From: Candidatus Aenigmatarchaeota archaeon
GTDB taxonomy: Archaea > Aenigmatarchaeota > Aenigmatarchaeia > PWEA01 > JACQIF01
Length of the DNA stretch: 64,000 nucleotides
Direction: 5' to 3'
Assembly: GCA_016432325.1 (NCBI GenBank)
Contig: CP066684.1
Location: 608,001-672,000 of the forward strand
In this document: positions 1-64,000 of the stretch, one piece after another
Layout of the letters: each line of letters begins with the position of its first letter
How positions within the stretch are numbered: position 1 is the stretch's first letter
The notes under the pieces: generated by a model
The model's input: the letters and a program-made list of their open reading frames with translations, nothing else
What the model was told of the DNA's origin: nothing
Database searches by the model: none
Made by a program: the position numbers and the translations under genes

Positions 1-1
1 C

Positions 2-649
2 CTGTCGTGGGCCGCGTCCGCGTTCTCGGCCGCCGCGTACGCAAGCCTCACGCAGCAGTTCGCGCACCACAAGAAACCTTCGGTCTCGGATGCTTTCTAT
101 ACAGGGAAGCGGCTCGTCTTGCCGATGATGTGGCTGCAGTTCCTGACAGGCTTGGTGGTCGCTCTGCCTATCATTGTCGCTCTCGCCGTAAGCCTCTTGG
201 TCATTGGAGGCGCCGGCGCGGCAACCGCCGGGTCCGGTTCCATAACGGCGCTTATCGCAGGAATGGGTCTCTTCGCGTCCTTGCTAATCGTCGCGTTCGC
301 TGTCACGTTCTACCTGTCAATCAAGACGTGGCTCGCGCCTGTTGCGCTCGTCGTCGAGAACAGGCGCGGGTTCGACGCGGTGAAACGCAGCTTCGAGCTT
401 ACAAAAGGCAAGTTCTGGCACATCCTGCTCGTGCTGATCGTCATGGGGGTTGTCAATAACGTCGTATTCCAGATTGCCGCTTCCGTGTTCCAGGTGATGG
501 TTCTCGGCTCTTTGACAGCGGCGCTCGCCGTCTATTTCTCATTCGTCCTGCTCGTCATGCTGCCGTTCGGAATGTGGGCAATGACCGCTCCTGCCGCGCT
601 GTACTTCGAGTACGGCCTCGGCAAGACGCCGACGAAGGTCAGGAAGTGA
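2..649 (+). CDS. Polytopic membrane protein, 5'-truncated by the window edge
   Basis: Frame is open from base 2 and contains several hydrophobic helices. Confidence 0.75.
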   Translation: MSWAASAFSAAAYASLTQQFAHHKKPSVSDAFYTGKRLVLPMMWLQFLTGLVVALPIIVALAVSLLVIGGAGAATAGSGSITALIAGMGLFASLLIVAFAVTFYLSIKTWLAPVALVVENRRGFDAVKRSFELTKGKFWHILLVLIVMGVVNNVVFQIAASVFQVMVLGSLTAALAVYFSFVLLVMLPFGMWAMTAPAALYFEYGLGKTPTKVRK

Positions 650-661
650 GTTCGCGCGTTC

Positions 662-2125
662 CTAAACCAATATTTCGCCCAGCTTCTCCGCCAGCGCGTC
701 CACAGGGACGCGCTCCTGCTTGCCTGTATCGCGGTCTCTTATCGTAACGGTCTTCTTCTCAAGGGTCTCGTGGTCCACTGTTATGCAGAAGGGCGTGCCT
801 GACTCGTCTTGTCGTGCATAACGGCGGCCGATCGAGCCCGAATCGTCGTAGAATATGCGGAACCGTTTTGAAAGCCTCTTGAACAGCACCCAAGCTTCCT
901 TGTCAAGACCGTCCTTGTTCACCAGCGGGAATATCGCCGCGTCGTACGGGGCGACGCGCTTCGGCAGTGCGAGAATCGTCCGGCCATCGCGTTCTGCGTA
1001 CGCGAGCTCGAGCAGCATATACAGGTTGCGGTCAACGCCGAACGTAATCTCAATCACGTGCGGCACGAAACGCCTGTTGTCATAAAACACTTCCTGATCC
1101 TTCCCGCTCGTGCGCGCGTGGCCCTTCAGGTCGTGGTCCGTGCGGTAGTGGACGGCTCCGACCTCGGAAAAACCTCCGAAGGACGCGACGTCCACTTCCG
1201 CGTCCCAGTGGAACTTGTTATAGAAGGCGCGCTCCTCTGCCGCGAGTTCGTAGAAACGGAACTTCTCCGGCGGTACGCCAAGCACATCAAGATAGAATTT
1301 CTGCAGCTGTGCCATGCAATGGAGATAGAGTTTCGGTATGGCGTGCTTCTCGTTGGCCTGCGCGCACGTGACGTCCTTGACGTGCGCACGGTCGCTCGCG
1401 AACAGAAGACGCAGCTTGTATGTTTTTATCGAGTCCCAGTCTTCGTGCGTGTCGAGCGCCGTGGGGTCGAAGAATATCTGAAGCTCGGCCTGCGTGAACT
1501 CGCGCATCCTGTAGACGCCTTGGCGCGGCGAAATCTCGTTGCGGAACGCGCGGCCCACGACCGCCAGCCCGAGCGGAAGCTTCTTGCGCGTAATCTCGAA
1601 AGTGCGCGCAAAGTTCACGTAAGGAACCTGAGCCGTCTCGGGCCGAAGGAAAGCGCGCGTCTTGGTCTGCACGCCCACTGTCACAGGAAACATGAGGTTC
1701 AGGCGCGCGGCGTTCGCGAACGGGCCGCCGCACTTCGGGCATTTCATCTTGTGCTTCGCTATCAGCGCGTCATACTCGCGCTCGCTCAGCCCTTCAAACT
1801 TTTCTTTAAGATGCTCCTGCAGAAGATGGTCCGCGCGCTCGGACGAGTCGCACTTCTTGCACGTCACCACAGGATCATCGAAGTGTTCCAGGTGCCCAGA
1901 CGCGCGGAACACGTCCTCGGGCATTATCTCGGCGCCTGAAATCTCGTGGAAGTTCTGGTGGAGACCCAGGAAGTAGTCGAGCCACGCGCTCTCGAGCCTG
2001 CGTTTCATGGAGGCGCCCAGAACGCCGTAGTCATAGAACCCGGCCAAGCCGCCGTAAAGCTCCGAGGACTGGACCACGAAACCTCTTCGCGTTGCGAGTT
2101 CCATCACCTTGTCTGGCGCGCCCAT
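662..2125 (-). CDS. glyS: Glycyl-tRNA synthetase (alpha2 type)
   Basis: LRPETAQ, FRNEISPR, REFTQAE and GSIGRRYARQDE motifs. Confidence 0.97.
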   Translation of the reverse strand: MGAPDKVMELATRRGFVVQSSELYGGLAGFYDYGVLGASMKRRLESAWLDYFLGLHQNFHEISGAEIMPEDVFRASGHLEHFDDPVVTCKKCDSSERADHLLQEHLKEKFEGLSEREYDALIAKHKMKCPKCGGPFANAARLNLMFPVTVGVQTKTRAFLRPETAQVPYVNFARTFEITRKKLPLGLAVVGRAFRNEISPRQGVYRMREFTQAELQIFFDPTALDTHEDWDSIKTYKLRLLFASDRAHVKDVTCAQANEKHAIPKLYLHCMAQLQKFYLDVLGVPPEKFRFYELAAEERAFYNKFHWDAEVDVASFGGFSEVGAVHYRTDHDLKGHARTSGKDQEVFYDNRRFVPHVIEITFGVDRNLYMLLELAYAERDGRTILALPKRVAPYDAAIFPLVNKDGLDKEAWVLFKRLSKRFRIFYDDSGSIGRRYARQDESGTPFCITVDHETLEKKTVTIRDRDTGKQERVPVDALAEKLGEILV

Positions 2126-2195
2126 GGTATCGGCCCTGAATGAAACTGGTATGCTTATATTGGTTATCCGGAACGGACTGATAGGGGCATTACAG

Positions 2196-2879
2196 ATGAT
2201 ATCCGTGGTAATACCGGCGTATAATGAGGAATCCTACATAGAGCATACCCTACGCAGCCTTCACGGCCAGGGCGTCGAATATGAGTCTATTGTGGTCGAC
2301 GGAGGCTCGACAGACAGGACCGTGCAGATAGCCAGGAAATATGCGGACAGAACCCTCGTCGTGAAGAAGGGGGGTGTTTCGGCGGCTCGCAACGCAGGCG
2401 CGTCTGCGGCCAAAGGCGACATCATACTGTTTCTTGACGCAGACACACGAATGGACAAAGGCTCGCTTACAACGATACGGAACGCGTTTAGCGACGGCGT
2501 CGTAGGCGTCTGCGCGAACGTCCGTTCGGACGGCCCGCTCCACGCGAAGGTCGTTTACAAGATTACGTCCGCCGTGGCCTGCGTAACGTCCCTGCTGCGC
2601 ATTCCGCTGTTCTACGGCATGTGCATGGCTTGGCGGCGCGATGCCTTCAGGCGCGCGGGCGGCTTCGACGAGGCGACGCGCGTGGGCGAGGACATGAAAC
2701 TGACGCTCGCGCTGCACAACAAAGGCCGCTGCAAATGGTTGCGCCGTGCTACCGTGGTCACGTCCTCACGAAGGCTGAGAGGAAAGTTCCTGTTCATATC
2801 GCCGTACATGCACTTTAAGAACTTCTTCAAACTCGTGTTATTCGGGCGCACGGACAAAGACTATCCGGTGATACGATGA
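2196..2879 (+). CDS. Glycosyltransferase family 2
   Basis: ISVVIPAYNEE, VDGGSTD and FLDAD motifs; start moved to the ATG at 2196. Confidence 0.92.
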   Translation: MISVVIPAYNEESYIEHTLRSLHGQGVEYESIVVDGGSTDRTVQIARKYADRTLVVKKGGVSAARNAGASAAKGDIILFLDADTRMDKGSLTTIRNAFSDGVVGVCANVRSDGPLHAKVVYKITSAVACVTSLLRIPLFYGMCMAWRRDAFRRAGGFDEATRVGEDMKLTLALHNKGRCKWLRRATVVTSSRRLRGKFLFISPYMHFKNFFKLVLFGRTDKDYPVIR

Positions 2880-3853
2880 TACGAGTGTTTCACTACCTCG
2901 AACTGGAAAGGAAGCTTCTCACAAGCGGCGGCATAGGCGTCGCGACGCAGAACCAGAGGAAGGCGATGACTCTTGCAGGCATCACGGCCGTAGGCAAAGG
3001 CGAAGCTCACGACGTCGTACACCTCTGCACAGTCGGTCCCAAATCCTTCGCATACGCAAAGCTCGCGAAGCACAAAGGCACCCCTCTCGTGATGAGCACG
3101 CACACGACGGCCGAAGACTTCAAGGGCAGTTTCGCGATGAGCGACACCGCAGCGCCCTCCCTGAGAAAATACCTGAAGACATTCTATTCCATGGCCGACG
3201 TCCTTATCGCGCCCACGCAATATACGGCGGACCTGATACGCTCGTACGGCCTGACGAACAGAATAGAGGTCGTGAGCAACGGCATCGACATGTCTCTTTT
3301 CACCGGCCTCAAGCAGAGGCGCGAGGATTACAGAAAGAAGTACGGCCTTGAGGGAACTGTCGTCTACTCGGTGGGTCACGTATTCCTCAAAAAAGGGCTC
3401 GAGACGTTCGTGAACGTCGCGCGCACTTCGGACGTACCGTTCGTCTGGTTCGGCAGGGTCTACAACGGCGCGCATTCTGCGAAGACTGACGACGTTCTGA
3501 AGAGCGCTCCGCCCAACGTGCGCTTCACCGGATGGGTCGAGGACGCGATAGCGTGCCACGCCGCCGGCGACGTCTTCCTCTTCCCGACGCACAATGAGAA
3601 CCAGGGAATCGTGCTTCTGGAAGCCGCGGCCTGCGGTCGCGCCGCTGTCGTACGGGACATACCCGTGTTCAATGGCTGGAAGTCCTGCATCAGGGCCGAC
3701 GACGACCAAACGTTCGCAAAACAGGTGGCGGCGCTAGTCAAAGACGCGTCCAAACGCTCGCGCCGCGGAGCCGCAATGAAGCGCGAGGTGCGCGCGCACT
3801 CTCTTGAAAGCGTCGGCAAGAAATTGGCGGCGATATACGAGAGTCTTGTTTAG
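2876..3853 (+). CDS. Glycosyltransferase family 4 (glycolipid synthase-like)
   Basis: HTTAEDF, VVSNGID and ENQGIVLLEA motifs. Confidence 0.9.
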   Translation: MIRVFHYLELERKLLTSGGIGVATQNQRKAMTLAGITAVGKGEAHDVVHLCTVGPKSFAYAKLAKHKGTPLVMSTHTTAEDFKGSFAMSDTAAPSLRKYLKTFYSMADVLIAPTQYTADLIRSYGLTNRIEVVSNGIDMSLFTGLKQRREDYRKKYGLEGTVVYSVGHVFLKKGLETFVNVARTSDVPFVWFGRVYNGAHSAKTDDVLKSAPPNVRFTGWVEDAIACHAAGDVFLFPTHNENQGIVLLEAAACGRAAVVRDIPVFNGWKSCIRADDDQTFAKQVAALVKDASKRSRRGAAMKREVRAHSLESVGKKLAAIYESLV

Positions 3854-3882
3854 GCGCTTCCGTAAGGATGGTGAAGAGATTC

Positions 3883-5046
3883 ATGAAAATCGGAATGTTC
3901 ACGGATACATATCACCCGCAGATAAACGGAGTCGTTACGACCATCGACGCGTGGAAAAAGGAGCTCGAAAAACGCGGCCACGAGGTCGTGGTGGTCTATC
4001 CAGGGCCGTTGGGCAATAAAAAAGACGGCATCGCTGTTCCTTCCGTTCACGTTCCGTTCTACGGCGGCTACTATGCGGGCGTTCCGTACGGCCGCATACA
4101 CGCGGAGCTGCGCTCGCTGGACGTCGTTCACACGCACAGTCCGTTCGCCTTGGGCGCTTACGGCGCGTACGTTGCGTCGAAATTTCGTCTGCCTCGAATA
4201 GCAACGCATAATACTCCTATCGAAGAGTACGTGCACTACATGATTTCGCGCGACGCGTTCCACGACGTCGCCGTTCGCATGTATCTCGCATGGCAGCGGC
4301 GCTATATGGCTCTCGCCGATACTGTCACGGCGCCGACGCAGGAAGCGGCTCACGATCTTCAAAGAAAGATAGGCAGGCGCGTGGTCGTGATGTCGAACGG
4401 TATCGATACCGAACGATTCAAGCGCGTCAGCGCTGAACGCTTCAAACGCAAGCACGGTCTGTCCGGGCCGCTGGTGGGTTTCGCAGGCCGACACTCCGCA
4501 GAGAAGAGGCTCGAAGACCTCATAGCCGCCGCGGATGAGATAGATGCGACCGTCGTCATAACAGGCGACGGACCCATGCGTCGCACGTACGAACGGATGG
4601 CCAAGGGCAAGAACGTAGTATTTACAGGATTCCTTCCGGACGAAGAGATGCCCGGCTTCTACTCGGCTCTTGAGACGCTCGTTCTTCCCTCTGTCGCCGA
4701 GACGCAAGGACTGGTCGTTCTGGAAGCGAACGCATGCGGCACGCCTGTCGTGGGCGCCAGAGCCGCCGCGTTGAGGAACACGATAAAGCCCAGAGTGAAC
4801 GGCTTTTTGTACGAACCGGGTGATGTCGGAACCCTGGCGAAGCTCGTGGCAAAAGCGATGGAAGGAAAGGCGCGTATGGCCTCGCGTTGTGTGAAAGAGG
4901 CCGAAAGCCACTCCGTAAAACGAACCGCGGACAATCTGGAGGAGATATACGAGCGTGCGCGCTACAAGGAAGGCAAGTTCAACCACTCCTATCTGTACGA
5001 GCCTTTCCGCGTCTTTTCCTACGGAATGTACAGGCTTTTGGGTTGA
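3883..5046 (+). CDS. Glycosyltransferase family 4 (monoglucosyl-diglyceride synthase-like)
   Basis: MKIGMFTDTYHPQINGV, HTHSPF and ETQGLVVLEA motifs. Confidence 0.9.
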   Translation: MKIGMFTDTYHPQINGVVTTIDAWKKELEKRGHEVVVVYPGPLGNKKDGIAVPSVHVPFYGGYYAGVPYGRIHAELRSLDVVHTHSPFALGAYGAYVASKFRLPRIATHNTPIEEYVHYMISRDAFHDVAVRMYLAWQRRYMALADTVTAPTQEAAHDLQRKIGRRVVVMSNGIDTERFKRVSAERFKRKHGLSGPLVGFAGRHSAEKRLEDLIAAADEIDATVVITGDGPMRRTYERMAKGKNVVFTGFLPDEEMPGFYSALETLVLPSVAETQGLVVLEANACGTPVVGARAAALRNTIKPRVNGFLYEPGDVGTLAKLVAKAMEGKARMASRCVKEAESHSVKRTADNLEEIYERARYKEGKFNHSYLYEPFRVFSYGMYRLLG

Positions 5047-5090
5047 ACGCTTTTATACGCTCGGGAACAATTAGCCGCGAAGGATGAACC

Positions 5091-6341
5091 ATGTACCGTT
5101 TGACAGCAGAAGGCAAGAAGTATCTTGACAAAGGCCTCCCTGAGATTAATCTCGTTCTCTACGTCCGCGAGAAAGGGCCCACGAACATCAAGCACATACA
5201 GAAGGAACTCGATGAGGCGTCTGTGGCAGTCAACTGGGCCCTGCGCAACAAGTGGATTGAGATGCGCGGGGGCGACGTGCACGTCGTGCAGACGCCGCAG
5301 AAGTACGATGTGGAGGACGCGCTAAAACTGGTCGAAAAGGGACGTGCGCCGTCCGACGGCCTCTTGCCAACGCTTCTCAAGCGCAGGCTCGTCGAGGAGG
5401 TCCGCGAAACGCTCGAGCACCGCGCGCAGAAGATGGTCGGCAGCGATATCGGCACGCTCACGGAAGACCTAATCAAGACAGGCGCGTGGAAACAGGTCAA
5501 GCTCAAGCCGTACAACGTCGAAGCGGTTGGAAAGCAGATATATCCGGGCAAGCGCCAGCCTTACTTCGCGTTTCTCGCGCAAATCAAGCGCAAGCTTGTC
5601 GAGCTCGGCTTCAAGGAGTACCGCGGCCCTTCCGTGGAACTCGAGTTCTGGAACTTCGATGCGTTATACCAGCCGCAGGGCCATCCGGCGCGCGACTGGA
5701 CTCAAACATATTCAATGAAAACTCCGCAAGGCGGCCGCCTGCCTGACAGGAAGGTCGTGAACGCGGTCAAGGCCGCACACGAACGCGGCGGCGACACTGG
5801 TTCGACAGGCTGGGGTTACTCGTGGAGCGAGGAGCGCGCCGCCCGATTGATGCCAAGGGCGCACGACACGGCCATAACGCCGCGCCTTCTCGTCAGCGGA
5901 ATCGAAATTCCCGGAAAGTACTTCAACATCTCGCGCTGCTACAGACCGGACATCATCGACGCCACGCATGCAGTCGAGTTTGACCAGATGGGAGGGATAG
6001 TCGTCGACCGCAACGTCACACTGCGCCACCTGCTCGGCGTATTGAAAGAGTTCGCCACCGAAGTCACGGGCGTCAAGAAAGTAAAGTTCGTGCCATCGTA
6101 CTTCCCATTCACTGAACCGAGCGTCGAGGCGTTCGGCTATCACGAAGAGCTGGGCTGGATAGAAGTCGGAGGCGCGGGAATATTCCGTCCAGAACTGACG
6201 CAACCCCTCGGCATCAAGGAACCGGTCATCGCGTGGGGCATGGGAATCGGACGGCTCGCGATGCTCACGTACGGAATAAAAGATATCAGATATCTGTTTG
6301 CGCAAGATTTGGCGTGGCTAAGAAAAACTCCTGTAAGGTGA
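5091..6341 (+). CDS. pheS: Phenylalanyl-tRNA synthetase alpha subunit (archaeal type)
   Basis: FWNFDALYQPQGHPARD, YFPFTEPS and AWGMGIGRLAM motifs. Confidence 0.97.
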   Translation: MYRLTAEGKKYLDKGLPEINLVLYVREKGPTNIKHIQKELDEASVAVNWALRNKWIEMRGGDVHVVQTPQKYDVEDALKLVEKGRAPSDGLLPTLLKRRLVEEVRETLEHRAQKMVGSDIGTLTEDLIKTGAWKQVKLKPYNVEAVGKQIYPGKRQPYFAFLAQIKRKLVELGFKEYRGPSVELEFWNFDALYQPQGHPARDWTQTYSMKTPQGGRLPDRKVVNAVKAAHERGGDTGSTGWGYSWSEERAARLMPRAHDTAITPRLLVSGIEIPGKYFNISRCYRPDIIDATHAVEFDQMGGIVVDRNVTLRHLLGVLKEFATEVTGVKKVKFVPSYFPFTEPSVEAFGYHEELGWIEVGGAGIFRPELTQPLGIKEPVIAWGMGIGRLAMLTYGIKDIRYLFAQDLAWLRKTPVR

Positions 6342-6345
6342 TTTT

Positions 6346-8022
6346 GTGCCGACCATAGAAGTTTCATACAACGACCTGTGCAAGCTTGTGGGAAAGAAGA
6401 TTCCTCTCGAAGAGCTGAAGGAACGCTCGCTTTGGCAGGCGAAAGCCGAGTTTGAGAATGCGACCAAACAGGGAAATTATCTGCGCATGACTCTGAAGCC
6501 CGCGGACACGAACCGCCCGGACCTGTGGAGCGCCGAGGGGATTGCGCGCGTGCTTCGCGCGTACTATGGCAAGGGAGGCCTGCCCCAGTACAAGATGAAA
6601 CGGTCTGGGATCACAGTGAAGGCCGACGTGAAGGTCAAGCGCGTGCGCCCTTACACCGTTTGCGCTGTTGTGCGCGGCCTCAAGATAACGGAAGAGGTTC
6701 TTTTGCAGTCGATACAACTGCAGGAAAAGGTCGCGGGGACATTCGGCCGTGGAAGGCGTGACGTGGCGATAGGAATATACGACCTCTCGCGCATCAAGCC
6801 GCCAATCTATTACACCGCGGCCAAGCCCGATGAACTCGCATTCGTTCCTCTGGAGTTCAAGCAGAAACTGACCCTGCGCGAAATTCTCAAGCAACATCCG
6901 AAGGGGAAGGAGTTCGGGCATCTGCTTGCGGACGCGGAAGAGTATCCCGTATTCATCGACTCGGACGAGAACGTGCTCTCGATGCCTCCCATTGTGAACT
7001 CGGACTTCACAGGCAAGGTCACCACGCAGACAAGGGATGTCTTCATCGAATGTTCGGGTTTCGACATGAAGAGGCTCAAGACTGCTCTCAATATCGTCGC
7101 GCTCGCCCTCGCAGACCGGGGCGGCCGTCTGGAGACCGTCGACGTCTTCATAGAAGGCAAGAAGTTCACGACGCCTGACCTGACTCCGAAACAGATCGAG
7201 GTGGACGTAGCGTACGCCCGCTCGCTCTCGGGTCTCGATTTGAATGCGAAGGAGTTCGCCGCGCTCCTGAAGAAACAGCTCTATGACGTGACGGTCAAGG
7301 GCGCCAAGCTCGCCGTCTCGTATCCGTCCTTCAGACAGGATATCATGCACCCGTGCGACGTCGTCGAAGATGCGATAATCGCCTACGGTTATGAGAATCT
7401 TTCTCCGATTGTTGTGCCTGCAACGACGAAAGGCTCTCTGCATCCGACAGAAGCGTTCACGAGCCGCCTCGAAGAGATTCTTGTCGGATTGGGACTCCAG
7501 CAAGTTGCCTCATACACGCTCACCAACAAGCGCTTCCTCTTCGAGCGCATGAACGTCGGCCATGCGCCTGTCGCTGAGATTGCGAACCCTCAATCCGAGA
7601 ACTGGTCATGCTTCCGCAACTCGCTGCTTCCAAGCATTCTCGAGTTCCTTGCCGCGAACCGCCATGTCGAATATCCGCATGAAGTGTTCGAGATAGGCGA
7701 CTGCGTTCTTCTGAACGAAAGTACTGACACAAAGACGCGCGACGTGCGCAAGCTCGCGGTCGCGCTAACGGACGTGACGATCGCGTACGAACGCATCGCC
7801 TCGATGCTCGACGCGCTCATGCGCAACCTCGGGCTGGCGTACGTTTTGAAGCGCTCGCAACACAATTCGTTCACGCCCGACCGCGTCGCGGAGGTCGTCG
7901 TCAACGGCCACAGCCTCGGCTACATCGGCGAAATACATCCGCAGGTCCTGAACAACTGGGGGTTGGAGAAACCGGTGGTTGCGTTCGAGATAGACGTAGA
8001 CAGGCTCTCTGCCAACACCTAG
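6346..8022 (+). CDS. pheT: Phenylalanyl-tRNA synthetase beta subunit (archaeal type)
   Basis: MPTIEV start, NRPDLWSAEG, SMPPIVNS and GEIHP motifs; follows pheS. Confidence 0.96.
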   Translation: MPTIEVSYNDLCKLVGKKIPLEELKERSLWQAKAEFENATKQGNYLRMTLKPADTNRPDLWSAEGIARVLRAYYGKGGLPQYKMKRSGITVKADVKVKRVRPYTVCAVVRGLKITEEVLLQSIQLQEKVAGTFGRGRRDVAIGIYDLSRIKPPIYYTAAKPDELAFVPLEFKQKLTLREILKQHPKGKEFGHLLADAEEYPVFIDSDENVLSMPPIVNSDFTGKVTTQTRDVFIECSGFDMKRLKTALNIVALALADRGGRLETVDVFIEGKKFTTPDLTPKQIEVDVAYARSLSGLDLNAKEFAALLKKQLYDVTVKGAKLAVSYPSFRQDIMHPCDVVEDAIIAYGYENLSPIVVPATTKGSLHPTEAFTSRLEEILVGLGLQQVASYTLTNKRFLFERMNVGHAPVAEIANPQSENWSCFRNSLLPSILEFLAANRHVEYPHEVFEIGDCVLLNESTDTKTRDVRKLAVALTDVTIAYERIASMLDALMRNLGLAYVLKRSQHNSFTPDRVAEVVVNGHSLGYIGEIHPQVLNNWGLEKPVVAFEIDVDRLSANT

Positions 8023-9377
8023 ACAATGCTCGTTCTCGGAACCGTCGCGTCCTCTATTGCGTCCTCCACTGCCCACAGGGTGTGTTTCAGGTCCGCGGGC
8101 GCGTGCGAATAGCAAACGAACATCGGTTCTTCGTTGTCCTCGTCGACCATCACGCCGCGCCTCAGGAGTTCGTAGTGGAAACGCGCGTAGAGTTCCTGAT
8201 CCACGCGCTGCAGATCCCTGTATTCCGTAACGGACTCGTCGGTGAACATGAACTGGAACATCTGCGGGAAGCCCTGCACCTCGCATGATATGTCACGGTC
8301 CTTGAAGACGCGGCCGATGCCTTTCATGAGCTTGGAACCATACGCCTTTATCCTGTCGTGCACCGGGTGCTTCCTGAGAATGTTCAGGGTCGTTATCGCC
8401 GCAGTAAGCGATATCGGGTTTGCCGAATACGTGCCGCCGTGCGCCACTTTCATGGGCCCGACGACGCCCATCGTGTCGGCTTTGCCCGCTATGGCTGCAA
8501 CAGGGTAGCCGTTGCCCAGGGATTTCGAATATGTCGCCAAGTCAGGAGTAACCTTGAAGAGCTGTTGCGCGCCGCCGTGCGTTATGCGGAAGCCTGTCTT
8601 GACTTCGTCGAATATCAAAACAATGTTGTACTTGTCGCACAGCTCGCGCAGGTGTTTCAGGAATCCGGCGGCAGGCGGTATGACGGCCGCGTTGCCCATT
8701 ATCGGCTCCAGTATTATCGCGGCTAGTTCTTTGTGGTGTTCTCGCACGGCCGTCTCGACGCCGACAAAGTCATTCCAGCGTTCGACGAGCACAAGCTCCC
8801 GAATGGAGGAGGGTATCCCGTCAGACGCCTCTATGGGCTGTGCCGTGGGCTGCAGCTTTTCGAATGGAGTGTCCGTGCTGAACAGCACGTAATCATGCGC
8901 GCCGTGATAGTGGCCCTCGAACTTCAGAATCTTGTCCTTCTTGGTGAACGCGCGGGCGATGCGTATGGCAGTCATAGTGGCTTCTGTTCCAGAATTGGCG
9001 AAGCGAACCTGCTCTGCGCACGGCACGAGCTTGCACATCAGTTCGGCGAGCGTTATCTCCAGCTCGTTGGCCAGCGCATAGACCTCGCCTCTAAGCGAGG
9101 CCTTCATTACCGCGTCGTTGACAGGCTTGTACGCGTGTCCCAGAATGACGGGCCCGTATCCCAGGCGATAGTCGACGTACTCGTTGTTGTCGACGTCCCA
9201 GATATGCGAGCCGCGCGCGTGGTCTATGAATATGGAGCAGGGCATGTACGTCGGGCATACAGTGCGCCAGAGGCGAGCGTTGGACGAGACGCCGAAGGGT
9301 ATGTGTTCGAGCGCACGCTGGTAGAGAGCGTAAGAACGGTCGAAATCCAGCTTGCGCGCGCGTACGGGCAGGACCAT
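8019..9377 (-). CDS. Class III aminotransferase, glutamate-1-semialdehyde aminomutase-like
   Basis: GPVILGH, NSGTEATM, KFEGHYHG, FDEVKTGFR and GTYSANP motifs. Confidence 0.88.
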   Translation of the reverse strand: MVLPVRARKLDFDRSYALYQRALEHIPFGVSSNARLWRTVCPTYMPCSIFIDHARGSHIWDVDNNEYVDYRLGYGPVILGHAYKPVNDAVMKASLRGEVYALANELEITLAELMCKLVPCAEQVRFANSGTEATMTAIRIARAFTKKDKILKFEGHYHGAHDYVLFSTDTPFEKLQPTAQPIEASDGIPSSIRELVLVERWNDFVGVETAVREHHKELAAIILEPIMGNAAVIPPAAGFLKHLRELCDKYNIVLIFDEVKTGFRITHGGAQQLFKVTPDLATYSKSLGNGYPVAAIAGKADTMGVVGPMKVAHGGTYSANPISLTAAITTLNILRKHPVHDRIKAYGSKLMKGIGRVFKDRDISCEVQGFPQMFQFMFTDESVTEYRDLQRVDQELYARFHYELLRRGVMVDEDNEEPMFVCYSHAPADLKHTLWAVEDAIEDATVPRTSIV

Positions 9378-9414
9378 AAGCAACGTTTAAGTTCAGCCGA
9401 TATATAATCTCTTC

Positions 9415-10731
9415 ATGGCCACGCGTTTCGTCTGCAAGCCTCCGGGGCCGCGCGCACGTGAATGGATAAAGCGAGATACACGTGTAGTCGGTCCGTCGTA
9501 TCCGCGCGAGTTCGACTTCGTTTTCGAGCGCGGCCGCGGCATGTACCTGTGGGACGTTGACGGTCGCAGGCATCTCGACTTCGCGGCCGGAATAGCGGTG
9601 AACAACATCGGCCACGACAATCCGGATGTCGTCCGCGCGGTCAAGGCGCAGCTGCGCAAAGGCATCCACGCGGGCTTTCTCGACATGTACGCGCGTCTGC
9701 CCGTGGAGTTCTGCGAAACGCTTCTGGAACACATGCCCGCTCCGTTGAACAAAGGCCGCGTCTTCCTGTCCAACTCGGGAACCGAATCCGTCGAGGCGGC
9801 ATACAAGATGGTCAAGTGGACGACGCACGCGCCGTACGTGCACTCGTTCGCAGGCGCATTCCACGGCAGGACCATGGGCGCTCTATCGCTGACGAACACC
9901 GCAAGCAAGGTTCAGAAAGAAGGGTTTGAACCGTTCCTGCCAGCGCGCCATTCGCCGTTCTGCAACCCCTATCGCGCGCCCTGCGGCGTCTCGCATGACT
10001 GTGTCAACGGATGCCTTCACCTCTTCGAGCGCGCGATAAAGGACGGGCAGGTCGGGGCCGTTTTTATGGAGCCTGTGCAGGGCGAAGGCGGTTACGTCGT
10101 TCCTCCGCGCGAGTTCGTCAAAGGCGTGCGCGAGGCGTGCAACAGGCACGGCGTCTATCTCGTTTCCGATGAGGTGCAGGCGGGCTGCTATCGCACAGGA
10201 AGGTTCTTGTCCATAGAGAACTTCGGCGTGCGCGCTGATGTCGCCTGCATTTCGAAGGCGATTGGAGGCGGCGTTCCTCTCGCCGCGACTGTGTCGATTC
10301 CAGAGCTTCAGCAATGGCATCCGGGCGCTCACGCGAACACGTTCGGCGGAAATCTTCTGGCGTGCGCCGCGGGGATTGCCGCATTGAAGTTCATGCGCCG
10401 CGAGCGGCTGGGCGAAAACGCCAAACGCATCGGCGCGTACATGCTCAAGCGCTTGGAGAAGATGAAGAATCGTTACGAAATAATAGGAGACGTGCGCGGC
10501 CTTGGCCTGATGATAGGCATCGAATTGGTCAAGGACAGGAAGACAAAGGAACCGGCAGTGGATGCGCGGCACGCGGTTCTGTGCGACGCAACAGGCAAGG
10601 GTCTCGTGCTGCTGCCCGCCGGTGAATCTACGATACGCATCTGCCCGCCATTGATAATCACGAAGAAGCAGGCTGACACGGGCTTGGATATTTTGGAGAG
10701 TTGTTTTGAGGATTTACGGGGCGCGCTATAA
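9415..10731 (+). CDS. Class III PLP aminotransferase (GABA/ornithine type)
   Basis: NSGTESVE, FHGRT, EPVQGEGG, DEVQAG and KAIGGG motifs. Confidence 0.92.
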   Translation: MATRFVCKPPGPRAREWIKRDTRVVGPSYPREFDFVFERGRGMYLWDVDGRRHLDFAAGIAVNNIGHDNPDVVRAVKAQLRKGIHAGFLDMYARLPVEFCETLLEHMPAPLNKGRVFLSNSGTESVEAAYKMVKWTTHAPYVHSFAGAFHGRTMGALSLTNTASKVQKEGFEPFLPARHSPFCNPYRAPCGVSHDCVNGCLHLFERAIKDGQVGAVFMEPVQGEGGYVVPPREFVKGVREACNRHGVYLVSDEVQAGCYRTGRFLSIENFGVRADVACISKAIGGGVPLAATVSIPELQQWHPGAHANTFGGNLLACAAGIAALKFMRRERLGENAKRIGAYMLKRLEKMKNRYEIIGDVRGLGLMIGIELVKDRKTKEPAVDARHAVLCDATGKGLVLLPAGESTIRICPPLIITKKQADTGLDILESCFEDLRGAL

Positions 10732-10753
10732 CAGGGAATGAATTTTTACTCAT

Positions 10754-11560
10754 TTATTCCAATCTAGAGAGGATATCATCTATTCCCCTGAGGCCTTCGT
10801 CGATCTGGCTTCTGTATCGTTTCAGTTCAGCGACAGCCTCTTCATCCAAAACGCGCGGTCTTGGAACATCGGTTCCAAGCCTCGAAACTTCGTTTCGAGA
10901 CGTCGCAGGTTGCGCAGCAACCTTTCCGGACTCCTGTCCGGAATACTCGGAACCCCGGGTTCCGAGATGCTCTGACCTACGGCACGCACGACCACCAACG
11001 TCCGAGTACCTGCCGTCAGGCCCACAGTGCGCGTCGACGTAGAAGGGCCCGCCGACGTCGAGGCTGAGGCCCCGAAGCACGGGCCTAAAGCCTTCTTTGT
11101 CGCCCAAGAAATATGAAGCGTCCTGGCCGAACCTTGCGACCGCATCTTCTCTGTCGCCTGTTTTCGTAGGAACGCCAAGAGTAGGATGATAATCGAGTCC
11201 CCAGCCGTCTTCAGGCATTCGGACTTTCGTGCGTACGCCGCCCTCGACTTCCCAAGTGTCGCCGTCACTAACGAGACGCGCTACTTCGTGGACGTACTTG
11301 CCGTCTTCCCACGCGGTCGAGGTCCACTCGCCGCAACTGCGCTGGGCGTAAACGGCTTGTTTGAACGGTTGAGAAGTATCGAAAGCGTGGCGCAGTTGAC
11401 CAAGCGTCGGAACGCCGCGGGCTTGGTGCTCTACGGTCGTTAGATAACAACCGTTTTGCTGTGGAAACTCTATCTGGTTGGCGAGTTCGAAGGCTGGAAT
11501 GACCGTTTTACCGCCAACTATTTTAGGTTCTATGCGTAGCATCTGAAGTGATGTTGCCAT
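10754..11560 (-). CDS. Hypothetical protein with a CLec/FGE-like VR-type motif and an in-frame hairpin block; candidate DGR target
   Basis: 268-aa ORF with motif PVLRG...GPFYVDA...RYSDVGGR, a run of NNC codons, then five hairpins. Confidence 0.65.
   Translation of the reverse strand: MATSLQMLRIEPKIVGGKTVIPAFELANQIEFPQQNGCYLTTVEHQARGVPTLGQLRHAFDTSQPFKQAVYAQRSCGEWTSTAWEDGKYVHEVARLVSDGDTWEVEGGVRTKVRMPEDGWGLDYHPTLGVPTKTGDREDAVARFGQDASYFLGDKEGFRPVLRGLSLDVGGPFYVDAHCGPDGRYSDVGGRACRRSEHLGTRGSEYSGQESGKVAAQPATSRNEVSRLGTDVPRPRVLDEEAVAELKRYRSQIDEGLRGIDDILSRLE
10858..10970. repeat. Five tandem palindromic hairpins lying in frame within the CDS
   Basis: TTGGAAC/GTTCCAA, CTCGAAAC/GTTTCGAG, AGGTTGC/GCAACCT, TTCCGGA/TCCGGAA, CTCGGAAC/GTTCCGAG. 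Confidence 0.9.
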
Positions 11561-11624
11561 ACCATTTCTAACGGTAGTTAACTATTTAAGCTCGTTGGGG
11601 TTCACTACCTATCAATGAGCACGA

Positions 11625-11894
11625 TTAGCCAAGCGCCTCGTCAATCGCCTCCTTCAAATCTTCCTTTGAAGTGACGCCGACCCACTGGCGCACAATCGCC
11701 CCGTTCTTCTCCAGAATCAGAGTAGGAATCGACATCACGCCGTACTTGCCCGCCTCTTCGATATTCTCATCGACGTTTATCTCCTCGAACTTGACTTTCT
11801 TCTTGTACTCTTCCTCAAGCTCCTTGACTATCGGCGTTTGCACGCGGCAAGGACCGCACCACGGCGCCCAGAAGTCTTTGAGAGTTACCGTCAT
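11625..11894 (-). CDS. trxA: Thioredoxin
   Basis: DFWAPWCGPC and SIPT motifs. Confidence 0.95.
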   Translation of the reverse strand: MTVTLKDFWAPWCGPCRVQTPIVKELEEEYKKKVKFEEINVDENIEEAGKYGVMSIPTLILEKNGAIVRQWVGVTSKEDLKEAIDEALG

Positions 11895-11951
11895 TGATTC
11901 ACCCGAAACATAGTCCGCACTAATCGTTTATAAAAGCCGGAAACCCGGACT

Positions 11952-12260
11952 TCAGTAAGTCGCCGCGGCCTTCTCGTCCTTCTCTTCCCCGGACCCCAGC
12001 AGCTGGTTCGCTATCGGCTTGATTATCACGATGTCTCCGACGCTCTGAACCATCTGGTACGGCACTACTATTCCTCTCTTGCCGCCAAGCGACTGAGCAA
12101 GCGGCGAGCCGCGAGCTGCTTCTATCACAAGCGACTTGAGGCGGAACTTGACAAGGTCGACTTTTACGTCGGTTATCTTGCCGTAATAGTCTCCGCGGGC
12201 CGTGAAGACGTCCTTGCTAAATACTTCAGAAACGTTTTTCACGTTTACAGCCATTTCCAA
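11952..12260 (-). CDS. PRC-barrel protein (CdpB-like)
   Basis: KDVFTARGDYYGKI...IVVPYQMVQSVGDIVII pattern. Confidence 0.85.
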   Translation of the reverse strand: MEMAVNVKNVSEVFSKDVFTARGDYYGKITDVKVDLVKFRLKSLVIEAARGSPLAQSLGGKRGIVVPYQMVQSVGDIVIIKPIANQLLGSGEEKDEKAAATY

Positions 12261-12435
12261 ATTACCTCCTACTGTTTCTCTCCCTTTACAGCCAGTTCCA
12301 GTGGCTGGTTCTAATGGCCCCGGGAGATATATAAACGTTTAGCGCTTCGTGCCGTTTAAATGCGCGTGGCCGCGCGTGACGTTCGTTTGCGTTCTCCTGT
12401 TGCTTTTAAGTAACTATTCGCAAAATTAAGCTTGA

Positions 12436-12677
12436 GCTGGGGTAGCAAAGCTTGGTATGCGCCTTTTTGGGCATCTCGGAATGGAACATTCCGAGTTTTC
12501 GGACGCGGTCCGAAAACGTCCGCCCAAAAACCCGCGGGAAAAATACGCTCCCGCAAGCGACCAACTGCGCCGGATTGCTAATCCGGTGGGCGCAAGCCCG
12601 CGCGAGTTCAAGCGCCTTTTTGCTGCGGCAAAAACCCGCGGGAAAAACGGCACGAACGAATCTCGTCCCCAGCGCCA
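12436..12677 (+). tRNA. tRNA-Ser(GCT) with 2 introns: D arm ~12459-12565, T loop ~12612-12659
   Basis: GCTGGGG/CCCCAGC acceptor stem, CCGGA-TTGCTAA-TCCGG anticodon arm, long variable arm, encoded CCA, BHB pairings at both introns. Confidence 0.93.
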
Positions 12678-12807
12678 AAAGCCTTTTACGAAAAAGCTTT
12701 GGCAAGAATATGTTACGCGCGCACAGGCAGGCCGCAACCGCTTTTATATCCTAGGCCGCACGAGAGAAACATGAACTTATGGATGCCACAAACGGGGGGG
12801 GGTTCGC

Positions 12808-13989
12808 ATGAACCTCATGACTAAGGCCGTTATCGTATTTCTTCTGATTGGCGTATTGCCCGTCTCAGTACTAACGTATGTAGGCATAAGCCAGATGGAA
12901 AAGAGTTACACAGAGAGCGTCGGCACTACTCTCGAACTGTCTCTCCAGAGCGCCGTCTCCGGGCTCATAGAATATTTCCAGCGCATATTGGTCGAGACTT
13001 CCACAGACTCCAAGGACCCGGTAATCGCAAAAGAGCTGTCGGGCATAGAGGCCGGCGGTTCGCCTGCGACGCTCAACGCTCACCTGTCCAAGACGCTTAC
13101 GCGGCCGCCGGTGATTCCGACGCTCAACGCAACGCTCAAGGGAATACAGGCAGTCGTAGTCACTGACGCGAACGGCAGGATAGTCTCTTCGACTCATAAC
13201 TCGCTGATAGGCGGCGACGTGTCTCAGGAGTTCTTCTTCAAGCAGGCCGCCGGCAGCGGCGCGGGAACCAACGCGAACACCACTTACTTCACCGGAATAG
13301 TCGACCATCCGCTGGTTCTGGCCAACGCGGTCAAGGAAGACGGCAGGACAATCGGGGTATACGCCGCGGTTCACGACATCTCGGACTTGGCCAACGTCAT
13401 GCAGGGAGAGTCGAGCCGCGAACTGCTCGTCAACTCAAGAGGCGATTTGACGGCGTTCGACAACTTCGCCAATCTCGAATCTATATCGATATACGCGACC
13501 ACTGTCACCCAGACCGTATCGATAGCGCCGTCGCAGAATCCCGACCTCGTCGGCAGGACCATCGATATATACCCGGTTAACTTGTGCACGGCGGAAGGAA
13601 AGTCCTACAAGGGCGAATACGTCAACTACGACGGCATCACCGTCATCGGCGCGGTCCTCTGCGGCGCCGCGAGGACTGCATTCATCGCGGAAATTCCAAA
13701 GGACGAGGCCACGCAACCGCTCCAGAGTGCCAAACAACTCTTCCAGGGAATGGCGTTGATTATGGGAGCTCTCATAACAGTGGCTCTCTATGCGTTCCGC
13801 TCCCACATAATCAAGCCGATAGGCAGGCTGACCGAAACGATAAACAGCATCAGCATGGGCCGCTTGGACGTTGAAGTCGAGGGCAAGGAACGCAAGGACG
13901 AGATAGGCGATCTGGCGCGCGCCTTCGAACGCACCGTGGTCAGCCTCAAGCTCGCCGCGCTCGGCAAAAACAAGGAAAAAGAGAAGTGA
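12808..13989 (+). CDS. Membrane sensor: TM, Cache-like region, TM, HAMP, with no output domain
   Basis: Two TM segments; HAMP motif KPIGRL...RKDEIGDLARAF just before the stop. Confidence 0.8.
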   Translation: MNLMTKAVIVFLLIGVLPVSVLTYVGISQMEKSYTESVGTTLELSLQSAVSGLIEYFQRILVETSTDSKDPVIAKELSGIEAGGSPATLNAHLSKTLTRPPVIPTLNATLKGIQAVVVTDANGRIVSSTHNSLIGGDVSQEFFFKQAAGSGAGTNANTTYFTGIVDHPLVLANAVKEDGRTIGVYAAVHDISDLANVMQGESSRELLVNSRGDLTAFDNFANLESISIYATTVTQTVSIAPSQNPDLVGRTIDIYPVNLCTAEGKSYKGEYVNYDGITVIGAVLCGAARTAFIAEIPKDEATQPLQSAKQLFQGMALIMGALITVALYAFRSHIIKPIGRLTETINSISMGRLDVEVEGKERKDEIGDLARAFERTVVSLKLAALGKNKEKEK

Positions 13990-14204
13990 GGCCGATGGCC
14001 GCAACTTCGTCGCGGGAGTCTGTTGACAACCTTTTTCGCACCTATCTCGGCCCGATGGCAATCGTGGTTCTTCCGGACCTAGAAAAGAAGGGCCTGACAA
14101 AGGAGCGCGTGCTGTCGTACATAGACGACCTGCAGAAGAAAGGCGTCCTCGGCGCTGACTCGGCGGTCAAGTTCAAGAGGGAGATTGAGGCTGTTTTCGC
14201 GTAG
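13986..14204 (+). CDS. Small hypothetical protein coupled to the HAMP sensor gene
   Basis: Overlapping start/stop (or ATG at 13995) and plausible codon usage. Confidence 0.65.
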   Translation: MRPMAATSSRESVDNLFRTYLGPMAIVVLPDLEKKGLTKERVLSYIDDLQKKGVLGADSAVKFKREIEAVFA

Positions 14205-14476
14205 GCGTCTGCTTTAAGAAGCTTTCTACACAAGTCAGAGCGTGGTATCATGGAAGGTTATACAGGCTGCATGGATACGTCGTACGAAAAGATAGCGAAT
14301 CGCTTTGTGAGACACGGATATCCGAGCGGCGGCCCAGACCATCCGGTGCCCGACATGCCAGAGCATCTTCCTGTTCACCCGAGAGGCTATATCCCGCCAA
14401 GCGCGCAGATGGGCCCGAACCACTACTTGTGGAGGCTCTAAACAGTTTTATAGCTACTCCTTTCATTCTGCCCTAC

Positions 14477-14680
14477 GGGCCGGTAGTCTAGAAAGCTTTT
14501 CAGAAAGGCTTTAGCAAAACACGATCTGAAAGTTTGGACAATGGTTATGACGTCGCCCTATGCAAGCCGTTTCGATTGTTTGCAGACGACTACAAGGCGA
14601 AGGTCGCAAGTTCGAACCGGGCTTTTTAGAAAAAAGCACGGGTGCAAAAAACGCACGCGAGAATCTTGCCCGGCCCACCA
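14477..14680 (+). tRNA. tRNA-Val(TAC) with 3 introns: ~14492-14541 (15/16), ~14560-14590 (33/34), ~14617-14663 (59/60)
   Basis: GGGCCGG/CCGGCCC acceptor stem, TCGCC/GGCGA anticodon stem, GTTCGAA, CCA; upstream TTTATA box. Confidence 0.9.
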
Positions 14681-14715
14681 ATCCTCAATAAATACATGCA
14701 TCGATTAAACCGCTC

Positions 14716-15501
14716 ATGCTCTTCGTAGGAATCGACTTGGCGTGGTCGCCGAAGAACGGCAGCGGTCTTGCGGTGATGCGGTCCGACGGCACTTTGCAAG
14801 CGAGCGCGGTTCTGTATTCAAACGAAGAAGTTGTTGAATACGTGCACGCACAGGTTCAACAGAAGAATGCGCTGGTTGCCATAGACGCGCCGTTGGTGGT
14901 GCCGAACGAAGAAGGTCGGCGCGTCGCTGAAGCTATCGTGGGCAACCTTTTCAGAAAATACAACGCCGGCGCGCATCCTTCGAACCGCAAACGCCTGGGA
15001 CAGTGGGGAGGCCGGCCGCGCGGCGAGGTCATAACAGAGCTTCTCGGGAAGAAGGGCTTCGTCCACGACCCGTTCTTGCGGCAGCACGAAGAGTCGAGAA
15101 AGGTCTTTGAGGTCTATCCGCACCCTTCGATGGTGGTGTTGTTCAATCTCGAAACTGTCATACCGTACAAAGCGAAGCCGAAACGCAGTTACGAATCGAG
15201 ATGGAACGCTTTCGTCCAGTATCAGAAACACATGCAATCTTTGGGCAAGGCGAACCCGCCGGCGGTCCTCGGCGATATTGTAACGAAAGACGTTCGTGCG
15301 ATGAAAGGCAACGCCCTCAAGAGCTACGAGGATGCCTTGGACGCGATATTCTGCGCGTACATCGCCTACTATTACTGGTCTTTGCCGGAGAAGTGCGCCG
15401 TCCTGGGGACGATGAAAGACGGCTACATTTTAACGCCTATATTTGACCGCATGCGCGGCGCATTGAAACCCAAAGGCGTCCAGACGAAACTTACGCTCTG
15501 A
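14716..15501 (+). CDS. DUF429-like RNase H-fold nuclease
   Basis: FVGIDLAW, AIDAPL, FEVYPH and EDALDA motifs. Confidence 0.82.
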   Translation: MLFVGIDLAWSPKNGSGLAVMRSDGTLQASAVLYSNEEVVEYVHAQVQQKNALVAIDAPLVVPNEEGRRVAEAIVGNLFRKYNAGAHPSNRKRLGQWGGRPRGEVITELLGKKGFVHDPFLRQHEESRKVFEVYPHPSMVVLFNLETVIPYKAKPKRSYESRWNAFVQYQKHMQSLGKANPPAVLGDIVTKDVRAMKGNALKSYEDALDAIFCAYIAYYYWSLPEKCAVLGTMKDGYILTPIFDRMRGALKPKGVQTKLTL

Positions 15502-15970
15502 CCCATTCTCCGCGGTCGCCGTTCCTGCGTTTGTCTGCCATGGCGAGCTCGTCGAGGATACCGTCGATGAGATTGTATTTCTTCGCCTCTTCGAAAGTTA
15601 CCCAAGTGTGTTCTACGGCTTCCTCTGCCTGGAGTCTGACCTCGCCTCCTTTCCAATCGGCCATGCAGGAAATGACTATGGACGGCGAACCGTCCGCGTG
15701 TATTGTGGCCAAGCTCGTCACGTAATCAATGTTCGTTATATCCAAACCGACCTCTTCCATTACCTCGCGACGGAGCGTGCGCTCGAGAACGTTGTACCAG
15801 TATGCCTGCGTGTCTTTCGGATGCTGCGTATAGTCCGAGGTTTCGAGCTTGCCGCCCGGGACGGTCCACATGCTCGGGAAGCGTTTCTTATTCGGGTGGC
15901 GTTTTATAATCAGGTATTTCCCGTCTTTTACGACTATCGCGGTTATGACGACTTCGTGCAGATGCGACAT
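15491..15970 (-). CDS. NUDIX hydrolase
   Basis: PGGKLE...LRREVMEEVG Nudix box. Confidence 0.9.
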   Translation of the reverse strand: MSHLHEVVITAIVVKDGKYLIIKRHPNKKRFPSMWTVPGGKLETSDYTQHPKDTQAYWYNVLERTLRREVMEEVGLDITNIDYVTSLATIHADGSPSIVISCMADWKGGEVRLQAEEAVEHTWVTFEEAKKYNLIDGILDELAMADKRRNGDRGEWVRA

Positions 15971-16031
15971 GTTACTCCAGAAGTCTAGGCGATTCCTCGA
16001 TTTAAATACGCTTCGTCGTAAACGAGTCCGG

Positions 16032-16224
16032 GCTCCCATAGTCTAGACCGGCCAAGCTTCCCGCCCTTGCGGGGCAGGAAGAAGCCGAGAGGATCCCGCC
16101 CTTTCAAGTCAGACTTGAAAAACTGTAGGTTGTAAAACCAATGACATGGGCAGGCGGTGACTCGGGAAAGCCTTTTGAGAAATGCTCAAGGGCTTCGAGA
16201 CTTCAAATCCCGATGGGAGCACCA
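16032..16224 (+). tRNA. tRNA-Glu(TTC) with 3 introns: ~16055-16089, ~16107-16151 (37/38), ~16167-16201 (53/54)
   Basis: GCTCCCA/TGGGAGC acceptor stem, CCGCC-CTTTCA..A-GGCGG, TCGGG..TTCAAATCCCGA, CCA. Confidence 0.9.
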
Positions 16225-16239
16225 CTAATTTTCTGTAAA

Positions 16240-16647
16240 CTAGTAGGGGAGCCGTGGCTTCCATTGGCGCGGAACACTGCCGTAATCGATGAGAGGAATG
16301 ACGTGCCTTGCATGTATTCCGTATTCTCCGGCCACCTTTCTAACAGGACCGCTGACGTCTACGAGCGGGAATTTCTTCGCCGCAATCTTTTTAGGAACTT
16401 CCACCAACGGCTTGATAGGCAGGAACTTGCTTCCTTCCTTGGGCTTGGTGTGCAGCGCGTATGCGGGTTCTGCTGTGAAATATCCTCTGGTAATGACCTT
16501 GTCGCCTGCCCAATCCTCCCCTTCGAGAATCAGGTCTGCCAGATGAATGCGCGCTCCGTATTTCTTGTGAATCGTTGCTTCCAGCGCGTCGTATGCTCGC
16601 GCCTTTTCCATGTCGCGCGGAGGTCCCCACGCGCTTTTGGTCGCCAT
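16240..16647 (-). CDS. Hypothetical protein
   Basis: 135-aa ORF filling the gap between genes. Confidence 0.6.
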   Translation of the reverse strand: MATKSAWGPPRDMEKARAYDALEATIHKKYGARIHLADLILEGEDWAGDKVITRGYFTAEPAYALHTKPKEGSKFLPIKPLVEVPKKIAAKKFPLVDVSGPVRKVAGEYGIHARHVIPLIDYGSVPRQWKPRLPY

Positions 16648-16708
16648 GGTTCAATTGAACATGGCAAACTATTAATACCCGGCGGTTAACGTTCGTAAAG
16701 GCGATTCC

Positions 16709-16912
16709 ATGCTCAGGATAGAAACCAGAGACGAAAAGATAGGAAACCTCGTCGGCTTCTGGGCCGGAATGGCGGTCTTCGCGAGCATGTTCTACTATCT
16801 GTCCACGAACGTCGCGCACCACGCATGGCCTATAGGATACGTGGAGCTGATGACAGCGCTCACCGTTCTTTACATAATCGCGCGATTTGCAAGAGGCGAA
16901 CTCACGATATGA
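16709..16912 (+). CDS. Small membrane protein in the carbamoyltransferase cluster
   Basis: Two hydrophobic helices; overlaps the next start codon. Confidence 0.7.
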   Translation: MLRIETRDEKIGNLVGFWAGMAVFASMFYYLSTNVAHHAWPIGYVELMTALTVLYIIARFARGELTI

Positions 16913-17154
16913 GTTTCAAGGAGTTCGCAACCGGTTTCAAGTCGGGCTTCCAGGGCTTCGGCCATTTTGTCAGCGACGTTGTGAACTTCGTGCTGCTCAC
17001 GTTCGTCTGGCTCATAGGCATCGGCCCGGCGTCTGTTCTGGGCAAGTTTACAGGCAAGAAGTTCCTCGACATGGAACTCGTTATGAGAGAGAGTTACTGG
17101 GTTGCGTACGTAGTGAAGACCGAGCCGCTCGAGAGCTACGAGAAACAGTATTGA
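16909..17154 (+). CDS. SxtJ-like small membrane protein
   Basis: VNFVLLTFVWLIGIGP...ESYW...YEKQY pattern and position before the carbamoyltransferase. Confidence 0.7.
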   Translation: MSFKEFATGFKSGFQGFGHFVSDVVNFVLLTFVWLIGIGPASVLGKFTGKKFLDMELVMRESYWVAYVVKTEPLESYEKQY

Positions 17155-17162
17155 GGGATGGA

Positions 17163-18908
17163 ATGGTCAACGTTCTGGGCATATCCGCGTACTTCCACGA
17201 TTCGTCCGCGGCGCTCGTCAAGGACGGCGTCGTCGTTGCCGCAGCGGACGAGGAGCGCTTCACGCGCGTCAAGCACGACAATGCGTTTCCGATAAACGCG
17301 ATAAACTACTGCCTGAAGGAAGGAGGCGTCACCGCCGAACAAATAGACTACGTCGCGTTCTACGAAAAGCCTTTCATAAAATTCGAGCGCGTCCTGAACC
17401 AGTTCCTGCAGTCCTTCCCGAGTGGCGGATACACGTTTTACAAAGCGATGCCTCCATGGCTCACGCAAAAACTGCGCATACGCCAGACCCTGCGCAAGAA
17501 GCTCGGCTTCCGCGGACGCACGCTGTTCCTTGAACACCACATGGCCCACGCCGCGTCGTCTTATCTCGCTTCTCCGTTTGACGAGTCCGCGATACTCACC
17601 ATAGACGGCGTGGGAGAGATTACGACGGCCGCGTGCGGATACGCGAAAGGCAATGACATCACGCTGACGAGACGTCTGGAATTCCCGCACTCTCTCGGTC
17701 TTCTGTACAGTACTATAACGGCGTACCTCGGCTTCAAGGTCAACAACGACGAGTACAAGGTGATGGGTCTCGCGCCTTACGGCAAGCCGACGTACTACGA
17801 CAAGCTCCGCAAGACTCTCGCGATAGGCGAAGACGGAAGCGTCCATCTCGACATGAGATACTTCGTCTATACGAAAGAACTCTCAATGGCCGGGAAGAAG
17901 CTCTTCGAAGAGCTGGGCCCGCCACGCAAACGGGAAGAACCTGTCGAGCAGATGCACAAGGACATCGCCGCGAGCGTCCAGAAGATAACAGAGGAGGTCA
18001 TAATCAAGATGGCCCGTTCGGTTTACGAAGAAACCAAATCAAAGAACCTCTGCGTGGCGGGCGGCGTCGCGCTGAACAGCGTCGCCAACGGCAAGATTCT
18101 CAGGAGCACGCCTTTCGAGAACATCTTCATCCAGCCTTCTGCAGGCGATTCAGGAACGAGCCTCGGCGCGGCGCTCTACGCGTACAACACTATTCTGAAG
18201 AATCCGAGAAAGTACGTGCAAACGCACGCGTATCTCGGCCCCGGATATTCGCGCGACCAGATTAAGAAATATCTGGACGAGAACAAGATTGTTTACAGCG
18301 AGTTCCGTGACGAACGCGAACTCCTCCAAAAGGTCTCCAAGCTAATCTGGGAGAACAACGTCATCGGCTGGTTCCAAGGAAGGATGGAGTGGGGACCGCG
18401 CGCGCTCGGCGCCCGTTCGATTCTTTCGAATCCGTGCAACCCCGAGATGAAGGACATTCTGAACCTGAAGGTAAAGCACCGCGAAGCGTTCCGCCCTTTC
18501 GCGCCTGCCGTGTGCGTCGATGATGCGGACGAGTACTTCGAGTGCGACGTTCCCGTGCAAGCGCCTACGGACTACATGCTGATGGTCTATCCGATACGCG
18601 AAGAAAAGCGCGCGCTCTTGCCGGCGGTGACGCACGTGGACGGTTCCGGTCGTCTGCAGACAGTACGCCGCGAACAGAATCCTCTTTACTACGACCTAAT
18701 CAAAGAGTTCGGCAAGCTGAGCGGCGTTCCTGTTCTGGTAAACACGTCGTTCAACATCCGCGGAGAGCCCATCGTTTGCGAACCGCGGCACGCGTACAGA
18801 TGCATGATGGGCACTGGAATCGATTTTTTGGTCATGGATAAGTTTTTAATAGCCAGAAGTGCCAATCCGAAGGACATGTGGGACAGCGAAAAGGTAGCGG
18901 GCGATTAA
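17163..18908 (+). CDS. Carbamoyltransferase (NodU/CmcH family)
   Basis: LGISAYFHDSSAA, EERFTR, EHHMAHA, GPRALG and NTSFN motifs. Confidence 0.95.
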   Translation: MVNVLGISAYFHDSSAALVKDGVVVAAADEERFTRVKHDNAFPINAINYCLKEGGVTAEQIDYVAFYEKPFIKFERVLNQFLQSFPSGGYTFYKAMPPWLTQKLRIRQTLRKKLGFRGRTLFLEHHMAHAASSYLASPFDESAILTIDGVGEITTAACGYAKGNDITLTRRLEFPHSLGLLYSTITAYLGFKVNNDEYKVMGLAPYGKPTYYDKLRKTLAIGEDGSVHLDMRYFVYTKELSMAGKKLFEELGPPRKREEPVEQMHKDIAASVQKITEEVIIKMARSVYEETKSKNLCVAGGVALNSVANGKILRSTPFENIFIQPSAGDSGTSLGAALYAYNTILKNPRKYVQTHAYLGPGYSRDQIKKYLDENKIVYSEFRDERELLQKVSKLIWENNVIGWFQGRMEWGPRALGARSILSNPCNPEMKDILNLKVKHREAFRPFAPAVCVDDADEYFECDVPVQAPTDYMLMVYPIREEKRALLPAVTHVDGSGRLQTVRREQNPLYYDLIKEFGKLSGVPVLVNTSFNIRGEPIVCEPRHAYRCMMGTGIDFLVMDKFLIARSANPKDMWDSEKVAGD

Positions 18909-18909
18909 T

Positions 18910-19059
18910 ATGGGAATGGCAAGCGAACTCGTCGGATTTTTGGTGAAAGAGAAGAAGTGGTGGCTCGTTCCGGCGGTCGTGCTGCTGCTCGTCGTCGGAA
19001 TACTGATAATATTTGCCGCAGCTTCGCCTGTCTCGCCCTTCATCTACGCGCTGTTCTGA
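18910..19059 (+). CDS. SxtK-like (DUF5989) small membrane protein, absent from the ORF track
   Basis: 49 aa containing KEKKWWLVP and SPVSPFIYALF. Confidence 0.85.
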   Translation: MGMASELVGFLVKEKKWWLVPAVVLLLVVGILIIFAAASPVSPFIYALF

Positions 19060-19178
19060 CGATGAGCCCGTTAAATGCCTTCAAGCCGTGTTTCTGACCA
19101 AAACCTTTATATAGCCCCCCAGCGCCCTTTAAAACGTACTTTACGCGGTTCGATAATTCAGAAACAAACGGGGGTGAA

Positions 19179-19346
19179 ATGATGGCTGTTATAGTTAAGA
19201 GCGCGGTCAAGGACTGCTGCAAGGGTTTCAACGTCAGCGCAGACTTCTACGGCGCGTTGGACTCTTCTGTGCAGAACGTGATAAAGGCCGCTTCGAAGCG
19301 CGCGTCGGCAAACGGTCGCAAGACCGTGCAGGCGAGAGACCTTTAA
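19179..19346 (+). CDS. Short histone-fold protein (DUF1931-like), absent from the ORF track
   Basis: MMAVIVKSAVKD...NVSADFYGALD...KRASANGRKTVQARDL, preceded by a GGGGTG SD. Confidence 0.85.
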   Translation: MMAVIVKSAVKDCCKGFNVSADFYGALDSSVQNVIKAASKRASANGRKTVQARDL

Positions 19347-19409
19347 TTAAGACAGAACCTCGGGGTTCTCCGTCTTTTCTTTTTTATTCTCCTTTTTTCC
19401 ATTGTTCTT

Positions 19410-19751
19410 ATGCCCGGACAAGGAACCGCGTTCCACCATCTGCACAAGCGCATTCGCGTCCACAAGAAGCTCGAGAAGTATCCGCACCCGGACAGGCTCA
19501 CGAATGCAATGGACAAGCTCATCTACGTGGTGTCCATAATAATGCCGCTTCTGACCGTGCCTCAGGTGCTGACTGTTTGGTTGGACGGAAATGTTTCCGG
19601 ACTGTCTCTGGTTACTTGGGTGTCGTATCTCGTCGCGTCCGTATTCTGGCTGGCTTACGGAATTCTGCACAGGGAGAAGCCGATTATCATATCGAACGTC
19701 CTGTGGATAGTGGTGTTCGCGTTTATCGTCGTTGGAATAATGATGCGCTAG
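19410..19751 (+). CDS. SemiSWEET/PQ-loop family transporter
   Basis: TVPQV, GLS and FWLAYG motifs; three TM segments. Confidence 0.8.
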   Translation: MPGQGTAFHHLHKRIRVHKKLEKYPHPDRLTNAMDKLIYVVSIIMPLLTVPQVLTVWLDGNVSGLSLVTWVSYLVASVFWLAYGILHREKPIIISNVLWIVVFAFIVVGIMMR

Positions 19752-19754
19752 AAG

Positions 19755-21494
19755 TTAGCCGCCTGACGTCTCGCCGCCACCGGATTCTCCGCCAGTCTCT
19801 TCGCCTCCTGATCCTCCAGAGTCTCCTCCAGATTCGCCTCCGCTAGAATCTCCTCCGCCTTCGGATCCTCCTGTTTCTCCGCCTCCCTGTTCGCCGCCGG
19901 ACGGGGTCGTGTACCCTTCAGGCGTCTGATATCCTTCAGGAGACTGGTAACCCTCTGGCGACTGGTAGCCTTCGGGGGATTGGTAGTTCGGATATTCGCC
20001 ACCTTGTGGAGTCTGGTAGTACTGGCCTTGCTCGCCTCCCGGATAACCGCCCTGGCCCTGCTGGTAACCTTCAGGGCATCCTTCGGGCGGACACTGGAAC
20101 CCTTCCTCATAGCCCGGTCCGCCTGGCTGGCCTGGTCCGGGTCCCTGACCGTATTGTCCCTCCTGTTGCTGGCCGAACCCACAGCTCTCCGGATTCGATT
20201 GACAATAAGACTGGCAGTCCTGCGGCGCAACGCCTGCAGACTGGCAAGCGCTCAGCGCCTTTCCAAAGTCTCCGCCGCCTTCTCCTTCAGGCGGTCCGAA
20301 ACCGCATTCTGTCGGGTTGTTCTCGCAGAAGCTTCGACAGTCACTCGTTGAGATTCCTCTTGACTTGCACGCTTCAAGAGCGCCTCTTGCCTCCTCTGGA
20401 ATCTCGATGCCGCACGCCTCTGGGTCGTTCTCGCAGTAGTTTCGGCAGTCGTCCTGCGACAATCCTTTCTCCTTGCATATCCTCATGATGCCTGCGACGT
20501 CTATTCCCTGTGACTTTGCATTCTGGAAATCTTCGTATTCAGAATCGCTCATGAATCCCACGTCGTGCGACCATTCGACGCACTCTTCGATGTTATCCGG
20601 CTCCTGGCAGTACTCCTCGCAGTCGCGGCCCGTACATCCGCCCGGACCGACGCCGCCTGCCTCGGCGAACTTCTTGGCCATCTCATACTCCTCGTCGCCC
20701 ATGAATCCTATTTCGTGGGCCCACTCGACGCATTCAAGCATGTTGTCGGGATTCTCGCAAAACGCTTCGCAGTCGCGGCCTGTGCAGCCGCCGGGCCCTC
20801 TTCCACCGCTCTCGGCGAACTTCTTGGCAAATTCGTAATCTTCGTCGCTTATCTCTCCCAACTCGTGGGCGAACTCGACGCACGCGAGCATGTTGTCCGG
20901 ATTGTCGCAGAAGGCCTCGCATTCGCTCAGCCTGCAACCGCCAGGACCGACGCCACCGCGTTCAATCATCTTCTTCGCCATGCGCGCGTCCTCTTCGTCC
21001 ATGAAGCCCGCCTTTATCGCGAACTCTATGCATGCTTCCGCGTTGTCCGTATCGTCGCAATAAATTCGGCACTCCTCTTCGTTCGAGCAGCCTCCGGGGG
21101 TCTCGCCTCTCTGTATATACGGCAGGAGTTCCCGCGCATCTTCCAGCTCTTCGGCTGTCATGAGCCCGTTCTCCTCCGCGTAGTCGAGACAGGCTCCCAT
21201 ATTATCCGGGTCAGAGCAGTACGTTCTGCACTCGTCCTCGCTCGAACAACCGCCCAAAGCGGCTATGGACTGGTCGACTCCGGCTCCTGAAACGGTCGAT
21301 TCGATATCGTGCGTCTCGGCGAATGCAGAGCACGCGCCCCAGTTGGCCGGCTCGTTGCAGTACGTCCGGCACTCGTCTTCTGAGGCGCAGCCCCCCAGCT
21401 CCGAGACGGGGAACGTTACGTCGGAAGTTTGCGCGTGGACGTACGTTATGGAAAGCAGGAACGCGAATGCCGCGAAAAACAGTATGCGCTTCAT
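19755..21494 (-). CDS. Secreted Cys-rich repeat protein with a low-complexity G/Q/E tail
   Basis: Signal peptide, repeated (G)PGGC-x4-C-x3-C-x7-C units, YQSPEG repeats. Confidence 0.85.
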   Translation of the reverse strand: MKRILFFAAFAFLLSITYVHAQTSDVTFPVSELGGCASEDECRTYCNEPANWGACSAFAETHDIESTVSGAGVDQSIAALGGCSSEDECRTYCSDPDNMGACLDYAEENGLMTAEELEDARELLPYIQRGETPGGCSNEEECRIYCDDTDNAEACIEFAIKAGFMDEEDARMAKKMIERGGVGPGGCRLSECEAFCDNPDNMLACVEFAHELGEISDEDYEFAKKFAESGGRGPGGCTGRDCEAFCENPDNMLECVEWAHEIGFMGDEEYEMAKKFAEAGGVGPGGCTGRDCEEYCQEPDNIEECVEWSHDVGFMSDSEYEDFQNAKSQGIDVAGIMRICKEKGLSQDDCRNYCENDPEACGIEIPEEARGALEACKSRGISTSDCRSFCENNPTECGFGPPEGEGGGDFGKALSACQSAGVAPQDCQSYCQSNPESCGFGQQQEGQYGQGPGPGQPGGPGYEEGFQCPPEGCPEGYQQGQGGYPGGEQGQYYQTPQGGEYPNYQSPEGYQSPEGYQSPEGYQTPEGYTTPSGGEQGGGETGGSEGGGDSSGGESGGDSGGSGGEETGGESGGGETSGG

Positions 21495-21746
21495 CTATCC
21501 ACCTGAGAACGGGTTTTTGTATCCGTACGGATTGGCCTCGTCAAAGGCGTTCGTATCCGGTATCTTGTTGGTCGCCTCGAACGTTTGGCCCAGTTTCTCC
21601 GTGCCTGCGCCGAACGAAAGGTCGGGCAGGAACAGGCCGTTGCCTCCCGCACCGCCTAAAAGGAAGTAGCCGGCGCCTATCAGAATGACGATGCCGACAG
21701 CTACTATGGCTATTGTAGGTATCTTCTTGCCCTGTTTTTCAGCCAT
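21495..21746 (-). CDS. Small single-TM protein co-transcribed with the Cys-rich protein
   Basis: MAEKQGKK start, one TM helix, abuts the next ORF. Confidence 0.7.
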   Translation of the reverse strand: MAEKQGKKIPTIAIVAVGIVILIGAGYFLLGGAGGNGLFLPDLSFGAGTEKLGQTFEATNKIPDTNAFDEANPYGYKNPFSGG

Positions 21747-21853
21747 CGAATCTCCTTTATATCGCACTTATAAAAAGCTTTAGAACGGCTATATCGCAGC
21801 GCGGGGGTTCAGGAAACGCAAGCGTTTCAACACCCCCTCGCCTCGAAGTGCAT

Positions 21854-22093
21854 GCGGGGGTTCCGTAGCTTGGTCAATCCCTGAACGGCATTCAAATTTC
21901 CGTTCCGGGAACGAAAAACGGGGGGGACTTAAGTTTGCCGACTTAAGTGCTGAGACACGACGTCTGTGAAAAGAAATCCCCTGGCCTAGCGCCTTCGCAG
22001 GTTCAAACCGGGCTTTCTTTAAAAAGAAAGCACGGGTGCAAAGAAACTCCGGCTTCCGCCATGATGCCGGCGAGAATCCTGCCCCCCGCACCA
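21854..22093 (+). tRNA. tRNA-Leu(TAA) with 3 introns: ~21877-21916, ~21934-21975 (37/38), ~22008-22076 (59/60)
   Basis: GCGGGGG/CCCCCGC acceptor stem, GGGGA-CTTAAG..A-TCCCC, variable arm, CCA. Confidence 0.92.
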
Positions 22094-22122
22094 TTTTTAT
22101 TCTACACCTACCAAATTACGCC

Positions 22123-22287
22123 ATGCCCGTCGCATCAGAACGCCACGTCCACAACAAGAGGAACTGCCGCGCGTTCGTCTCGAGGCACATCAAGGCGCAC
22201 GTGAAAGAAGGCATGCCGCAGAGGCAGGCCGTCGCAGCAGCCCTTTCAGAAGCCCGTCGGTTGGGATGCAAAATCAGCAAGCAGTAA
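22123..22287 (+). CDS. Small basic protein
   Basis: 54 aa with a QRQAVAAALSEARR motif. Confidence 0.6.
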   Translation: MPVASERHVHNKRNCRAFVSRHIKAHVKEGMPQRQAVAAALSEARRLGCKISKQ

Positions 22288-22289
22288 CG

Positions 22290-22664
22290 TCATCTCCGCG
22301 CCGTCTTCAGGCCCCAGACGTACATCATCACAAGGATGGCGACCGCGGCCAGCGCATACTTGGCGAACATGCTCTGAACGACGTAGATTGAGATGCCCAT
22401 TCCTATCGCTATCGCGATGACAGCCGCCTTCTTTGCCCCGAGTGTCATCTGTTTTCTCTTGTAGTTCCTTATCGCCGGTCCGAAGCGGCTTGCCATCAGA
22501 CGGCGATGCAGACGCTTGGACGACTTGGCGAACATGAGCGCAGAGAGGAACAGGAAGTCCGTTCCCGGAACGACGGGCAGAAAGAGTCCTGCCACGCCGA
22601 TGATAAAGAAAAGGATTCCCAGCAAAAGGAAAACCTTCTTTTTGACAGAGCCGAGAATATTCAT
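22290..22664 (-). CDS. YbaN/DUF454 family membrane protein
   Basis: GLFLPVVPGT.FL..SA..FAKSSKRLH motif. Confidence 0.85.
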   Translation of the reverse strand: MNILGSVKKKVFLLLGILFFIIGVAGLFLPVVPGTDFLFLSALMFAKSSKRLHRRLMASRFGPAIRNYKRKQMTLGAKKAAVIAIAIGMGISIYVVQSMFAKYALAAVAILVMMYVWGLKTARR

Positions 22665-22818
22665 GAACCCGCCTCGCGTCATTCTTGGCGCCGCCTATTT
22701 ATATCGCGTTGGCAGGCGAGACCCGGAAATGTTGAAATAGAAGCAGTCTTTACAGCAGAAGGGGCTGACGCGAAGGGCGCATATTTAAATAAGCGAAACA
22801 GTATATCCACGCGATAGC

Positions 22819-23505
22819 ATGGGACGTGATAGCATGGGTCTTCTACGGGCGCTCTTCGGTTCGGATGAGGAGAAACTGGCGACACGGAGGGCAACGGCCA
22901 GACGCGATGCCGCACGGTCCGCGGCTGCGAGCATATCATTGGCGCGCAAGGATATAGAAACCGGCAACTTCCATCATTATGCGCGCGCTGAGATTCCCTC
23001 CGACATGTGGGAGCTGAACGAGCTGGATCGAGCGGAACTATGCCTTACAGGCAGCGGTCTTCAGATATCTCCAGAGATAGCCGAATTGAGGAAGACGGCC
23101 ATATTGGCTCGCATGGCTTCCGTAGTAGAGGAGACACTGAAGGCCGAGGATAGTTGTCTCCGATTTCGTCTTGAAGATATCGAGGAGACCACTACCATCG
23201 CGTCGAAGGCAGGCGTACCACTGACGCGCGAGTTCGAGACCGTAGAAATGCAGGCGTTAAGTAGGATTGTCAACTATCACCTCAAGGATTATTGGTACAA
23301 TATGCACGATGGTTGGTATGGGGTTCGGCCCTCAAGCGCCTCTAGTAATGTCCAAGCCGCTCAATACTACATAATGAAAGGAAGGCTGCCTGTTCCAGAG
23401 GAATTCTTTGTTAAACGTGATGCTCTCGAGGAGTTCTTGATGAAGCACAAGAACGTGCTTGCCAAACTCGCTCCCTACGAAGAAAAGCGTAAGAGCGCCG
23501 CCTGA
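22819..23505 (+). CDS. Hypothetical protein
   Basis: 228-aa ORF with an upstream TTTAAAT box. Confidence 0.7.
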   Translation: MGRDSMGLLRALFGSDEEKLATRRATARRDAARSAAASISLARKDIETGNFHHYARAEIPSDMWELNELDRAELCLTGSGLQISPEIAELRKTAILARMASVVEETLKAEDSCLRFRLEDIEETTTIASKAGVPLTREFETVEMQALSRIVNYHLKDYWYNMHDGWYGVRPSSASSNVQAAQYYIMKGRLPVPEEFFVKRDALEEFLMKHKNVLAKLAPYEEKRKSAA

Positions 23506-23560
23506 GGCTTCTGCAACCACGCGATATTGAAATAGCTCTTCCTCCAATCAATCGTCGGGT

Positions 23561-24649
23561 GTGCGCTTGAGAATCGTTATGATGGTCGATTTGGATTACT
23601 TCTACGCCCGCGTGGAAGAGAACAGGAGGCCCGAGCTGAAGGGCAAGCCCGTGGTCGTGGGAATGTATTCCGGACGAACGGAAACGAGCGGCGCGGTGGC
23701 GACGTGCAACTATGAGGCTCGCAAATACGGCGTGCGCTCCGGCATTCCGCTCTTCCGCGCAAAAGCGCTTCTGAAAGATGCCCCGAACGCCGTCTTCCTG
23801 CATCCGGATTTTGACGAGTACGAACGCGTGTCGAATAATGTGATGGAGATTCTGCGCAAGCACGCCGAGAAATTTGAGCAGGTAAGCATAGACGAGGCCT
23901 TCCTAGACGTGAGCGACGCGTGCAAGAGCTACGGCGAGGCCGAGAAGCTCGCGAAACAGATAAAGCATGAGATTCTGAAGCAGGAGAACGTGACCTGTTC
24001 CGTAGGCATAGGCCCGAACAAGGTCGTCGCAAAGATGGCCTCGAAACTGCAGAAGCCCGACGGTTTGACGGTCGTGCGCGCAGAAGAATTTGCAAAAACG
24101 TTTGGAGACAAACCCGTGCGCGAGCTTTACGGCATAGGCCCGAAGACCGTTGAGAAACTGGCGGAGATAGACGTCGAGAGCATCGGAGAGCTGGCGCAGA
24201 CCGGCCTGAAACAGCTGCAATCGATTTTCGGGGAGAAGCTCGGGGCGTACTTTCATAACGCTGCGCGGGGCGTAGACGAAGAGGCTGTCGAAGAGAAGGA
24301 GCAGAAGCAGTTCGGCCGCATCGTCACGCTCAAGAAAAACGCGCGGAACGTCAAAGATTTTGAAGATGTGATAGACGAGCTTTCCAAAGACGTCGTTCGC
24401 ATGTGCGCGGAGAAAGGCTTCGAGTTCAAGAACGTCGGCCTGTTCGCTGTGATGGAAGATATGGAAAATGTCACGCGCTCGCGGACTCTTGACGACTTCG
24501 CCACAGACTGGAAGCTCGTCGCGTCTGTAACGAAAGAACTCTACGAGAATCTTCTGAAGGACAGCTCCAAGTCGATAAGGCGCGCCGGCGTACGGGTAGC
24601 GACGCTGAGGAAGAAGGGGGAAGGCCTTAAGAAATTCTTTAAGGGTTAA
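23561..24649 (+). CDS. dinB: Y-family DNA polymerase IV (Dpo4/DinB)
   Basis: VDLDYFY, NYEARKYG, SIDEAFLD and KPDG motifs. Confidence 0.96.
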   Translation: MRLRIVMMVDLDYFYARVEENRRPELKGKPVVVGMYSGRTETSGAVATCNYEARKYGVRSGIPLFRAKALLKDAPNAVFLHPDFDEYERVSNNVMEILRKHAEKFEQVSIDEAFLDVSDACKSYGEAEKLAKQIKHEILKQENVTCSVGIGPNKVVAKMASKLQKPDGLTVVRAEEFAKTFGDKPVRELYGIGPKTVEKLAEIDVESIGELAQTGLKQLQSIFGEKLGAYFHNAARGVDEEAVEEKEQKQFGRIVTLKKNARNVKDFEDVIDELSKDVVRMCAEKGFEFKNVGLFAVMEDMENVTRSRTLDDFATDWKLVASVTKELYENLLKDSSKSIRRAGVRVATLRKKGEGLKKFFKG

Positions 24650-25153
24650 ATGCTTTTGCACGCAATGGAGAGCATGCGATTCTTGGACGGGGCAGAAGCA
24701 GTTGAAGCCGAACGGTTCACCGCGGAAGCCGTGACTGTTGCGAGGCGTTCTCCCTGCGAGAAATCCAAGCGCGGAGTCATCATAGTCAGCGACAGCGAAG
24801 TGATAGGCCGCGGGTACAACAAGCCGCCTGCGGACGTGCCGTGCGTCGAGGAGTTCTGCGGCCTGATATGCAGGAAATATTGCGTTCACGCCGAGACGAA
24901 CGCCGTAATGGACGCGCTGCGCGGCGGCCATGAACTGAAGGGCTCAAGAGGCTATCACATCAAGGTGAAGGGCGGCGCCGTGCGAGATTCCGACGACCTC
25001 TCTTGCGTGCCGTGCGCCGCGCTCGTGCTGGAAAGCGGAATGGGTGAGTTCGTCCTCAAACATCCCCGCGGATTCGCGGTCTATGGCGCGCGGGAGTTCT
25101 ACGAACTGTCGTTAGACGCCTTTATTAGGCAGAAAAGCTCCAATGGTAAGTGA
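24650..25153 (+). CDS. dCMP deaminase-like zinc-dependent deaminase
   Basis: GYN, HAE and CxxC motifs. Confidence 0.82.
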   Translation: MLLHAMESMRFLDGAEAVEAERFTAEAVTVARRSPCEKSKRGVIIVSDSEVIGRGYNKPPADVPCVEEFCGLICRKYCVHAETNAVMDALRGGHELKGSRGYHIKVKGGAVRDSDDLSCVPCAALVLESGMGEFVLKHPRGFAVYGAREFYELSLDAFIRQKSSNGK

Positions 25154-25380
25154 TTGCAATGTGCTTCACGAAACAGCAGCTCTGGACCGTCGCAGCCGTG
25201 ATTTTCGGCTTGGTGACGTTGCTTCACGCCCTTCGGCTCGCCAACAACTGGGCTGCGCAGATAGGCCCTTACGTTATACCGATTTGGTTCAGCTGGATTG
25301 CTGTCGCCGTTGCAGCGTACCTCGCATACGAGTTCTGGAAGCATTCCGGAGAGAAACCGGCCAAGAAAGGAAGGAAGTAA
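25150..25380 (+). CDS. Small membrane protein
   Basis: Two TM helices, LLHALR motif. Confidence 0.7.
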   Translation: MIAMCFTKQQLWTVAAVIFGLVTLLHALRLANNWAAQIGPYVIPIWFSWIAVAVAAYLAYEFWKHSGEKPAKKGRK

Positions 25381-25424
25381 TGAAACCGTTGTTTCAAACT
25401 TTCTTCGTATGTCTCGGAAAGTAG

Positions 25425-25892
25425 TCAGCGTTCCCTGAGTCCTTTCTCCCGCGCGATGGTCTTCATGGCCTTGAGTATTCTTGCCTTGCTCACTTCGTCC
25501 GCTTTCTCGAAAACAGACCTCAACTCGTGGTCGTGCTCTTTGTAGAGCCCTGTCCAGTGCCTCTCGACACGAGACTGACTATAGTCCTGGACTTCTCCGG
25601 ACAGAGCGCCTCTCTGGTGATCGTAACCCGCGAGCTTCAGCAGCTCTTCCTTTTCGGACGGGCTGCAGCCGTAGAACTTCAGGGCGGTCGCAAGGAATTC
25701 GTAGGACGGCCTGCCGGGAACGCCGTCGTGGCCGCGGCCTGTTTCTATGTTGTATATGTGGGCTGTGGAGACTCCTACCTGTTTCGCCACGACCTCGCGC
25801 CTCATGCCCAAGTCTTCGCGCTTGACGCGCAGCAGTTTGCCTAGGCGTATCAGCTCTTTCGCATGGCGCCTGTTGTAAGCCCTGAGTCCCAT
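25425..25892 (-). CDS. XRE-family HTH regulator
   Basis: LRVKREDLGM..VAKQVGVS..HIYNIETG...PS pattern. Confidence 0.85.
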   Translation of the reverse strand: MGLRAYNRRHAKELIRLGKLLRVKREDLGMRREVVAKQVGVSTAHIYNIETGRGHDGVPGRPSYEFLATALKFYGCSPSEKEELLKLAGYDHQRGALSGEVQDYSQSRVERHWTGLYKEHDHELRSVFEKADEVSKARILKAMKTIAREKGLRER

Positions 25893-26091
25893 TCCAGCAC
25901 CATAGCCATTAACCGCAGGAAGCAATTTAAACCGGACGGGCGCGCCGTTTGAACGTATTTAAAGACTGTACGCGAATCGGAGTACGGTGCTGACAATGCG
26001 CGGTGTTAGTCTTCATCCGGGAATGTAGGAAACCTGTTAGCCGCGCATATTCGAATTCTGAAGTTATAAACTCTGCCTGCGAGGTGTCTCT

Positions 26092-27357
26092 ATGACCCAG
26101 TCGCCTAAAGGCACGCAGGACTTCGGTCCCAAGGAAGCGATGGCGCGTGGCGAAATGATAGGCGCGCTCAGGCAGGTATTCCAGCTCTACGGCTTCGAGC
26201 CTCTCGAAACGACGTCTCTTCAGAACTTCGAGGTTCTCTCTTCAAAGTACACAGGCGGCGCGGAGATTCTCAAGGAGACTTACAAGCTCGAAGACCAAGG
26301 CGGGCGCAAGCTCGGATTGCGATACGATCTCACGGTCCCTCTCGTGCGCTTCATGGCCGAGAACCGTTCGCTCGCCAAGCCGTTCAAGCGCTACGAGATA
26401 GGAAAGGTGTGGCGCGACGGCCCTCTCAAGGCCGGGCGCTATCGCGAATTCATGCAGGTCGACGCTGACGTCATCGGCGTAACGAGCGTCGCTGCCGAGG
26501 CCGAACTGCTGGCGATGGCCCAGACGTTTTTCAAGGCGCTGGGAATCGACGCTGTGATAAAGTACAACAACCGGAAGGTTCTGAACGGCCTGCTCAAGAA
26601 GTTCAGCATTCCCGAACGCGAGTGGAATGGCGTGCTCCAGAGCATGGACAAGCTCGAGAAGATGGGGCGCGCTTACGTGGAGAAGGAACTCACGGAGAAA
26701 GGCGTCGACAAGGGCGTGGCCAAGGACGTCGTGGAGATTATAGCAAAGACCAAGGACCTCGAGCTGCTCACAGGCGTCATAGACAACGACGTCGGAAGGA
26801 AAGGCATCGAAGAGCTTCTGGCGCTGCAGGAGTATCTGGTCTATCTCGGCGTCGATACGGCAGAGTGGGACCTTTCGCTTTCGCGCGGTCTGGATTACTA
26901 CACAGGCACGGTCTTTGAGGCGTTCTTTACCGGAGGGAAAGTAACGTCTTCGATAGCCGGCGGCGGCCGTTATGACAAGATGATAGGCGCGCTCATCGGC
27001 TCAAAGGAAGACGTGCCGGCGGTCGGCATTTCGTTTGGTCTTGACGCGATACTGGACGGCTTTGCGCTGGAGCGCGAGCGAACGATAACGCGCGTGCTTG
27101 TCGTCCCTATAAACGCTCTGGACTACGCTCTCACTGTCGCGCAGGCGATCCGCGCGTGGAACGTAAATACTGAAGTCGACATGATGAACCGTAACTTGTC
27201 AAAGAACCTTGACTACGCGAACAAGAAAGGAATTGCGCGTGTGATAATAGTAGGAGAGAAGGAGAAGAAAGAGCAGACCGTTACATACAAGGATATGGAG
27301 AGCGGCAAGCAAGAAACAGACACGTTAGAAAAACTGAAGAAGAGAATAGTTTCGTAG
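26092..27357 (+). CDS. hisS: Histidyl-tRNA synthetase
   Basis: PKGTQDF, LRYDLTVP, GRYREF, RGLDYYTG and GGGRYD motifs. Confidence 0.97.
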   Translation: MTQSPKGTQDFGPKEAMARGEMIGALRQVFQLYGFEPLETTSLQNFEVLSSKYTGGAEILKETYKLEDQGGRKLGLRYDLTVPLVRFMAENRSLAKPFKRYEIGKVWRDGPLKAGRYREFMQVDADVIGVTSVAAEAELLAMAQTFFKALGIDAVIKYNNRKVLNGLLKKFSIPEREWNGVLQSMDKLEKMGRAYVEKELTEKGVDKGVAKDVVEIIAKTKDLELLTGVIDNDVGRKGIEELLALQEYLVYLGVDTAEWDLSLSRGLDYYTGTVFEAFFTGGKVTSSIAGGGRYDKMIGALIGSKEDVPAVGISFGLDAILDGFALERERTITRVLVVPINALDYALTVAQAIRAWNVNTEVDMMNRNLSKNLDYANKKGIARVIIVGEKEKKEQTVTYKDMESGKQETDTLEKLKKRIVS

Positions 27358-27365
27358 ATACGGAT

Positions 27366-27594
27366 GGCTGCGGTGGTGTTAGCCTGGATAACACGCTTTT
27401 TCAAAAAGTGTGAGAAGCCAGCAAGCATGCAGGCCTGTGGTCCGAGCTTTTGAGAAAAAGCTCGAGCAAAAACGACGAAGCCACGGACAGATAGCCTGAG
27501 GGGCGAGTTCAAACCGGGCTTTTCTTTCGCAAAGAAAAGCACGGGTGCAAAAGAAACTTTTGCGCCCACCGTGAAATTCTCGCCCGCGGCCCCA
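27366..27594 (+). tRNA. tRNA-His(GTG), G-1 encoded, with 3 introns: ~27390-27423, ~27441-27492 (37/38), ~27514-27577 (59/60)
   Basis: G-GCTGCGG/CCGCGGC-C-CCA, CAGGC-CTGTGG..A-GCCTG, clean BHB helices CTGG/CCAG, CTGT/ACAG and TTCA/TGAA. Confidence 0.93.
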
Positions 27595-27616
27595 TTAACC
27601 TTTTCTAAGAGCGGCC

Positions 27617-28408
27617 TCACTCAAGTCCTCTGATGAAAAGGAAGACGAAATACGCCACTATCATGGAAACGGCGTAGGACAAGACGGTTCCGAGAACCAG
27701 ACCGTACGCGACGTAGAAGTATCTCAAGGCGAGACCATACGAAGCGCCAGTCAACATTCCGCTAAAGAACAGAGGCTTCGTCACCGACCGGGCAAACGCC
27801 AAGCCTCCGGTCCTGTTCGTAATGAACAACGTGGACATGTACACGGCTGGGAATGGGGAGAAGATGCCGCCAAAGACAGGGCCGCCGACTTTGCTCATGA
27901 ACACGGCAAGCGCGACAATCAATCCGCTAAGGAGCGCGCGGCCCGCTATCTGCAGATGCGTATAGCGCATGCGCAATCTTCCGGCGGAGGGAAGCTTCAA
28001 CCTCTTTTCAAATATCACGAACGATGCCACGAGTATTGAAACGTAGCCAACAGCGGAAAGCGCGAAGTTCTCTATACCGAACACTACAAGCGATGAAACC
28101 AGCGAAGCCCATAGAAGAAGCGATGCAACGAATGCAACGCCGAAACCTCTGTCAGCCAACAGCGCGAAGGACACCAAGAACAGACCGGAGAAGGCCACGG
28201 ATAGCAGGAACCCGTTGGTCGCCTGTGCCGCAACGGCCGGCGACTGGTTGAGGCCGATGAACAGGAATGCCACGACCATCGTGGATGGCAGGCCGCCGAT
28301 GAACCCGCCTATTTTGCTTCCAAACCGCTCTGCGGCCACAGTAACCAGCGTTATCCAGACGCCCCCGACTATGAAAGCAAACAGCAGATTTACTGCGAAA
28401 GAATCCAT
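27617..28408 (-). CDS. Polytopic membrane protein (DUF3147-like duplicated unit)
   Basis: ERFGSKIGGFIGGLP and GPVFGGIFSPFP repeat units. Confidence 0.75.
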   Translation of the reverse strand: MDSFAVNLLFAFIVGGVWITLVTVAAERFGSKIGGFIGGLPSTMVVAFLFIGLNQSPAVAAQATNGFLLSVAFSGLFLVSFALLADRGFGVAFVASLLLWASLVSSLVVFGIENFALSAVGYVSILVASFVIFEKRLKLPSAGRLRMRYTHLQIAGRALLSGLIVALAVFMSKVGGPVFGGIFSPFPAVYMSTLFITNRTGGLAFARSVTKPLFFSGMLTGASYGLALRYFYVAYGLVLGTVLSYAVSMIVAYFVFLFIRGLE

Positions 28409-28494
28409 CGTTGTCTACTCTCCGAGAGGCCATTTAAAAGCGTTGACGCCGTGCGTTGCATCACGGCAATCGCATCCGAACGCTCATAAACAAA

Positions 28495-28507
28495 GCTTAA
28501 ATACCTT
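28495..28507 (+). promoter_or_regulatory. TATA box of the 16S rRNA transcription unit
   Basis: GCTTAAATACCTT; the identical 13-mer precedes the 23S gene at 35087-35099. Confidence 0.75.
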
Positions 28508-28780
28508 CTTCGCGCTCTTCAGTGCACTAAAAGCAGGGGAAGCGTACGCGAGGATCCCTGTTCTACAGCCGCGCGGCGAGCAGGCTTGAATTTCCGTACG
28601 CGAGTACGGATGATGATTGCCATCGGAAACCTTTGTTTCCGAGGCGCCGGGAACCGTGTTCCCGTGCGTCTGCATTCATGTTGCGGCTACAAGTTCCATA
28701 ATCACCACAGACGACGAGTCGGGGTGCCTGAAACTTCAAGGACGGGTTTCGTTAACGATGGGACGGATTGAATAGTTCTG

Positions 28781-28812
28781 CTATTCGATTGGCAGGCGAA
28801 TACTTGTTGGTG
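28781..28812 (+). other. 5' arm of the 16S processing stem with a BHB motif; partner arm at ~31325-31357
   Basis: CTATTCGATTGGCAG-GCGAA-TAC-TTGTTGGTGT pairs with GCGCCAACAA-TTCGC-ATA-CTGCCAGTCGAGTAG. Confidence 0.85.
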
Positions 28813-28911
28813 TAATTTCAAGACTAAAGTTTTGAAATAAAACTGACTCTGCAAGGGTCAGTGTTCACCGCACTTACCATAACGCAAGTTGTGGTAGGGC
28901 TTGGAAAGAAA

Positions 28912-28944
28912 GTTTCGAGATTTTCTGGTAAACAGAAAACTTGA
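28912..28944 (+). repeat. Leader hairpin shared with the 23S leader (35705-35737)
   Basis: GTTTCRAGATTTTCTGGTAAACAGAAAACTTGA, 32 of 33 nt identical. Confidence 0.92.
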
Positions 28945-29626
28945 AAACGGATTTTCAAGACAATTCCAATAGAAAGTGTGCAGTTAACTCCCAATCGAAG
29001 TTCTCGTACTGTTGATGAAATATCGTAGGACCTACTTTGAGACAGAGCGTTGTTAGGGATAACAGACGCTGGGAACATACGTTCGATTGAAATAATTCTG
29101 GTTGATCCCGCCAGAGGTCACTGCTATCTGGATCCGATTAAGACATGCTAGCCGAGTGCGAAAGCACGGCAGACGGCTCAGTAACACGTAGTCAACCTGC
29201 CCTCAGGTAGGGGATAACCCCGCGAAAGTGGGACTAACACCCTATGGGGAAAAGATACTGGAATGTTCTTTTCCTGAAAGGCAACGCCTGAGGATGGGAC
29301 TGCGGCGGATTAGGCTGTTGTTGGGGTAAAGGCCCAACAAACCTATAATCCGTACGGGCGTTGAGAGACGTAGCCCGGAGATGGGCTCTGAGACAAGAGC
29401 CCAGGCCCTACGGGGCGCAGCAGTCGCGAAACCTTTACAATGGCTTCACGGCCGATAGGGGGATCCAGAGTGAGTGCGCAATGCGTACTCTTTTGCCGAG
29501 TCTAAACAGCTCGGAGAATAAGGGGTGGGCAATACGAGTGCCAGCCGCCATCTTGCGTAGGACGGAAACTTTTCCGCCCTTGCGGGACGGAAAACGGTAA
29601 TACTCGAGCCCCGAGTGGTGACCACG

Positions 29627-29657
<31 letters not shown>

Positions 29658-30340
29658 GGACAAGTTCCTAGTGAAATCCTGCGTTAAACGCGGGGCGTGC
29701 TGGGAAGACTGTCCGGCTTGGGACCGGGAGACGTTAGCAGTACTCCAGGGGTAAGGGTAAAATCTTATCATCCTTGGAGGACTACCTGTGGCGAAGGCGG
29801 CTAACGAGAACGGCTCCGACGGTGAGGGACGAAAGCGTGGGGAGCAAATGGGATTAGATACCCCAGTAGTCCACGCTGTAAACGATGCCCCCTTGATGTC
29901 GCGTCTTCTTCGGGAAGACGCGGTGTCGTAGAGTAGTTGTTAAGGGGGCCGCCTGGGGAGTACGGCCGCAAGGTTGAAACTCAGCAGAACGTTCGTTCTG
30001 AACGTTCGTTGCGAGCAACGAACTTAAGGGAATTGGCGGGGGAGCACTTCAAGGGGTGGAGGCTGCGGTTCAATTGGATTCAACGCCAGACATTTTACCA
30101 GGGGTGACAGCAGGATGAAGGTCAGTCTGAAGGGCTTACCTGACGCGCTGAGAGGAGTTGCATGGCCATCGTCAGCTCGTACCGTGAGGCGTGCGCTTAA
30201 GTGCGTTAACGAGCGAGACCCACGCCCTCTGTTGCTATCTTGTCCTCCGGGATGAGAGCACTCTGAGGGGACCGCCGGCGATAAGTCGGAGGAAGGAGTG
30301 GGCGACGGTAGGTCCGTATGGCCCGAATCTCCTGGGCTAC

Positions 30341-30862
30341 ACCGAGTCCAGGCTAGCGAGGAAGAGCAAATGTTTTGGAACGAAAGTTTCAGGATACGTT
30401 GAACCGTTTTTGATTGTGCTAACGGCATGCTACTTACGAAAGTAATAGTATATCCGTCACGCACAAACCTTTACATGAACCCTGATTTAGCATATCTGAT
30501 AGGTCTCATCGGAGGCGACGGTTCGCTGACTTACAAGAAAGGAAGCGAATACCGTGTCTCAGTCGTTGACGAGTGCTTGGAATTTCATGAGCACGTCGTC
30601 AAACCTACAATGGATGCGACTTTCAACAAAGCCGCGTACGAATATCCGCGCGTCGCTCTGCAGGTTGCAAACAGTGGTATCAGAAACGAATTGGTCGAAC
30701 TTCTGAAGAGGTTTGGCATCGCACCGAGCGTTTGGAAGTACAAGCAAATGTTCGGTTTGCAAATAATCGGTTTCGATAAGGTTAGGCTGTATTCAGAGAA
30801 TGTCGGTTTTCGGCATCCCTCGAAACAGAAACGGTTGCTCGAGCTGCTTGGCTTGGGGCCTA
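30341..30862 (+). mobile_element. BHB intron (522 nt) in 16S rRNA carrying a LAGLIDADG homing endonuclease ORF
   Basis: GGCT/GGCC central helix with two 3-nt bulges; removal restores GGGCTACACGCGG. Confidence 0.9.
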
Positions 30863-30945
30863 ACGCGGCCTACAATGACCCGGACAAAGAGTTGCCACGC
30901 CGAAAGGCGGAGCCAATCTCTAAACCGGGCCTTAGTTCGGATTGA
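30427..30945 (+). CDS. Intron-encoded LAGLIDADG endonuclease, probably degenerate; no stop codon within the linear intron
   Basis: LAYLIGLIGGDGSL motif; the genomic ORF runs on into the 16S exon. Confidence 0.8.
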   Translation: MLLTKVIVYPSRTNLYMNPDLAYLIGLIGGDGSLTYKKGSEYRVSVVDECLEFHEHVVKPTMDATFNKAAYEYPRVALQVANSGIRNELVELLKRFGIAPSVWKYKQMFGLQIIGFDKVRLYSENVGFRHPSKQKRLLELLGLGPNAAYNDPDKELPRRKAEPISKPGLSSD

Positions 30946-31142
30946 GGGTTGAAACTCACCCTCATGAAGCCGGAATCCCTAGTAAGCGGGTGTCACTATC
31001 ACTCGCTGAATACGACCCTGCTCCTTGCACACACCGCCCGTCAAGCCATGCGAGTGTTCCCTTGATGAGGCTTGGGTTATTGCCCAGGACGAATCGAGGG
31101 GACGCGAGCGGGGCTAATCTCAAGGAGTTCATCTCAGAACAA

Positions 31143-31199
31143 GATGATTAAACTGGCTTGACTCTGACAAAATATGAGGAGTCTTGGAGGTGGAATGAT
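31143..31199 (+). ncRNA. Putative C/D-box guide sRNA inside the fourth 16S intron
   Basis: ATGATTA-guide-CTGA-ATGAGGA-guide-ATGA layout; TGGCTTGAC is complementary to 16S 31040-31048. Confidence 0.55.
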
Positions 31200-31369
31200 T
31201 GCTTGAGAGCTCCTGGGAGCCTAGAGTCGTAACAAGGTAGCCCTACGGGAACGTGGGGCTGGATCACCTCCTATATCTTTTCTCTGTCGTTACAGACGGA
31301 GATTGGATTATAACCGGTGTACAAGCGCCAACAATTCGCATACTGCCAGTCGAGTAGTTTTTTATCGAA

Positions 31370-31960
31370 TTAGCGCGAGCTATGCCGCGATTGTTTATTG
31401 CGTTTGAATGTCTTGCGTTTTTCGTCAAGCAGATTGTAAAATTCGACGAGCGTCTTGTTCCTGATTTCGCCTGTCCTGATTTTCTCGCTTACGCCGTCCC
31501 AGAACGGTTGCAGGTCCATCGAATGCTCCCTTTCATACTCGAATGCCTGCAAAACCATCTCAAGCTTATCCAGTTCATAAACGAGCTGCGCCTCCTTTGT
31601 TTGGCGCGTCTCGTACTCGTCCCAGAGTTCCAGAAACTCCTTCCGATTGGCAAAAAGACCGGACAGCTCCTTCATCGCCGCCGTCTCCATGGCGGGTTTG
31701 GTGGCATAGTCCGCGCGACCGACAGGAATATCGCCTATTACCGACTCTCCGAGGTCGTGTATCAATGCCATCTTGACCATTCTGTTCCTGTCCGCACCGA
31801 GTTCGTCTGCCAGAGCGAATGCCATCAGAGCGACGCGGAACGAATGCTCGGCGACAGATTCGGGATGCGGTACGTTGTGCAAAACCCAGCCGGTTCTTCG
31901 TATCTTCTTCAGCTCTCCCGACCTCAACAGCAGCTTCAGTGCCTTCTCAAGCTCGACCAT
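31370..31960 (-). CDS. HD-domain phosphohydrolase (YfbR/HDDC2-like)
   Basis: LKKIRRTGW, ESVAEHS, IHDLGE and LDKLE motifs. Confidence 0.92.
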   Translation of the reverse strand: MVELEKALKLLLRSGELKKIRRTGWVLHNVPHPESVAEHSFRVALMAFALADELGADRNRMVKMALIHDLGESVIGDIPVGRADYATKPAMETAAMKELSGLFANRKEFLELWDEYETRQTKEAQLVYELDKLEMVLQAFEYEREHSMDLQPFWDGVSEKIRTGEIRNKTLVEFYNLLDEKRKTFKRNKQSRHSSR

Positions 31961-32009
31961 GAGCCTGTTTGGCGTTCTGTTTAAATAACTTCGCATCGTC
32001 CGCTTCCCT

Positions 32010-32891
32010 ATGAGAGCCAACCTTCACGTGCATACGACGATATCCGACGGCAAGAACGGTCCCGAAGAAGTCGTACGCATAGCCAAGGCAGGCAATGTGG
32101 ATGTTATCGCCATAACCGACCACGATGCGACAGAAGGAATCGGCCGCGCCGTCAACGCGGGGCACAATCTTGGGATCTACGTCATTCCTGGCATAGAGGT
32201 CAGCGCCAGCCATCTAGGGGAGAGCGTCCACATTCTGGGCTACTTCGTCGACACCGAAGCCGGCGGCTTCACGGATTTCATAGAGTCGCAACGCAGAAAC
32301 AGGAACGAAGTCCTTGCAAACAGAATAGCAAAGGTCAACGGACATCTCGGAACGGATCTGACTCTGGAGGGCGTGGCAGGCGATTCGCTGACGCCAACGA
32401 AGGCGCATCTTGGCGACGCGATTGTCGCAAGGGGCTTTGCCACGGACGTGAGGGACGCAATAGAGAAGTACCTGTCTAAAGGCACGCCGTGCTACGTCCA
32501 GAGCGAGCGGGACCCGGCGCCTCAGGAAGCGGTGCGCATCATTCATGATGCCGGAGGGCTGGCCGTCTGGGCCCATCCTCTATATCCGTCAAAGATAAAG
32601 GAGTTCGATCACGCAGAGCTGTTCGCGGAGCTGATAGACGCGGGCCTCGATGGGGTGGAACGCCATTTCGACTACGAAGACAAGACGCCTGAGATACCGC
32701 AGGCGCTGCTCAAGACTTTTGAAGAACTTGCTTCCCAGAATGGCCTGCTCTCGACAGGCGGCAGCGATTACCACGGCTACTGGAAGCGTGCCAAGATAGA
32801 TCAGACAGTCGTCGGGGACGATGTTGTGAACGCCCTTCTCGGCAGGAAGAGAAAGTCGGACATGCGTTGTTTAAATAATCCGCCGGCTTAA
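32010..32891 (+). CDS. PHP-domain phosphoesterase (TrpH/YciV-like)
   Basis: LHVHTTISDG, AITDHD, HILGY, AHP and GGSDYHG motifs. Confidence 0.92.
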   Translation: MRANLHVHTTISDGKNGPEEVVRIAKAGNVDVIAITDHDATEGIGRAVNAGHNLGIYVIPGIEVSASHLGESVHILGYFVDTEAGGFTDFIESQRRNRNEVLANRIAKVNGHLGTDLTLEGVAGDSLTPTKAHLGDAIVARGFATDVRDAIEKYLSKGTPCYVQSERDPAPQEAVRIIHDAGGLAVWAHPLYPSKIKEFDHAELFAELIDAGLDGVERHFDYEDKTPEIPQALLKTFEELASQNGLLSTGGSDYHGYWKRAKIDQTVVGDDVVNALLGRKRKSDMRCLNNPPA

Positions 32892-32901
32892 TCGCGAACA
32901 G

Positions 32902-33118
32902 GGGCCGGTGGTCTAGTGGAAGCGCCTTTTTGCCGCGGCAAAAACCCGCGGGAAATCCGCTGACGCCACAATGACGTCTGCTTTGCATTCGCGAAACTTC
33001 GAAATGAAGTTTCGTACGCACAAAACAGCAGAAGGCCGTGGGTTCAAAGGCAAACGCCTGCGTTTGCATTCCGGGTTCGCCTGTGAATTCAACGCCGAAA
33101 TTCCCACCCGGTCCACCA
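32902..33118 (+). tRNA. tRNA-Ala(TGC) with 3 introns: ~32922-32971, ~32988-33026 (37/38), ~33049-33101
   Basis: GGGCCGG/CCGGTCC acceptor stem with G3:U70, TCTGC-TTTGCA..A-GCAGA, CCA. Confidence 0.92.
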
Positions 33119-33130
33119 ATATTTTAAAAC

Positions 33131-33207
33131 GTGGACCTTCGAATGAAATTCGAAAACTTCGAACCGCCGTTCGAAGACCTTTGAAACCGCAGTTTCGTTG
33201 GGTCCAC
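33131..33207. repeat. Multi-hairpin palindromic element
   Basis: GTGGACC/GGTCCAC outer stem enclosing TTCGAA-type hairpins. Confidence 0.75.
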
Positions 33208-33244
33208 CACCATTGTTATATAATCTGTTCGGTAAAGTGATATC

Positions 33245-33685
33245 ATGAACGCAGGAAATGACGTGTTCCCACGCGGCGTCGAAATCGTGAGCGGCGCGAT
33301 AATAAGGAGGGATGGAAAGATTCTGCTGACGAAATCTCCAAAATGGCATAACAAGTGGGTGCTTCCCGGCGGACATATAGAGGCTGGCGAACGCATTCTC
33401 GAAGCCGCCATGCGTGAAGGAGAGGAGGAAACGGGACTGAAGTTGAAGCCCGTGACTATCTTGCTGTTCGGCGAGCTCATTAATTCCAAGGATTTTCACC
33501 GTCCGGCCCACTTCATCTTTTTCGACGGTATCTTCGACGTCATCGGCGGCGAATTGAAACTACAGCAGAATGAGCTGACAGAATCCAAATGGCTCACGCC
33601 TGAGGAAGCGCTGAAGCTGGATCTGGCCGATGGCTACCCAGAGACGTTACAAAGATACATTGGGTTCCTGAAATCCAAGGTCTAG
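33245..33685 (+). CDS. NUDIX hydrolase
   Basis: PGGHIEAGE...AAMREGEEETG Nudix box. Confidence 0.92.
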   Translation: MNAGNDVFPRGVEIVSGAIIRRDGKILLTKSPKWHNKWVLPGGHIEAGERILEAAMREGEEETGLKLKPVTILLFGELINSKDFHRPAHFIFFDGIFDVIGGELKLQQNELTESKWLTPEEALKLDLADGYPETLQRYIGFLKSKV

Positions 33686-33688
33686 AAC

Positions 33689-34168
33689 TCACAAAGGCCG
33701 TCGCGCAGGGCGCGGCGGCGCGCTTTCCAGAGGCCGCTTCTCCATTATTTCACGGAGCTGTCCCGAAGATTCTTCGCCTATTCGAACGGTGACCTTAAGC
33801 CTCGGGTCGTTTGGGAACATTTCAGACAGGCTGAGCTCTTTCTCGAAGGCCTTGCCTTTCTCAAATTTGTCGCGGCCGACGACGAAGTACATCGCGCCGA
33901 CAGTTATTTTTGGCGTAGGCGGCGCGAAGCTGTGGCCTACATCCTGCGTGACTTCGTAGCCCACGACGTCGTCGTTCCACGAAATAACCTCAGCGAACGG
34001 CCTTCTTACGGACCCGTTTTCCTTCAATCCAAAAATTTCGTCGTGCGACCTGAACAGGCCGCCTGTAACATAGCCGAAGTTGTTCTCGAGTCTCTCGAAC
34101 ATTCCGACGTATTCCGTGTAGGGCTTGAATTTTGCTATTTCGATTTCGTGGACTTTCTTGCCTTTCAT
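33689..34168 (-). CDS. Hypothetical protein, tandem paralog of 34173-34616
   Basis: Shares YVGMF..LENNFG.VT.GL and EVISWN.DV.GYEVTQ..GHS..PPTPK.TVG with its neighbour. Confidence 0.8.
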   Translation of the reverse strand: MKGKKVHEIEIAKFKPYTEYVGMFERLENNFGYVTGGLFRSHDEIFGLKENGSVRRPFAEVISWNDDVVGYEVTQDVGHSFAPPTPKITVGAMYFVVGRDKFEKGKAFEKELSLSEMFPNDPRLKVTVRIGEESSGQLREIMEKRPLESAPPRPARRPL

Positions 34169-34172
34169 AACA

Positions 34173-34616
34173 TCACGTCAGTTTTGGCCTCATGCTCTCA
34201 ACGATCGCCAGAAGACGTCGCTTTTCCTTTTCGTCCATTCGAACCGTGACCGCGAGGTCCGGGTGCTTTATTTCCGCCGAGATATACAGTTCCTTCTCTA
34301 TGGGACCCGCTCTCTCCAGTTGCTCCACACCGACGACGAAGTAGACGTTGCCCACCGTCCTTTTCGGAGTAGGCGGAAACGGGCTGTGGCCTGTCTGCTG
34401 CGTGACCTCATAACCGATGACATCTTTGTTCCACGAGATTACCTCCGTGATGGGCTCACGGATGAAGCTGTCTCCTCTGATATCGAAGAGCCTTCTATGA
34501 GTTCTCAGCAGGCCGCTGGTCACGCGACCGAAATTGTTCTCAAGGGCGTTGAACATGCCGACGTACCCGCCGTAAGGCTCGAACTTCCCTATCTCTATTT
34601 TGTGGATCTCTTTCAT
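34173..34616 (-). CDS. Hypothetical protein, tandem paralog of 33689-34168
   Basis: Same shared blocks. Confidence 0.8.
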   Translation of the reverse strand: MKEIHKIEIGKFEPYGGYVGMFNALENNFGRVTSGLLRTHRRLFDIRGDSFIREPITEVISWNKDVIGYEVTQQTGHSPFPPTPKRTVGNVYFVVGVEQLERAGPIEKELYISAEIKHPDLAVTVRMDEKEKRRLLAIVESMRPKLT

Positions 34617-34620
34617 CGCA

Positions 34621-35019
34621 TCAACACGCGTTGGGTGGCTTGACTTCGTGCTCGTATTGTTCTATCACGGTCCTGTGCATCTCGCGGGCTTGGCCGTTGA
34701 CGAATATCCTGTCCGCGGCGGGATCCAATTCCAGGTCCTCGAAGCATCTGTCTATCATGCCGCCGGAGAACATGTACGTTCCCACTCTTTCCGGATTCCC
34801 GGGGAGTTGGCCTTTTCCCACGGTCGGGCCTGCGTAGTAGAATATCACGCCTCTGGGCGGCAGCGGGTTGCCTCTCTCGTCCATAGGCTGGGGGTCCATG
34901 AGCCTGCCGTCTCCGTCTCTACGGGGAATCTCAATCAGAACCAAATCATTCTTTCTAATCGTGCCGTCGTCAGCGACAGCCAATTCATTCGCTCGTATCT
35001 CATGCGCTTCCGTTGCCAA
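34621..35019 (-). CDS. Hypothetical protein
   Basis: 132-aa ORF in an apparent operon with the paralog pair. Confidence 0.6.
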   Translation of the reverse strand: MATEAHEIRANELAVADDGTIRKNDLVLIEIPRRDGDGRLMDPQPMDERGNPLPPRGVIFYYAGPTVGKGQLPGNPERVGTYMFSGGMIDRCFEDLELDPAADRIFVNGQAREMHRTVIEQYEHEVKPPNAC

Positions 35020-35086
35020 GAAACCCGCTTCTAGTTTGCACGAAGATGGATAAATAGATTTGCCGTGACGCCGCGGCGAAAATCGC

Positions 35087-35099
35087 GCTTAAATACCTT
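35087..35099 (+). promoter_or_regulatory. TATA box of the 23S rRNA transcription unit
   Basis: GCTTAAATACCTT, identical to the 16S promoter element. Confidence 0.75.
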
Positions 35100-35794
35100 T
35101 GCAAACCAAGAATTGGAAGCATAATAGGGTCTTGTCTGCGGAAGAGTCGTCCCGACTCGCCCAACCGCAAACATATCAGAGTACCCGGCTGAAGTGACTG
35201 TTCGGTCGCGGTGTGTTGAAAAGGACAAGATGTGTTTTCTAGACCCTGATGGTTTCGGGAAGAGAGTTAGCAAGATAGAGAAAGTTAGCTATGCCGTTTG
35301 AATATGCAAAACGCTTCTGTGAGAAGCGCGCATCTAAAACGGCCCAATAACAAGTTCGGATCCCGACCACAAGTCGGGGTTTTAGGCTGAAAAGACAGCG
35401 ATGATCGCAAAATCGTAAGTATGTTACTTACGGGGTCTGAGAGTTGTCGGGAACATAGGCGACAGTGAGTATGTGAATACCCAAAGACCGTGCCTTCTTC
35501 CGCCATCAAGGTGGAAGACTAACCGATTGTGGAATCGTTGGAAAGCGCGGGATGATTGTTTAGGAAATGATACGAGTCGCAAAACTGCTTCGCAGCAGTC
35601 TGGCTGATACCTCTGCCAGTTGCGTGGAACGCGCGATGTTCCGCTTGAAGTTCCTCATTATTCGTAAAGATGACGCCGTGCAAAGGTCCCATATTGAAAC
35701 ACAGGTTTCAAGATTTTCTGGTAAACAGAAAACTTGAGACAAGGTTTCAAGAAAAACACTTGAACAAATCAAGGTTCGATAGACCATGTTCGTA

Positions 35795-38700
35795 AAGCTA
35801 CGCCGGCTGGTGGATGGCTTGGCTTGGGAGCTTAAGAAGGTCGTGGCAAGCAGCGATATGCTCGGGGTAGGCGCAAGTAGCCTTTGAACCCGAGATTGCC
35901 TAATGCGACTTCGCTTCCTCTTCGGAGGAAGGTCCGTAAGGACAGGGAACCCGCTGAATTGAAGCGTCTTAGTAAGCGGAGGAAGAGATACGAGAGTATG
36001 CCGTCAATAGGGGCGACCGAACGCGGCACAGGGCGATCCGAATCGCTCCAGAAATGGAAGCGAGATGTGGCGCGCACGCATTTCTTAACCGCGCGAGCGG
36101 AAGTGGACTGGAACGTCCCGCGACAAAGGGTGATAGCCCCGTACGCGAACCGCGGAAGAAAATTGTGCGCAGAGAGTACGGCTCCCCGGATACGGAGTCG
36201 GAAGACGGCGCGAACCAAGCGCCAACCCTAAACACTACCCAAGTCCGATAGTGAATTAGTATAGTGATAGAACGCTGAAAAACAGGGGTAACACCCGGTG
36301 AAAAGAATCTGAAGCCAGTCGGTTATAGTCAGCTCGGGGCCCGCAAGCCGCAAGGCGGGGTCCCGGCGTCCGTTTCGAAGAACGGGGTAGGGAGTTCATT
36401 TCAGTGGCGAGGCTAAGTCTCTTGCGAGACGGAGCCGAAGCGAAAGCGACTAGCGCGCAGGCAACGAGGCGCGCCGTGCGAAAGCGCGGGGAGTCACTGG
36501 GATGAGACCAGAAGGGCGTTGATCTATTCCTGGGCAGGGTGAAGTCGAGCGAAAGCTCGACGGAGGCCCGCCTCCGGTGTTGTGCTACGCATTCGGGCGA
36601 CCTGGGAATAGGGGTGAAAAGCCAATCGAAACGCCAGATAGCTGGTTCCTCTCGAAATGAGTTATAGCTCAGCCTCGGCGGAGACGTCATGCGGGGTAGA
36701 GTTACTGATTGAGGAGCAAAGGCGGGAAACTGCCAGCTCCGCTGTCAAACTCCGAATCCGTGTGAGTCGTAGAAGCCGGGAGTGAGTGCACGTGGATTAA
36801 GTTCGGTGCACGAAAGGGAGACAACCCAGACTGTGGTTAAGGTCCCTAAATATCTGCTAAGTCGGGAAGGTGGTCTCCAACCCAAAACAGCGGGGAGGTA
36901 GGCTTAGAAGCAGCCACCCTTTAAAAAGTTCGTAACAGATTACCCGTCTAGGTTGGGGGCGCTGAAAATGGACGGGGGTAAGCAGATTACCGATACCACA
37001 GACTACGTCTCAAGACGTTAGGTGTAGAGAGGCATGCCGCGGGGACAGAAGCGGGGGCGAAAGCTCCTGTGGACCCTGCGGTAAGGAAAATCCTACTGGT
37101 AGTAGCAGCGAACGTGGGTGAGAATCCCACGCGCCTTAAGGGCCAGGGTTCCTCGGCTCTGTAGATCAACCGAGGGTAAGCCGATCCTAACGCGTACCTT
37201 AACCGAGTACGCGGAAAGGGAAGCCGGTTAATATTCCGGCGCCACTGGCGGTTCATGTCGTTCAGGAAGCCTCAGGGTATGCCGAGTATGGCTGTCGCCT
37301 TATCGGATGTGCGAAACTGATGGAGTTTCGTAAGGAAGAGAAGTTGGCGAATCGCATTCGGCCGCTCGTACGAGCGGTTCGGCAAACCCCCGGGGCCGGT
37401 GAAAGCATATGAAAATCGCCGCGATTTTCTATTATCCGGCGCATATGCCACCAGAGACTGGACGATTATACCGCCGTGTCCGTACCCAAAACCGATACAG
37501 GTGCCCCTCGATGAATAGTCGAAGGCGTTGGGACAATCCAGGTCAGGGAAATCGGCAATTTAGCCCCGTACGTTCGCTATAAGGGGTGCCTGCCCTCGTG
37601 TGCTTGCATGCGAGGGCAGGTCGCAGTGACAAGGAGGAACCGACTGTTTAACAAAAACGTAGCCGGCTGCTAGATCGAAAGGTTGTGAATAGCCGGTGAG
37701 GCCTGCCCAGTGCCGGTGTGTCAAAGTTGGTTTCAACCGACCTAAGCCCCGGTAAACGGCGGCGATAACGAACAAAAGCCGAGCTTTTGAAATTTCGGCG
37801 ACGTTCGTCGCCAAAACTCTGATCGTCTTAAGGTAGCGTAAACATTGGCTCATCTAGTAACTCTGACTAGAGAGCAAGTTTGCTACTTTAAGAGTCTTCG
37901 TGCAGAAGACGGTTAGACGCTGTTTATTGGGAGACATATCGCACGGGCAACTCTTCGCACTCTGACAAAAGTGCGACCTTCAAGGGCAGTTTACAGGGAA
38001 TGAGCCAATGGCGCAATCCCTTGTCGATTGAATGTCGACCTGCATGAAGGGCTTAACGAGTTCCCCACTGTCCCGACCTGGAGGCCAGCGAACCTGCCAT
38101 TCAAGTGAATAAGCTTGAGACCCCTGAAGGGAAGAGGAGACCCCGTAGAGCTTTACTGCAGCCTGATGCTGCTGTACGGTTTCTTTTACAGAGCGTAGGC
38201 GGGAGCCTTCGAAGCGTTTTCTCCGGAAGACGTGGAGGCGCCAATGGAACACCGCCTATTAGAGACCGTACGGCTTACGCGCTTGCGCGGACACCATCAG
38301 GTGGGCAGTTTGACTGGGGCGGTACGCTGTTGAAAAGGCATCAACAGCCCCCTAAGCTCAGCTCATCCGGGTCGGAAATCCGGAGTAGAGTGCAAGAGCA
38401 AAAGCTGGGTTGACTGGACCCCGAACAACGACGGGTCCAGAGGCGAAAGCCGGGTCTAGCGAAACTCTGTGTGCGCATTGGTAGCGCCCAGAGATATGAG
38501 AAAAGTTACCTCGGGGATAACCGGGTCGTAGTGGCCGAAAGCCCACATTGACGCCACGTGTTGCTACATCGCTGTCGGCTCATCTCCTCCTGGCTGTGCA
38601 GCAAGACTTTTAGGAGAAGAATCCTACTGGTTCTGCATGCAGCCAAGGGTGAGGGTGTTCACCTATTAAAGAGGTACGTTAGCTGGGTTCAGAACGTCGT

Positions 38701-38985
38701 GAGACAGTTTGGTCTATATCTTTCAGGGGTGTTTAGTGCCTGAGGGGAAGGAAGGATTAGTACGAAAGGAACATCCTTTCGACGCCACTGGTTTACCTGT
38801 TGTCCGACCGGGCATTGCAGGGCAGCTACGCGTCAATCGATAAGGGCTGAAAGCATCTAAGCTCGAAGCGATCCTCAAAAAGAGGCACACGGCTCTCTTA
38901 GAAGAAGAGTTTGATAGGCATGGGGTGTAAGCGCGAAGCCTCGGCGACGCGTTCAGCCCGCGTGTACTAATCGCCGGAATTATCT
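35795..38985 (+). rRNA. rrl: 23S rRNA (ends approximate) with 4 BHB introns: 37404-37454, 37767-37814, 37842-38016, 38604-38638
   Basis: GGTGGATGGCTTGG, TCTTAAGGTAGC, sarcin-ricin AGTACGAAAGGAAC and peptidyl-transferase motifs; every insert has a 4-bp helix with two 3-nt bulges. Confidence 0.97.
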
Positions 38986-39171
38986 TGAACATGGTTTATC
39001 ACAAACCTTGAGTTCAAACAGCGGTAGCTTCGGCTATCGTCAGAGTGTTTTCCTGAACATTGTTTCGGGTTTGCGGCATTCGCCGCAAAGGGACCTTTGC
39101 ACGGCATAATTATTTTCGTTTAACATCCGTTCAGCCCGGGCTATTTATTCCGGTTTCTCTAAAATCCATAT

Positions 39172-39678
39172 GTGAAGGGGGACACGGAGTACTGGGGACG
39201 CCTCGCGCATACACTCAAAAGCGAAGAGGCGCATATGAAAAGCCTGACAAGCCCGTGTGATACCGAGGCTCAGGAGCACTCTCTGCTGATTATGGGCGCG
39301 TCTCTGGCCGTCGGGCAGGCAACCACTGAATTCTACGCGCTTCTGGGGCGCGGGCATGGAAAGGTTCCAACGGTCTGCATATTCCCTGGCACATTTGAGT
39401 ACCACGGCGATGACGCAACGTACGAGTCCACCGACGACAGGCCCGGATTCAGGCTGAGGATAAAGAAAGGCGGTCTCGGACTCACGGAATTTGAAACAGG
39501 CGGCATGCTGAGGTGGGCGACAGACCTTCCGGACACGGATCACTGCATCCGGTTCCCGAAAGAGGAAGCGCAGGCGATGGTATCATACAGCGACCCCGAC
39601 ATACGCACGTGGGACAACGCGCTTCTGATGTGGGAAGTCGGCGAGCGTACTCTGGGAACCCCCGCGCGCAACACATGA
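39172..39678 (+). CDS. Hypothetical protein
   Basis: 168-aa ORF; start uncertain. Confidence 0.55.
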   Translation: MKGDTEYWGRLAHTLKSEEAHMKSLTSPCDTEAQEHSLLIMGASLAVGQATTEFYALLGRGHGKVPTVCIFPGTFEYHGDDATYESTDDRPGFRLRIKKGGLGLTEFETGGMLRWATDLPDTDHCIRFPKEEAQAMVSYSDPDIRTWDNALLMWEVGERTLGTPARNT

Positions 39679-39724
39679 ATTCGGCGTTCTCGACCGTTAA
39701 ATCCTTTCGTTCCCAACTATTCGC

Positions 39725-40261
39725 ATGCACCCGAAGTTCCCCGAAGAGGTCGCGTATCTCGGCGGTCTTCTGAGAAGCAGCAGGCTCGTCAAGAACGGCG
39801 AGGATTTTGAGATACACATGGAACACGAGCGCGAGTTTCTGGAAGCCGTTGATGCGGTCCTGAAGAACAAGGTGGGCGGCAAGTACAAAACCGAAGGAAA
39901 CAGGCTCGTAATCCACGGCGCGGACCTGTTTGACGTGCTCGTCACGTTCTTCGGTCATCCCGACGAGAACGGCCGCTGGGCCCTGACACAGGAGATACGC
40001 GACGGACGTCTCGAACACAGGCGTGCGTTTTTGCGCGGGCTCTTCGATTCGATGGGTTCCCTGGACAAGACGCTCGTGATGAAGTACGGCTGGCACAAGG
40101 ACGATTTGAAAGAAATCTCCGGCCTGCTCGCGGATTTCGATGTCAAGCACTCTGTGAAAGGGAACGAACTGCACGTCCGTGACCTGCGAACGTTCGCTTC
40201 GCGCATCGGAACTCTCAGGCCTTCTCACGAGAAGAGGCTGGCAGCTGTTCTCGCCGGATGA
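39725..40261 (+). CDS. Free-standing LAGLIDADG-domain protein
   Basis: EEVAYLGGLL and RRAFLRGLFDSMGS helices. Confidence 0.75.
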   Translation: MHPKFPEEVAYLGGLLRSSRLVKNGEDFEIHMEHEREFLEAVDAVLKNKVGGKYKTEGNRLVIHGADLFDVLVTFFGHPDENGRWALTQEIRDGRLEHRRAFLRGLFDSMGSLDKTLVMKYGWHKDDLKEISGLLADFDVKHSVKGNELHVRDLRTFASRIGTLRPSHEKRLAAVLAG

Positions 40262-40264
40262 TTC

Positions 40265-40885
40265 TTATTCAAAGATTCTCGTTCCGTAGGGCCACATTTT
40301 GAAGGCTTCCCAGACGGTGTGCGTCTGAGGGGAGTATATGGCGGCTCCCGTCTTTGTCGGCCTTACTGTATCGCAGTCAAGCGAGACGAGGCTGTTCTTC
40401 TCCAGACGGCTCACGTGTTTTCGCATTTGCTCCTTTCCTGCCATATGGATATTCGCCAAATCGCCGAGCGTCAGCTCTCCGGCCTCGGCGATTGCTCTCA
40501 TTGTCGTGGCCGAGTTGCGCATGACAGGCGCCTGTTCTATCTCGAGAAGCAGGCGGGCCAGCGCCGGAGTATCCCCGAGGGCGGTGTAGTACAGGTTCCT
40601 CCCTGCGTACGTCCTGTCTCTCCCGCCGCCGCAATTGGTCCCAGCGACTATACTGTATCCCCTGCCGCCTATGGACGGAGACAGATACGCTGCATCGGAG
40701 ACGTTGCCGAATATCGCGGGCAGCTGCTTGGCGATAAGTTTGATGCCGTTGCCCTCGAAGTACGAAAGCCATTCCTTTGTGAAGCCGCCGAAGTTTGAGG
40801 CGAATCTCTTGACATCGGCGTCCTTCTCAACCAGCGCTCTCGCCCGGATTATCTGCTCCGAAGGTCCTTGCCATGACATAAACAT
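40265..40885 (-). CDS. Hypothetical protein with a C-terminal winged HTH
   Basis: LTLGDLA...MRKHVSRLEKNSLV...TKTG pattern. Confidence 0.65.
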   Translation of the reverse strand: MFMSWQGPSEQIIRARALVEKDADVKRFASNFGGFTKEWLSYFEGNGIKLIAKQLPAIFGNVSDAAYLSPSIGGRGYSIVAGTNCGGGRDRTYAGRNLYYTALGDTPALARLLLEIEQAPVMRNSATTMRAIAEAGELTLGDLANIHMAGKEQMRKHVSRLEKNSLVSLDCDTVRPTKTGAAIYSPQTHTVWEAFKMWPYGTRIFE

Positions 40886-40948
40886 ACACCGTAAGTCCCT
40901 GCGAGTGGTTACAATAGCTATTTAAGCGTTGCGCGCGCACGCGTAACC

Positions 40949-41478
40949 GGTGTGCCGGCGAGCGACTACCGGTGCGTTAGAATCACGAAGTTCCGGGTAA
41001 CACCGGGGCTAGTGTTGAGCACTGAGGAAGGTCCGCCCACCCGAGAAAGGCGCAGCGTGGAAACACGCCGTCCCGCGAGGGACGACTTGGTATCAGAAAC
41101 GGATTGGCACGGATTCGGGATGACCTCCGGCGACTATGTCTCCGCCGCCAAATGAAACGGACCAAGAGCGTGTACGGAAACTGCGGTTTCCGACACATCG
41201 GAAAGCACGGCTTTCCGAATGCTGGTGCAAGGCCAAGTAGGCCCTGATGAGGTTACGAAGGGCGGGTAGGCTGCTGTTTCCGTGCGCAAGCGCGGAAAAC
41301 TCGGAGGCGCAAGCCTTCGCAGAAGATGAATGTCGCATGGGCCTCCTGTGATGCGCGGAGTTGGCCGCGGTTCGAAACTGCGGCGAGCTGCTGCGCAGAG
41401 GGCCCTAACACAAGGTGGACTACGTCCGTTTTCGGGGGAAACCCCGAAAAGCCGGGGCCGCAAGGCCCCGCGCACACC
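40949..41478 (+). ncRNA. rnpB: RNase P RNA, ~530 nt with several hairpin insertions
   Basis: GAGGAAGGTCCGCC / AACACAAGGTGGACT P4 pairing, CAGAAA, GAAAC, GGTGCAA and GATGAATG motifs; terminal GGTGTGC/GCACACC stem; upstream TATTTAAG. Confidence 0.9.
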
Positions 41479-41565
41479 ACAATTACTTCTCTTTAGCCTA
41501 AACATTCGTTCACCGAAAAGCTTTTTGTTATGGGACGCACACTAGAAGCAGTGGGTAGTGGGGAC

Positions 41566-41760
41566 ATGGGTTGCACGAATTGCGGTGGCGCCTGCAGGGA
41601 CGCGGTGTTCAGCGTAAGGTATGGCGGCCAGATGATCGACTTCTGCGGACCTGATTGCAACATTGGATTCGAAACAGGAGCGAAGGCAGGCGGAGCGCCG
41701 GGGTACAGGCTTGCAAGCTTCAAGGAGACAGGCGCGCGCACAGCGGCTCCGTCGGCGTGA
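41566..41760 (+). CDS. Small Cys-motif (TRASH/YHS-like) protein
   Basis: CxxC...FCxxxC pattern. Confidence 0.55.
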   Translation: MGCTNCGGACRDAVFSVRYGGQMIDFCGPDCNIGFETGAKAGGAPGYRLASFKETGARTAAPSA

Positions 41761-41803
41761 GCGTTCAGAACGGGTATAAATCTTTTTCGCGACTACGTCA
41801 GCC

Positions 41804-43219
41804 ATGTGTTCTATATGCGCGATAAGTTCCAGCGGGAACAGCAGAGAAACGCTGACCGACTTGGTCAAACTAATCTTCTCCGGGGAGAACCGCGGCAACG
41901 AGTCTATCGGCGCGGCCGCGTACAACGGCAAGTTCGTCTGCGCGAAGAGGATGGGCGTCAATCTTGATGCGCTAGGATACGACCTTCTCCGCTCCATGGG
42001 CGACGCCGGCATCAGCGCTGGCGTCGGGCAGACGCGCTATTCCACTTCAGGACAGAGCGACATAGACCACGCCCAGCCTTTCACTATAAAGGGCAAGAGC
42101 GAGTTCGTCATAAACCACAATGGCACCGTGGCCAATGCACAGGAGCTCGTCAAGAAGCATGGTCTTCCTGTGAAGACTCACAGCGACACGGAGGCTCTGG
42201 GCCAGCTCATCGCCGGCTATTCAGACATAGAAACGGGCATACGAGAGGCATCAAAGGACGCGATAGGCGGTTGGAACCTGTCGTTGCTCGAACCCGACGG
42301 CACCATTTACGTCTTCAGGGATCCAATGGGGTTCAGTCCGTTGTTTTATCAACAGGACGAAGAAGGCTTCACCGCGGCTTCAGAAGATTCGGCTCTGTTT
42401 GCGGTGGGAAGGTTTGCTCCGGAAAGGGTGGAACCCGGAGAGCTGCTTGTCGTGAGAGAGGGGCGCTCTGAAAGGAGGCGCCTCGTCAAGCCGACGCTGA
42501 CCGAGTGCCCATTCGAACCCGCATATTTTATGAAGACCGGAAGCACATATCGCGACGACCTAGTCCATGATATCAGGAGAGACATTGGCTGGATTCTTGG
42601 GAAACGCGAGGGCCTAAGAGGCGACGACGTCGTCGTGATGCCCATACTAGAGTCCGGGAGATATTACGCCGAGGGCCTCGCGGATGCGGCGGATCTGGAA
42701 TATGCGGAGGGCCTGATGAAAAACAGGGGCAAGCGCGTCTACATGCACCCTGATGAACGCGCCAAGATAGGCGGAACGTGGAACCGCCAGGACTGGGCGG
42801 CGTTAAAGCACGTGCCCCTGCCTCCAGTGGTGCGCGGCAAGCGTCTCATAGTCACGGACGATTCGATAGTGCGCGGCGATACGACGCGGGTCGTTACGAA
42901 GAATCTCAGGACAGCAGGCGCCGCAGAGGTTCACTGGCGAATCGGTTTTCCCCCTGTAAAGTGGGGTTGCATTTACAAGATGGACCACCAGAAGCGCTCT
43001 GAACTTATCGCCGCGAGAGCGCAAGATGCACATGCGCATACAGAAAGGTATGTGACGAGGTTTGTAGGCGCGGACAGCGTGCACTACCCCACGTGGGCCG
43101 AGGTAAGATCGGTTCTGGAAAGCAACGAAGATTTCGGCAGGGACAACCACTGCACGGCTTGTTTTACAGGAAAATATCCGACGCGCGTGCCTGAGGAAGC
43201 GCGAAGAGCTATCGAGTAA
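41804..43219 (+). CDS. purF: Amidophosphoribosyltransferase (divergent)
   Basis: N-terminal MC, TRYST, AQPF, HNG, DDSIVRGDT and CTACFTGKYP motifs. Confidence 0.9.
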   Translation: MCSICAISSSGNSRETLTDLVKLIFSGENRGNESIGAAAYNGKFVCAKRMGVNLDALGYDLLRSMGDAGISAGVGQTRYSTSGQSDIDHAQPFTIKGKSEFVINHNGTVANAQELVKKHGLPVKTHSDTEALGQLIAGYSDIETGIREASKDAIGGWNLSLLEPDGTIYVFRDPMGFSPLFYQQDEEGFTAASEDSALFAVGRFAPERVEPGELLVVREGRSERRRLVKPTLTECPFEPAYFMKTGSTYRDDLVHDIRRDIGWILGKREGLRGDDVVVMPILESGRYYAEGLADAADLEYAEGLMKNRGKRVYMHPDERAKIGGTWNRQDWAALKHVPLPPVVRGKRLIVTDDSIVRGDTTRVVTKNLRTAGAAEVHWRIGFPPVKWGCIYKMDHQKRSELIAARAQDAHAHTERYVTRFVGADSVHYPTWAEVRSVLESNEDFGRDNHCTACFTGKYPTRVPEEARRAIE

Positions 43220-44012
43220 TATTGCTCCAGCAGCGCAGTAGGGTGCGCGCCGCGAGGTTCGCCGTCGGATTTCCAAAACGGTCTGAGGCTACTTCTGTGA
43301 CGTCAAGACCGATGACGCGCGAAGCGAACACGCGGTCTATCAGTTCGAAGATTTCCTTGGGCGTAAACCCGTTCGGCTCCGGAAAGCCCGTGTCAGGCGC
43401 ATACGCCGGGTCGAACGAGTCCATGTCTATCGTCACGTAAACGGGACCTTTGAGTTTTGAGGGAAGTTTTGTCTTCACTCCCAGCTTCTTCATGGTTTTT
43501 TCTACCTCGGGCATGGTCGCGCGTACGCCGAGCAGCACGATCTCGCAGTTCAGTTCTTTCGCGGCGTGATAGAGCCACGTCGCATGGCTGTACGAAACAC
43601 CTTCATGGCTCTCCCAGAGATCGGGGTGCGCGTCGAACGAGACGATAGTTCGCGGCTTGAGTTCGCGCACGACTGGAAGCGTAATCGAGTGCTCGCCTCC
43701 AAGCACGGTCAGGAGCGCCTTTGGATTCTGGCGCACTATCGAGGCGACAGTATCGCGCACTCGGCGGTCCGTCTCTTCAAAAGAGCCTGGAGCGACGTCG
43801 ACGTCGCCTGCGTCGTGCACGCGCAGATCGAACGCCCTCTTCTTCTCGGGGATATAGTAGTGAAGGTGCTTCAACGCGTTGCGTATAAGGGCTGGCCCGT
43901 ATCTCTGCAGAGGGTGCGCGATTGACGTAGAATCGAAAGGCACGCCCAGCACACAGACGTTTGCGTCGCTGAGCGGGTACTCCACCGTAAAGGATTTCGA
44001 GGCGTATAGCAT
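43209..44012 (-). CDS. speB: Agmatinase (ureohydrolase family)
   Basis: GGEHSIT, FDAHPD and TIDMDSFDP motifs; near the aIF5A gene. Confidence 0.88.
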   Translation of the reverse strand: MLYASKSFTVEYPLSDANVCVLGVPFDSTSIAHPLQRYGPALIRNALKHLHYYIPEKKRAFDLRVHDAGDVDVAPGSFEETDRRVRDTVASIVRQNPKALLTVLGGEHSITLPVVRELKPRTIVSFDAHPDLWESHEGVSYSHATWLYHAAKELNCEIVLLGVRATMPEVEKTMKKLGVKTKLPSKLKGPVYVTIDMDSFDPAYAPDTGFPEPNGFTPKEIFELIDRVFASRVIGLDVTEVASDRFGNPTANLAARTLLRCWSNITR

Positions 44013-44062
44013 TGTTAGGCTTCCCGAAGAAAGAATAAAAAGGCGTCGCGCGTAGGCGTACC

Positions 44063-44656
44063 ATGGACTCGTCTGTAAAGATACTTTTGCTGGGTGTAGT
44101 GCTGATATTCCTGTACGCCTCGTTCAGAACCGGAACTCTTGGGGAACTCGCCGCGCCATTGACAGAACGCTCGACACCAATCTCGGGTCTAATCGCGTCC
44201 GTAACACAACACGTGACATCCGCCGACGCCGTCGGGGTGGGGCTCTATGCGTTTGCTTCGAGGCTGTTCTTCCTGCCGCTGCCGCTGGAACCGTACATAG
44301 CATATGCGTACGGCACTGGCACGAACTTCCTCGTGTTGGCGCTGGCAGTGGCCGCGTTCGGCACGATAGGGTCTGCAGTAACGTACGCGGTCGGCAGGTT
44401 TCTCGGAAGGTATGTAGTGAAGGAAGGCAAGTGGAAGAGACGCGCAGAGAGGGTCAAGGATTCGAAGTTCGTTTCGCCTGCCATATTCCTCGCCGCCCTG
44501 CTGCCGCTGCCGGAGGTGGTCGGTCTGGTTTTCGGCGCTGTTCGGATCAGTCTCAACAAGTATATGGTCTATACGTTCGCCGGGCTCGCGGCGAAGACGC
44601 TGCTGCTGGTGTTGCTGTTCGATTACCTGAAACAGTATTTGCAGTTTGCTATCTAG
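44063..44656 (+). CDS. DedA/VTT-domain membrane protein
   Basis: PLPLE, GSAVTYAVGR and LLPLP motifs. Confidence 0.8.
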   Translation: MDSSVKILLLGVVLIFLYASFRTGTLGELAAPLTERSTPISGLIASVTQHVTSADAVGVGLYAFASRLFFLPLPLEPYIAYAYGTGTNFLVLALAVAAFGTIGSAVTYAVGRFLGRYVVKEGKWKRRAERVKDSKFVSPAIFLAALLPLPEVVGLVFGAVRISLNKYMVYTFAGLAAKTLLLVLLFDYLKQYLQFAI

Positions 44657-44671
44657 CGTGGTAACGTATTT

Positions 44672-44785
44672 CGCACGGGAAGCGAGGCTTCCCGGCGTGT
44701 CGAAACCCTAGGGTTTCGTACATCCATAAAGGCTTTCATTCGGAAGCGAAGCTTCCGATGTGCCGGAACTTCGTTCCGTGCATGC
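44672..44785. repeat. Two tandem double-hairpin elements between convergent genes
   Basis: CGGGAAGC/GCTTCCCG, CGAAACC/GGTTTCG, TCGGAAGC/GCTTCCGA, CGGAAC/GTTCCG; same linkers as the RNase P insert at 41171-41221. Confidence 0.85.
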
Positions 44786-44818
44786 GCGTTGAGCTTATGT
44801 CCCATAGCGCAAAAGGCT

Positions 44819-45211
44819 CTATCCCATCAACAGTTTCTTGCCAAGAACTTCCCAATACGTCAGCTCTTTGCCCTGCTCAAGCTGGCCCCTTAGTTCTTCC
44901 GGTATCTTGGATTCAAATGTCTCGAATGTTTGCATGTCCATGAGTTGAACCGTGTCTCCTGTGACTGCGAGAATCTGGGCCGTGCGTTTGTCTATTATAG
45001 GAACTCCAATCGTCTGGTCGCCTGGCTTGACGATTTCGCGCTTGCGCCCGTCCGTGAGGCCGACGGCGACGATGCGACACTTCGCAGAGCCGTGTTTCCC
45101 CGGCTTTGAGATGTCTATGGAGAGTACCTTGCATGCCTCGTCGTCGATTATGCAGAACTTGCCGACCTTGAGATTCTTCGCTTCCGTCAGCGTTTTGTCC
45201 CCTTCACCCAT
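44819..45211 (-). CDS. eif5a: Translation factor aIF5A
   Basis: SKPGKHGSAK hypusine motif. Confidence 0.97.
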   Translation of the reverse strand: MGEGDKTLTEAKNLKVGKFCIIDDEACKVLSIDISKPGKHGSAKCRIVAVGLTDGRKREIVKPGDQTIGVPIIDKRTAQILAVTGDTVQLMDMQTFETFESKIPEELRGQLEQGKELTYWEVLGKKLLMG

Positions 45212-45293
45212 GTATGTCACCAACTTCCGCACGGCGGGACTGTCATCTCTTGGCCACCAGTTTTATAGTTTCCCGCGGGAAGATTAAAATTGG

Positions 45294-45497
45294 TCATCGT
45301 TTGGCCACCAGTTTTATATCGTCTTCTTTCACTGTCACGCGGCCCGCATGCTTCGCGGCCACCGAGGCGTCTTTGGCCATCGCATCCGCGACTTCTTCAA
45401 CGTATTCGCGCAGCTCTTCGACGGCTTTGTCCGAGATGCGTTTCGCGCCTGCCTTCTTCGCGATGCGCTTGAGCGGCGCTAACGGCAAGAGAGTCAT
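45294..45497 (-). CDS. Archaeal histone (HMf family)
   Basis: LPLAPLKRI.K.AGA.RIS...KHAGRVTVKEDDI. Confidence 0.95.
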   Translation of the reverse strand: MTLLPLAPLKRIAKKAGAKRISDKAVEELREYVEEVADAMAKDASVAAKHAGRVTVKEDDIKLVAKR

Positions 45498-45626
45498 TTA
45501 CTGGTCCCTCTTCGAGTCTCTGAGTGTACGGGAAGCGATACTTCCCGACATATCGAAACCTCGTTTCGTACACGGTAAATTCATAGAACCAGAAACGACT
45601 TTGGAGAACACGTATATAAGCGTTGC

Positions 45627-45998
45627 CTAGAGTTCGCGCAATCGTGCGTGTTCGCTCCAGACGTCCGTGGGGAGCGTGTCGTATATTGACGGTTTCGTTT
45701 CTGAGGGTTTCTGTTGCGGAACATAAGTACCGTCGAGTATGGGTTGCGCGAACGTCCAGTAGAACTCCCTGAACGTGTTGTCCTCGTTCTGCACTCGTCT
45801 GAACGCGACTAGCTTCTTGGCCTCGAGCGTGTATAGAACAGAACGTTCTTGCGCGCCCAGAAGGTTGTCGTCTATTTCTTTCCGATTGCCGAATCTCTTG
45901 CAGAGACTGTCGACGAGCGCCTCGGCGTCCGTGCCGTCCATTTCAAACTCTGCCGTAAGGGCCTTCAAGAGCGATCTGCGGACCGGTTTGCTTACCAT
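45627..45998 (-). CDS. Putative winged-helix protein
   Basis: IDDNLL...R.VLYTLEAKKLV...REFYW pattern. Confidence 0.65.
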   Translation of the reverse strand: MVSKPVRRSLLKALTAEFEMDGTDAEALVDSLCKRFGNRKEIDDNLLGAQERSVLYTLEAKKLVAFRRVQNEDNTFREFYWTFAQPILDGTYVPQQKPSETKPSIYDTLPTDVWSEHARLREL

Positions 45999-46047
45999 TA
46001 AAACGCCCGTAATGGGAACCGCGGCGAGTTATTTATAGAACAATCGT

Positions 46048-46278
46048 TTAGCGGATCTTCTGCGACGCCGCGCGCAGGCCGGTCTTTGTAAGCGCCAGAT
46101 TCTCCTCGCCGAACAGCTTTATGCGTGACAGCATGCCCGAACGCTCGAGAGAGACCAGCGCCTCTTCGACGTCCTTCTCGTTGAAATGCCTTTCAAGAAG
46201 GGCCGAGCGGACGGCCTTCGTATAGACCAGATGGTTCTTGGCGAGGTTCTCCACTATCGCTAGCTCTGCAGAATCCAT
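46048..46278 (-). CDS. Small winged-helix protein
   Basis: VEEALVSLERSGML...LALTKTG pattern. Confidence 0.65.
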   Translation of the reverse strand: MDSAELAIVENLAKNHLVYTKAVRSALLERHFNEKDVEEALVSLERSGMLSRIKLFGEENLALTKTGLRAASQKIR

Positions 46279-46346
46279 AGAATCGCCGTGTCCGTTCTGT
46301 ATTCTACGAATCGGCATTTATATAGGTTTACGCAGATGTTGGTCGT

Positions 46347-46793
46347 ATGCCTGTAGTGGGGATCGGAATCAGGAAGATAGAAGCGTCAAGAAACGAACTG
46401 TCCGAGAGAGGGATGGGAGTGGGGCAGTCCCCGCACGTCAAGGACATGAAGAAGACGAAGATAGACGCGCTCGGCGCGGAAGGCCTGGAGATATCGTACG
46501 AATACGTCTTCGATTACAAAGGCGCCGACAGGAAGAAGTTGATAGCCAACATCACGTTTTCAGGAGAGGCTGTGTACCTGCCCGAAAAGGGCGACGATCT
46601 GGAGGAGCTGCTCGCCAAGTGGAAGAAGGAGAAGAGGGTTCCGTCCAAGATATTCGTTCCGGTGGTCAATACCATCATACGCAGGTGCGTCTCCCGCGCC
46701 CTCGTGCTCGCCGAGGATCTCAACCTCCCGCCTCCGATAAACATTCCCATAGTGCGCATCGAAAAGAAGAAGAAAGACGTGGAAGCCGGTTAA
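46347..46793 (+). CDS. Conserved archaeal protein, possibly SecB-like fold
   Basis: KIEASR, beta-rich core and EDLNLPPPINIP tail. Confidence 0.65.
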   Translation: MPVVGIGIRKIEASRNELSERGMGVGQSPHVKDMKKTKIDALGAEGLEISYEYVFDYKGADRKKLIANITFSGEAVYLPEKGDDLEELLAKWKKEKRVPSKIFVPVVNTIIRRCVSRALVLAEDLNLPPPINIPIVRIEKKKKDVEAG

Positions 46794-46808
46794 CGCAAGG
46801 GCGTTGAG

Positions 46809-47057
46809 ATGAAAGAACGAAATTCCTCTGTTACGATTCGCCAGGAAACGGGCTGCGCGCCTCCGGAAGGATTCTGGACTTCCGTAGTAACGAACGTGGA
46901 GTTCAACGGCTTGGTTGACGTCACATACAGAATCTCCACCGAACGCGGCGACGCCGTGCTGGCAGACGCACGCGTACCCGTTACCGCGAGCGTCGGCGTG
47001 AGGCACAACAGCGCCATCGTGTATTACGACGCCGACGACATCAGAAGGCGCGTTTAG
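46809..47057 (+). CDS. Hypothetical protein
   Basis: 82-aa ORF following 46347-46793. Confidence 0.5.
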   Translation: MKERNSSVTIRQETGCAPPEGFWTSVVTNVEFNGLVDVTYRISTERGDAVLADARVPVTASVGVRHNSAIVYYDADDIRRRV

Positions 47058-47239
47058 CCCGCGTTTCGCCTAATCTCCCTTCTGCGCGCGTTTCATTCCG
47101 TTTCCTTCTCTCTCCGCCCTGTTCCACGCGTGGGTTCTCGCGAACTCTCACATTCGAGTGAGGTTTAATCTATATGCTATAACATGTGTGTTAGCATCTC
47201 TATGTTATGAAGCGCCTATCGTAATAGCTAGTCAACAAC

Positions 47240-47737
47240 CTATATGTTCTGGTCTTCTTTTAATTCGCCCGACTTGATCAGGGCCGTCTTCACGACAGAG
47301 CGCCACTCGCCTGAGAGCTTGTTGAGGTGGTTCGCGAAGGCGAGAGAAGGCTTCAGAATCATAAACCAGCCGCGCGAAGGGTTTGATGCGTTGACCTCGC
47401 GCTTGCGTTCGAGCAGTCCGAAGCGGACGAGCTTGGGGATTATCACGTTGTACGCGGTCGCGTCCGGTATGGCGTGCTCCTTGAGGCACGCCGTGAGCAT
47501 CGTCTTGTCAACGCCCTTGGGATTTTGCAGCACGAGCGCCAACAGCTTCATCGCGTGACTGTGCGAGCGCTCCTGGTATTCGCGCGGGAAGACGTGGTTC
47601 ACGATGTCGTTGAGTTCCCAGCGCACGTCGGGATCCGTTGTTTTCCACGTTTTCCCCAGTATGGAAGGATAGAAAAGCGATTCCTTCGTAGTGAGGCGGT
47701 CTTTGACCGGAATCGGATTCGCGTTGCCTTTTACCAT
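47240..47737 (-). CDS. Winged-helix DNA-binding protein
   Basis: ATAYNVIIPKLVRFGLLERKRE...ILKPS pattern. Confidence 0.75.
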   Translation of the reverse strand: MVKGNANPIPVKDRLTTKESLFYPSILGKTWKTTDPDVRWELNDIVNHVFPREYQERSHSHAMKLLALVLQNPKGVDKTMLTACLKEHAIPDATAYNVIIPKLVRFGLLERKREVNASNPSRGWFMILKPSLAFANHLNKLSGEWRSVVKTALIKSGELKEDQNI

Positions 47738-47913
47738 ATTCCTAGTTCATAGCGTATCGATATAAATATTCGCGACTGCCGCAGAAAGGATTTGTATCGT
47801 ACCGTTATTGAGTAAGCCTATTGGGCCCGTATACCCGTGATTATATGGCAAAAAGGGGCCTCTGGGACCGAATGAGGCCGTCTGGTTTATCGAAACGGTG
47901 TGCGTGCGTATTC

Positions 47914-48255
47914 TCACTTTTTCGCTTTTTTCGGCAACAATTTCTCGATGTCTATCTTCTTCTCCTTGTTCATCTTGGAAAATTTCCTCGCCAGCCCCTC
48001 GACGTCATGGGCGATATCCACGCCGTCTCCTGTCAAAGCGATGAGCTTGATGCGCCCCTTCTTCTTGAACTCGACGAGGCCGAGCTGCTGGAACGCGTTG
48101 AGAACCTTTATCGTATGACTGTACGTGCAATCGACCCCCTTCGCGACCTGCGTCGCGTATTTGGGGATGCCGCCCTGCTTCAGGAAGACCAGCATCTCCG
48201 TTGGCTTGTCCTGCAGGAACAGTTCCTTGAACACATTAGGAGCCGATTTTGACAA
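47914..48255 (-). CDS. MarR-like winged-helix regulator
   Basis: YATQVAKGVDCTYSHTIKVL...GLVEFKKKGRIKLIALT; TTG start after a GGTGGGG SD. Confidence 0.85.
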   Translation of the reverse strand: MSKSAPNVFKELFLQDKPTEMLVFLKQGGIPKYATQVAKGVDCTYSHTIKVLNAFQQLGLVEFKKKGRIKLIALTGDGVDIAHDVEGLARKFSKMNKEKKIDIEKLLPKKAKK

Positions 48256-48480
48256 TTCCCCCACCCGAACGGCGCCGCGCTCCCGCGCGCGGCCCCAAGT
48301 TCCGATTCTTCTATACGCGGCCTTTATATTTAAGCCTGAATATTTCCACAATTGGGTTAAAATGTATATGATTTAACATCTTGTTCATAACAGCAATGAC
48401 TATCTCTCGATGTTATGATATATATGATAAATCGTGTGTGACATGTCCTATAGACTATAACCATTGGTTTTCGATGTTTT

Positions 48481-49503
48481 TCACACAACCCGTTCCAGAG
48501 CGCGCGACGCGGCGACTATGAGGAGGCCGAAGACCACAGACAGGAACAGATTCTGGTACCCCTGCTCGGGCAGCAGGATCGCATTCGACGCCTGGAACGC
48601 GACGAGCGACAGCCCGGCTCCCATAGCGGCGTACGTTACGTATTTAGCGACCTCCCTGCGGCTGCGCGCCGCGCCCACGACCTTGCCGACCAGCGCTATC
48701 GCATAGCCTGTGAAAACGAGGAAGACCGCCCCGCCGATGAAAGCCGCCAGCGTCTCTATCATGTTGCCGGCGCGCGCGAGCTGTATCGAATCATACCCCT
48801 GCTTCAGCGACACCAGGCCGACCAGCATCGCGGCCGCGTAGAAGTAAAACGTGACGCGCCTCTTCTCGAACGACGTGGTTATCTCGTTGACGATGGCCGC
48901 GACGCGCGATTCGAGCTGGAACCCTTTAATCAGCAGGTACGCGCCGAGAACGCCCAGCACGATTCTCCATCCTGTCGTATCGAAGATGGCCAGAAGCAGG
49001 AACGCGAGAGCGGGGAAGCCGAGGACAACCTTGGACATCTTCGGGTTTTCTATGAAGTCGTGTATCACGTAGTACATTCCCTCGAGATTTTCGGATTGCT
49101 TCATCACGACGCGCTTGACGGCCGCTATCTCGGCTCTTGACTGGATAATGGGCATCACGTGCTCGTCCTGCGCGCCGTCCGTGATAAGAACGACCTTTTT
49201 CGCCGACGTCTTGCCGAGAACGCCGTCCAGCTGCTTGGACAGCTTCATGTCCGAACGCACTCCGACGTCTGCGTCTCCTGTCAGGGTGACGACCTCGACC
49301 TTGTGACCGTCGCCTTTCATCTTGTCGTATGTGCGTATGGCCTCGAAGACTGTGTTCGAATCCGAATCCTCGGGATCCGCGAGAGCCAAAGCGGTGGCTG
49401 CCTTGAGATTCGCCTCGCGGCCCACTATCGGGCCCTTTATCTTGGCCTTGCGGCCCATGTCGTCGTCCCGGTCTATGCAGAGCACGAGTGTTTTAGCGGA
49501 CAC
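48481..49503 (-). CDS. DUF373 family archaeal membrane protein
   Basis: LVLCIDRDDD.G.K, DPEDSDSN, DGAQDE and VMKQS motifs. Confidence 0.9.
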   Translation of the reverse strand: MSAKTLVLCIDRDDDMGRKAKIKGPIVGREANLKAATALALADPEDSDSNTVFEAIRTYDKMKGDGHKVEVVTLTGDADVGVRSDMKLSKQLDGVLGKTSAKKVVLITDGAQDEHVMPIIQSRAEIAAVKRVVMKQSENLEGMYYVIHDFIENPKMSKVVLGFPALAFLLLAIFDTTGWRIVLGVLGAYLLIKGFQLESRVAAIVNEITTSFEKRRVTFYFYAAAMLVGLVSLKQGYDSIQLARAGNMIETLAAFIGGAVFLVFTGYAIALVGKVVGAARSRREVAKYVTYAAMGAGLSLVAFQASNAILLPEQGYQNLFLSVVFGLLIVAASRALERVV

Positions 49504-49566
49504 AAAATCCCCACGAGAAGAGTGCGGGAAAGCGATTTAAATACCATTAGGCGAGGTTATAGCGTT

Positions 49567-49776
49567 ATGACAGACATTCCGTTGGCGCCTTGCGAGAAGA
49601 TTCTCCGGAGAAACGGAGCCCCGCGAGTCAGCGCAGAAGGCGTACGGGAGTTTGCGCTGGTTCTCGAAGGCGTCACCGCAGACATCGCGAAAGAGGCCGC
49701 CGAGCTGGCGCAGCACGCGGGCCGCAACACAGTGATGGTCGAGGACGTCAGGCTCGCCAGAAAGAACAGGAAGTGA
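49567..49776 (+). CDS. Archaeal histone (second, divergent paralog)
   Basis: MTDIPLAPCEKI...RVS...HAGRNTVMVEDV. Confidence 0.92.
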   Translation: MTDIPLAPCEKILRRNGAPRVSAEGVREFALVLEGVTADIAKEAAELAQHAGRNTVMVEDVRLARKNRK

Positions 49777-49822
49777 GACTCGGAGCTTCCCGAGCGAAGG
49801 AGGGAAGATTGAAGTCGAAACT

Positions 49823-50074
49823 TCAGAGGCTTCGTATCTCTGCGGAGATTGTGTTGAGCCTGTTATCGTAGTATGCAATCAAGGAGGCTGTCGCTACGGA
49901 TCCCACGACAATCGCGTTTACTACCATCTGCATGTTGGGAACGCCTAAATAGAAGAAAGCCGCGCTTATCGTCAGTGTTGCAAGCGTTATGACGGCAATC
50001 TGAAGATACGCCAACTGCCTTTGAAACTCGTTGTCGAGCAGGTTTTTTGACAACCGAAACGCTCTATCTGTCAC
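49823..50074 (-). CDS. Small 2-TM protein
   Basis: KNLLD motif followed by two hydrophobic helices. Confidence 0.6.
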   Translation of the reverse strand: MTDRAFRLSKNLLDNEFQRQLAYLQIAVITLATLTISAAFFYLGVPNMQMVVNAIVVGSVATASLIAYYDNRLNTISAEIRSL

Positions 50075-50225
50075 CAGAACCACCGAGTAGCAGGATGAAT
50101 CCCAAGACGAAGGTCAGTATGGATGCGAATGAGATGACGGATGGAGAAAAGTAGAAATATCCCAAAACTCCGGCGGCCATCAAGAACATCCCAATCTCGT
50201 GTTTGCTAACCGGATATTTGCTCAT
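50064..50225 (-). CDS. Small 2-TM protein, absent from the ORF track
   Basis: 53 aa, MSKYPVSKHEIGMFLMAAG... Confidence 0.55.
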   Translation of the reverse strand: MSKYPVSKHEIGMFLMAAGVLGYFYFSPSVISFASILTFVLGFILLLGGSGDR

Positions 50226-50368
50226 AGGGATGTCTTTGCCTTACTGGGTAATAAAGTTTCCTTACCACTGCAGTGGTGATGCCTCGCTTTCCATACCGCT
50301 GTCCTTTCCGCGCTTACCACCGCGGTGGTCGTGCATGTTATTTATAGGAGCGCCGCGAATGTGCGGGC

Positions 50369-51379
50369 GTGGGGCTCATGAAAGGCACTTTGGACGAACT
50401 GTTCCTGAAAATCCAAGAGGGAAGCAAGCTGTCGCACGATGAGGTGGAGAAGCTTGTCAGGGAAAAGGGTGATGAGTTCTCTGGATTGATATCCCCGGAA
50501 GGCGCGGCGCACATAGTCGCCAAAGAACTGGGCGTCAATCTTCTGGAACGCATGAACCGCCACGTCAAGATCGCCAACGTTGTTCCGGGCCTGTTGTCGG
50601 TGAACCTGACCGCGAAGGTCGTTCGCGTCACCGAACCGCGAACGTTCAAGAAGGAGGGCGGGGAGGGCAAGGTCGTAAACGTCCATCTCGCGGACGAAAC
50701 TGGAACTATGCGCATGTCTCTATGGGACGACCAGGTCGCGCTCGTGCAGGAAGGCAACCTCAAGGAGGGCATGACCATAGACGTCGTCAACGGCTACACG
50801 AAGGAAGACACCCGCGGAGGCGCGGAGCTTCGCGTCGGCAAGAAAGGGATGATAAAGAAGAGCGACGTCACGCTTGACGTGAGCATCGAGGCAGTGCGCT
50901 CGCGCAACGCCGTGCGCAAGCCCCTCGTAGAAGCGAAGGTCGGCGAGTCCGTAGAGTTCCGCGGGGCGCTCGTGCAGTTCTTTGAGAACCGTCCTTTCTA
51001 CTTCGTCTGCCCGCAATGTGAGAAGAAAGTTCCCGAATCTGTATGTACGGAACACGGTTCGGTCGTTCCGAAACCGATATTGATGGTTTCAGGCGTTCTC
51101 GACGACGGGACAGGCAACATGCGCGCGGTCTTCTTCCGCGAAGCGGCGGAACGCGTGCTCGGCCTGAGCACCGACGAGGCGTTCAAAAAGAGCGGCAACG
51201 GGATTAACCCGCGCGTCATCGTCGACAAACTACAGGAGGCTCTGGGCAAGGAGATCGTTATACGCGGCTACGTGAAGGAGAACAGCTTCTTCGAGCGCCC
51301 TGAAGTAATCGTGAACGAAGTCGTTGAATTCAATCCTCTGGAAGAGGCCAGAAAGCTCGCGTCTGGACTGAACGCTTAA
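50369..51379 (+). CDS. rpa: Replication protein A (OB folds plus zinc finger)
   Basis: LADETG, CPQC..K...C..H and LDDGTG motifs. Confidence 0.92.
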   Translation: MGLMKGTLDELFLKIQEGSKLSHDEVEKLVREKGDEFSGLISPEGAAHIVAKELGVNLLERMNRHVKIANVVPGLLSVNLTAKVVRVTEPRTFKKEGGEGKVVNVHLADETGTMRMSLWDDQVALVQEGNLKEGMTIDVVNGYTKEDTRGGAELRVGKKGMIKKSDVTLDVSIEAVRSRNAVRKPLVEAKVGESVEFRGALVQFFENRPFYFVCPQCEKKVPESVCTEHGSVVPKPILMVSGVLDDGTGNMRAVFFREAAERVLGLSTDEAFKKSGNGINPRVIVDKLQEALGKEIVIRGYVKENSFFERPEVIVNEVVEFNPLEEARKLASGLNA

Positions 51380-51397
51380 CGCGCACGGCGCGATACC

Positions 51398-51516
51398 TAG
51401 CGGAATAATGAAACAGCGGCTTCAACAGCCGTTATTTCATAATGGCATAGCGGCAACCCATAACTGCGGTTCCAGTAGCCGCCCTTGTAACGGAATAGCG
51501 GCATGGTGCTATGGAA
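51398..51516. promoter_or_regulatory. Array of TARCGG(A/C)A-like sites upstream of radA
   Basis: Copies at 51398, 51414, 51440, 51448, 51488 and 51496; an inverted copy at 51429. Confidence 0.5.
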
Positions 51517-51561
51517 AGCGTTGACTAGGCATTTCCGCAAGTTAGCAGAGAGGCGAAATGG

Positions 51562-52656
51562 ATGGTAAAAAAGAAACAGTCTGATATTGAATCTGTCGGA
51601 GCGGCTCTCGAGATGCCGACACAGGACCCGAAAGCGGGACTGGAAGTACAAATAGCAGAAAAACCAATGGAAAGCGTGGATGACATTGAGGTTGAAGTTT
51701 CTTCGAAGAAACGGATAACAGACATAGCAGACCTTCCCGGCGTGGGGGATAAGACAGCCGCGAAGCTGCGCGAGCAAGGCTACGAGGACATGATGTCGCT
51801 CGCGGCGGCGTCCGCAGCGGAGCTTGGCGAGAAGGCGGATGTAGGCGAAGCGACAGCCTCAAAGATCATACAGGCCGCGCGCGACGCGCTTGACATGGGC
51901 TTTGAAACGGCGCACGATTTTGCCAAGAAGCGCGCCTTGATAGGCAAGATTGGAACCGGTTCTAACTCTCTGAACACGTTGATAGGAGGCGGCGTCGAGA
52001 CCCAAGCCATAACGGAAGCGCACGGCGCATTTGGTTCCTCAAAATCGCAGCTCGGCTTCCAGCTCTGCGTCAACGTGCAGCTGCCACAGGAACGCGGAGG
52101 TCTGGGCAAGAACGCCGTGCTGATTGACACGGAGGGAACGTTCCGCCCAGAACGCATCAAGCAGATGGCCGAAGCGCTGGGGATGGATCCCGAGGTTGCT
52201 CTGAAGAACGTTTTTGTCGCGAGAGCGTACAACAGCGACCACCAGATTCTTCTCGTTGAGAAGCTTGGCGACATGATAAAGAAGCACAACATCGGTCTGG
52301 TCGTTATAGACTCCGTGACGTCTCATTTCCGTTCCGATTACACGGGACGCGGAACGCTGGCGAATCGACAGCAGAAGCTCAACAAGCATTTGCACGCGCT
52401 GCAGAGGCTCGCTGACGTTCACAACGTCGCCATCTACATGACCAACCAAGTGATGTCGCGCCCGGACGTGCTGTTCGGCGATCCGACAGCGCCGGTAGGC
52501 GGTCACGTTCTGGGACACTTGGCGACATACCGCCTGTATTTCAGGCACAGTAAAGGCGAGAAGCGCGTGGCGAAACTTATAGACTCTCCTTACCTGCCGG
52601 AGGGCGAAGCCGTCTTCATGGTAAAGCCGGAGGGCATACGGGACTCTGAAGAATGA
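51562..52656 (+). CDS. radA: DNA repair and recombination protein RadA
   Basis: DLPGVG HhH, GGGVETQ, IDTEGTFRPER and RQQKLN motifs. Confidence 0.97.
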   Translation: MVKKKQSDIESVGAALEMPTQDPKAGLEVQIAEKPMESVDDIEVEVSSKKRITDIADLPGVGDKTAAKLREQGYEDMMSLAAASAAELGEKADVGEATASKIIQAARDALDMGFETAHDFAKKRALIGKIGTGSNSLNTLIGGGVETQAITEAHGAFGSSKSQLGFQLCVNVQLPQERGGLGKNAVLIDTEGTFRPERIKQMAEALGMDPEVALKNVFVARAYNSDHQILLVEKLGDMIKKHNIGLVVIDSVTSHFRSDYTGRGTLANRQQKLNKHLHALQRLADVHNVAIYMTNQVMSRPDVLFGDPTAPVGGHVLGHLATYRLYFRHSKGEKRVAKLIDSPYLPEGEAVFMVKPEGIRDSEE

Positions 52657-52665
52657 GGCGGCTTC

Positions 52666-52842
52666 ATGGACGCGAAGACAAGGACCACGTTCCTTTCCCT
52701 TTCCATGTTCCTCGGCTTCCTGCTCCTCGTACTGGGAGCGACATCGTACTCGACCGCCTGCACCGGAGGATATGCTTGTACGCCGGTCCTGATGCTCGTC
52801 GTCGGCCTCGTTCTTCTCTACGTGTCAATAAGCCTGAAATAG
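52666..52842 (+). CDS. Small 2-TM protein, absent from the ORF track
   Basis: 58 aa, MDAKTRTTFLSLSMFLG... Confidence 0.55.
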   Translation: MDAKTRTTFLSLSMFLGFLLLVLGATSYSTACTGGYACTPVLMLVVGLVLLYVSISLK

Positions 52843-53112
52843 GTGAGGACTGTGGACAGGCTGCAGGTCAAAAAGAACGTCCTCGACATCCGGGAAAGAA
52901 CCCACAGGCTCTATTTCACGACGCAGGCGCTGGCCTCGATAATAATGCTGTCTGTTATAGTTACGCTGTTGCTTACGGTCTCGCCGACGAGCCAATACTA
53001 CGTTCTCCTTCAGGTTTCCGTAGTCCCGTCAGCGATTCTGCTTTACAACTCGTTTGAACACAAGAAGATGGCAGACGAAACAATCGAGAAGATAGAGGGG
53101 CTCGTCGAATAA
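52843..53112 (+). CDS. Small 2-TM protein
   Basis: KNVLD motif followed by two hydrophobic helices. Confidence 0.6.
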   Translation: MRTVDRLQVKKNVLDIRERTHRLYFTTQALASIIMLSVIVTLLLTVSPTSQYYVLLQVSVVPSAILLYNSFEHKKMADETIEKIEGLVE

Positions 53113-53118
53113 GCCGTG

Positions 53119-53382
53119 TTAGAGAAATCTTGTCGTGAGAAGCCCGGCGTGCATCGGATCGGCCTTTAGTTTCGTTGTTTTGAAGTTTTCAGGAGCTATC
53201 GGAGGGCCTCGTTTGAAGCCGTCATAAGATGTGAGAGCTCCCATGTCGTCCATGAACATTGCTCTGGGCGCGCCGTCTTCGGGAAACGCGTCCTTTTTTA
53301 CGGCCACGGAGTATTTGCCGTTTCTATCGAGTCCGATGTAGACTATTTCGTTCTCTCTTTCTTCAGACTTCTCGAGGTGCAT
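53119..53382 (-). CDS. Hypothetical protein
   Basis: 87-aa ORF. Confidence 0.55.
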   Translation of the reverse strand: MHLEKSEERENEIVYIGLDRNGKYSVAVKKDAFPEDGAPRAMFMDDMGALTSYDGFKRGPPIAPENFKTTKLKADPMHAGLLTTRFL

Positions 53383-53414
53383 ATGAGTTCCCGTTTGCTC
53401 TCGCGTGTCCCTTT

Positions 53415-53684
53415 CTAGATGATGTCTTTCTCGGCGACTATGATGAAGTCACCGACGCTCTTCACGGCAGAGAACGGCACCAGGAATCTTCCGCGCTCGT
53501 CGGACTGCAGATTCGTGTCCACGGCGTGCTTGGTCGGCTCCCTGAGCACCAGGTTCATGAGTTCTCCGCTCTCTGTTATGAACGAGATGTCTTCAACCAT
53601 GCCGAACTTGCGTCCTGCCTCTTCGCCGACCACGGTCTTTCCCATCAGGTCGCGTCCTCTCACGTCTTCAGCTCGCAAAACCAT
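53415..53684 (-). CDS. PRC-barrel protein (CdpB-like)
   Basis: LMGKTVV...G.VEDI...VPFSAVKSVGDFIIV pattern. Confidence 0.88.
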   Translation of the reverse strand: MVLRAEDVRGRDLMGKTVVGEEAGRKFGMVEDISFITESGELMNLVLREPTKHAVDTNLQSDERGRFLVPFSAVKSVGDFIIVAEKDII

Positions 53685-53774
53685 TTTTAAATCACCCTTT
53701 GTCGTACGCTCGTGCTTCTGCTATGCATTATTCTCGTATATAACCTTTCCCCTCACACGGCGGCAGCCTTGGCC

Positions 53775-54260
53775 CTACGACCGGGATACGCTTGACTTAA
53801 TCCCCAACACCTCGGCTAGGGTGGGATGGGAATAATATGCAATAACGTCGAAAGACGAATCGACCAACTCGAGCATTTCCATGTTCCTGCGTTTGATGAG
53901 AGCAAAACCCGGCTTGCCCAAGCATGTCTTCTTAAATGCTTGGTAATTCGAAACTGTGAAATCCGCATCTCCTCGCTCGGGCCGTTTCGTATCTGGGCGC
54001 CGGATTTTCAATAAACCAAGGTCGCCTGCGTCCGTGGAGAGCGGGACGATTTGGAAGACTGGGCCCGTTGATGTGTCGTCGACGACAGGACCCATCTGGC
54101 GAGCCAGATTGAGCATATCCTCATATTCGGATTGGCTCTGAGTGAAGATGCACGCATAATTGACAGGTGCGTCGCGTTCGCTCGTGTGTTTTGCACTCAA
54201 CAGGCATGCCTGAGCAACGATTTCTTGTATCAACTTCTTCATATCTACTATGTCCATCAT
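53775..54260 (-). CDS. Hypothetical protein (possibly VOC/glyoxalase-like)
   Basis: 161-aa ORF with NYACIF and LLKIRRPD..RPERGDADF. Confidence 0.65.
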   Translation of the reverse strand: MMDIVDMKKLIQEIVAQACLLSAKHTSERDAPVNYACIFTQSQSEYEDMLNLARQMGPVVDDTSTGPVFQIVPLSTDAGDLGLLKIRRPDTKRPERGDADFTVSNYQAFKKTCLGKPGFALIKRRNMEMLELVDSSFDVIAYYSHPTLAEVLGIKSSVSRS

Positions 54261-54297
54261 GCCTCTCCTCCTTACGCTCCGCGTTCAATCTGTACAA

Positions 54298-55011
54298 TCA
54301 TATCGTCAGCAACTGCTCAATGTAGAGGTCGACTCCCCAGTTCATCAGCACGACCGCCAGCAGGCCGGCGAACAGTGTGGCCGCGACGTTGACTTCTGTC
54401 TTGCCCACGAGCCCGCGGCGCTCTATGGTCGCTCCGAGCACCGAATCGAACTGGCTTCCTAGGAAACCGCATAAGAGGATTGTGAGTATTGTTCCGGCGG
54501 ACGAAATTCCTATCAACGGCGAGAGCGCCGCGACGCCCGCCGCGGCCAATAATGAGACGAGTTCTCCGAGAAGAGACACTCCTCCATCGGTTCCCGGAGG
54601 CACCTTCCGCAGCGTAGTGATAAGTCTCACATTCTTGTCCAGAACGCCTATTTCGCTGGCCAGATTGTCCGCAACCGCAGCGGCCACAGCAGCCAGGAAC
54701 CCGACAGGCGAATCGAAGACCACGAAGAGGAGAGGCGCGTATGCCGAACCCATCACGTTTTCTATCGAGCGCTTGCCCTTCCGCGCTTCTGCCGTGCCGG
54801 CCTTTTCCTTGTGACCGTACTTCCAGCGCGTGGCCGCGGCGCTGATGAAGAAGAACGCGAGCAGCACGAGCAGCCACTTGAAGCCGCGGAACTGCCATAT
54901 CAGGACGGCTATGAGAAACGCGCCGGCCGCCCCGTGCGGGGTCAGGAGCCTGAGTTTCCATATGGTTATGGCCAACGCCGCGCACGCGGCCACAATATAT
55001 GCAATCTCCAT
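54298..55011 (-). CDS. DUF92/TMEM19 membrane protein
   Basis: ADNLASEIG, VPPGTDGGVS and DSVLGAT motifs. Confidence 0.92.
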   Translation of the reverse strand: MEIAYIVAACAALAITIWKLRLLTPHGAAGAFLIAVLIWQFRGFKWLLVLLAFFFISAAATRWKYGHKEKAGTAEARKGKRSIENVMGSAYAPLLFVVFDSPVGFLAAVAAAVADNLASEIGVLDKNVRLITTLRKVPPGTDGGVSLLGELVSLLAAAGVAALSPLIGISSAGTILTILLCGFLGSQFDSVLGATIERRGLVGKTEVNVAATLFAGLLAVVLMNWGVDLYIEQLLTI

Positions 55012-55015
55012 ACCA

Positions 55016-55561
55016 TCACATTAAGAGTTTCCTTATGAATTTCCCGAACTCCCTGCGAAACGTAGCCTCGTCCATGCCCTCGGTGTCGAACGCATGGTCC
55101 GCCTTCGATATCAGCCGGCCGAGTCCCCGAGCGTTTTCCACCTCATCGCGGGATAATAAATAGGCCTTATCCTCCTCTTCGAACCTCTTCCTCAGCAGGC
55201 AGCGCCTGAGCCTCTCGCCGAACGGAGCCTCGACGGAGATTACCACCGGCTTTACCCCGGCCAGCTCTTCGAGAATCTTCAGCTGGACGACGTCGCGCAA
55301 GCCGTCTATCGCAACAAAGTCCGTTTTCGGATTGCTTTTCAAGCGCGCCAGAACGCGTTGAACAAGCACGCGCTCGCGCCCCTTTTCATGGAACCATCCA
55401 GCGACGTCGCGGTCTGTTTCTTCTGTGTATGGCAAGCCGCGCTTCTCTATCTCTTCGCGGACGACGTCTCCGGAAGACACTGGGTCCGCGCCTAGTTCCT
55501 TACAGACGTCCAGCGCGGTCGTCTTCCCAGAGCACGGCATTCCGACAATTACGACCAGCAT
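55016..55561 (-). CDS. P-loop nucleotide kinase (archaeal dephospho-CoA kinase-like)
   Basis: GMPCSGKT, GDVVRE and IDGLR motifs. Confidence 0.85.
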   Translation of the reverse strand: MLVVIVGMPCSGKTTALDVCKELGADPVSSGDVVREEIEKRGLPYTEETDRDVAGWFHEKGRERVLVQRVLARLKSNPKTDFVAIDGLRDVVQLKILEELAGVKPVVISVEAPFGERLRRCLLRKRFEEEDKAYLLSRDEVENARGLGRLISKADHAFDTEGMDEATFRREFGKFIRKLLM

Positions 55562-55605
55562 CCAATCCCTTGCGTTTATTAGGAAAGCCTCATTTAAAAC
55601 TGGTT

Positions 55606-56046
55606 ATGCGCGGTGTCGAGCCTTATATGATAATCGCTGTGGCTTTGCTGGCGGCGCTCGCTTCGACGGGATCGCCGCTTGCTACATACGAAGGGATAGT
55701 TGACTATACGGGTATTCCTAAGACAGAACTAATACCGATACACGGATACGAGTACTATCTCGCTACAGACCAAAATGTGAGATTAAGACTCTGGGAAGAA
55801 GGCGTTCCGGAAGCCGATTACAAGATTCTCTCTCCGGCGCTTGAAGGCGCGACAGTGCGTGCGACAGGACGTCTTATCGACGACTACATGGCGTACAAAA
55901 TGAGCAAAGGCGGTCCCATCACGTCCGCAGATCCTGAAGGGACGGTTCTTCTGGTCAGCAGGATTGAGGTTCTCGAAGCGCCGCCTCGCGCGCAGGAGAA
56001 GCCGATAGTGTCCAGCGCGGCGGTTCTTGTCCTGCGCGTGGTGTGA
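55606..56046 (+). CDS. Secreted or membrane-anchored hypothetical protein
   Basis: N-terminal signal-like helix and hydrophobic C-terminus. Confidence 0.6.
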   Translation: MRGVEPYMIIAVALLAALASTGSPLATYEGIVDYTGIPKTELIPIHGYEYYLATDQNVRLRLWEEGVPEADYKILSPALEGATVRATGRLIDDYMAYKMSKGGPITSADPEGTVLLVSRIEVLEAPPRAQEKPIVSSAAVLVLRVV

Positions 56047-56152
56047 AGGGTTTGTGAACGCGGCGTGAATGGGCATACGCTGTCATATCGGCGTCCCGTG
56101 ACCATTTATTGGCAGGCAATGAATTTCCCGCCCTGTACGGAAAAGCGTTGCC

Positions 56153-56247
56153 GACATTTTCGGACGGAGTCCGAAAAGTTCGGCCCGAAGGCCGAACATG
56201 TTCGAACGCACGGCGTTCGAACTTTCCGAACAGCGTTCGGAAATGTC
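56153..56247. repeat. Four-hairpin palindromic element between convergent genes
   Basis: GACATTT/AAATGTC enclosing TTTTCGGAC/GTCCGAAAA, GTTCGGC/GCCGAAC, GTTCGAACGC/GCGTTCGAAC and TTTCCGAAC/GTTCGGAAA. Confidence 0.88.
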
Positions 56248-56297
56248 GCGACCTTGTCGCGTACCTTGCGGGCAGGAAACTCTCACATTTCGCATCC

Positions 56298-57398
56298 CTA
56301 TCCTTGTATCAACGAGTTCTTGACGCTGGGCACCAGAGCATAGACGTAGCCCTTGCCTCTCGCGCTTCTTTCCACATACCCTTCCTCGGCAAGCCTCTGG
56401 AGTATGTTGTTCAGAGAGCGCACGGCGTGCTGTTTCGACTTATACTTTTCCAGGCCGAGCCTCTCCGCAATCTCCGATGGATACATGTTGTCCTCTTGGG
56501 CGAGCAACGCGACGACCTTCTTCTGCTTGTACGGCAGGTCTCTCAAGAAGTCCTTTGACTGGACCGGCTGTGCGTCAACTCTCACATTCTGCGTGCCGCT
56601 CGGCCGTGCGGACGCGCCAAGCCCGTCTATCTTATGGCTCTTCTGTTCTATCGCGTTTTGCACCAGCGAATCGCACAGCTTAAGAACTTCTCTTGGGAAG
56701 CCTCCCGAGCGCTGGTAGACCCCTCTCACAGCCTCGTCAGTAAACGGTTTACTGCCCGACCCTCCCACGCTTTCTATTCGACGCACAATAAGCTCCTGAA
56801 CCTCTGTCTCACTAAGTGCGACAAGATCTACCTTGGTAGTGACACGGCTTCTGAATGTCTCCAAGTTGCGTCGCAGTATCTCCTCCAGTGTTGGTAGCCC
56901 GGCCAGAACTAGCTGAACGCTGTCGCACTGATCTGTCACAGTCCTGAGCCATTCCATGTCACTCACATCGGCTTCGTGGCCCTCGTCGACTAGGAGAAGA
57001 ACCTTGCGCTTCGCACGGGCGTTGACGTGGCCAGCGAGCGTGTGAATATTCACGTGTTTGCCCAGAAGACGGTGAAGGAAGGATTGCGGGTACTGATCAA
57101 GGAAGAGCTCTACCAGTTCTTCGGGTTTGGGCGGTTTTGGAGCGTATATGACGTCGCGCTCCTTGGAGAATTCGTTTCTGAAGAGCTGCAAAAGCGTTGT
57201 TTTGCCAGAGCCTGTGGCGCCTATGACCAAAGCGAACTTATGGCCTTCTTGGACGTGGTTTACGAGGTGCTTCAATTGGTCGTGATAGCCAACGAAAGCG
57301 GCTGGCATGATTCTGAGAGTGAACGGATTCTCCTTCCAGCCTTGCTTTTGCAGCCACTCGGCCGCCGGTCGCTCGAATTCCTCTAACATGGTGGTCAC
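56298..57398 (-). CDS. AAA+ ATPase (ExeA/AAA_22-like) with a C-terminal winged HTH
   Basis: WKENPF, Walker A GATGSGKT, Walker B LLLVDE, SGGFPR; wHTH segment PSEIAERLG...LQRLAEEGYV. Confidence 0.88.
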   Translation of the reverse strand: MTTMLEEFERPAAEWLQKQGWKENPFTLRIMPAAFVGYHDQLKHLVNHVQEGHKFALVIGATGSGKTTLLQLFRNEFSKERDVIYAPKPPKPEELVELFLDQYPQSFLHRLLGKHVNIHTLAGHVNARAKRKVLLLVDEGHEADVSDMEWLRTVTDQCDSVQLVLAGLPTLEEILRRNLETFRSRVTTKVDLVALSETEVQELIVRRIESVGGSGSKPFTDEAVRGVYQRSGGFPREVLKLCDSLVQNAIEQKSHKIDGLGASARPSGTQNVRVDAQPVQSKDFLRDLPYKQKKVVALLAQEDNMYPSEIAERLGLEKYKSKQHAVRSLNNILQRLAEEGYVERSARGKGYVYALVPSVKNSLIQG

Positions 57399-57532
57399 GT
57401 GAAGGTGTACGAGAAGGCTGGGCCTTCTCGGGATGCCGTGAATGGGTATTCACGTGCATTGCGTGTAGTGAACGTGAATACTTTGTGAATGTTCTTGTAC
57501 TTAAAGCTTAATTGCGTGAAGGCGCCGAGGTC

Positions 57533-57624
57533 TTCACGTGATTGCACGCGATATTCACATACTCTTCACGTCATATTCACGTTTCGTTCACATACGCATC
57601 ACAAAACCTTCACCGAGCCTTCAC
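57533..57624. repeat. Helically phased TTCAC array with an 11-bp period
   Basis: TTCAC-like pentamers at 57543, 57554, 57565, 57576, 57587, 57598, 57609 and 57620, plus 57533. Confidence 0.9.
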
Positions 57625-57795
57625 CGTTACAGGAAACGGAAGGGTGTTCGATTTGGTACGGTTTTATAGTTTGAAAGGCTATCGGCGCGGATATCGCCTA
57701 AGAGCGTATGGTAACGGTCTGATATTGCAACACCGTTTCGTAGTCCTTTGATGGGCAATTTTGACTGGCAGACGCGAAGGAGAGAACCGCCAAGA

Positions 57796-58128
57796 ATGTG
57801 AGATTGTGCCATAACGAATTGATGTGTAGATCCGTACTCTCACAGAAGTGAGACTTTGTAAGGAGGAACGCATGCTCACACGTATACATCGAAACGATGT
57901 GTTAAAGTGTTCCAAACGCGATTTTCAGGCGAAGTCACACAAATGTGAGAGTTTACTGCGCTTAGAGCGCGGTAAATTCATTGAATGAGATTAAAAAGGC
58001 CGGTTCGAGAGGCACGGAACAGCGACCTTGAAGCGGAAAATGAGAGTTCCTGGCTATGTGAGAGTCTAGCAAGCCCGCAGAAATGAAAGTTTGTTTAGTG
58101 CGTGAGGGTTTCAACAGATGTGAGAGTT
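57796..58128. repeat. Cluster of ATGTGAGAGTT-like sites
   Basis: Exact copies at 57943 and 58118; near matches at 57796, 57836 (inverted), 58040, 58056 and 58101. Confidence 0.8.
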
Positions 58129-58436
58129 TAATCGAACTGGGAGGCCACAACATCGCCTTCCTTCAGCAGTTTGTCCAGAGCAACACCCTCCAAAAGCCTC
58201 TTGCGAACTCCGGCCTTCAAACGGACCACCCTAACGCCAAAGAAATGGCCCTTCTCGTTCTTGGCGCCTACGTTTTCCACAAAAGGCGCCAAAAAGCCCT
58301 CCACGTATCTATGGAGCGTAGCCAAGGGGATTTGGGCCTCTCCAGCCAATCTGCGAAGCCAGAGTCCCTCTGGGTACTCTAAAAGGACGGCTACAGCACG
58401 CTTTATCTTGCCCGAATCGTATTTCTTTTGCCCCAT
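58128..58436 (-). CDS. Small HTH/wHTH protein
   Basis: YPEGLWLRRLAGEAQIPLATLHRYV. Confidence 0.75.
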   Translation of the reverse strand: MGQKKYDSGKIKRAVAVLLEYPEGLWLRRLAGEAQIPLATLHRYVEGFLAPFVENVGAKNEKGHFFGVRVVRLKAGVRKRLLEGVALDKLLKEGDVVASQFD

Positions 58437-58576
58437 TTTCTCACCGGAATTTGCGCGGAACGCTGTTCCATCCTTATGCACATAGGTAGGATTTAAACCT
58501 TTCTGTTCGCCGCCGGTGGGGTTTACCACCGTCGGTGGTAAGGAAGCTTTATTTCCAAGTGCGCGGATCTATACTC

Positions 58577-59131
58577 ATGCGTTTGTTCATCGGTCTCCCA
58601 TTCGAGAATTCATCGAGGCCAGCGATAGCCAGGCTCCAGCTCGAGGCCCAACACTGCATTAAAATGACGCCTGTCGCTCCAGGAAACCTTCATATGACTG
58701 TCAAGTTCATTGGAGACGCAGAGAGTGACAAAAAAGGAGATATTATAAGGGTTTTGGAGGGCCTGAAAAGCTCTTTAAAACCGTTTTCCATAGACCTTCG
58801 TGGCGTTGGGGTCCTTCCTTCTCCTCAAAAGCCAAACGTTCTGTTGATTAGAATGGCAGACGATAGTGCGATGACCGAACTCATGAAAACCGTCGCCGTC
58901 GCACTAGAAAAGGCCGGTTTCCTTAGAGAGACAAATGAGATAAAACCGCATCTTACCATAGGCCGCATCAAGTTCGTGAGTGACAAACGCGCGTTCCAAG
59001 GCTTCCTTCTGAAGCATTCTAAAGACTCTTTTGGCGAGATGCGCGTGAATACCCTAGTGCTATATGAGAGCATTTTACAGAGCGAGGGGCCTGTTTACAA
59101 GAAGCACTACGAAATGAGGTTTGGAGAGTGA
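58577..59131 (+). CDS. thpR: RNA 2',3'-cyclic phosphodiesterase (2H family)
   Basis: MRLFIG, HMTVKF and PHLTIGR motifs. Confidence 0.92.
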   Translation: MRLFIGLPFENSSRPAIARLQLEAQHCIKMTPVAPGNLHMTVKFIGDAESDKKGDIIRVLEGLKSSLKPFSIDLRGVGVLPSPQKPNVLLIRMADDSAMTELMKTVAVALEKAGFLRETNEIKPHLTIGRIKFVSDKRAFQGFLLKHSKDSFGEMRVNTLVLYESILQSEGPVYKKHYEMRFGE

Positions 59132-59502
59132 CACGTTCAAAGATGCTTTGGGTGTGTTTGTCACTCTCTTTGATCGGTCTGTTCCTTTTGGCAATCGGTG
59201 TCTCGCTCAGAGAACCGGTCGCTGTCACACTCGATGAGGTATCTGTGTCTTCTGTTGGAGATTTGGTCAGTGTGACAGGTGTCGCAGAGAACGTACAATA
59301 TAAGAATGGTAACCTTTTCTTCAGATTGGCTAGTGAGACGGGTTCTATACGCGCAGTAATGTTCGAGAGTGACATAGAACGACAGGGGCTCGATCCCTAT
59401 ATGTTGGAAAATGGCCTCGAATTGATCACAGAAGGCCGTATTCAAAGGTATAAGGGCATGCTGGAACTTGTCGCACAGCGTGTCACTCTTCTGTCTCGCT
59501 AG
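59128..59502 (+). CDS. Membrane-anchored OB-fold protein
   Basis: N-terminal TM, then VSVTG, TGSIRAVMF and GRIQRYKG.LE. Confidence 0.75.
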   Translation: MTRSKMLWVCLSLSLIGLFLLAIGVSLREPVAVTLDEVSVSSVGDLVSVTGVAENVQYKNGNLFFRLASETGSIRAVMFESDIERQGLDPYMLENGLELITEGRIQRYKGMLELVAQRVTLLSR

Positions 59503-61201
59503 TGTGACGGATTGAGACTGCGACACCGCGGTCGCTGTCACTAATCTCTTCAGCAGACAGAAGGGCTGTTCCACAGGACAAAAGGCGGTCCTTTTTGTCC
59601 ACGACAAAAACTTCTTCGCCCGCGCGTACGTTTTCGCAACGGGTCACGAACTTGCAGAAGACCGAACGGCCCTGCAACGCGAACGGCACGGCGTCCTTGT
59701 TCACGTACACGCGCTTCTCAGGCGCACGCACGCGTTTATGAAGCGCCTTGGCGCCTTCAAATGTGGGGACGAACAGTCCGTCGCCTGCACGGATGGTTCC
59801 AACCATCACGTCGCCGTCGTACACGCGCCTGATGCGACCTGTCTTGCCTGAGACGTCCACGCGCACGCGCCTGAACACCCGATTTGCGCCTTTAGCATAA
59901 CAGTAATCGATGACGGCACGCGCCGCCTTAACCGGATCTGCCTGGCCTTTGGCTTGTTCCAAAGTTATGCTCTGGCCAATCGGGTAGATGCCCAGCAGTT
60001 CAATGGGCACTCGGCCAAACGGCGCCTTCGTAACGTAGCGGGAGCCGCGGACGCGCTTCACGTGTTCTTGGACGCGCACTGTCTCCGGCCGATAGGCCGA
60101 CTCCTCGCCTGTATAGAAGAACGCGCTCTTCTTCGAAACCGGCTCCAGCTTTTGGAAGTATTCCTTGTGTTTCTTCAGAACGTATAGCAGTCCCTCCAAC
60201 AGTTTCGGATGCGCTCTCACGCGCTGCGCAACCAGCTCCCACAGCCACTGCTCGCGGATTGCCTGACGAACGAGCCTCATCTCCGCGGCCGTGACGTGAA
60301 GGTTATGCAACGCAAGCGTCCGTTCGCGATCAACCTCGTTCATCTTGTAAAGCTCTTGCGGCGTGTGCGTCGCGCAGACGGAGCATGCGCACGGGAACTC
60401 CTTTAGCGTGCCGAGTTCGAGCGTGCCGTTGACTGTCAAATAACCGCCCCTGCGCGCAGCGAGTGCGTACATCGCGCTGTCGAAAAGGTCGCAGCCCAGA
60501 GCCGCAAGCAATGCGAACGACATCGGATGGCCCGCGCCGAAAGCATGCACGGGCTTGTTGTGCGGGAGCGCCGCCTTGCACGTGGCGATGATGTCCGCGA
60601 GCCTCGCGTATTCATAACGTTCCATGTATGGCACGATGCCTCCGATTGCGTGAATGTCAAAGTCGTGCTTTGCCGTGAGCGTCGACGCGCGCGTGCGCAG
60701 GTCAGGAAAGCGGCCGCCTTGTATCGGACCGACGGTAAGCGTACCTTCCTTCCTTGCAAGAGCTTTGTATCTCTTCTCGGTCTCCAGCATCTTCCTCTTC
60801 GCCGACGCGTGATCGTCGACAGGAAGCGTGAAGACGTCGAGAGGCGTTATGATATTCGAGCCGATGTCCTGTTGAAACGTAAAGGTCTCCTTGGGGTCGA
60901 TGGTGCCGACGCCCTGAGAATACATCTGGAACGCCCCGGAGTCCGTGTATATCGGGCCTTCCCAACCCAGGAACTTGTGGATTCCCTTTTGCAGGACCTC
61001 TTCGCGCCTAGGCGAACGCATGATAATGTAGGAGTTTGTGATGAGCAACGAGAACCCGAGCTTCGCTATTTCATGCGGTTTGATGAGCGAGATGTTCGGG
61101 TTCATGACTATGGCGATGTTCGGAGTCTCGAGAGTCCCGCGGGGCGTGTCCCACTTTCCCAGACGTGCGGCGGCGTCTTTGGCGATGATTTCGAAGGGCA
61201 T
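59483..61201 (-). CDS. tgtA: Archaeosine tRNA-guanine(15) transglycosylase with PUA domain
   Basis: TDSGAFQ, HAFGAGHP, DLFDSA, CACSVC zinc site and a C-terminal PUA domain. Confidence 0.95.
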   Translation of the reverse strand: MPFEIIAKDAAARLGKWDTPRGTLETPNIAIVMNPNISLIKPHEIAKLGFSLLITNSYIIMRSPRREEVLQKGIHKFLGWEGPIYTDSGAFQMYSQGVGTIDPKETFTFQQDIGSNIITPLDVFTLPVDDHASAKRKMLETEKRYKALARKEGTLTVGPIQGGRFPDLRTRASTLTAKHDFDIHAIGGIVPYMERYEYARLADIIATCKAALPHNKPVHAFGAGHPMSFALLAALGCDLFDSAMYALAARRGGYLTVNGTLELGTLKEFPCACSVCATHTPQELYKMNEVDRERTLALHNLHVTAAEMRLVRQAIREQWLWELVAQRVRAHPKLLEGLLYVLKKHKEYFQKLEPVSKKSAFFYTGEESAYRPETVRVQEHVKRVRGSRYVTKAPFGRVPIELLGIYPIGQSITLEQAKGQADPVKAARAVIDYCYAKGANRVFRRVRVDVSGKTGRIRRVYDGDVMVGTIRAGDGLFVPTFEGAKALHKRVRAPEKRVYVNKDAVPFALQGRSVFCKFVTRCENVRAGEEVFVVDKKDRLLSCGTALLSAEEISDSDRGVAVSIRHTSETEE

Positions 61202-61251
61202 GGACAGAGGGGCCGCGTAGCTTATTTAAAGCTCGTTCTTGAACGCTTCTC

Positions 61252-62595
61252 ATGAAATCCCCCCAACTCCGCGAACGCACCATGATATTGTCTTCAGGCC
61301 GCTGCGCGTGGGCCAAGTGCATGTACTGCGGCTACGGCAAGCTGAAGGAAGAGCGGCTGGGCGGCGATGCGCTCAAAGAGCAGATTGACAACTTCTTCAA
61401 CGGCGTTGAGCCGGGCGTCGACGTCCTGCGCGTCTATGTTTCCGGCAACGTAACAGACCGCGCGCAGGTGCCTGTCGAGACGCAGGCGTACATGGTCCAG
61501 AAGTGCAGGGGGTTCGGAATACGCACGCTGCTCGTGGAGACGCTCCCTCAATTCGTCAGCGAGAAGACGCTCGAACCGTTCAAAGGCTCTGGCCTTCGCA
61601 TGGTCTTTGCGATGGGTCTTGAATGCTACGACGATGCGCTTCGCGCAAAACTGCAGAAGGGATTCACGCGCGCAGATTTCGAGAAGGCGTGCGCGCTCAT
61701 ACGCGCGAACGGCTGGGGCGTTAAGACGTATCTGCTCGTCAATCCTCCGTTCTGTGCGGATGTGAAAAAAGACGTTGACGACTCCGTGGCGTATGCGTTG
61801 AAATGGGCAGACGAAGTCACGCTCATAAACTGCCAGCCGCACGCGGGCACAGAGCTCCATGCGATGCACGAGCGCGGCGAATGGAAGCCGCTAGACAAGG
61901 CGCAGTTCTTTGACGCGACAAAGGAGTGGCTCTCTGACGCGCGCGTGCGTTATGACGCGACGCAGTACGCGCCCTTCCCGTCATGGAAGTCGTGGCTGCC
62001 GCAATTCAAGGAGCAGACGCCTCTTGTCGGGACTGGCGGCGAGTTTCTGGAGAACGAAGTGTACGACCGCTGGCAGAAGTTCATCTGCGAGCGTTACGTC
62101 GTCCGCGATGAGCGCAAGACCGCGCTGTTCATACCGTGTTCGTATACGAAGCCGTACATCAACGGGCCGCTGCATAGGGCGATATGGAGGGTTCTGGATA
62201 GTTTCGATGCAGAGGTCAAGCAGTCCATCCATCTCGTCGTCATTTCGTCTCCGGGCGTCATACCAATAGAGTTCGCGGACTACTATCCATTCAACGCATA
62301 CGACTGGAAGCCGTGGGAGGAGACTGCGTCCATCAAGGAGGCGTATACGCGCGTAACGAAGAAGCGGCTCGTCGACTATCTCAAGGCGCACAAGTACGAG
62401 CGCGTGCTGTGTTACTTCACTATGGACGCAGAGTCTTATGACGCGCTCAAGCAGGCGTGCAACGAGCTGGGCGTCGAACTGATAACGTGCCTGAGAGAAG
62501 AGACTTGGTCGCTCATCAAGGACGAGAAGAACGCGCTCACGCGGCCCGAGGCGCTGGAGGATTTGAAAGGCGCGCTCACGGCGGTTCGCGCCTAA
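61252..62595 (+). CDS. Fusion of a RaSEA-like radical SAM domain and an ArcS-type (DUF5591-like) domain
   Basis: N-terminal GRCAWAKCMYCGY, GLE and KTYLL; C-terminal FIPCSYTKPY, ISSPGVIP and YPFNAYD; divergent from tgtA. Confidence 0.82.
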   Translation: MKSPQLRERTMILSSGRCAWAKCMYCGYGKLKEERLGGDALKEQIDNFFNGVEPGVDVLRVYVSGNVTDRAQVPVETQAYMVQKCRGFGIRTLLVETLPQFVSEKTLEPFKGSGLRMVFAMGLECYDDALRAKLQKGFTRADFEKACALIRANGWGVKTYLLVNPPFCADVKKDVDDSVAYALKWADEVTLINCQPHAGTELHAMHERGEWKPLDKAQFFDATKEWLSDARVRYDATQYAPFPSWKSWLPQFKEQTPLVGTGGEFLENEVYDRWQKFICERYVVRDERKTALFIPCSYTKPYINGPLHRAIWRVLDSFDAEVKQSIHLVVISSPGVIPIEFADYYPFNAYDWKPWEETASIKEAYTRVTKKRLVDYLKAHKYERVLCYFTMDAESYDALKQACNELGVELITCLREETWSLIKDEKNALTRPEALEDLKGALTAVRA

Positions 62596-62637
62596 GCCGA
62601 CATTTGACTTTCTGCGCGTTCTATGGTAGTGAGACCG

Positions 62638-63594
62638 TTAAGGCGGGTCTGCCCGAACGGCAGAGGATTCCATCCGCTCGCGTACTTGATTAATATACAG
62701 CGCTATAGAACGGAGCGACGGTTCGCTTATATTGGCCTTTGCTGTCACCTCTATCTGCGTCATATAGTGTCCTCTTTCATTGGCCGCGACGTATACGATG
62801 CCTGCCGCCAGCATGGTGGGTTTGTGGGCTCTTCCCGGCAATCGTTCAATCGCCGAGCACAACTCCAACGCATCCTGTTGGATACGAGGCGGAACGCTCA
62901 GCGCCTCGCACAATCGCGGAACGAAGGCTCGCGCGGACGACTGGGTATTCTCGAGTCCGTCGAGATTCCGCAGCAACGTCTTATACGTCCTGAGAGCGGA
63001 ACGCTTGTCGACGCCTATGATATCTTTGAAATCGGTGGGCACTATGCCAAGGGATAAATCCTTGCCGGCGGCGTATAGAGACGCCGCTGCCACATCCTCC
63101 GTGCTCCTGCCCCTGAGATAGTTTCCAGCGTGCGCTTTCCTGTATATCGCCACTGCCCTCTCTTCCAAAGCGGATGGGAGTTCTCTTGCGGCAACGTAGT
63201 CCTTGATTATGACAAGGCCGTTGTTCAGCGTTCTCGATCGAGAGCTGTGAAACGTCGCGCGCGTATTCTGTTCTATCATGCGCCGCCACTGGAGCCTGTT
63301 CCCCACAGGCGCGCCCCACGAATCGCGGAGGTCTGACGAGATGACGCTCCCGAGGCCCCTGTCGTGTCGCATCAGAGTTGTCTTATGGTCGTGCAGTCGC
63401 TTGTCCGCTTGCTCTTTATCATACGCACGCTCATGTCTTCCATTATCTATCTGCTTGTCGCGAACGACTACGCCGCAGCCGCCGCAGTAGGTTTCGCCGC
63501 GCCTGGAATCGGTATCAAGCCTTCCTCCGCATTCGGGGCACGCGGTAAGCAGTTCTATTTCAACGTTCCTTATCACAATCGCCTCTGTGGCCAT
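62638..63594 (-). CDS. tfb: Transcription initiation factor B paralog
   Basis: CPECG...CGGCG zinc ribbon, HDRGLGS, and cyclin repeats with RGRS and TQIEV. Confidence 0.9.
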   Translation of the reverse strand: MATEAIVIRNVEIELLTACPECGGRLDTDSRRGETYCGGCGVVVRDKQIDNGRHERAYDKEQADKRLHDHKTTLMRHDRGLGSVISSDLRDSWGAPVGNRLQWRRMIEQNTRATFHSSRSRTLNNGLVIIKDYVAARELPSALEERAVAIYRKAHAGNYLRGRSTEDVAAASLYAAGKDLSLGIVPTDFKDIIGVDKRSALRTYKTLLRNLDGLENTQSSARAFVPRLCEALSVPPRIQQDALELCSAIERLPGRAHKPTMLAAGIVYVAANERGHYMTQIEVTAKANISEPSLRSIALYINQVRERMESSAVRADPP

Positions 63595-63612
63595 TTGAAT
63601 CACACGCGGCAC

Positions 63613-63894
63613 CTAAGGCCATCCGGGGTCGTACTGATGGGCTTTCCGTTTCTTCTCGCTGATCAGCATGTCGAGATGGGCGGCGATGGCGCTGTCCACA
63701 ACGTCCGATAAATCTCTGCCTTCGAGAACCTTCAAGGAATGAAGCCCTTGATAGTTTTCCAGTCCGATCCTTACCTTGACCTCTTTCGTGTTCCTGTTCT
63801 TCTCCGCGGCCAGCAGTTTCTTTTCCGCCGCCCTTTTCTTGTTTTCCTCGGACAGAATCTTATTGTGTTCGTACATGGCGGCGGCGCCGAACAT
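63613..63894 (-). CDS. Small basic protein, possibly ribbon-helix-helix
   Basis: VKVRI...LHSLKVLEGRDLSDVVDSAI pattern; start uncertain. Confidence 0.55.
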   Translation of the reverse strand: MFGAAAMYEHNKILSEENKKRAAEKKLLAAEKNRNTKEVKVRIGLENYQGLHSLKVLEGRDLSDVVDSAIAAHLDMLISEKKRKAHQYDPGWP

Positions 63895-64000
63895 TCTGCC
63901 GACGTCCCGCCTACCTACCGAATATTCGGTTGTGAAACGGTCTATGAGAGACGCCAGCTCCGCCTCGTTCTCTCGCGTTACCCGAATGGCGACGCGGCTG

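Follow-up and report, generated by a model that had tools for sequence, protein, structure and literature searches.

The closest published kin of the elements described here are the palindromic elements of Rickettsia and Methanocaldococcus, mitochondrial double-hairpin elements (DHE), and REPINs. Rickettsia palindromic elements (RPE), reportedly described by Ogata in 2000 and 2002, and the MJRE of Methanocaldococcus jannaschii, said to have been described by Suyama in 2005, are palindromic repeats that sit in frame within essential proteins, RPE also within structural RNAs; we know of no mover for either. DHE of chytrids and fission yeasts are pairs of neighboring hairpins, located both in spacers and within rRNA genes; they are patchy across species and are suspected to spread horizontally, with no mechanism known (PMC10085805). 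REP/BIME/REPIN sequences with RAYT are nonautonomous and include inverted doublets that fold in single-stranded DNA (ssDNA) (PMC3116915). Transposition of tRNA introns in Thermoproteales is described from introns that are related although they sit in different tRNAs and at different positions (Fujishima 2010, as relayed in PMC4033280), and a 2026 preprint calls the arrival of archaeal tRNA introns open (10.64898/2026.10.13.758758).

Here we analyzed a window of 64,000 nucleotides, in the context of the genome of its Aenigmatarchaeota host, a groundwater archaeon (875 kb, one contig, 90% complete). This archaeon carries well over 100 folded DNA inserts, 40 to 60 bases long and of several related kinds, which have entered essential genes and the RNase P RNA as well as introns of tRNAs and one another. 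Literature searches returned no published description of these elements, and no Rfam family matched their modules.

Classes of folded element

An earlier note on this DNA had proposed one family of modular hairpins. The single family is not borne out: the repeats fall into at least four classes (A, B, H, and T), which have cores in common and occur nested in one another. A shared core occurs in 68 of 249 perfect hairpins with arms of at least 8, versus 5 to 14 of 120 to 140 in controls; similarity among loci is far above that of controls and not at chance level. Folding z scores of single copies range from −4.7 to −7.7.

Classes A and B are double hairpins of 42 to 56 nt, with ~29 and 31 loci, respectively (controls, 0 to 2). 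The B detector found its 31 loci here, 20 in the sister species, and 0 in four order-5 Markov genomes, while A halves number 42 here versus 0 to 2 in controls. An A unit is a half-unit followed by the reverse complement of that half, an inverted doublet with the fold of an ssDNA hairpin. By pairing, each A or B copy forms a stack of two hairpins, with the 5′ and 3′ termini abutting at a nick, and the junction of this dumbbell holds one or two unpaired bases. Junction bases are conserved, stems covary, and loops vary; stems are perfectly paired although all copies differ, and hairpin halves are shuffled among copies. Present activity cannot be read from these data, given the divergence among copies and the lack of any strain-level difference in insert presence over the 19.5 kb compared with Logan contigs. 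The Logan contigs, a second assembly, carry identical inserts in RNase P and at 44.7 kb with zero differences, and they possibly come from the source samples, so this replicate is not independent biology.

Class H comprises a hairpin plus a stem copied from the target, located at start codons and tRNA ends (56 units, versus 4 to 5 in controls). Repeats that hold both a direct and an inverted copy of the unit's own target were found in 20 of the 56 units and in no control; these duplications vary in length and carry the inverted target copy. Class T, which heads tRNA introns, joins a hairpin to a mirror tract, a signature of triplexes. Its order of pyrimidine tract, paired purine tract, and mirror purine tract, with covariation, is that of a Class II intrastrand triplex motif. 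Among 24 asymmetric cases with a third tract, 23 were mirror, 0 direct, and 1 a tie, part of the mirror count coming from loci chosen by a pattern that already contained a mirror tract.

Taxonomic ranges come from pattern searches, which diverged A families in other genera can escape. By these searches A is patchy, found in 2 of 170 genera belonging to different orders (five A-bearing genomes beside 366 others), and its junction sequence is conserved across the two, whose proteins are ~42% identical. T was found in 11 genera (17 of 152 genomes; control, 0). The strict B pattern used across the phylum yields 2 matches in this genome itself and is too strict to give a phylum range. Viral matches to the A pattern were rejected, as they lack an A-type fold.

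Insertion sites and mobility of the elements

The elements are mobile: they have been gained at single sites, in either orientation, and they nest mutually. The earlier suggestion of mobile, nonautonomous palindromic elements, which chain hairpins together and find refuge in introns and RNA helices, is supported. About 25 empty/filled pairs exist at orthologous and paralogous sites, and this clear presence/absence speaks against conservation at the same sites without variation. Most element sites are empty in the sister species, in which neither of the RNase P inserts nor either insert of the coding sequence (CDS) at 10754-11560 is present; one H unit, at a uS4-like gene, is common to both species. 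A and B have fixed ends and unrelated targets without homology, and the target duplications that the note had suggested seeking were absent from A/B sites across the ~25 pairs. A and B nest within one another and within true BHB introns; some composites (A+B, E+B, and whole introns) have probably moved as single units, and instances of nesting therefore do not each represent a separate event.

The CDS at 10754-11560 (minus strand) encodes a 268-amino-acid protein with a C-type-lectin-like fold and a C-terminal motif resembling the variable region (VR) of a DGR. As the note had claimed, it holds a B module in frame (10923-10968, minus strand; 45 nt, boundary ±1), at a hairpin stem just past the VR-like region. 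A second B module, absent from the note's list, lies in frame at 10859-10900 (42 nt). Both are missing from the sister ortholog, the second without target duplication. All eight clean coding inserts (42 to 54 nt) are multiples of three, lie in conserved proteins, and are absent in orthologs, and 6 of 7 A copies deep in open reading frames of other genomes are likewise multiples of three. None of 14 A/B inserts tested has a BHB at its ends. Given the frame kept in 8 of 8 and these ends, coding A/B inserts are, judging from sequence, probably translated and not spliced.

In RNase P RNA, a 51-nt A variant (41171-41221, plus strand) without a BHB sits in the 3′ strand of helix P7 by a hand fold and is absent in the sister species. 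The note had listed this unit, together with the A-variant dumbbell of the 16S leader (28620-28668, minus strand) and two A-type dumbbells between convergent genes (44672-44722 and 44735-44782, within 44672-44782, minus strand), and all of these were recovered. Also in RNase P, and unlisted, is a 43-nt double hairpin (41429-41471, plus strand) that splits the 3′ strand of helix P1 and is absent in the sister species. Further A copies begin at 45525, 56134, and 57406. The first (45525-45572) is nested in a start-codon element before a histone gene (45497-45590, minus strand) that the sister species lacks. The second is an A element (56134-56265) with two opposite B modules in its central linker (56157-56198, minus; 56199-56243, plus), where the second hairpin of B recurs at 56157-56177 as reported. 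The third, a degenerate A (57406-57457), lies upstream of an AAA+ gene. H units include a hairpin adjoining a start codon (25378-25425, minus strand) and a unit that duplicates the 3′ end of tRNA-Ala (33115-33210, minus strand), with a B nested at 33136-33177.

ARAGORN called zero tRNAs in the window and a relaxed run gave noise; tRNAs were located by a purpose-written script, which those with T-stem introns escape. The D-arm intron of tRNA-Ser is headed by a T module (12459-12545, plus strand) whose hairpin loop holds the expected B module (12474-12516, plus strand; 43 nt), and paralogous introns at other places in the genome are empty. Its T-loop intron carries another T module with a relaxed BHB (12612-12650, plus strand), and a degenerate T follows the gene directly (12677-12708, plus strand). 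The remaining cases, all on the plus strand, are the introns of tRNA-Val(UAC) (14492-14655; a degenerate T in the D loop and a T module in the 59/60 intron, with BHB), the T-loop intron of tRNA-Leu (22009-22050), the introns of tRNA-His (27395-27560; three T-type modules, the last an asymmetric tract with an exact mirror third strand), and the D-loop intron of tRNA-Ala(UGC) (32920-32955). Hairpins noted earlier in the Val, His, and Glu introns and after tRNA-Ser are copies of T with a third, mirror-image purine tract, except that the Glu copy is partial. The D-loop intron of tRNA-Glu (16052-16090, plus strand) has a hairpin in common with 16S insertion 1: the genome contains exactly two copies of a 13-mer, at 16061 and 29574, with similar flanks, the weakest of the reported similarities because it is a post hoc short match. 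Insertion 1 (29550-29594, plus strand; 45 nt, 530 loop) has an imperfect BHB, with 3 of 4 central pairs by eye and no call by the BHB test. The 43-nt 16S intron 2 (29978-30020, plus strand) has a perfect BHB and two internal hairpins.

T-loop introns holding T modules have a BHB or relaxed BHB in 15 of 29 cases versus a background of 0.7%, and those without a call mostly have 3 of 4 central pairs. The proposed tie to introns holds for T, which belongs to intron architecture, and not for A and B, which lack BHB ends and keep frame. That A and B generate introns is unsupported; T might do so.

Candidate movers and models of spread

No Y1/RAYT transposase or reverse transcriptase (RT) of the kind that the note had envisaged was found in this genome. 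Y1 transposase (PF01797) is absent here and in the sister species and present in 6 unrelated relatives; with neither Y1/RAYT in the two species nor target duplication by A/B, the label REP/MITE-like stands as an analogy. This genome has no RT, nor TnpB above the cutoff, while EndA and RtcB are present, and the sister species has a DGR-type RT. The Rep_1 search matched nothing in any genome searched and so says nothing about the mover. Proteins shared with about half of a second-genus genome were housekeeping genes and two cargo genes only, with no DDE transposase seen among them. For A/B, retroelement marks were lacking (no tail, no duplication, and no RT in the genome). A MuB/TnsC-like AAA+ gene (56298-57398) has an A copy on each side and was rejected as nonspecific, since it is single copy in 33 of 48 phylum genomes. 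Tyrosine integrases were also set aside, as they belong to ordinary tRNA-integrated elements. The sole RNA run contained rRNA of other organisms and nothing from this host, and GC skew is too flat for a strand-bias test.

We lean toward the view that these are several related nonautonomous micro-element families spreading as folded ssDNA. A nicked A/B dumbbell might be sealed as a ~50-nt circle, or an extruded strand might be copied, and a single strand exchange would then insert the product into a target that is itself single stranded. The enzyme could be a nickase of HUH type acting in trans or the host's own nick-and-ligate enzymes, rather than a known transposase of this genome. Selection would keep harmless copies only: in frame in protein loops or ends, branching off the sides of RNA helices, or within spacers and BHB introns. 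The target-copied stem of H units would restore the start codon or tRNA end, and T may persist in tRNA introns because its exon-complementary tail would let EndA excise it. GNA triloops and the purine-motif triplex point to a folded ssDNA intermediate: the stability of GNA mini-hairpins is DNA specific (PMC13037366), and RNA does not support triplexes of the purine motif (PMC4666352). In second-genus and metagenome copies, GNA or its complement makes up 33 of 43 triloops, and one variant there carries a GCGGAGC linker; the GNA copies are related to one another, so that a P value overstates the enrichment. The B copies of this genome itself show no GNA enrichment (12 of 50; P = 0.12), and in its A copies the enrichment is weak. 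We would regard as doubtful the bolder proposal of a new class of mobile DNA, in which dumbbells of covalently closed ssDNA, ~50 nt long, along with triplex-capped relatives, move by single-strand exchange without a transposase of their own kind, cross distant DPANN lineages, and give rise to new BHB introns.

It is possible, if unlikely, that no dedicated mover exists and that template switching at replication, with gene-conversion-like patching between hairpins as for organellar palindromes, produced the elements. The direct and inverted target copies in H units are a classic trace of fold-back synthesis, and perfect pairing amid divergence, shuffled halves, and the failure to find a transposase family fit as well; however, the fixed ends of A/B in unrelated targets, without homology or duplication, and a junction kept between such distant genera do not. 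We give slightly less credence to a route through RNA, in which EndA and RtcB would cut intron RNAs and religate them into other RNAs, followed by reverse transcription (e.g., by a DGR RT) and recombination; intron transposition of the Thermoproteales type would then reach mRNAs and RNase P as well. Both enzymes and the sister's RT are at hand, related introns occupy differing positions of differing tRNAs, orthologous tRNAs differ in introns, and each of the 12 T modules that were assigned to a tRNA lies in the sense direction, which this route also predicts. Against it, this genome has no RT, A/B insert in both orientations with frame kept and without BHB ends, and loops and triplex are of DNA type. 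Such a route may still apply to whole tRNA introns.

Improbable in our estimation is that the elements are domesticated RNA modules under selection, such as leader regulators or intron stabilizers. Clustering of H at start codons, the unit shared at the uS4-like gene, and the breadth of T would suit this idea, but the majority of sites carry no insert in the sister species, and the points at which inserts break essential proteins and helices of RNase P are unrelated. Chance hairpins or an assembly artifact, which the short motifs and the post hoc 13-mer might suggest, have a negligible likelihood given near-zero controls and recovery of the elements by another assembler and in other species; the empty/filled pairs already refute them. 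Since no known transposase was found, these folded elements may show how archaeal introns are seeded. The questions of intron arrival and of the mover become testable in the element-rich genus, where exact empty/filled pairs are numerous, element ends are fixed, a circle junction is predicted, and the distribution spans two genera. Its reduced genome tolerates inserts of 14 to 18 residues in core proteins and 43 to 51 nt in RNase P RNA.

Comparison with described systems

The T module shares its tract order with the Class II triplex motifs BoxC, PIT, and TM-ECO (PMC4666352), but it is A/T rich, archaeal, and located at the heads of tRNA introns, and its triplex is predicted from sequence. As in the account of Thermoproteales (PMC4033280), many introns here lie at 59/60 with a relaxed BHB; unlike those in that account, they are built of modules that also occur outside tRNA genes, and EndA is a single gene of ~200 amino acids.

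DDE-derived MITEs combine target-site duplication with terminal inverted repeats, a combination that A and B do not show, having no duplication. They resemble REPINs in their inverted doublet, whereas the element-rich genus has no Y1/RAYT, no conserved guide tetranucleotide or target was seen, and copies also occupy CDSs, RNase P, and introns. Presence/absence between relatives is found here as in DHE, a likeness across different compartments that makes these an analogy and not members of one group; here the elements lie on an archaeal chromosome, in frame in proteins, with stem covariation and Russian-doll nesting. With RPE and MJRE they share in-frame insertion into conserved proteins and absence from orthologs, as in the eight clean cases, and, compared by description, they differ in their 42- to 56-nt two-hairpin units, abutting ends, nesting classes, and ties to BHB introns.

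Classes of hairpin elements and their empty sites

The hairpin elements of the source genome (875 kb in a single contig, 90% complete, of which the window is bases 608001 to 672000; matching sequencing runs are groundwater metagenomes) are real and mobile. Every motif listed in the earlier note was confirmed in the sequence, and likeness between loci exceeded that in controls; what had been described as one family of hairpins is, however, several classes genome-wide, with more variety than the first reading saw. Class B consists of a T nucleotide, two adjoining hairpins with TTCGAA-type arms, and a final A nucleotide (42 to 48 nt), and has 31 loci in the source genome, 20 in a sister species of the same genus, and none in four Markov controls. 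Class A, TGYA-hairpin-RCATGY-hairpin-TRCA and variants (48 to 56 nt), is built as a half-unit joined to its own reverse complement, with 42 halves across 29 loci in the source genome (0 to 2 in controls). Class H, a TGAAAC...GTTTCA hairpin, is chiefly noncoding (56 copies versus 4 to 5 in controls), and 20 copies carry a flanking direct repeat, found on none in controls. GAAAC/GTTTC-type cores are common to A, B, and H. Class T (22 matches in the source genome) runs from a pyrimidine tract through its purine partner and a 6- to 12-nt linker to the purine tract repeated in mirror image; it has no sequence kinship with A, B, or H and is tied to them by nesting only.

Minor spacer families also occur. 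One, with a central ACCACCGCGGTGGT palindrome (window 50296-50349; genome positions 225489, 321104, 467590, 558608, 559079, and 582576), has an A element at the apex of one copy; in another, with TTTAAA ends (genome positions 13804, 227975, 273197, 370017, 448799, 526979, 607604, 837956, and 852914), some copies hold a nested B and others do not. One hairpin pair recurs upstream of 16S (28920-28965) and of the separately located 23S gene (35694-35745); it could be an ancient H-type insert or serve as a processing signal.

Presence and absence were compared with the sister species (73% complete, whole genome used, ~66% DNA identity in aligned blocks) and with a genus of another order (about half of the genome used). 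Across about 25 pairs of empty and filled sites, the ends of A and B are fixed, and the target duplication looked for is absent from both classes. In the sister ortholog of CDS 10754-11560 (minus strand), neither B insert (45 and 42 nt) is present, and a B of its own sits slightly further along, at a site empty in the source genome; likewise, the sister RNase P RNA lacks either insert found in the source genome. Proteins with in-frame inserts that their orthologs lack include a putative family B polymerase (54 nt), a putative uL5 (48 nt), and a helicase-like protein of 951 aa (48 nt), all named from motifs, and a 137-aa protein (48 nt), with reciprocal in-frame inserts in the sister species (48 nt) and the second genus (51 nt). 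The frame is kept in 8/8 clean coding inserts. B sits in a T loop, in spacer elements, at the junction of a second B, or within A at its central linker, including two copies head to head within one linker (56157-56243), while A sits in hairpin loops and stems, including a T loop in the second genus. H units lie at start codons or at the ends of tRNAs. In several, a sequence X that spans the first codons is followed by a hairpin, the reverse complement of X, a new ribosome-binding site, and X again, and the sister sites are empty for several of these.

The product of CDS 10754-11560 (paralog at genome positions 810634-811240; L153), with its C-type-lectin-like fold, variable-region-like end, and downstream hairpin, resembles the target of a DGR. 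Neither a template repeat nor an RT was found in the source genome; in the sister species, a DGR-type RT is split into two ORFs and the template repeat matches another gene.

The strict A pattern, which would miss diverged A families elsewhere, was found in 5/371 genomes (control, zero), namely, the two of this genus and the three that represent a single genus of a different order. Well-paired A copies of the second-genus type were on 25/26 metagenome contigs. Since A occurs in two genera of different orders whose shared proteins have a median identity of 42%, its distribution suggests horizontal spread. T ranges more widely, with matches in 17/152 genomes (11 genera); most lie in tRNA introns, at many different positions, and others near the starts of genes.

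Splicing and introns

Bulge-helix-bulge (BHB) motifs were found at the ends of 0/14 A and B inserts tested, in 15/29 T-loop introns, and in 0.7% of intervals drawn at random; 16S intron 2 has a perfect BHB. Because BHB motifs are absent from their ends and the frame is always kept, the best reading is that A and B stay in the mRNA and in RNase P RNA; in the latter, the inserts branch off helices P7 and P1 in a hand fold. From tRNAs, they would exit only as passengers of true introns. The splicing status of 16S insertion 1 (29550-29594) is ambiguous: it failed the BHB test, although an imperfect BHB can be drawn by eye, and excision would leave A at a position that is G in co-occurring organisms (E. 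coli G527, own numbering). In the large 16S intron (30343-30900), an ORF (30475-30945) may encode a decayed homing endonuclease.

Most tRNAs of the source genome have several noncanonical introns each, with relaxed BHB motifs. Such introns are reported to be cut only by the (alpha-beta)2 and epsilon2 types of the splicing endonuclease EndA (PMC5829648); a single EndA gene was found, of ~200 aa (L152:1474-2079; ~849.8 kb in the genome), and those of its homologs that carry a taxon name belong to Aenigmatarchaeota. In the sister species, two neighboring tRNAs share nearly the same intron, which sits in the T loop of one and the anticodon loop of the other (L095, contig C38, 107-390 and 1038-1329), which, judged by sequence, is a direct case of intron copying.

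Possible routes of movement

That no mobilizing enzyme is visible, as the earlier note stated for the window, holds genome-wide for the families searched: no Y1 transposase (the RAYT type that the note had suggested seeking), TnpB, or RT was found in the source genome. Integrases and an AAA+ gene were considered as movers and are unrelated to the elements. Two tRNA-integrated elements encode tyrosine integrases of ~395 aa (277-290 kb and 777-784 kb in the genome), and two cargo genes (781.8-782.7 kb) have 59 to 70% identity to second-genus genes, above the median for shared proteins. In the region 56298-58130, the AAA+/wHTH gene, with a PHROG match to "DNA transposition protein," is single-copy in 33/48 genomes of the phylum, adjoins TTCAC and TGTGAGAG arrays, and lies close to the third-position GC-skew minimum; the locus may be an origin of replication whose initiator is not Orc1.

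A and B fold with their two ends brought together between a pair of stacked helices; one or two bases stay unpaired at this end-to-end junction, which is the conserved part. Among second-genus and metagenome copies, GNA or its complement forms 33/43 triloops and GCGGAGC is the linker in one variant; GNA enrichment among the source genome's own B copies was not significant. Both motifs form mini-hairpins in DNA that are far less stable in RNA (PMC13037366). The third T tract mirrors the purine tract, as opposed to copying it directly, in 23/24 informative cases (12 of them from unbiased sequence), and by its sequence T is a predicted class II purine-motif triplex, a structure that forms in DNA and not RNA (PMC4666352). 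Together, the junction fold, mini-hairpin loops, predicted T triplex, and head-to-head B copies favor movement as a folded single-stranded DNA intermediate, which would be joined to its target by one strand exchange, a reading to which we give somewhat better than even chances. Template switching without a dedicated enzyme fits H well, and we consider it unlikely. A route through EndA, the RNA ligase RtcB, and RT suits the T modules, which are all sense, and the copying of whole introns, and seems to us slightly less likely still.

Comparison with known repeat families

A literature search returned no description of these elements from Aenigmatarchaeota; their weight lies in exactly defined empty sites, structural signatures specific to DNA, and a link to intron gain. 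They differ from REP elements, no RAYT being found in the source genome, and from MITEs, there being no target duplication, although in form they resemble REPINs. RPE and MJRE are coding palindromes, and the elements work like these and like mitochondrial DHEs, while their host introns behave like the transposing introns of Thermoproteales.

Follow-up and report, generated by a model that had tools for sequence, protein, structure and literature searches.

How introns arise at non-canonical positions in archaeal tRNA genes is still an open question, and the locus described here poses it in a particular form: how can one intron body stand at different positions in different tRNAs, each time with a 3′ end that matches the local exon? 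The locus lies in a stretch of 64,000 nucleotides (the window) from Candidatus Aenigmatarchaeota archaeon (GCA_016432325.1 CP066684.1:608001-672000), a tiny groundwater archaeon of the DPANN group (Aenigmatarchaeota) whose 875-kb genome is designated G000. An original prediction made from the window held that a fixed 5′ module is placed beside the 5′ splice site and that its 3′ partner strand is generated for each site, amounting to de novo intron formation.

Detection of Interrupted tRNA Genes

Applied to raw DNA, ARAGORN and the Rfam tRNA model found 0 tRNAs in the window and recovered 8-12 in the genome. Because most tRNAs are missed in this way, we wrote a custom solver guided by the bulge-helix-bulge (BHB) splice motif, in which the acceptor stem plus CCA is combined with BHB detection and solutions are checked by ARAGORN. 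Note that the solver over-fits if this validation is omitted, giving hundreds of false four-intron solutions; low-scoring solutions were dropped. The crude ORF mask used for context counts of nested mini-hairpins covered 98% of the genome, which left these counts uninformative. Comparisons were made with G001 (same genus), G003 (a different family) and G041, the third genome bearing the core sequence described below.

The tRNA-Ser(GCT) gene occupies positions 12436-12677 of the plus strand (exons 12436-12458, 12566-12611 and 12660-12677) and has a 7-bp acceptor stem and an encoded CCA. Unspliced, it is undetected by ARAGORN and Rfam; after removal of 12459-12565 and 12612-12659 a perfect type-II cloverleaf results, which ARAGORN accepts. 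Intron 1 (12459-12565, 107 nt) has a strict BHB. It splits the 3′ strand of the D-stem between positions 22 and 23, which corrects the location given earlier as the D arm; the copy itself is real. Intron 2 (12612-12659, 48 nt) interrupts the T-loop at 58/59.

The tRNA-Ala(TGC) gene (32902-33118, plus strand; G3:U70, encoded CCA) sits between the 16S and 23S rRNA genes and contains three introns, the removal of which likewise yields a tRNA accepted by ARAGORN. Intron 1 (32922-32971, 50 nt) lies in the D-loop, two nucleotides 3′ of G19. Intron 2 (32988-33026, 39 nt) is at the canonical 37/38 position and is without the core of the shared module. Intron 3 (33049-33101, 53 nt) is at T-loop position 59/60 and belongs to another intron family; its central helix has one A.C mismatch. 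That the two Ser introns and Ala intron 1 share one folded core, as originally predicted, was confirmed.

Copy Census of the Core

The shared sequence consists of a 5′ half, GCGCCTTTTTG, and a 3′ half, CAAAAACCCGCGGGAA, located in Ser(GCT) intron 1 at 12459-12469 and 12525-12540, respectively (plus strand). The combination GCGCCTTTTTG...CAAAAACCCGCGGGAA is present in 10 copies in the genome, three of them in the window; for CAAAAACCCGCGGGAAA, three matches were found in the window versus 0.04 expected by chance. The 10 copies are distributed over nine tRNA genes (Ser, Ala, Val, Arg, Met and Gly) and always run in the sense orientation, in the D-loop or D-stem, the anticodon loop (37/38) or the T-loop (58/59). 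With their introns removed, Val(CAC) and Arg(TCG) also give cloverleaf tRNAs accepted by ARAGORN. Using nhmmer --max and a covariance-model search, no core was found outside tRNA genes in G000 or G001. Scans of public metagenomes returned nothing, or one non-tRNA match of the kind expected by chance; an exact match in a Marinicaulis MAG is likewise not in a tRNA context.

Diverged relatives of the core were also observed, either at the start of 16S rRNA introns or free-standing.

All 27 core positions, including the 5′ half, are identical in 11 aligned copies from three genomes, as against 74.7% identity of mature tRNA-Arg between G000 and G041. This invariance, the sense orientation of every copy and the fixed distance of 5 nt between the core 5′ end and the T/A helix would all be expected of a functional RNA element under purifying selection, such as a splicing enhancer or platform serving a DPANN-type EndA, or a stable circular intron RNA; the distribution of the core would then be due to selection acting on the RNA, not to mobility. 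We consider this explanation unlikely, since other modules occupy orthologous sites (see below) and a related subfamily, GAGCC...CCCTCGGG, stands free outside RNA genes in G139. Function and mobility of the core are not mutually exclusive.

Anatomy of the Introns

For 10 of the 11 copies with assignable borders, the last six intron nucleotides consist of a 4-nt complement of the 5′ exon followed by two bulge nucleotides. The four complementary nucleotides and the exon are predicted to form the central helix (H) of the BHB. H is paired at 4/4 positions in 10 of 11 copies, involving eight different exon/tail pairs, and at 3/4 in Gly. The match of tail to exon that had been proposed for the three window copies (TGGT/ACCA, GTTC/GAAC and GTGG/CCAC) holds at 4/4 Watson-Crick pairs in BHB register. 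Within GCGCCTTTTTG, G is the third bulge nucleotide, CGCC is a strand of the adjoining helix h′, and T5G is the 5′ arm of hairpin P1; CAAAAACCCGCGGGAA comprises the 3′ arm of P1, the 5′ strand of P2 and the start of a second A tract. The core CGCC pairs with (G)GCG just upstream of the H strand to give h′. Apart from H, the tail is mostly not exon-specific; its partner is the module itself (CCCGCGGG with CCGC or CCTGCGGG, and CGCC with GGCG). MFE folds contain the closing stem CGCC(TT)/(AA)GGCG in addition to h′, P1 and P2. Pairing within P1 is complete (100%), its extension varying by compensatory changes; 0 of 500 shuffles reached this level.

Ser(GCT) intron 1 ends in ...GCG ACCA AC, with a 3-bp h′ (CGC/GCG). 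It is composed of the module core and two extra hairpins; these had been noticed before and are nested in the loop of P1 (T5G/CA5), and the MFE fold shows P2, h′ and a P1 that carries both insertions. The other two window copies are short-loop modules, with the tails CGGCAC GAAC GA (Ser intron 2) and ATCCGCTGACG CCAC AA (Ala intron 1; h′ CG/CG). The BHB of the G000 Met D-loop intron is degenerate and irregular. Informative variants of the three-tract pattern were TTTCTT/AAGAAA/AAAGAA in G145, TTTTCTTT/AAAGAAAA/AAAAGAAA in a G000 His intron and a coordinated T4/A4/A4 in Val(GAC); the T5/A5/A5 pattern of the core itself is uninformative for triplex-type covariation.

The core is flush with the 5′ splice site in nine of the 11 copies, and begins at intron nucleotide 3 (+2) in Gly(TCC) and in Arg(TCG) of G041. 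The census thus supports the predicted fixed module beside the 5′ splice site at different tRNA positions with a site-specific 3′ partner, although the module does not always start exactly at the junction. Placement of the Gly intron at 38/39 or 39/40, which would make its module flush, was rejected because the G001 orthologue has a clean canonical 37/38 BHB. The idea of a nested intron, i.e. a module bounded by its own BHB, was rejected as well, since no consistent candidates were found among the copies.

Orthologous Sites in Related Genomes

Due to the fragmentation of the G001 assembly, in which contigs break within tRNA genes, comparison with G000 was limited to four sites. As a baseline, conservation between the two species is ∼90% in the His anticodon-loop intron (near 37/38); non-homology at other sites therefore represents replacement, not drift. 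The Gly 37/38 introns retain the frame TG...(C)GATGAA, which encloses a body of the shared module (module-1) in G000 and a CACCC-T4 module in G001. The Met D-loop introns have in common the tail ATGAA..CCGC...TAA, and the Ser(GGA) T-loop introns the tail CGGCACGAAC, around bodies that differ; CGGCACGAAC is also the tail of Ser(GCT) intron 2. The Gln D-loop intron measures 26 nt in G000 and 65 nt in G001, where a module is inserted within the same AAACC...GTTCCACA frame. At the D-loop point of Ala intron 1, the Ala(CGC) gene of G003 carries an unrelated 21-nt intron that also has a CCAC tail. Finally, Arg(TCG) has a D-loop copy in both G000 and G041, and exon and tail covary (GCTT/GGGT versus GTCC/GGGC).

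These observations bear on the originally proposed dedicated mechanism, which would plant a fixed module in an intron-free tRNA gene and generate a matching BHB strand. The position of the module beside the 5′ splice site agrees with it, as do the h′ partners of three long-tail copies (GGCGC, AAGGCG and GCGC), which differ in register as if made independently at each site. Ser tRNAs of family f5 are without the D-arm intron, which argues that this site was gained within the lineage. However, relatives bear the same tails around other bodies (G001 at Gly 37/38, the Met D-loop and the Ser(GGA) T-loop; G003 at the Ala D-loop), the module offset varies from 0 to +2, no inverted target duplication is visible, and no candidate enzyme was found in the genome. 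A generated partner strand is thus very improbable, and while the predicted placement of the module stands, de novo origin is mostly unsupported. The possibility that the tail comes from an inverted duplication of the target site was rejected, the 6-nt tail not being the reverse complement of the adjacent six exon nucleotides.

Whole-intron transposition of the Thermoproteales type, in which an intron that has jumped to another tRNA gene survives only if its 3′ 4-mer fits the new 5′ exon by chance, or once one or two point mutations have altered the tail, would account for a different set of observations. The D-loop and D-arm copies in Val-CAC, Val-GAC, Ser-CGA and Ser-GCT are homologous up to 6-10 nt from the 3′ splice site, and tails differ by single changes (CCAC/CCGC, GACC/GAAC). 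Across copies in general, homology stops 6-25 nt before the 3′ splice site. Gain or loss of a complete intron is seen only at the Ser(GGA) D-arm, which is uninterrupted in G000 and carries an intron in G001 with precisely the borders that were predicted; the sequence of the intron-less G000 allele is the one that splicing of the G001 gene is predicted to yield. The G001 intron is 82% identical over its whole length to the D intron of G000 Ser(CGA). Gene conversion is enough to explain this case, the Ser genes having near-identical flanks. Against transposition of whole introns, at three orthologous sites in G001 the tail surrounds a non-homologous body, so that tails there predate the module. 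We regard such transposition as an improbable general explanation.

Proposed Exchange of Intron Bodies

The explanation that we favor, and hold to be somewhat better than an even bet, is that the core is a movable insert in pre-existing introns and that bodies are exchanged within older, site-resident splice frames. The shared sequence would be the core of a single subfamily within a structured repeat that occurs throughout this archaeal class and is laid out as GC clamp, T tract, hairpin loop, complementary A tract, GC palindrome and second A tract. In the pre-tRNA, the core CGCC and the (G)GCG near the intron 3′ end would form the h′ helix of the BHB, from which P1 (T5G/CA5) and P2 (CCCGCGGG with its downstream partner) would branch. 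Only the last 6-10 nt would be site-specific, supplying the 4-nt exon complement (helix H) and two bulge nucleotides. This short frame would be older than the core and would remain at its own site because the splicing endonuclease needs it. The exchanged unit would be the stem-closed body between the 5′ bulge and H′, replaced inside existing introns at unrelated tRNA positions. In addition, near-identical paralogues (three Ser genes; Ala and Val genes) would acquire copies of complete introns from one another or lose them, probably through gene conversion. Tails would match exons, and cores lie within 0-2 nt of the 5′ splice site, because of selection for a cleavable BHB. We infer that movement proceeds by insertion or replacement at the DNA level and that the precursors are spliced.

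Several observations fit body exchange less well. In the D-loop copies no more than 6 nt lie outside the unit, which rules out an origin by simple insertion into a minimal intron, and precise replacement would require a mechanism of its own. The core 5′ edge is flush in nine of 11 copies, a closer fit than selection by itself would obviously predict. Searches of the genome gave no match to PF01797 or PF07282 (Y1/RAYT or TnpB transposases) or to PF00078 (reverse transcriptase), and the degenerate BHB of the Met D-loop intron has to be accommodated.

Alternatively, the core might be a self-propagating element that homes specifically to the BHB apex of tRNA and rRNA genes, where the 5′ splice junction lies, either through EndA and RtcB, which would cut and ligate the RNA before the product became fixed in DNA, or through recombination provoked by a triplex-forming DNA hairpin. 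This possibility is a doubtful one; if true, the core would represent a class of mobile intron module new to archaea, and non-canonical introns would have a visible origin in it.

With body exchange, two layers can be separated in G000: a short, persistent splice frame resident at each site, and a sequence-invariant structured body that would be exchanged between sites and between regions of the tRNA and that, once diverged, would also enter rRNA introns. The vague notion of intron transposition is thereby turned into defined units and junctions open to experiment. This architecture is also the reason for the near-absence of tRNAs to standard tRNA finders in such genomes.

Comparison with Known Systems

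The core resembles REP/BIME/REPIN and MITE-like repeats, which are short non-coding hairpin-closed units present in many copies with nested insertions in their loops. It has hairpin closure, 10 dispersed copies, nested loop hairpins and short terminal inverted repeats (CGCCTT/AAGGCG). Unlike these repeats, it occurs only in tRNA introns and only on the sense strand, with no RAYT/Y1 or TnpB and no visible target-site duplication; non-genic copies in both orientations, typical of MITE and REP repeats, were not seen for the core in G000 or G001.

The transposed introns of Thermoproteales, reportedly described in 2010 by Fujishima and colleagues, are said to keep the same tRNA position. Like those families, the present one includes near-identical introns across isotypes within one genome, and the BHB limits their persistence. 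Unlike them, only the stem-closed core is common to copies here, and not the whole intron; copies stand at D-loop/22-23, 37/38 and 58/59, i.e. in three tRNA regions, without whole-intron similarity at a constant position, and a diverged form is present in 16S rRNA introns. Bodies appear to be exchanged within conserved splice frames, and the DPANN host has a single EndA gene. As far as the reviews cover them (PMC4090602, PMC4033280), Thermoproteales have transposed tRNA-intron families whose mechanism is unknown. These introns served as positive control in a 2026 census of Asgard introns, in which tests of copying, mobile elements and reverse transcription did not reveal any general route (bioRxiv 10.64898/2026.10.13.758758).

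Bacterial intrastrand triplex repeats (ITxF/TMECO), which have been linked to genomic rearrangement (Holder et al. 2015, PMC4666352), also combine a pyrimidine tract with two purine tracts, the first complementary to it and the second a mirror image. The present hosts, unlike theirs, are archaea and the copies lie within spliced introns; a triplex is suggested here by three-tract covariation only.

The closest likeness is to archaeal BHB introns cut by EndA (PMC3239211, PMC5829648), which have a 4-bp helix, 3-nt bulges and an exon paired with the intron 3′ end. The likeness extends to the relaxed motifs of DPANN archaea, with non-canonical positions (22/23, D-loop, 58/59), multi-intron tRNAs and an encoded EndA (PMC3239211, PMC5829648). 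Judged from sequence, the introns described here appear to be of this kind: their removal restores the cloverleaf, the 4-bp helix and 3-nt bulges are predicted, the intron-less allele corresponds to the predicted product, and EndA is encoded by a single PF01974 match (97 bits, G000:849784-850062(-), in an open frame of 207 aa). The splice motif itself is no different from that of other archaeal BHB introns; the novelty is a conserved, exchangeable apical module.

Identification of interrupted tRNA genes

The source genome is a single contig of 874,869 bp (55.9% GC). ARAGORN detected no tRNA in the raw DNA of the window, Rfam models matched only the 16S and 23S rRNA genes there, and above-threshold matches to the Rfam tRNA model numbered only 8 genome-wide. 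The same model recovered 0 to 38 tRNAs per genome from 40 relatives of the class, and heavy interruption of tRNA genes is therefore a trait of this lineage. Genes were instead located by a 7-bp acceptor stem with an encoded CCA. A solver stripped candidate bulge-helix-bulge (BHB) introns and tested each product for a cloverleaf, with ARAGORN used to validate products. This gave 43 predicted introns in ∼20 confidently solved tRNA genes.

Within the window, the solver returned tRNA-Ser(GCT) at 12436–12677 (introns 12459–12565 and 12612–12659) and tRNA-Ala(TGC) at 32902–33118 (introns 32922–32971, 32988–33026 and 33049–33101). Both Ser introns and the first Ala intron had been proposed originally as carriers of one common body, with exactly the same borders. 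ARAGORN and Rfam also miss Val(TAC) (14477–14680, three introns), Leu(CAG) (16032–16224, four introns) and His(GTG) (27367–27594, three introns). Many introns of these three genes carry a related module at offset 0–3, consisting of a clamp, T tract, hairpin, A tract, GC hairpin and A tract.

Census of the core

The common body contains GCGCCTTTTTG at 12459, 12612 and 32922 and CAAAAACCCGCGGGAAA at 12525, 12629 and 32939 (three matches versus 0.04 expected). Genome-wide, this core is present as 10 copies in nine tRNA genes, all on the sense strand: Ser(GCT) at 22/23 and in the T-loop, the Ser(GGA) T-loop, the Ser(CGA) D-arm, the D-loops of Ala(TGC), Val(CAC), Val(GAC) (a T4/A4 variant), Arg(TCG) and a CAT-anticodon tRNA, and the Gly(TCC) anticodon loop. 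Unfiltered nhmmer and covariance model searches found no additional copies in this genome and just one copy in G001, a genome of the same genus. When 11 copies from three genomes are aligned, 27 columns are invariant. A check proposed originally was whether the core always begins at the 5′ splice site; nine copies have offset 0 and two have offset +2.

Intron architecture

Intron nucleotides −6 to −3 pair perfectly with exon nucleotides −6 to −3 in 10 of the 11 copies with assignable borders, the Gly copy forming three of four pairs. Note that the count leaves out the Met D-loop copy of the source genome, whose borders are uncertain. Eight distinct exon/tail pairs occur: TGGT/ACCA, GTTC/GAAC, GTGG/CCAC, GCGG/CCGC, GGTT/GACC, GCTT/GGGT, GTCC/GGGC and CTTC/GATG (3/4). 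This pairing is the predicted central helix H of the BHB motif, followed by two bulge nucleotides. The third nucleotide of the 5′ bulge is the first G of the core, and the adjoining helix h′ is formed by core CGCC(TT) with (AA)GGCG, directly upstream of the tail strand H′.

In minimum free energy folds, h′ closes two branches to give a Y shape. P1 is T5G/CA5 plus one to three more pairs, and P2 is CCCGCGGG with CCGC or CCTGCGGG. P1 pairing is maintained in 100% of cells, with compensatory changes in its extension (C/G, GGC/GCC, CGC/GCG, CAC/GTG, AGC/GCT and GCC/GGC); 0 of 500 shuffles reached this pattern. The exon match is thus limited to the last 6 nt, and most of the remaining tail is matched to the core.

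Comparison of orthologous sites

The whole G001 assembly (540 kb, 90 contigs) was compared with the source genome, to which its coding DNA is ∼70–83% identical. The Ser(GGA) D-arm reads GGTTTA-C-GGCGCC without an intron in the source genome, whereas G001 has a 71-nt core-containing intron at exactly the same point, which confirms the predicted borders and shows whole-intron gain or loss. Ser tRNAs of family f5 are without a D-arm intron. In the Ser(GGA) orthologues, the module occupies the D-arm in G001 and the T-loop in the source genome; at the T-loop, the G001 tail CGGCACGAAC-AA equals that of Ser(GCT) in the source genome, and the preceding 30 nt differ.

At other sites, the intron ends are retained around different bodies. 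The canonical 37/38 intron of Gly(TCC) has a common frame, TG...(C)GATGAA, which places the start of the core there at intron nucleotide 3; its body is the core module in the source genome versus a CACCC-T4...A4-GCGTGCACGG module in G001. Met D-loop introns have homologous tails (ATGAA..CCGC...TAA|AGAGC) and unrelated bodies. The Gln D-loop intron is 26 nt in the source genome versus 65 nt in G001, where another module lies inside the common AAACC...GTTCCACA frame. Ala(CGC) of G003, from a different family of the order, has an unrelated 21-nt D-loop intron at the same point as Ala of the source genome, likewise ending CCAC plus 2 nt. The baseline is given by the anticodon-loop intron of His (near 37/38), with ∼90% identity between the source genome and G001, so non-homologous bodies elsewhere represent replacement, not drift.

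The Met D-loop BHB is degenerate in the source genome, the CACT partner being short of one A. The gene concerned, the CAT-anticodon tRNA at 830562–830787 of the contig (outside the window), has the tail GCCTAA, which resembles GCACTAA of G001 minus that A, destroying the partner of exon AGTG. An internal CCGC would fit GTGG. The intron's borders are uncertain, and this tRNA gene is possibly impaired.

Ser(GGA) anticodon-region introns are orthologous (G001 contig L108, 5860–5958; source genome 60810–60905), and the G001 copy has two extra small hairpins in its T4/A4 hairpin loop, nested as in the Ser D-arm copy of the window. Several G001 contigs break inside tRNA genes (L108 end, L075 start, L076 end, L038 start), as expected if repeated modules collapse assembly; module counts in fragmented metagenome-assembled genomes (MAGs) are therefore lower bounds.

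Distribution beyond the genus

Across 185,579 species genomes scanned, exact matches to the core came from G001 and one further MAG, G041. In G041 the core starts at intron nucleotide 3 of the tRNA-Arg(TCG) D-loop, with closing stem GCGCC/GGCGC and tail GGGC-AA. The site is orthologous to that of the source genome, with covarying exon and tail; identity is only 74.7% between the mature Arg tRNAs of the two genomes and 100% across the 27-nt core. Both core halves also match exactly in a bacterial Marinicaulis MAG (L145, 5565–5605), outside a tRNA context, with ∼0.03 matches expected by chance in that database; chance, mis-binning or transfer could each be responsible.

A covariance model applied to 151 class genomes found diverged relatives in G145 and G139. 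The two in G145 begin at the 5′ splice junction of 16S rRNA introns (L151, 75–124, and L155, 1501–1548, both minus strand). Three in the AT-rich G139 are free-standing, outside any Rfam RNA gene (L152, L154, L157), and belong to a GAGCC-T5...A5-CCCTCGGG-AAA subfamily, with one instance of adjacent tandem copies. Introns are therefore not the only location of this repeat class.

Proposed mechanism

The best-supported model is an old frame with an exchangeable body. The BHB frame at each site would be held by selection, and the body with its closing stem, from the 5′ bulge to H′, would be the exchangeable repeat. The original proposal of a process that generates each tail is not needed, given that frames are kept around different bodies in relatives. 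Paralogues with near-identical flanks also gain or lose whole introns; 22 of 24 nt of 5′ flank are common to three Ser genes, and the 3′ halves are identical in two. The precise placement of the body and the invariance of 27 nt across genomes might reflect a role of the core in recognition by the splicing endonuclease EndA, or a sequence-specific mobilizing activity in trans. The source genome has one EndA gene; searches of it for a Y1 transposase, TnpB and a reverse transcriptase found none.

Comparison with known systems

Literature searches on repeats in tRNA introns of DPANN or Aenigmarchaeota gave no description of this module. In Thermoproteales, the resemblance between introns of different tRNAs has been ascribed to transposition of unknown mechanism (PMC4090602, PMC4033280). 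Broad-specificity DPANN EndA variants accompany disrupted tRNA genes (PMC3239211, PMC5829648), and a 2026 preprint on Asgard introns identified no general route by which they arrive (bioRxiv 10.64898/2026.10.13.758758).

The window's 16S gene has a ∼46-nt mini-intron in the 530 loop (29541–29586), between GCCAGCCGC and GGTAATAC, in which GGACGGAAA tracts recur around a TTTTCCGCCC tract. At 2178 nt, the 16S match exceeds its 1478-nt model, so there must be larger insertions further downstream; for 23S the match is likewise ∼200 nt too long.

Clamp and palindrome covary between subfamilies (GCG with CGC, GAG with CTC), supporting a long hairpin in which they would pair. Three tracts covary as the mirror set TTTCTT/AAGAAA/AAAGAA in one G145 16S intron copy, the third tract mirroring the second and not being the Watson-Crick partner of the first. 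A His intron of the source genome shows similar covariation, and the Val(GAC) tracts are shortened coordinately (T4/A4/A4). Such covariation carries, at the sequence level, the signature of intrastrand triplex repeats (PMC4666352).
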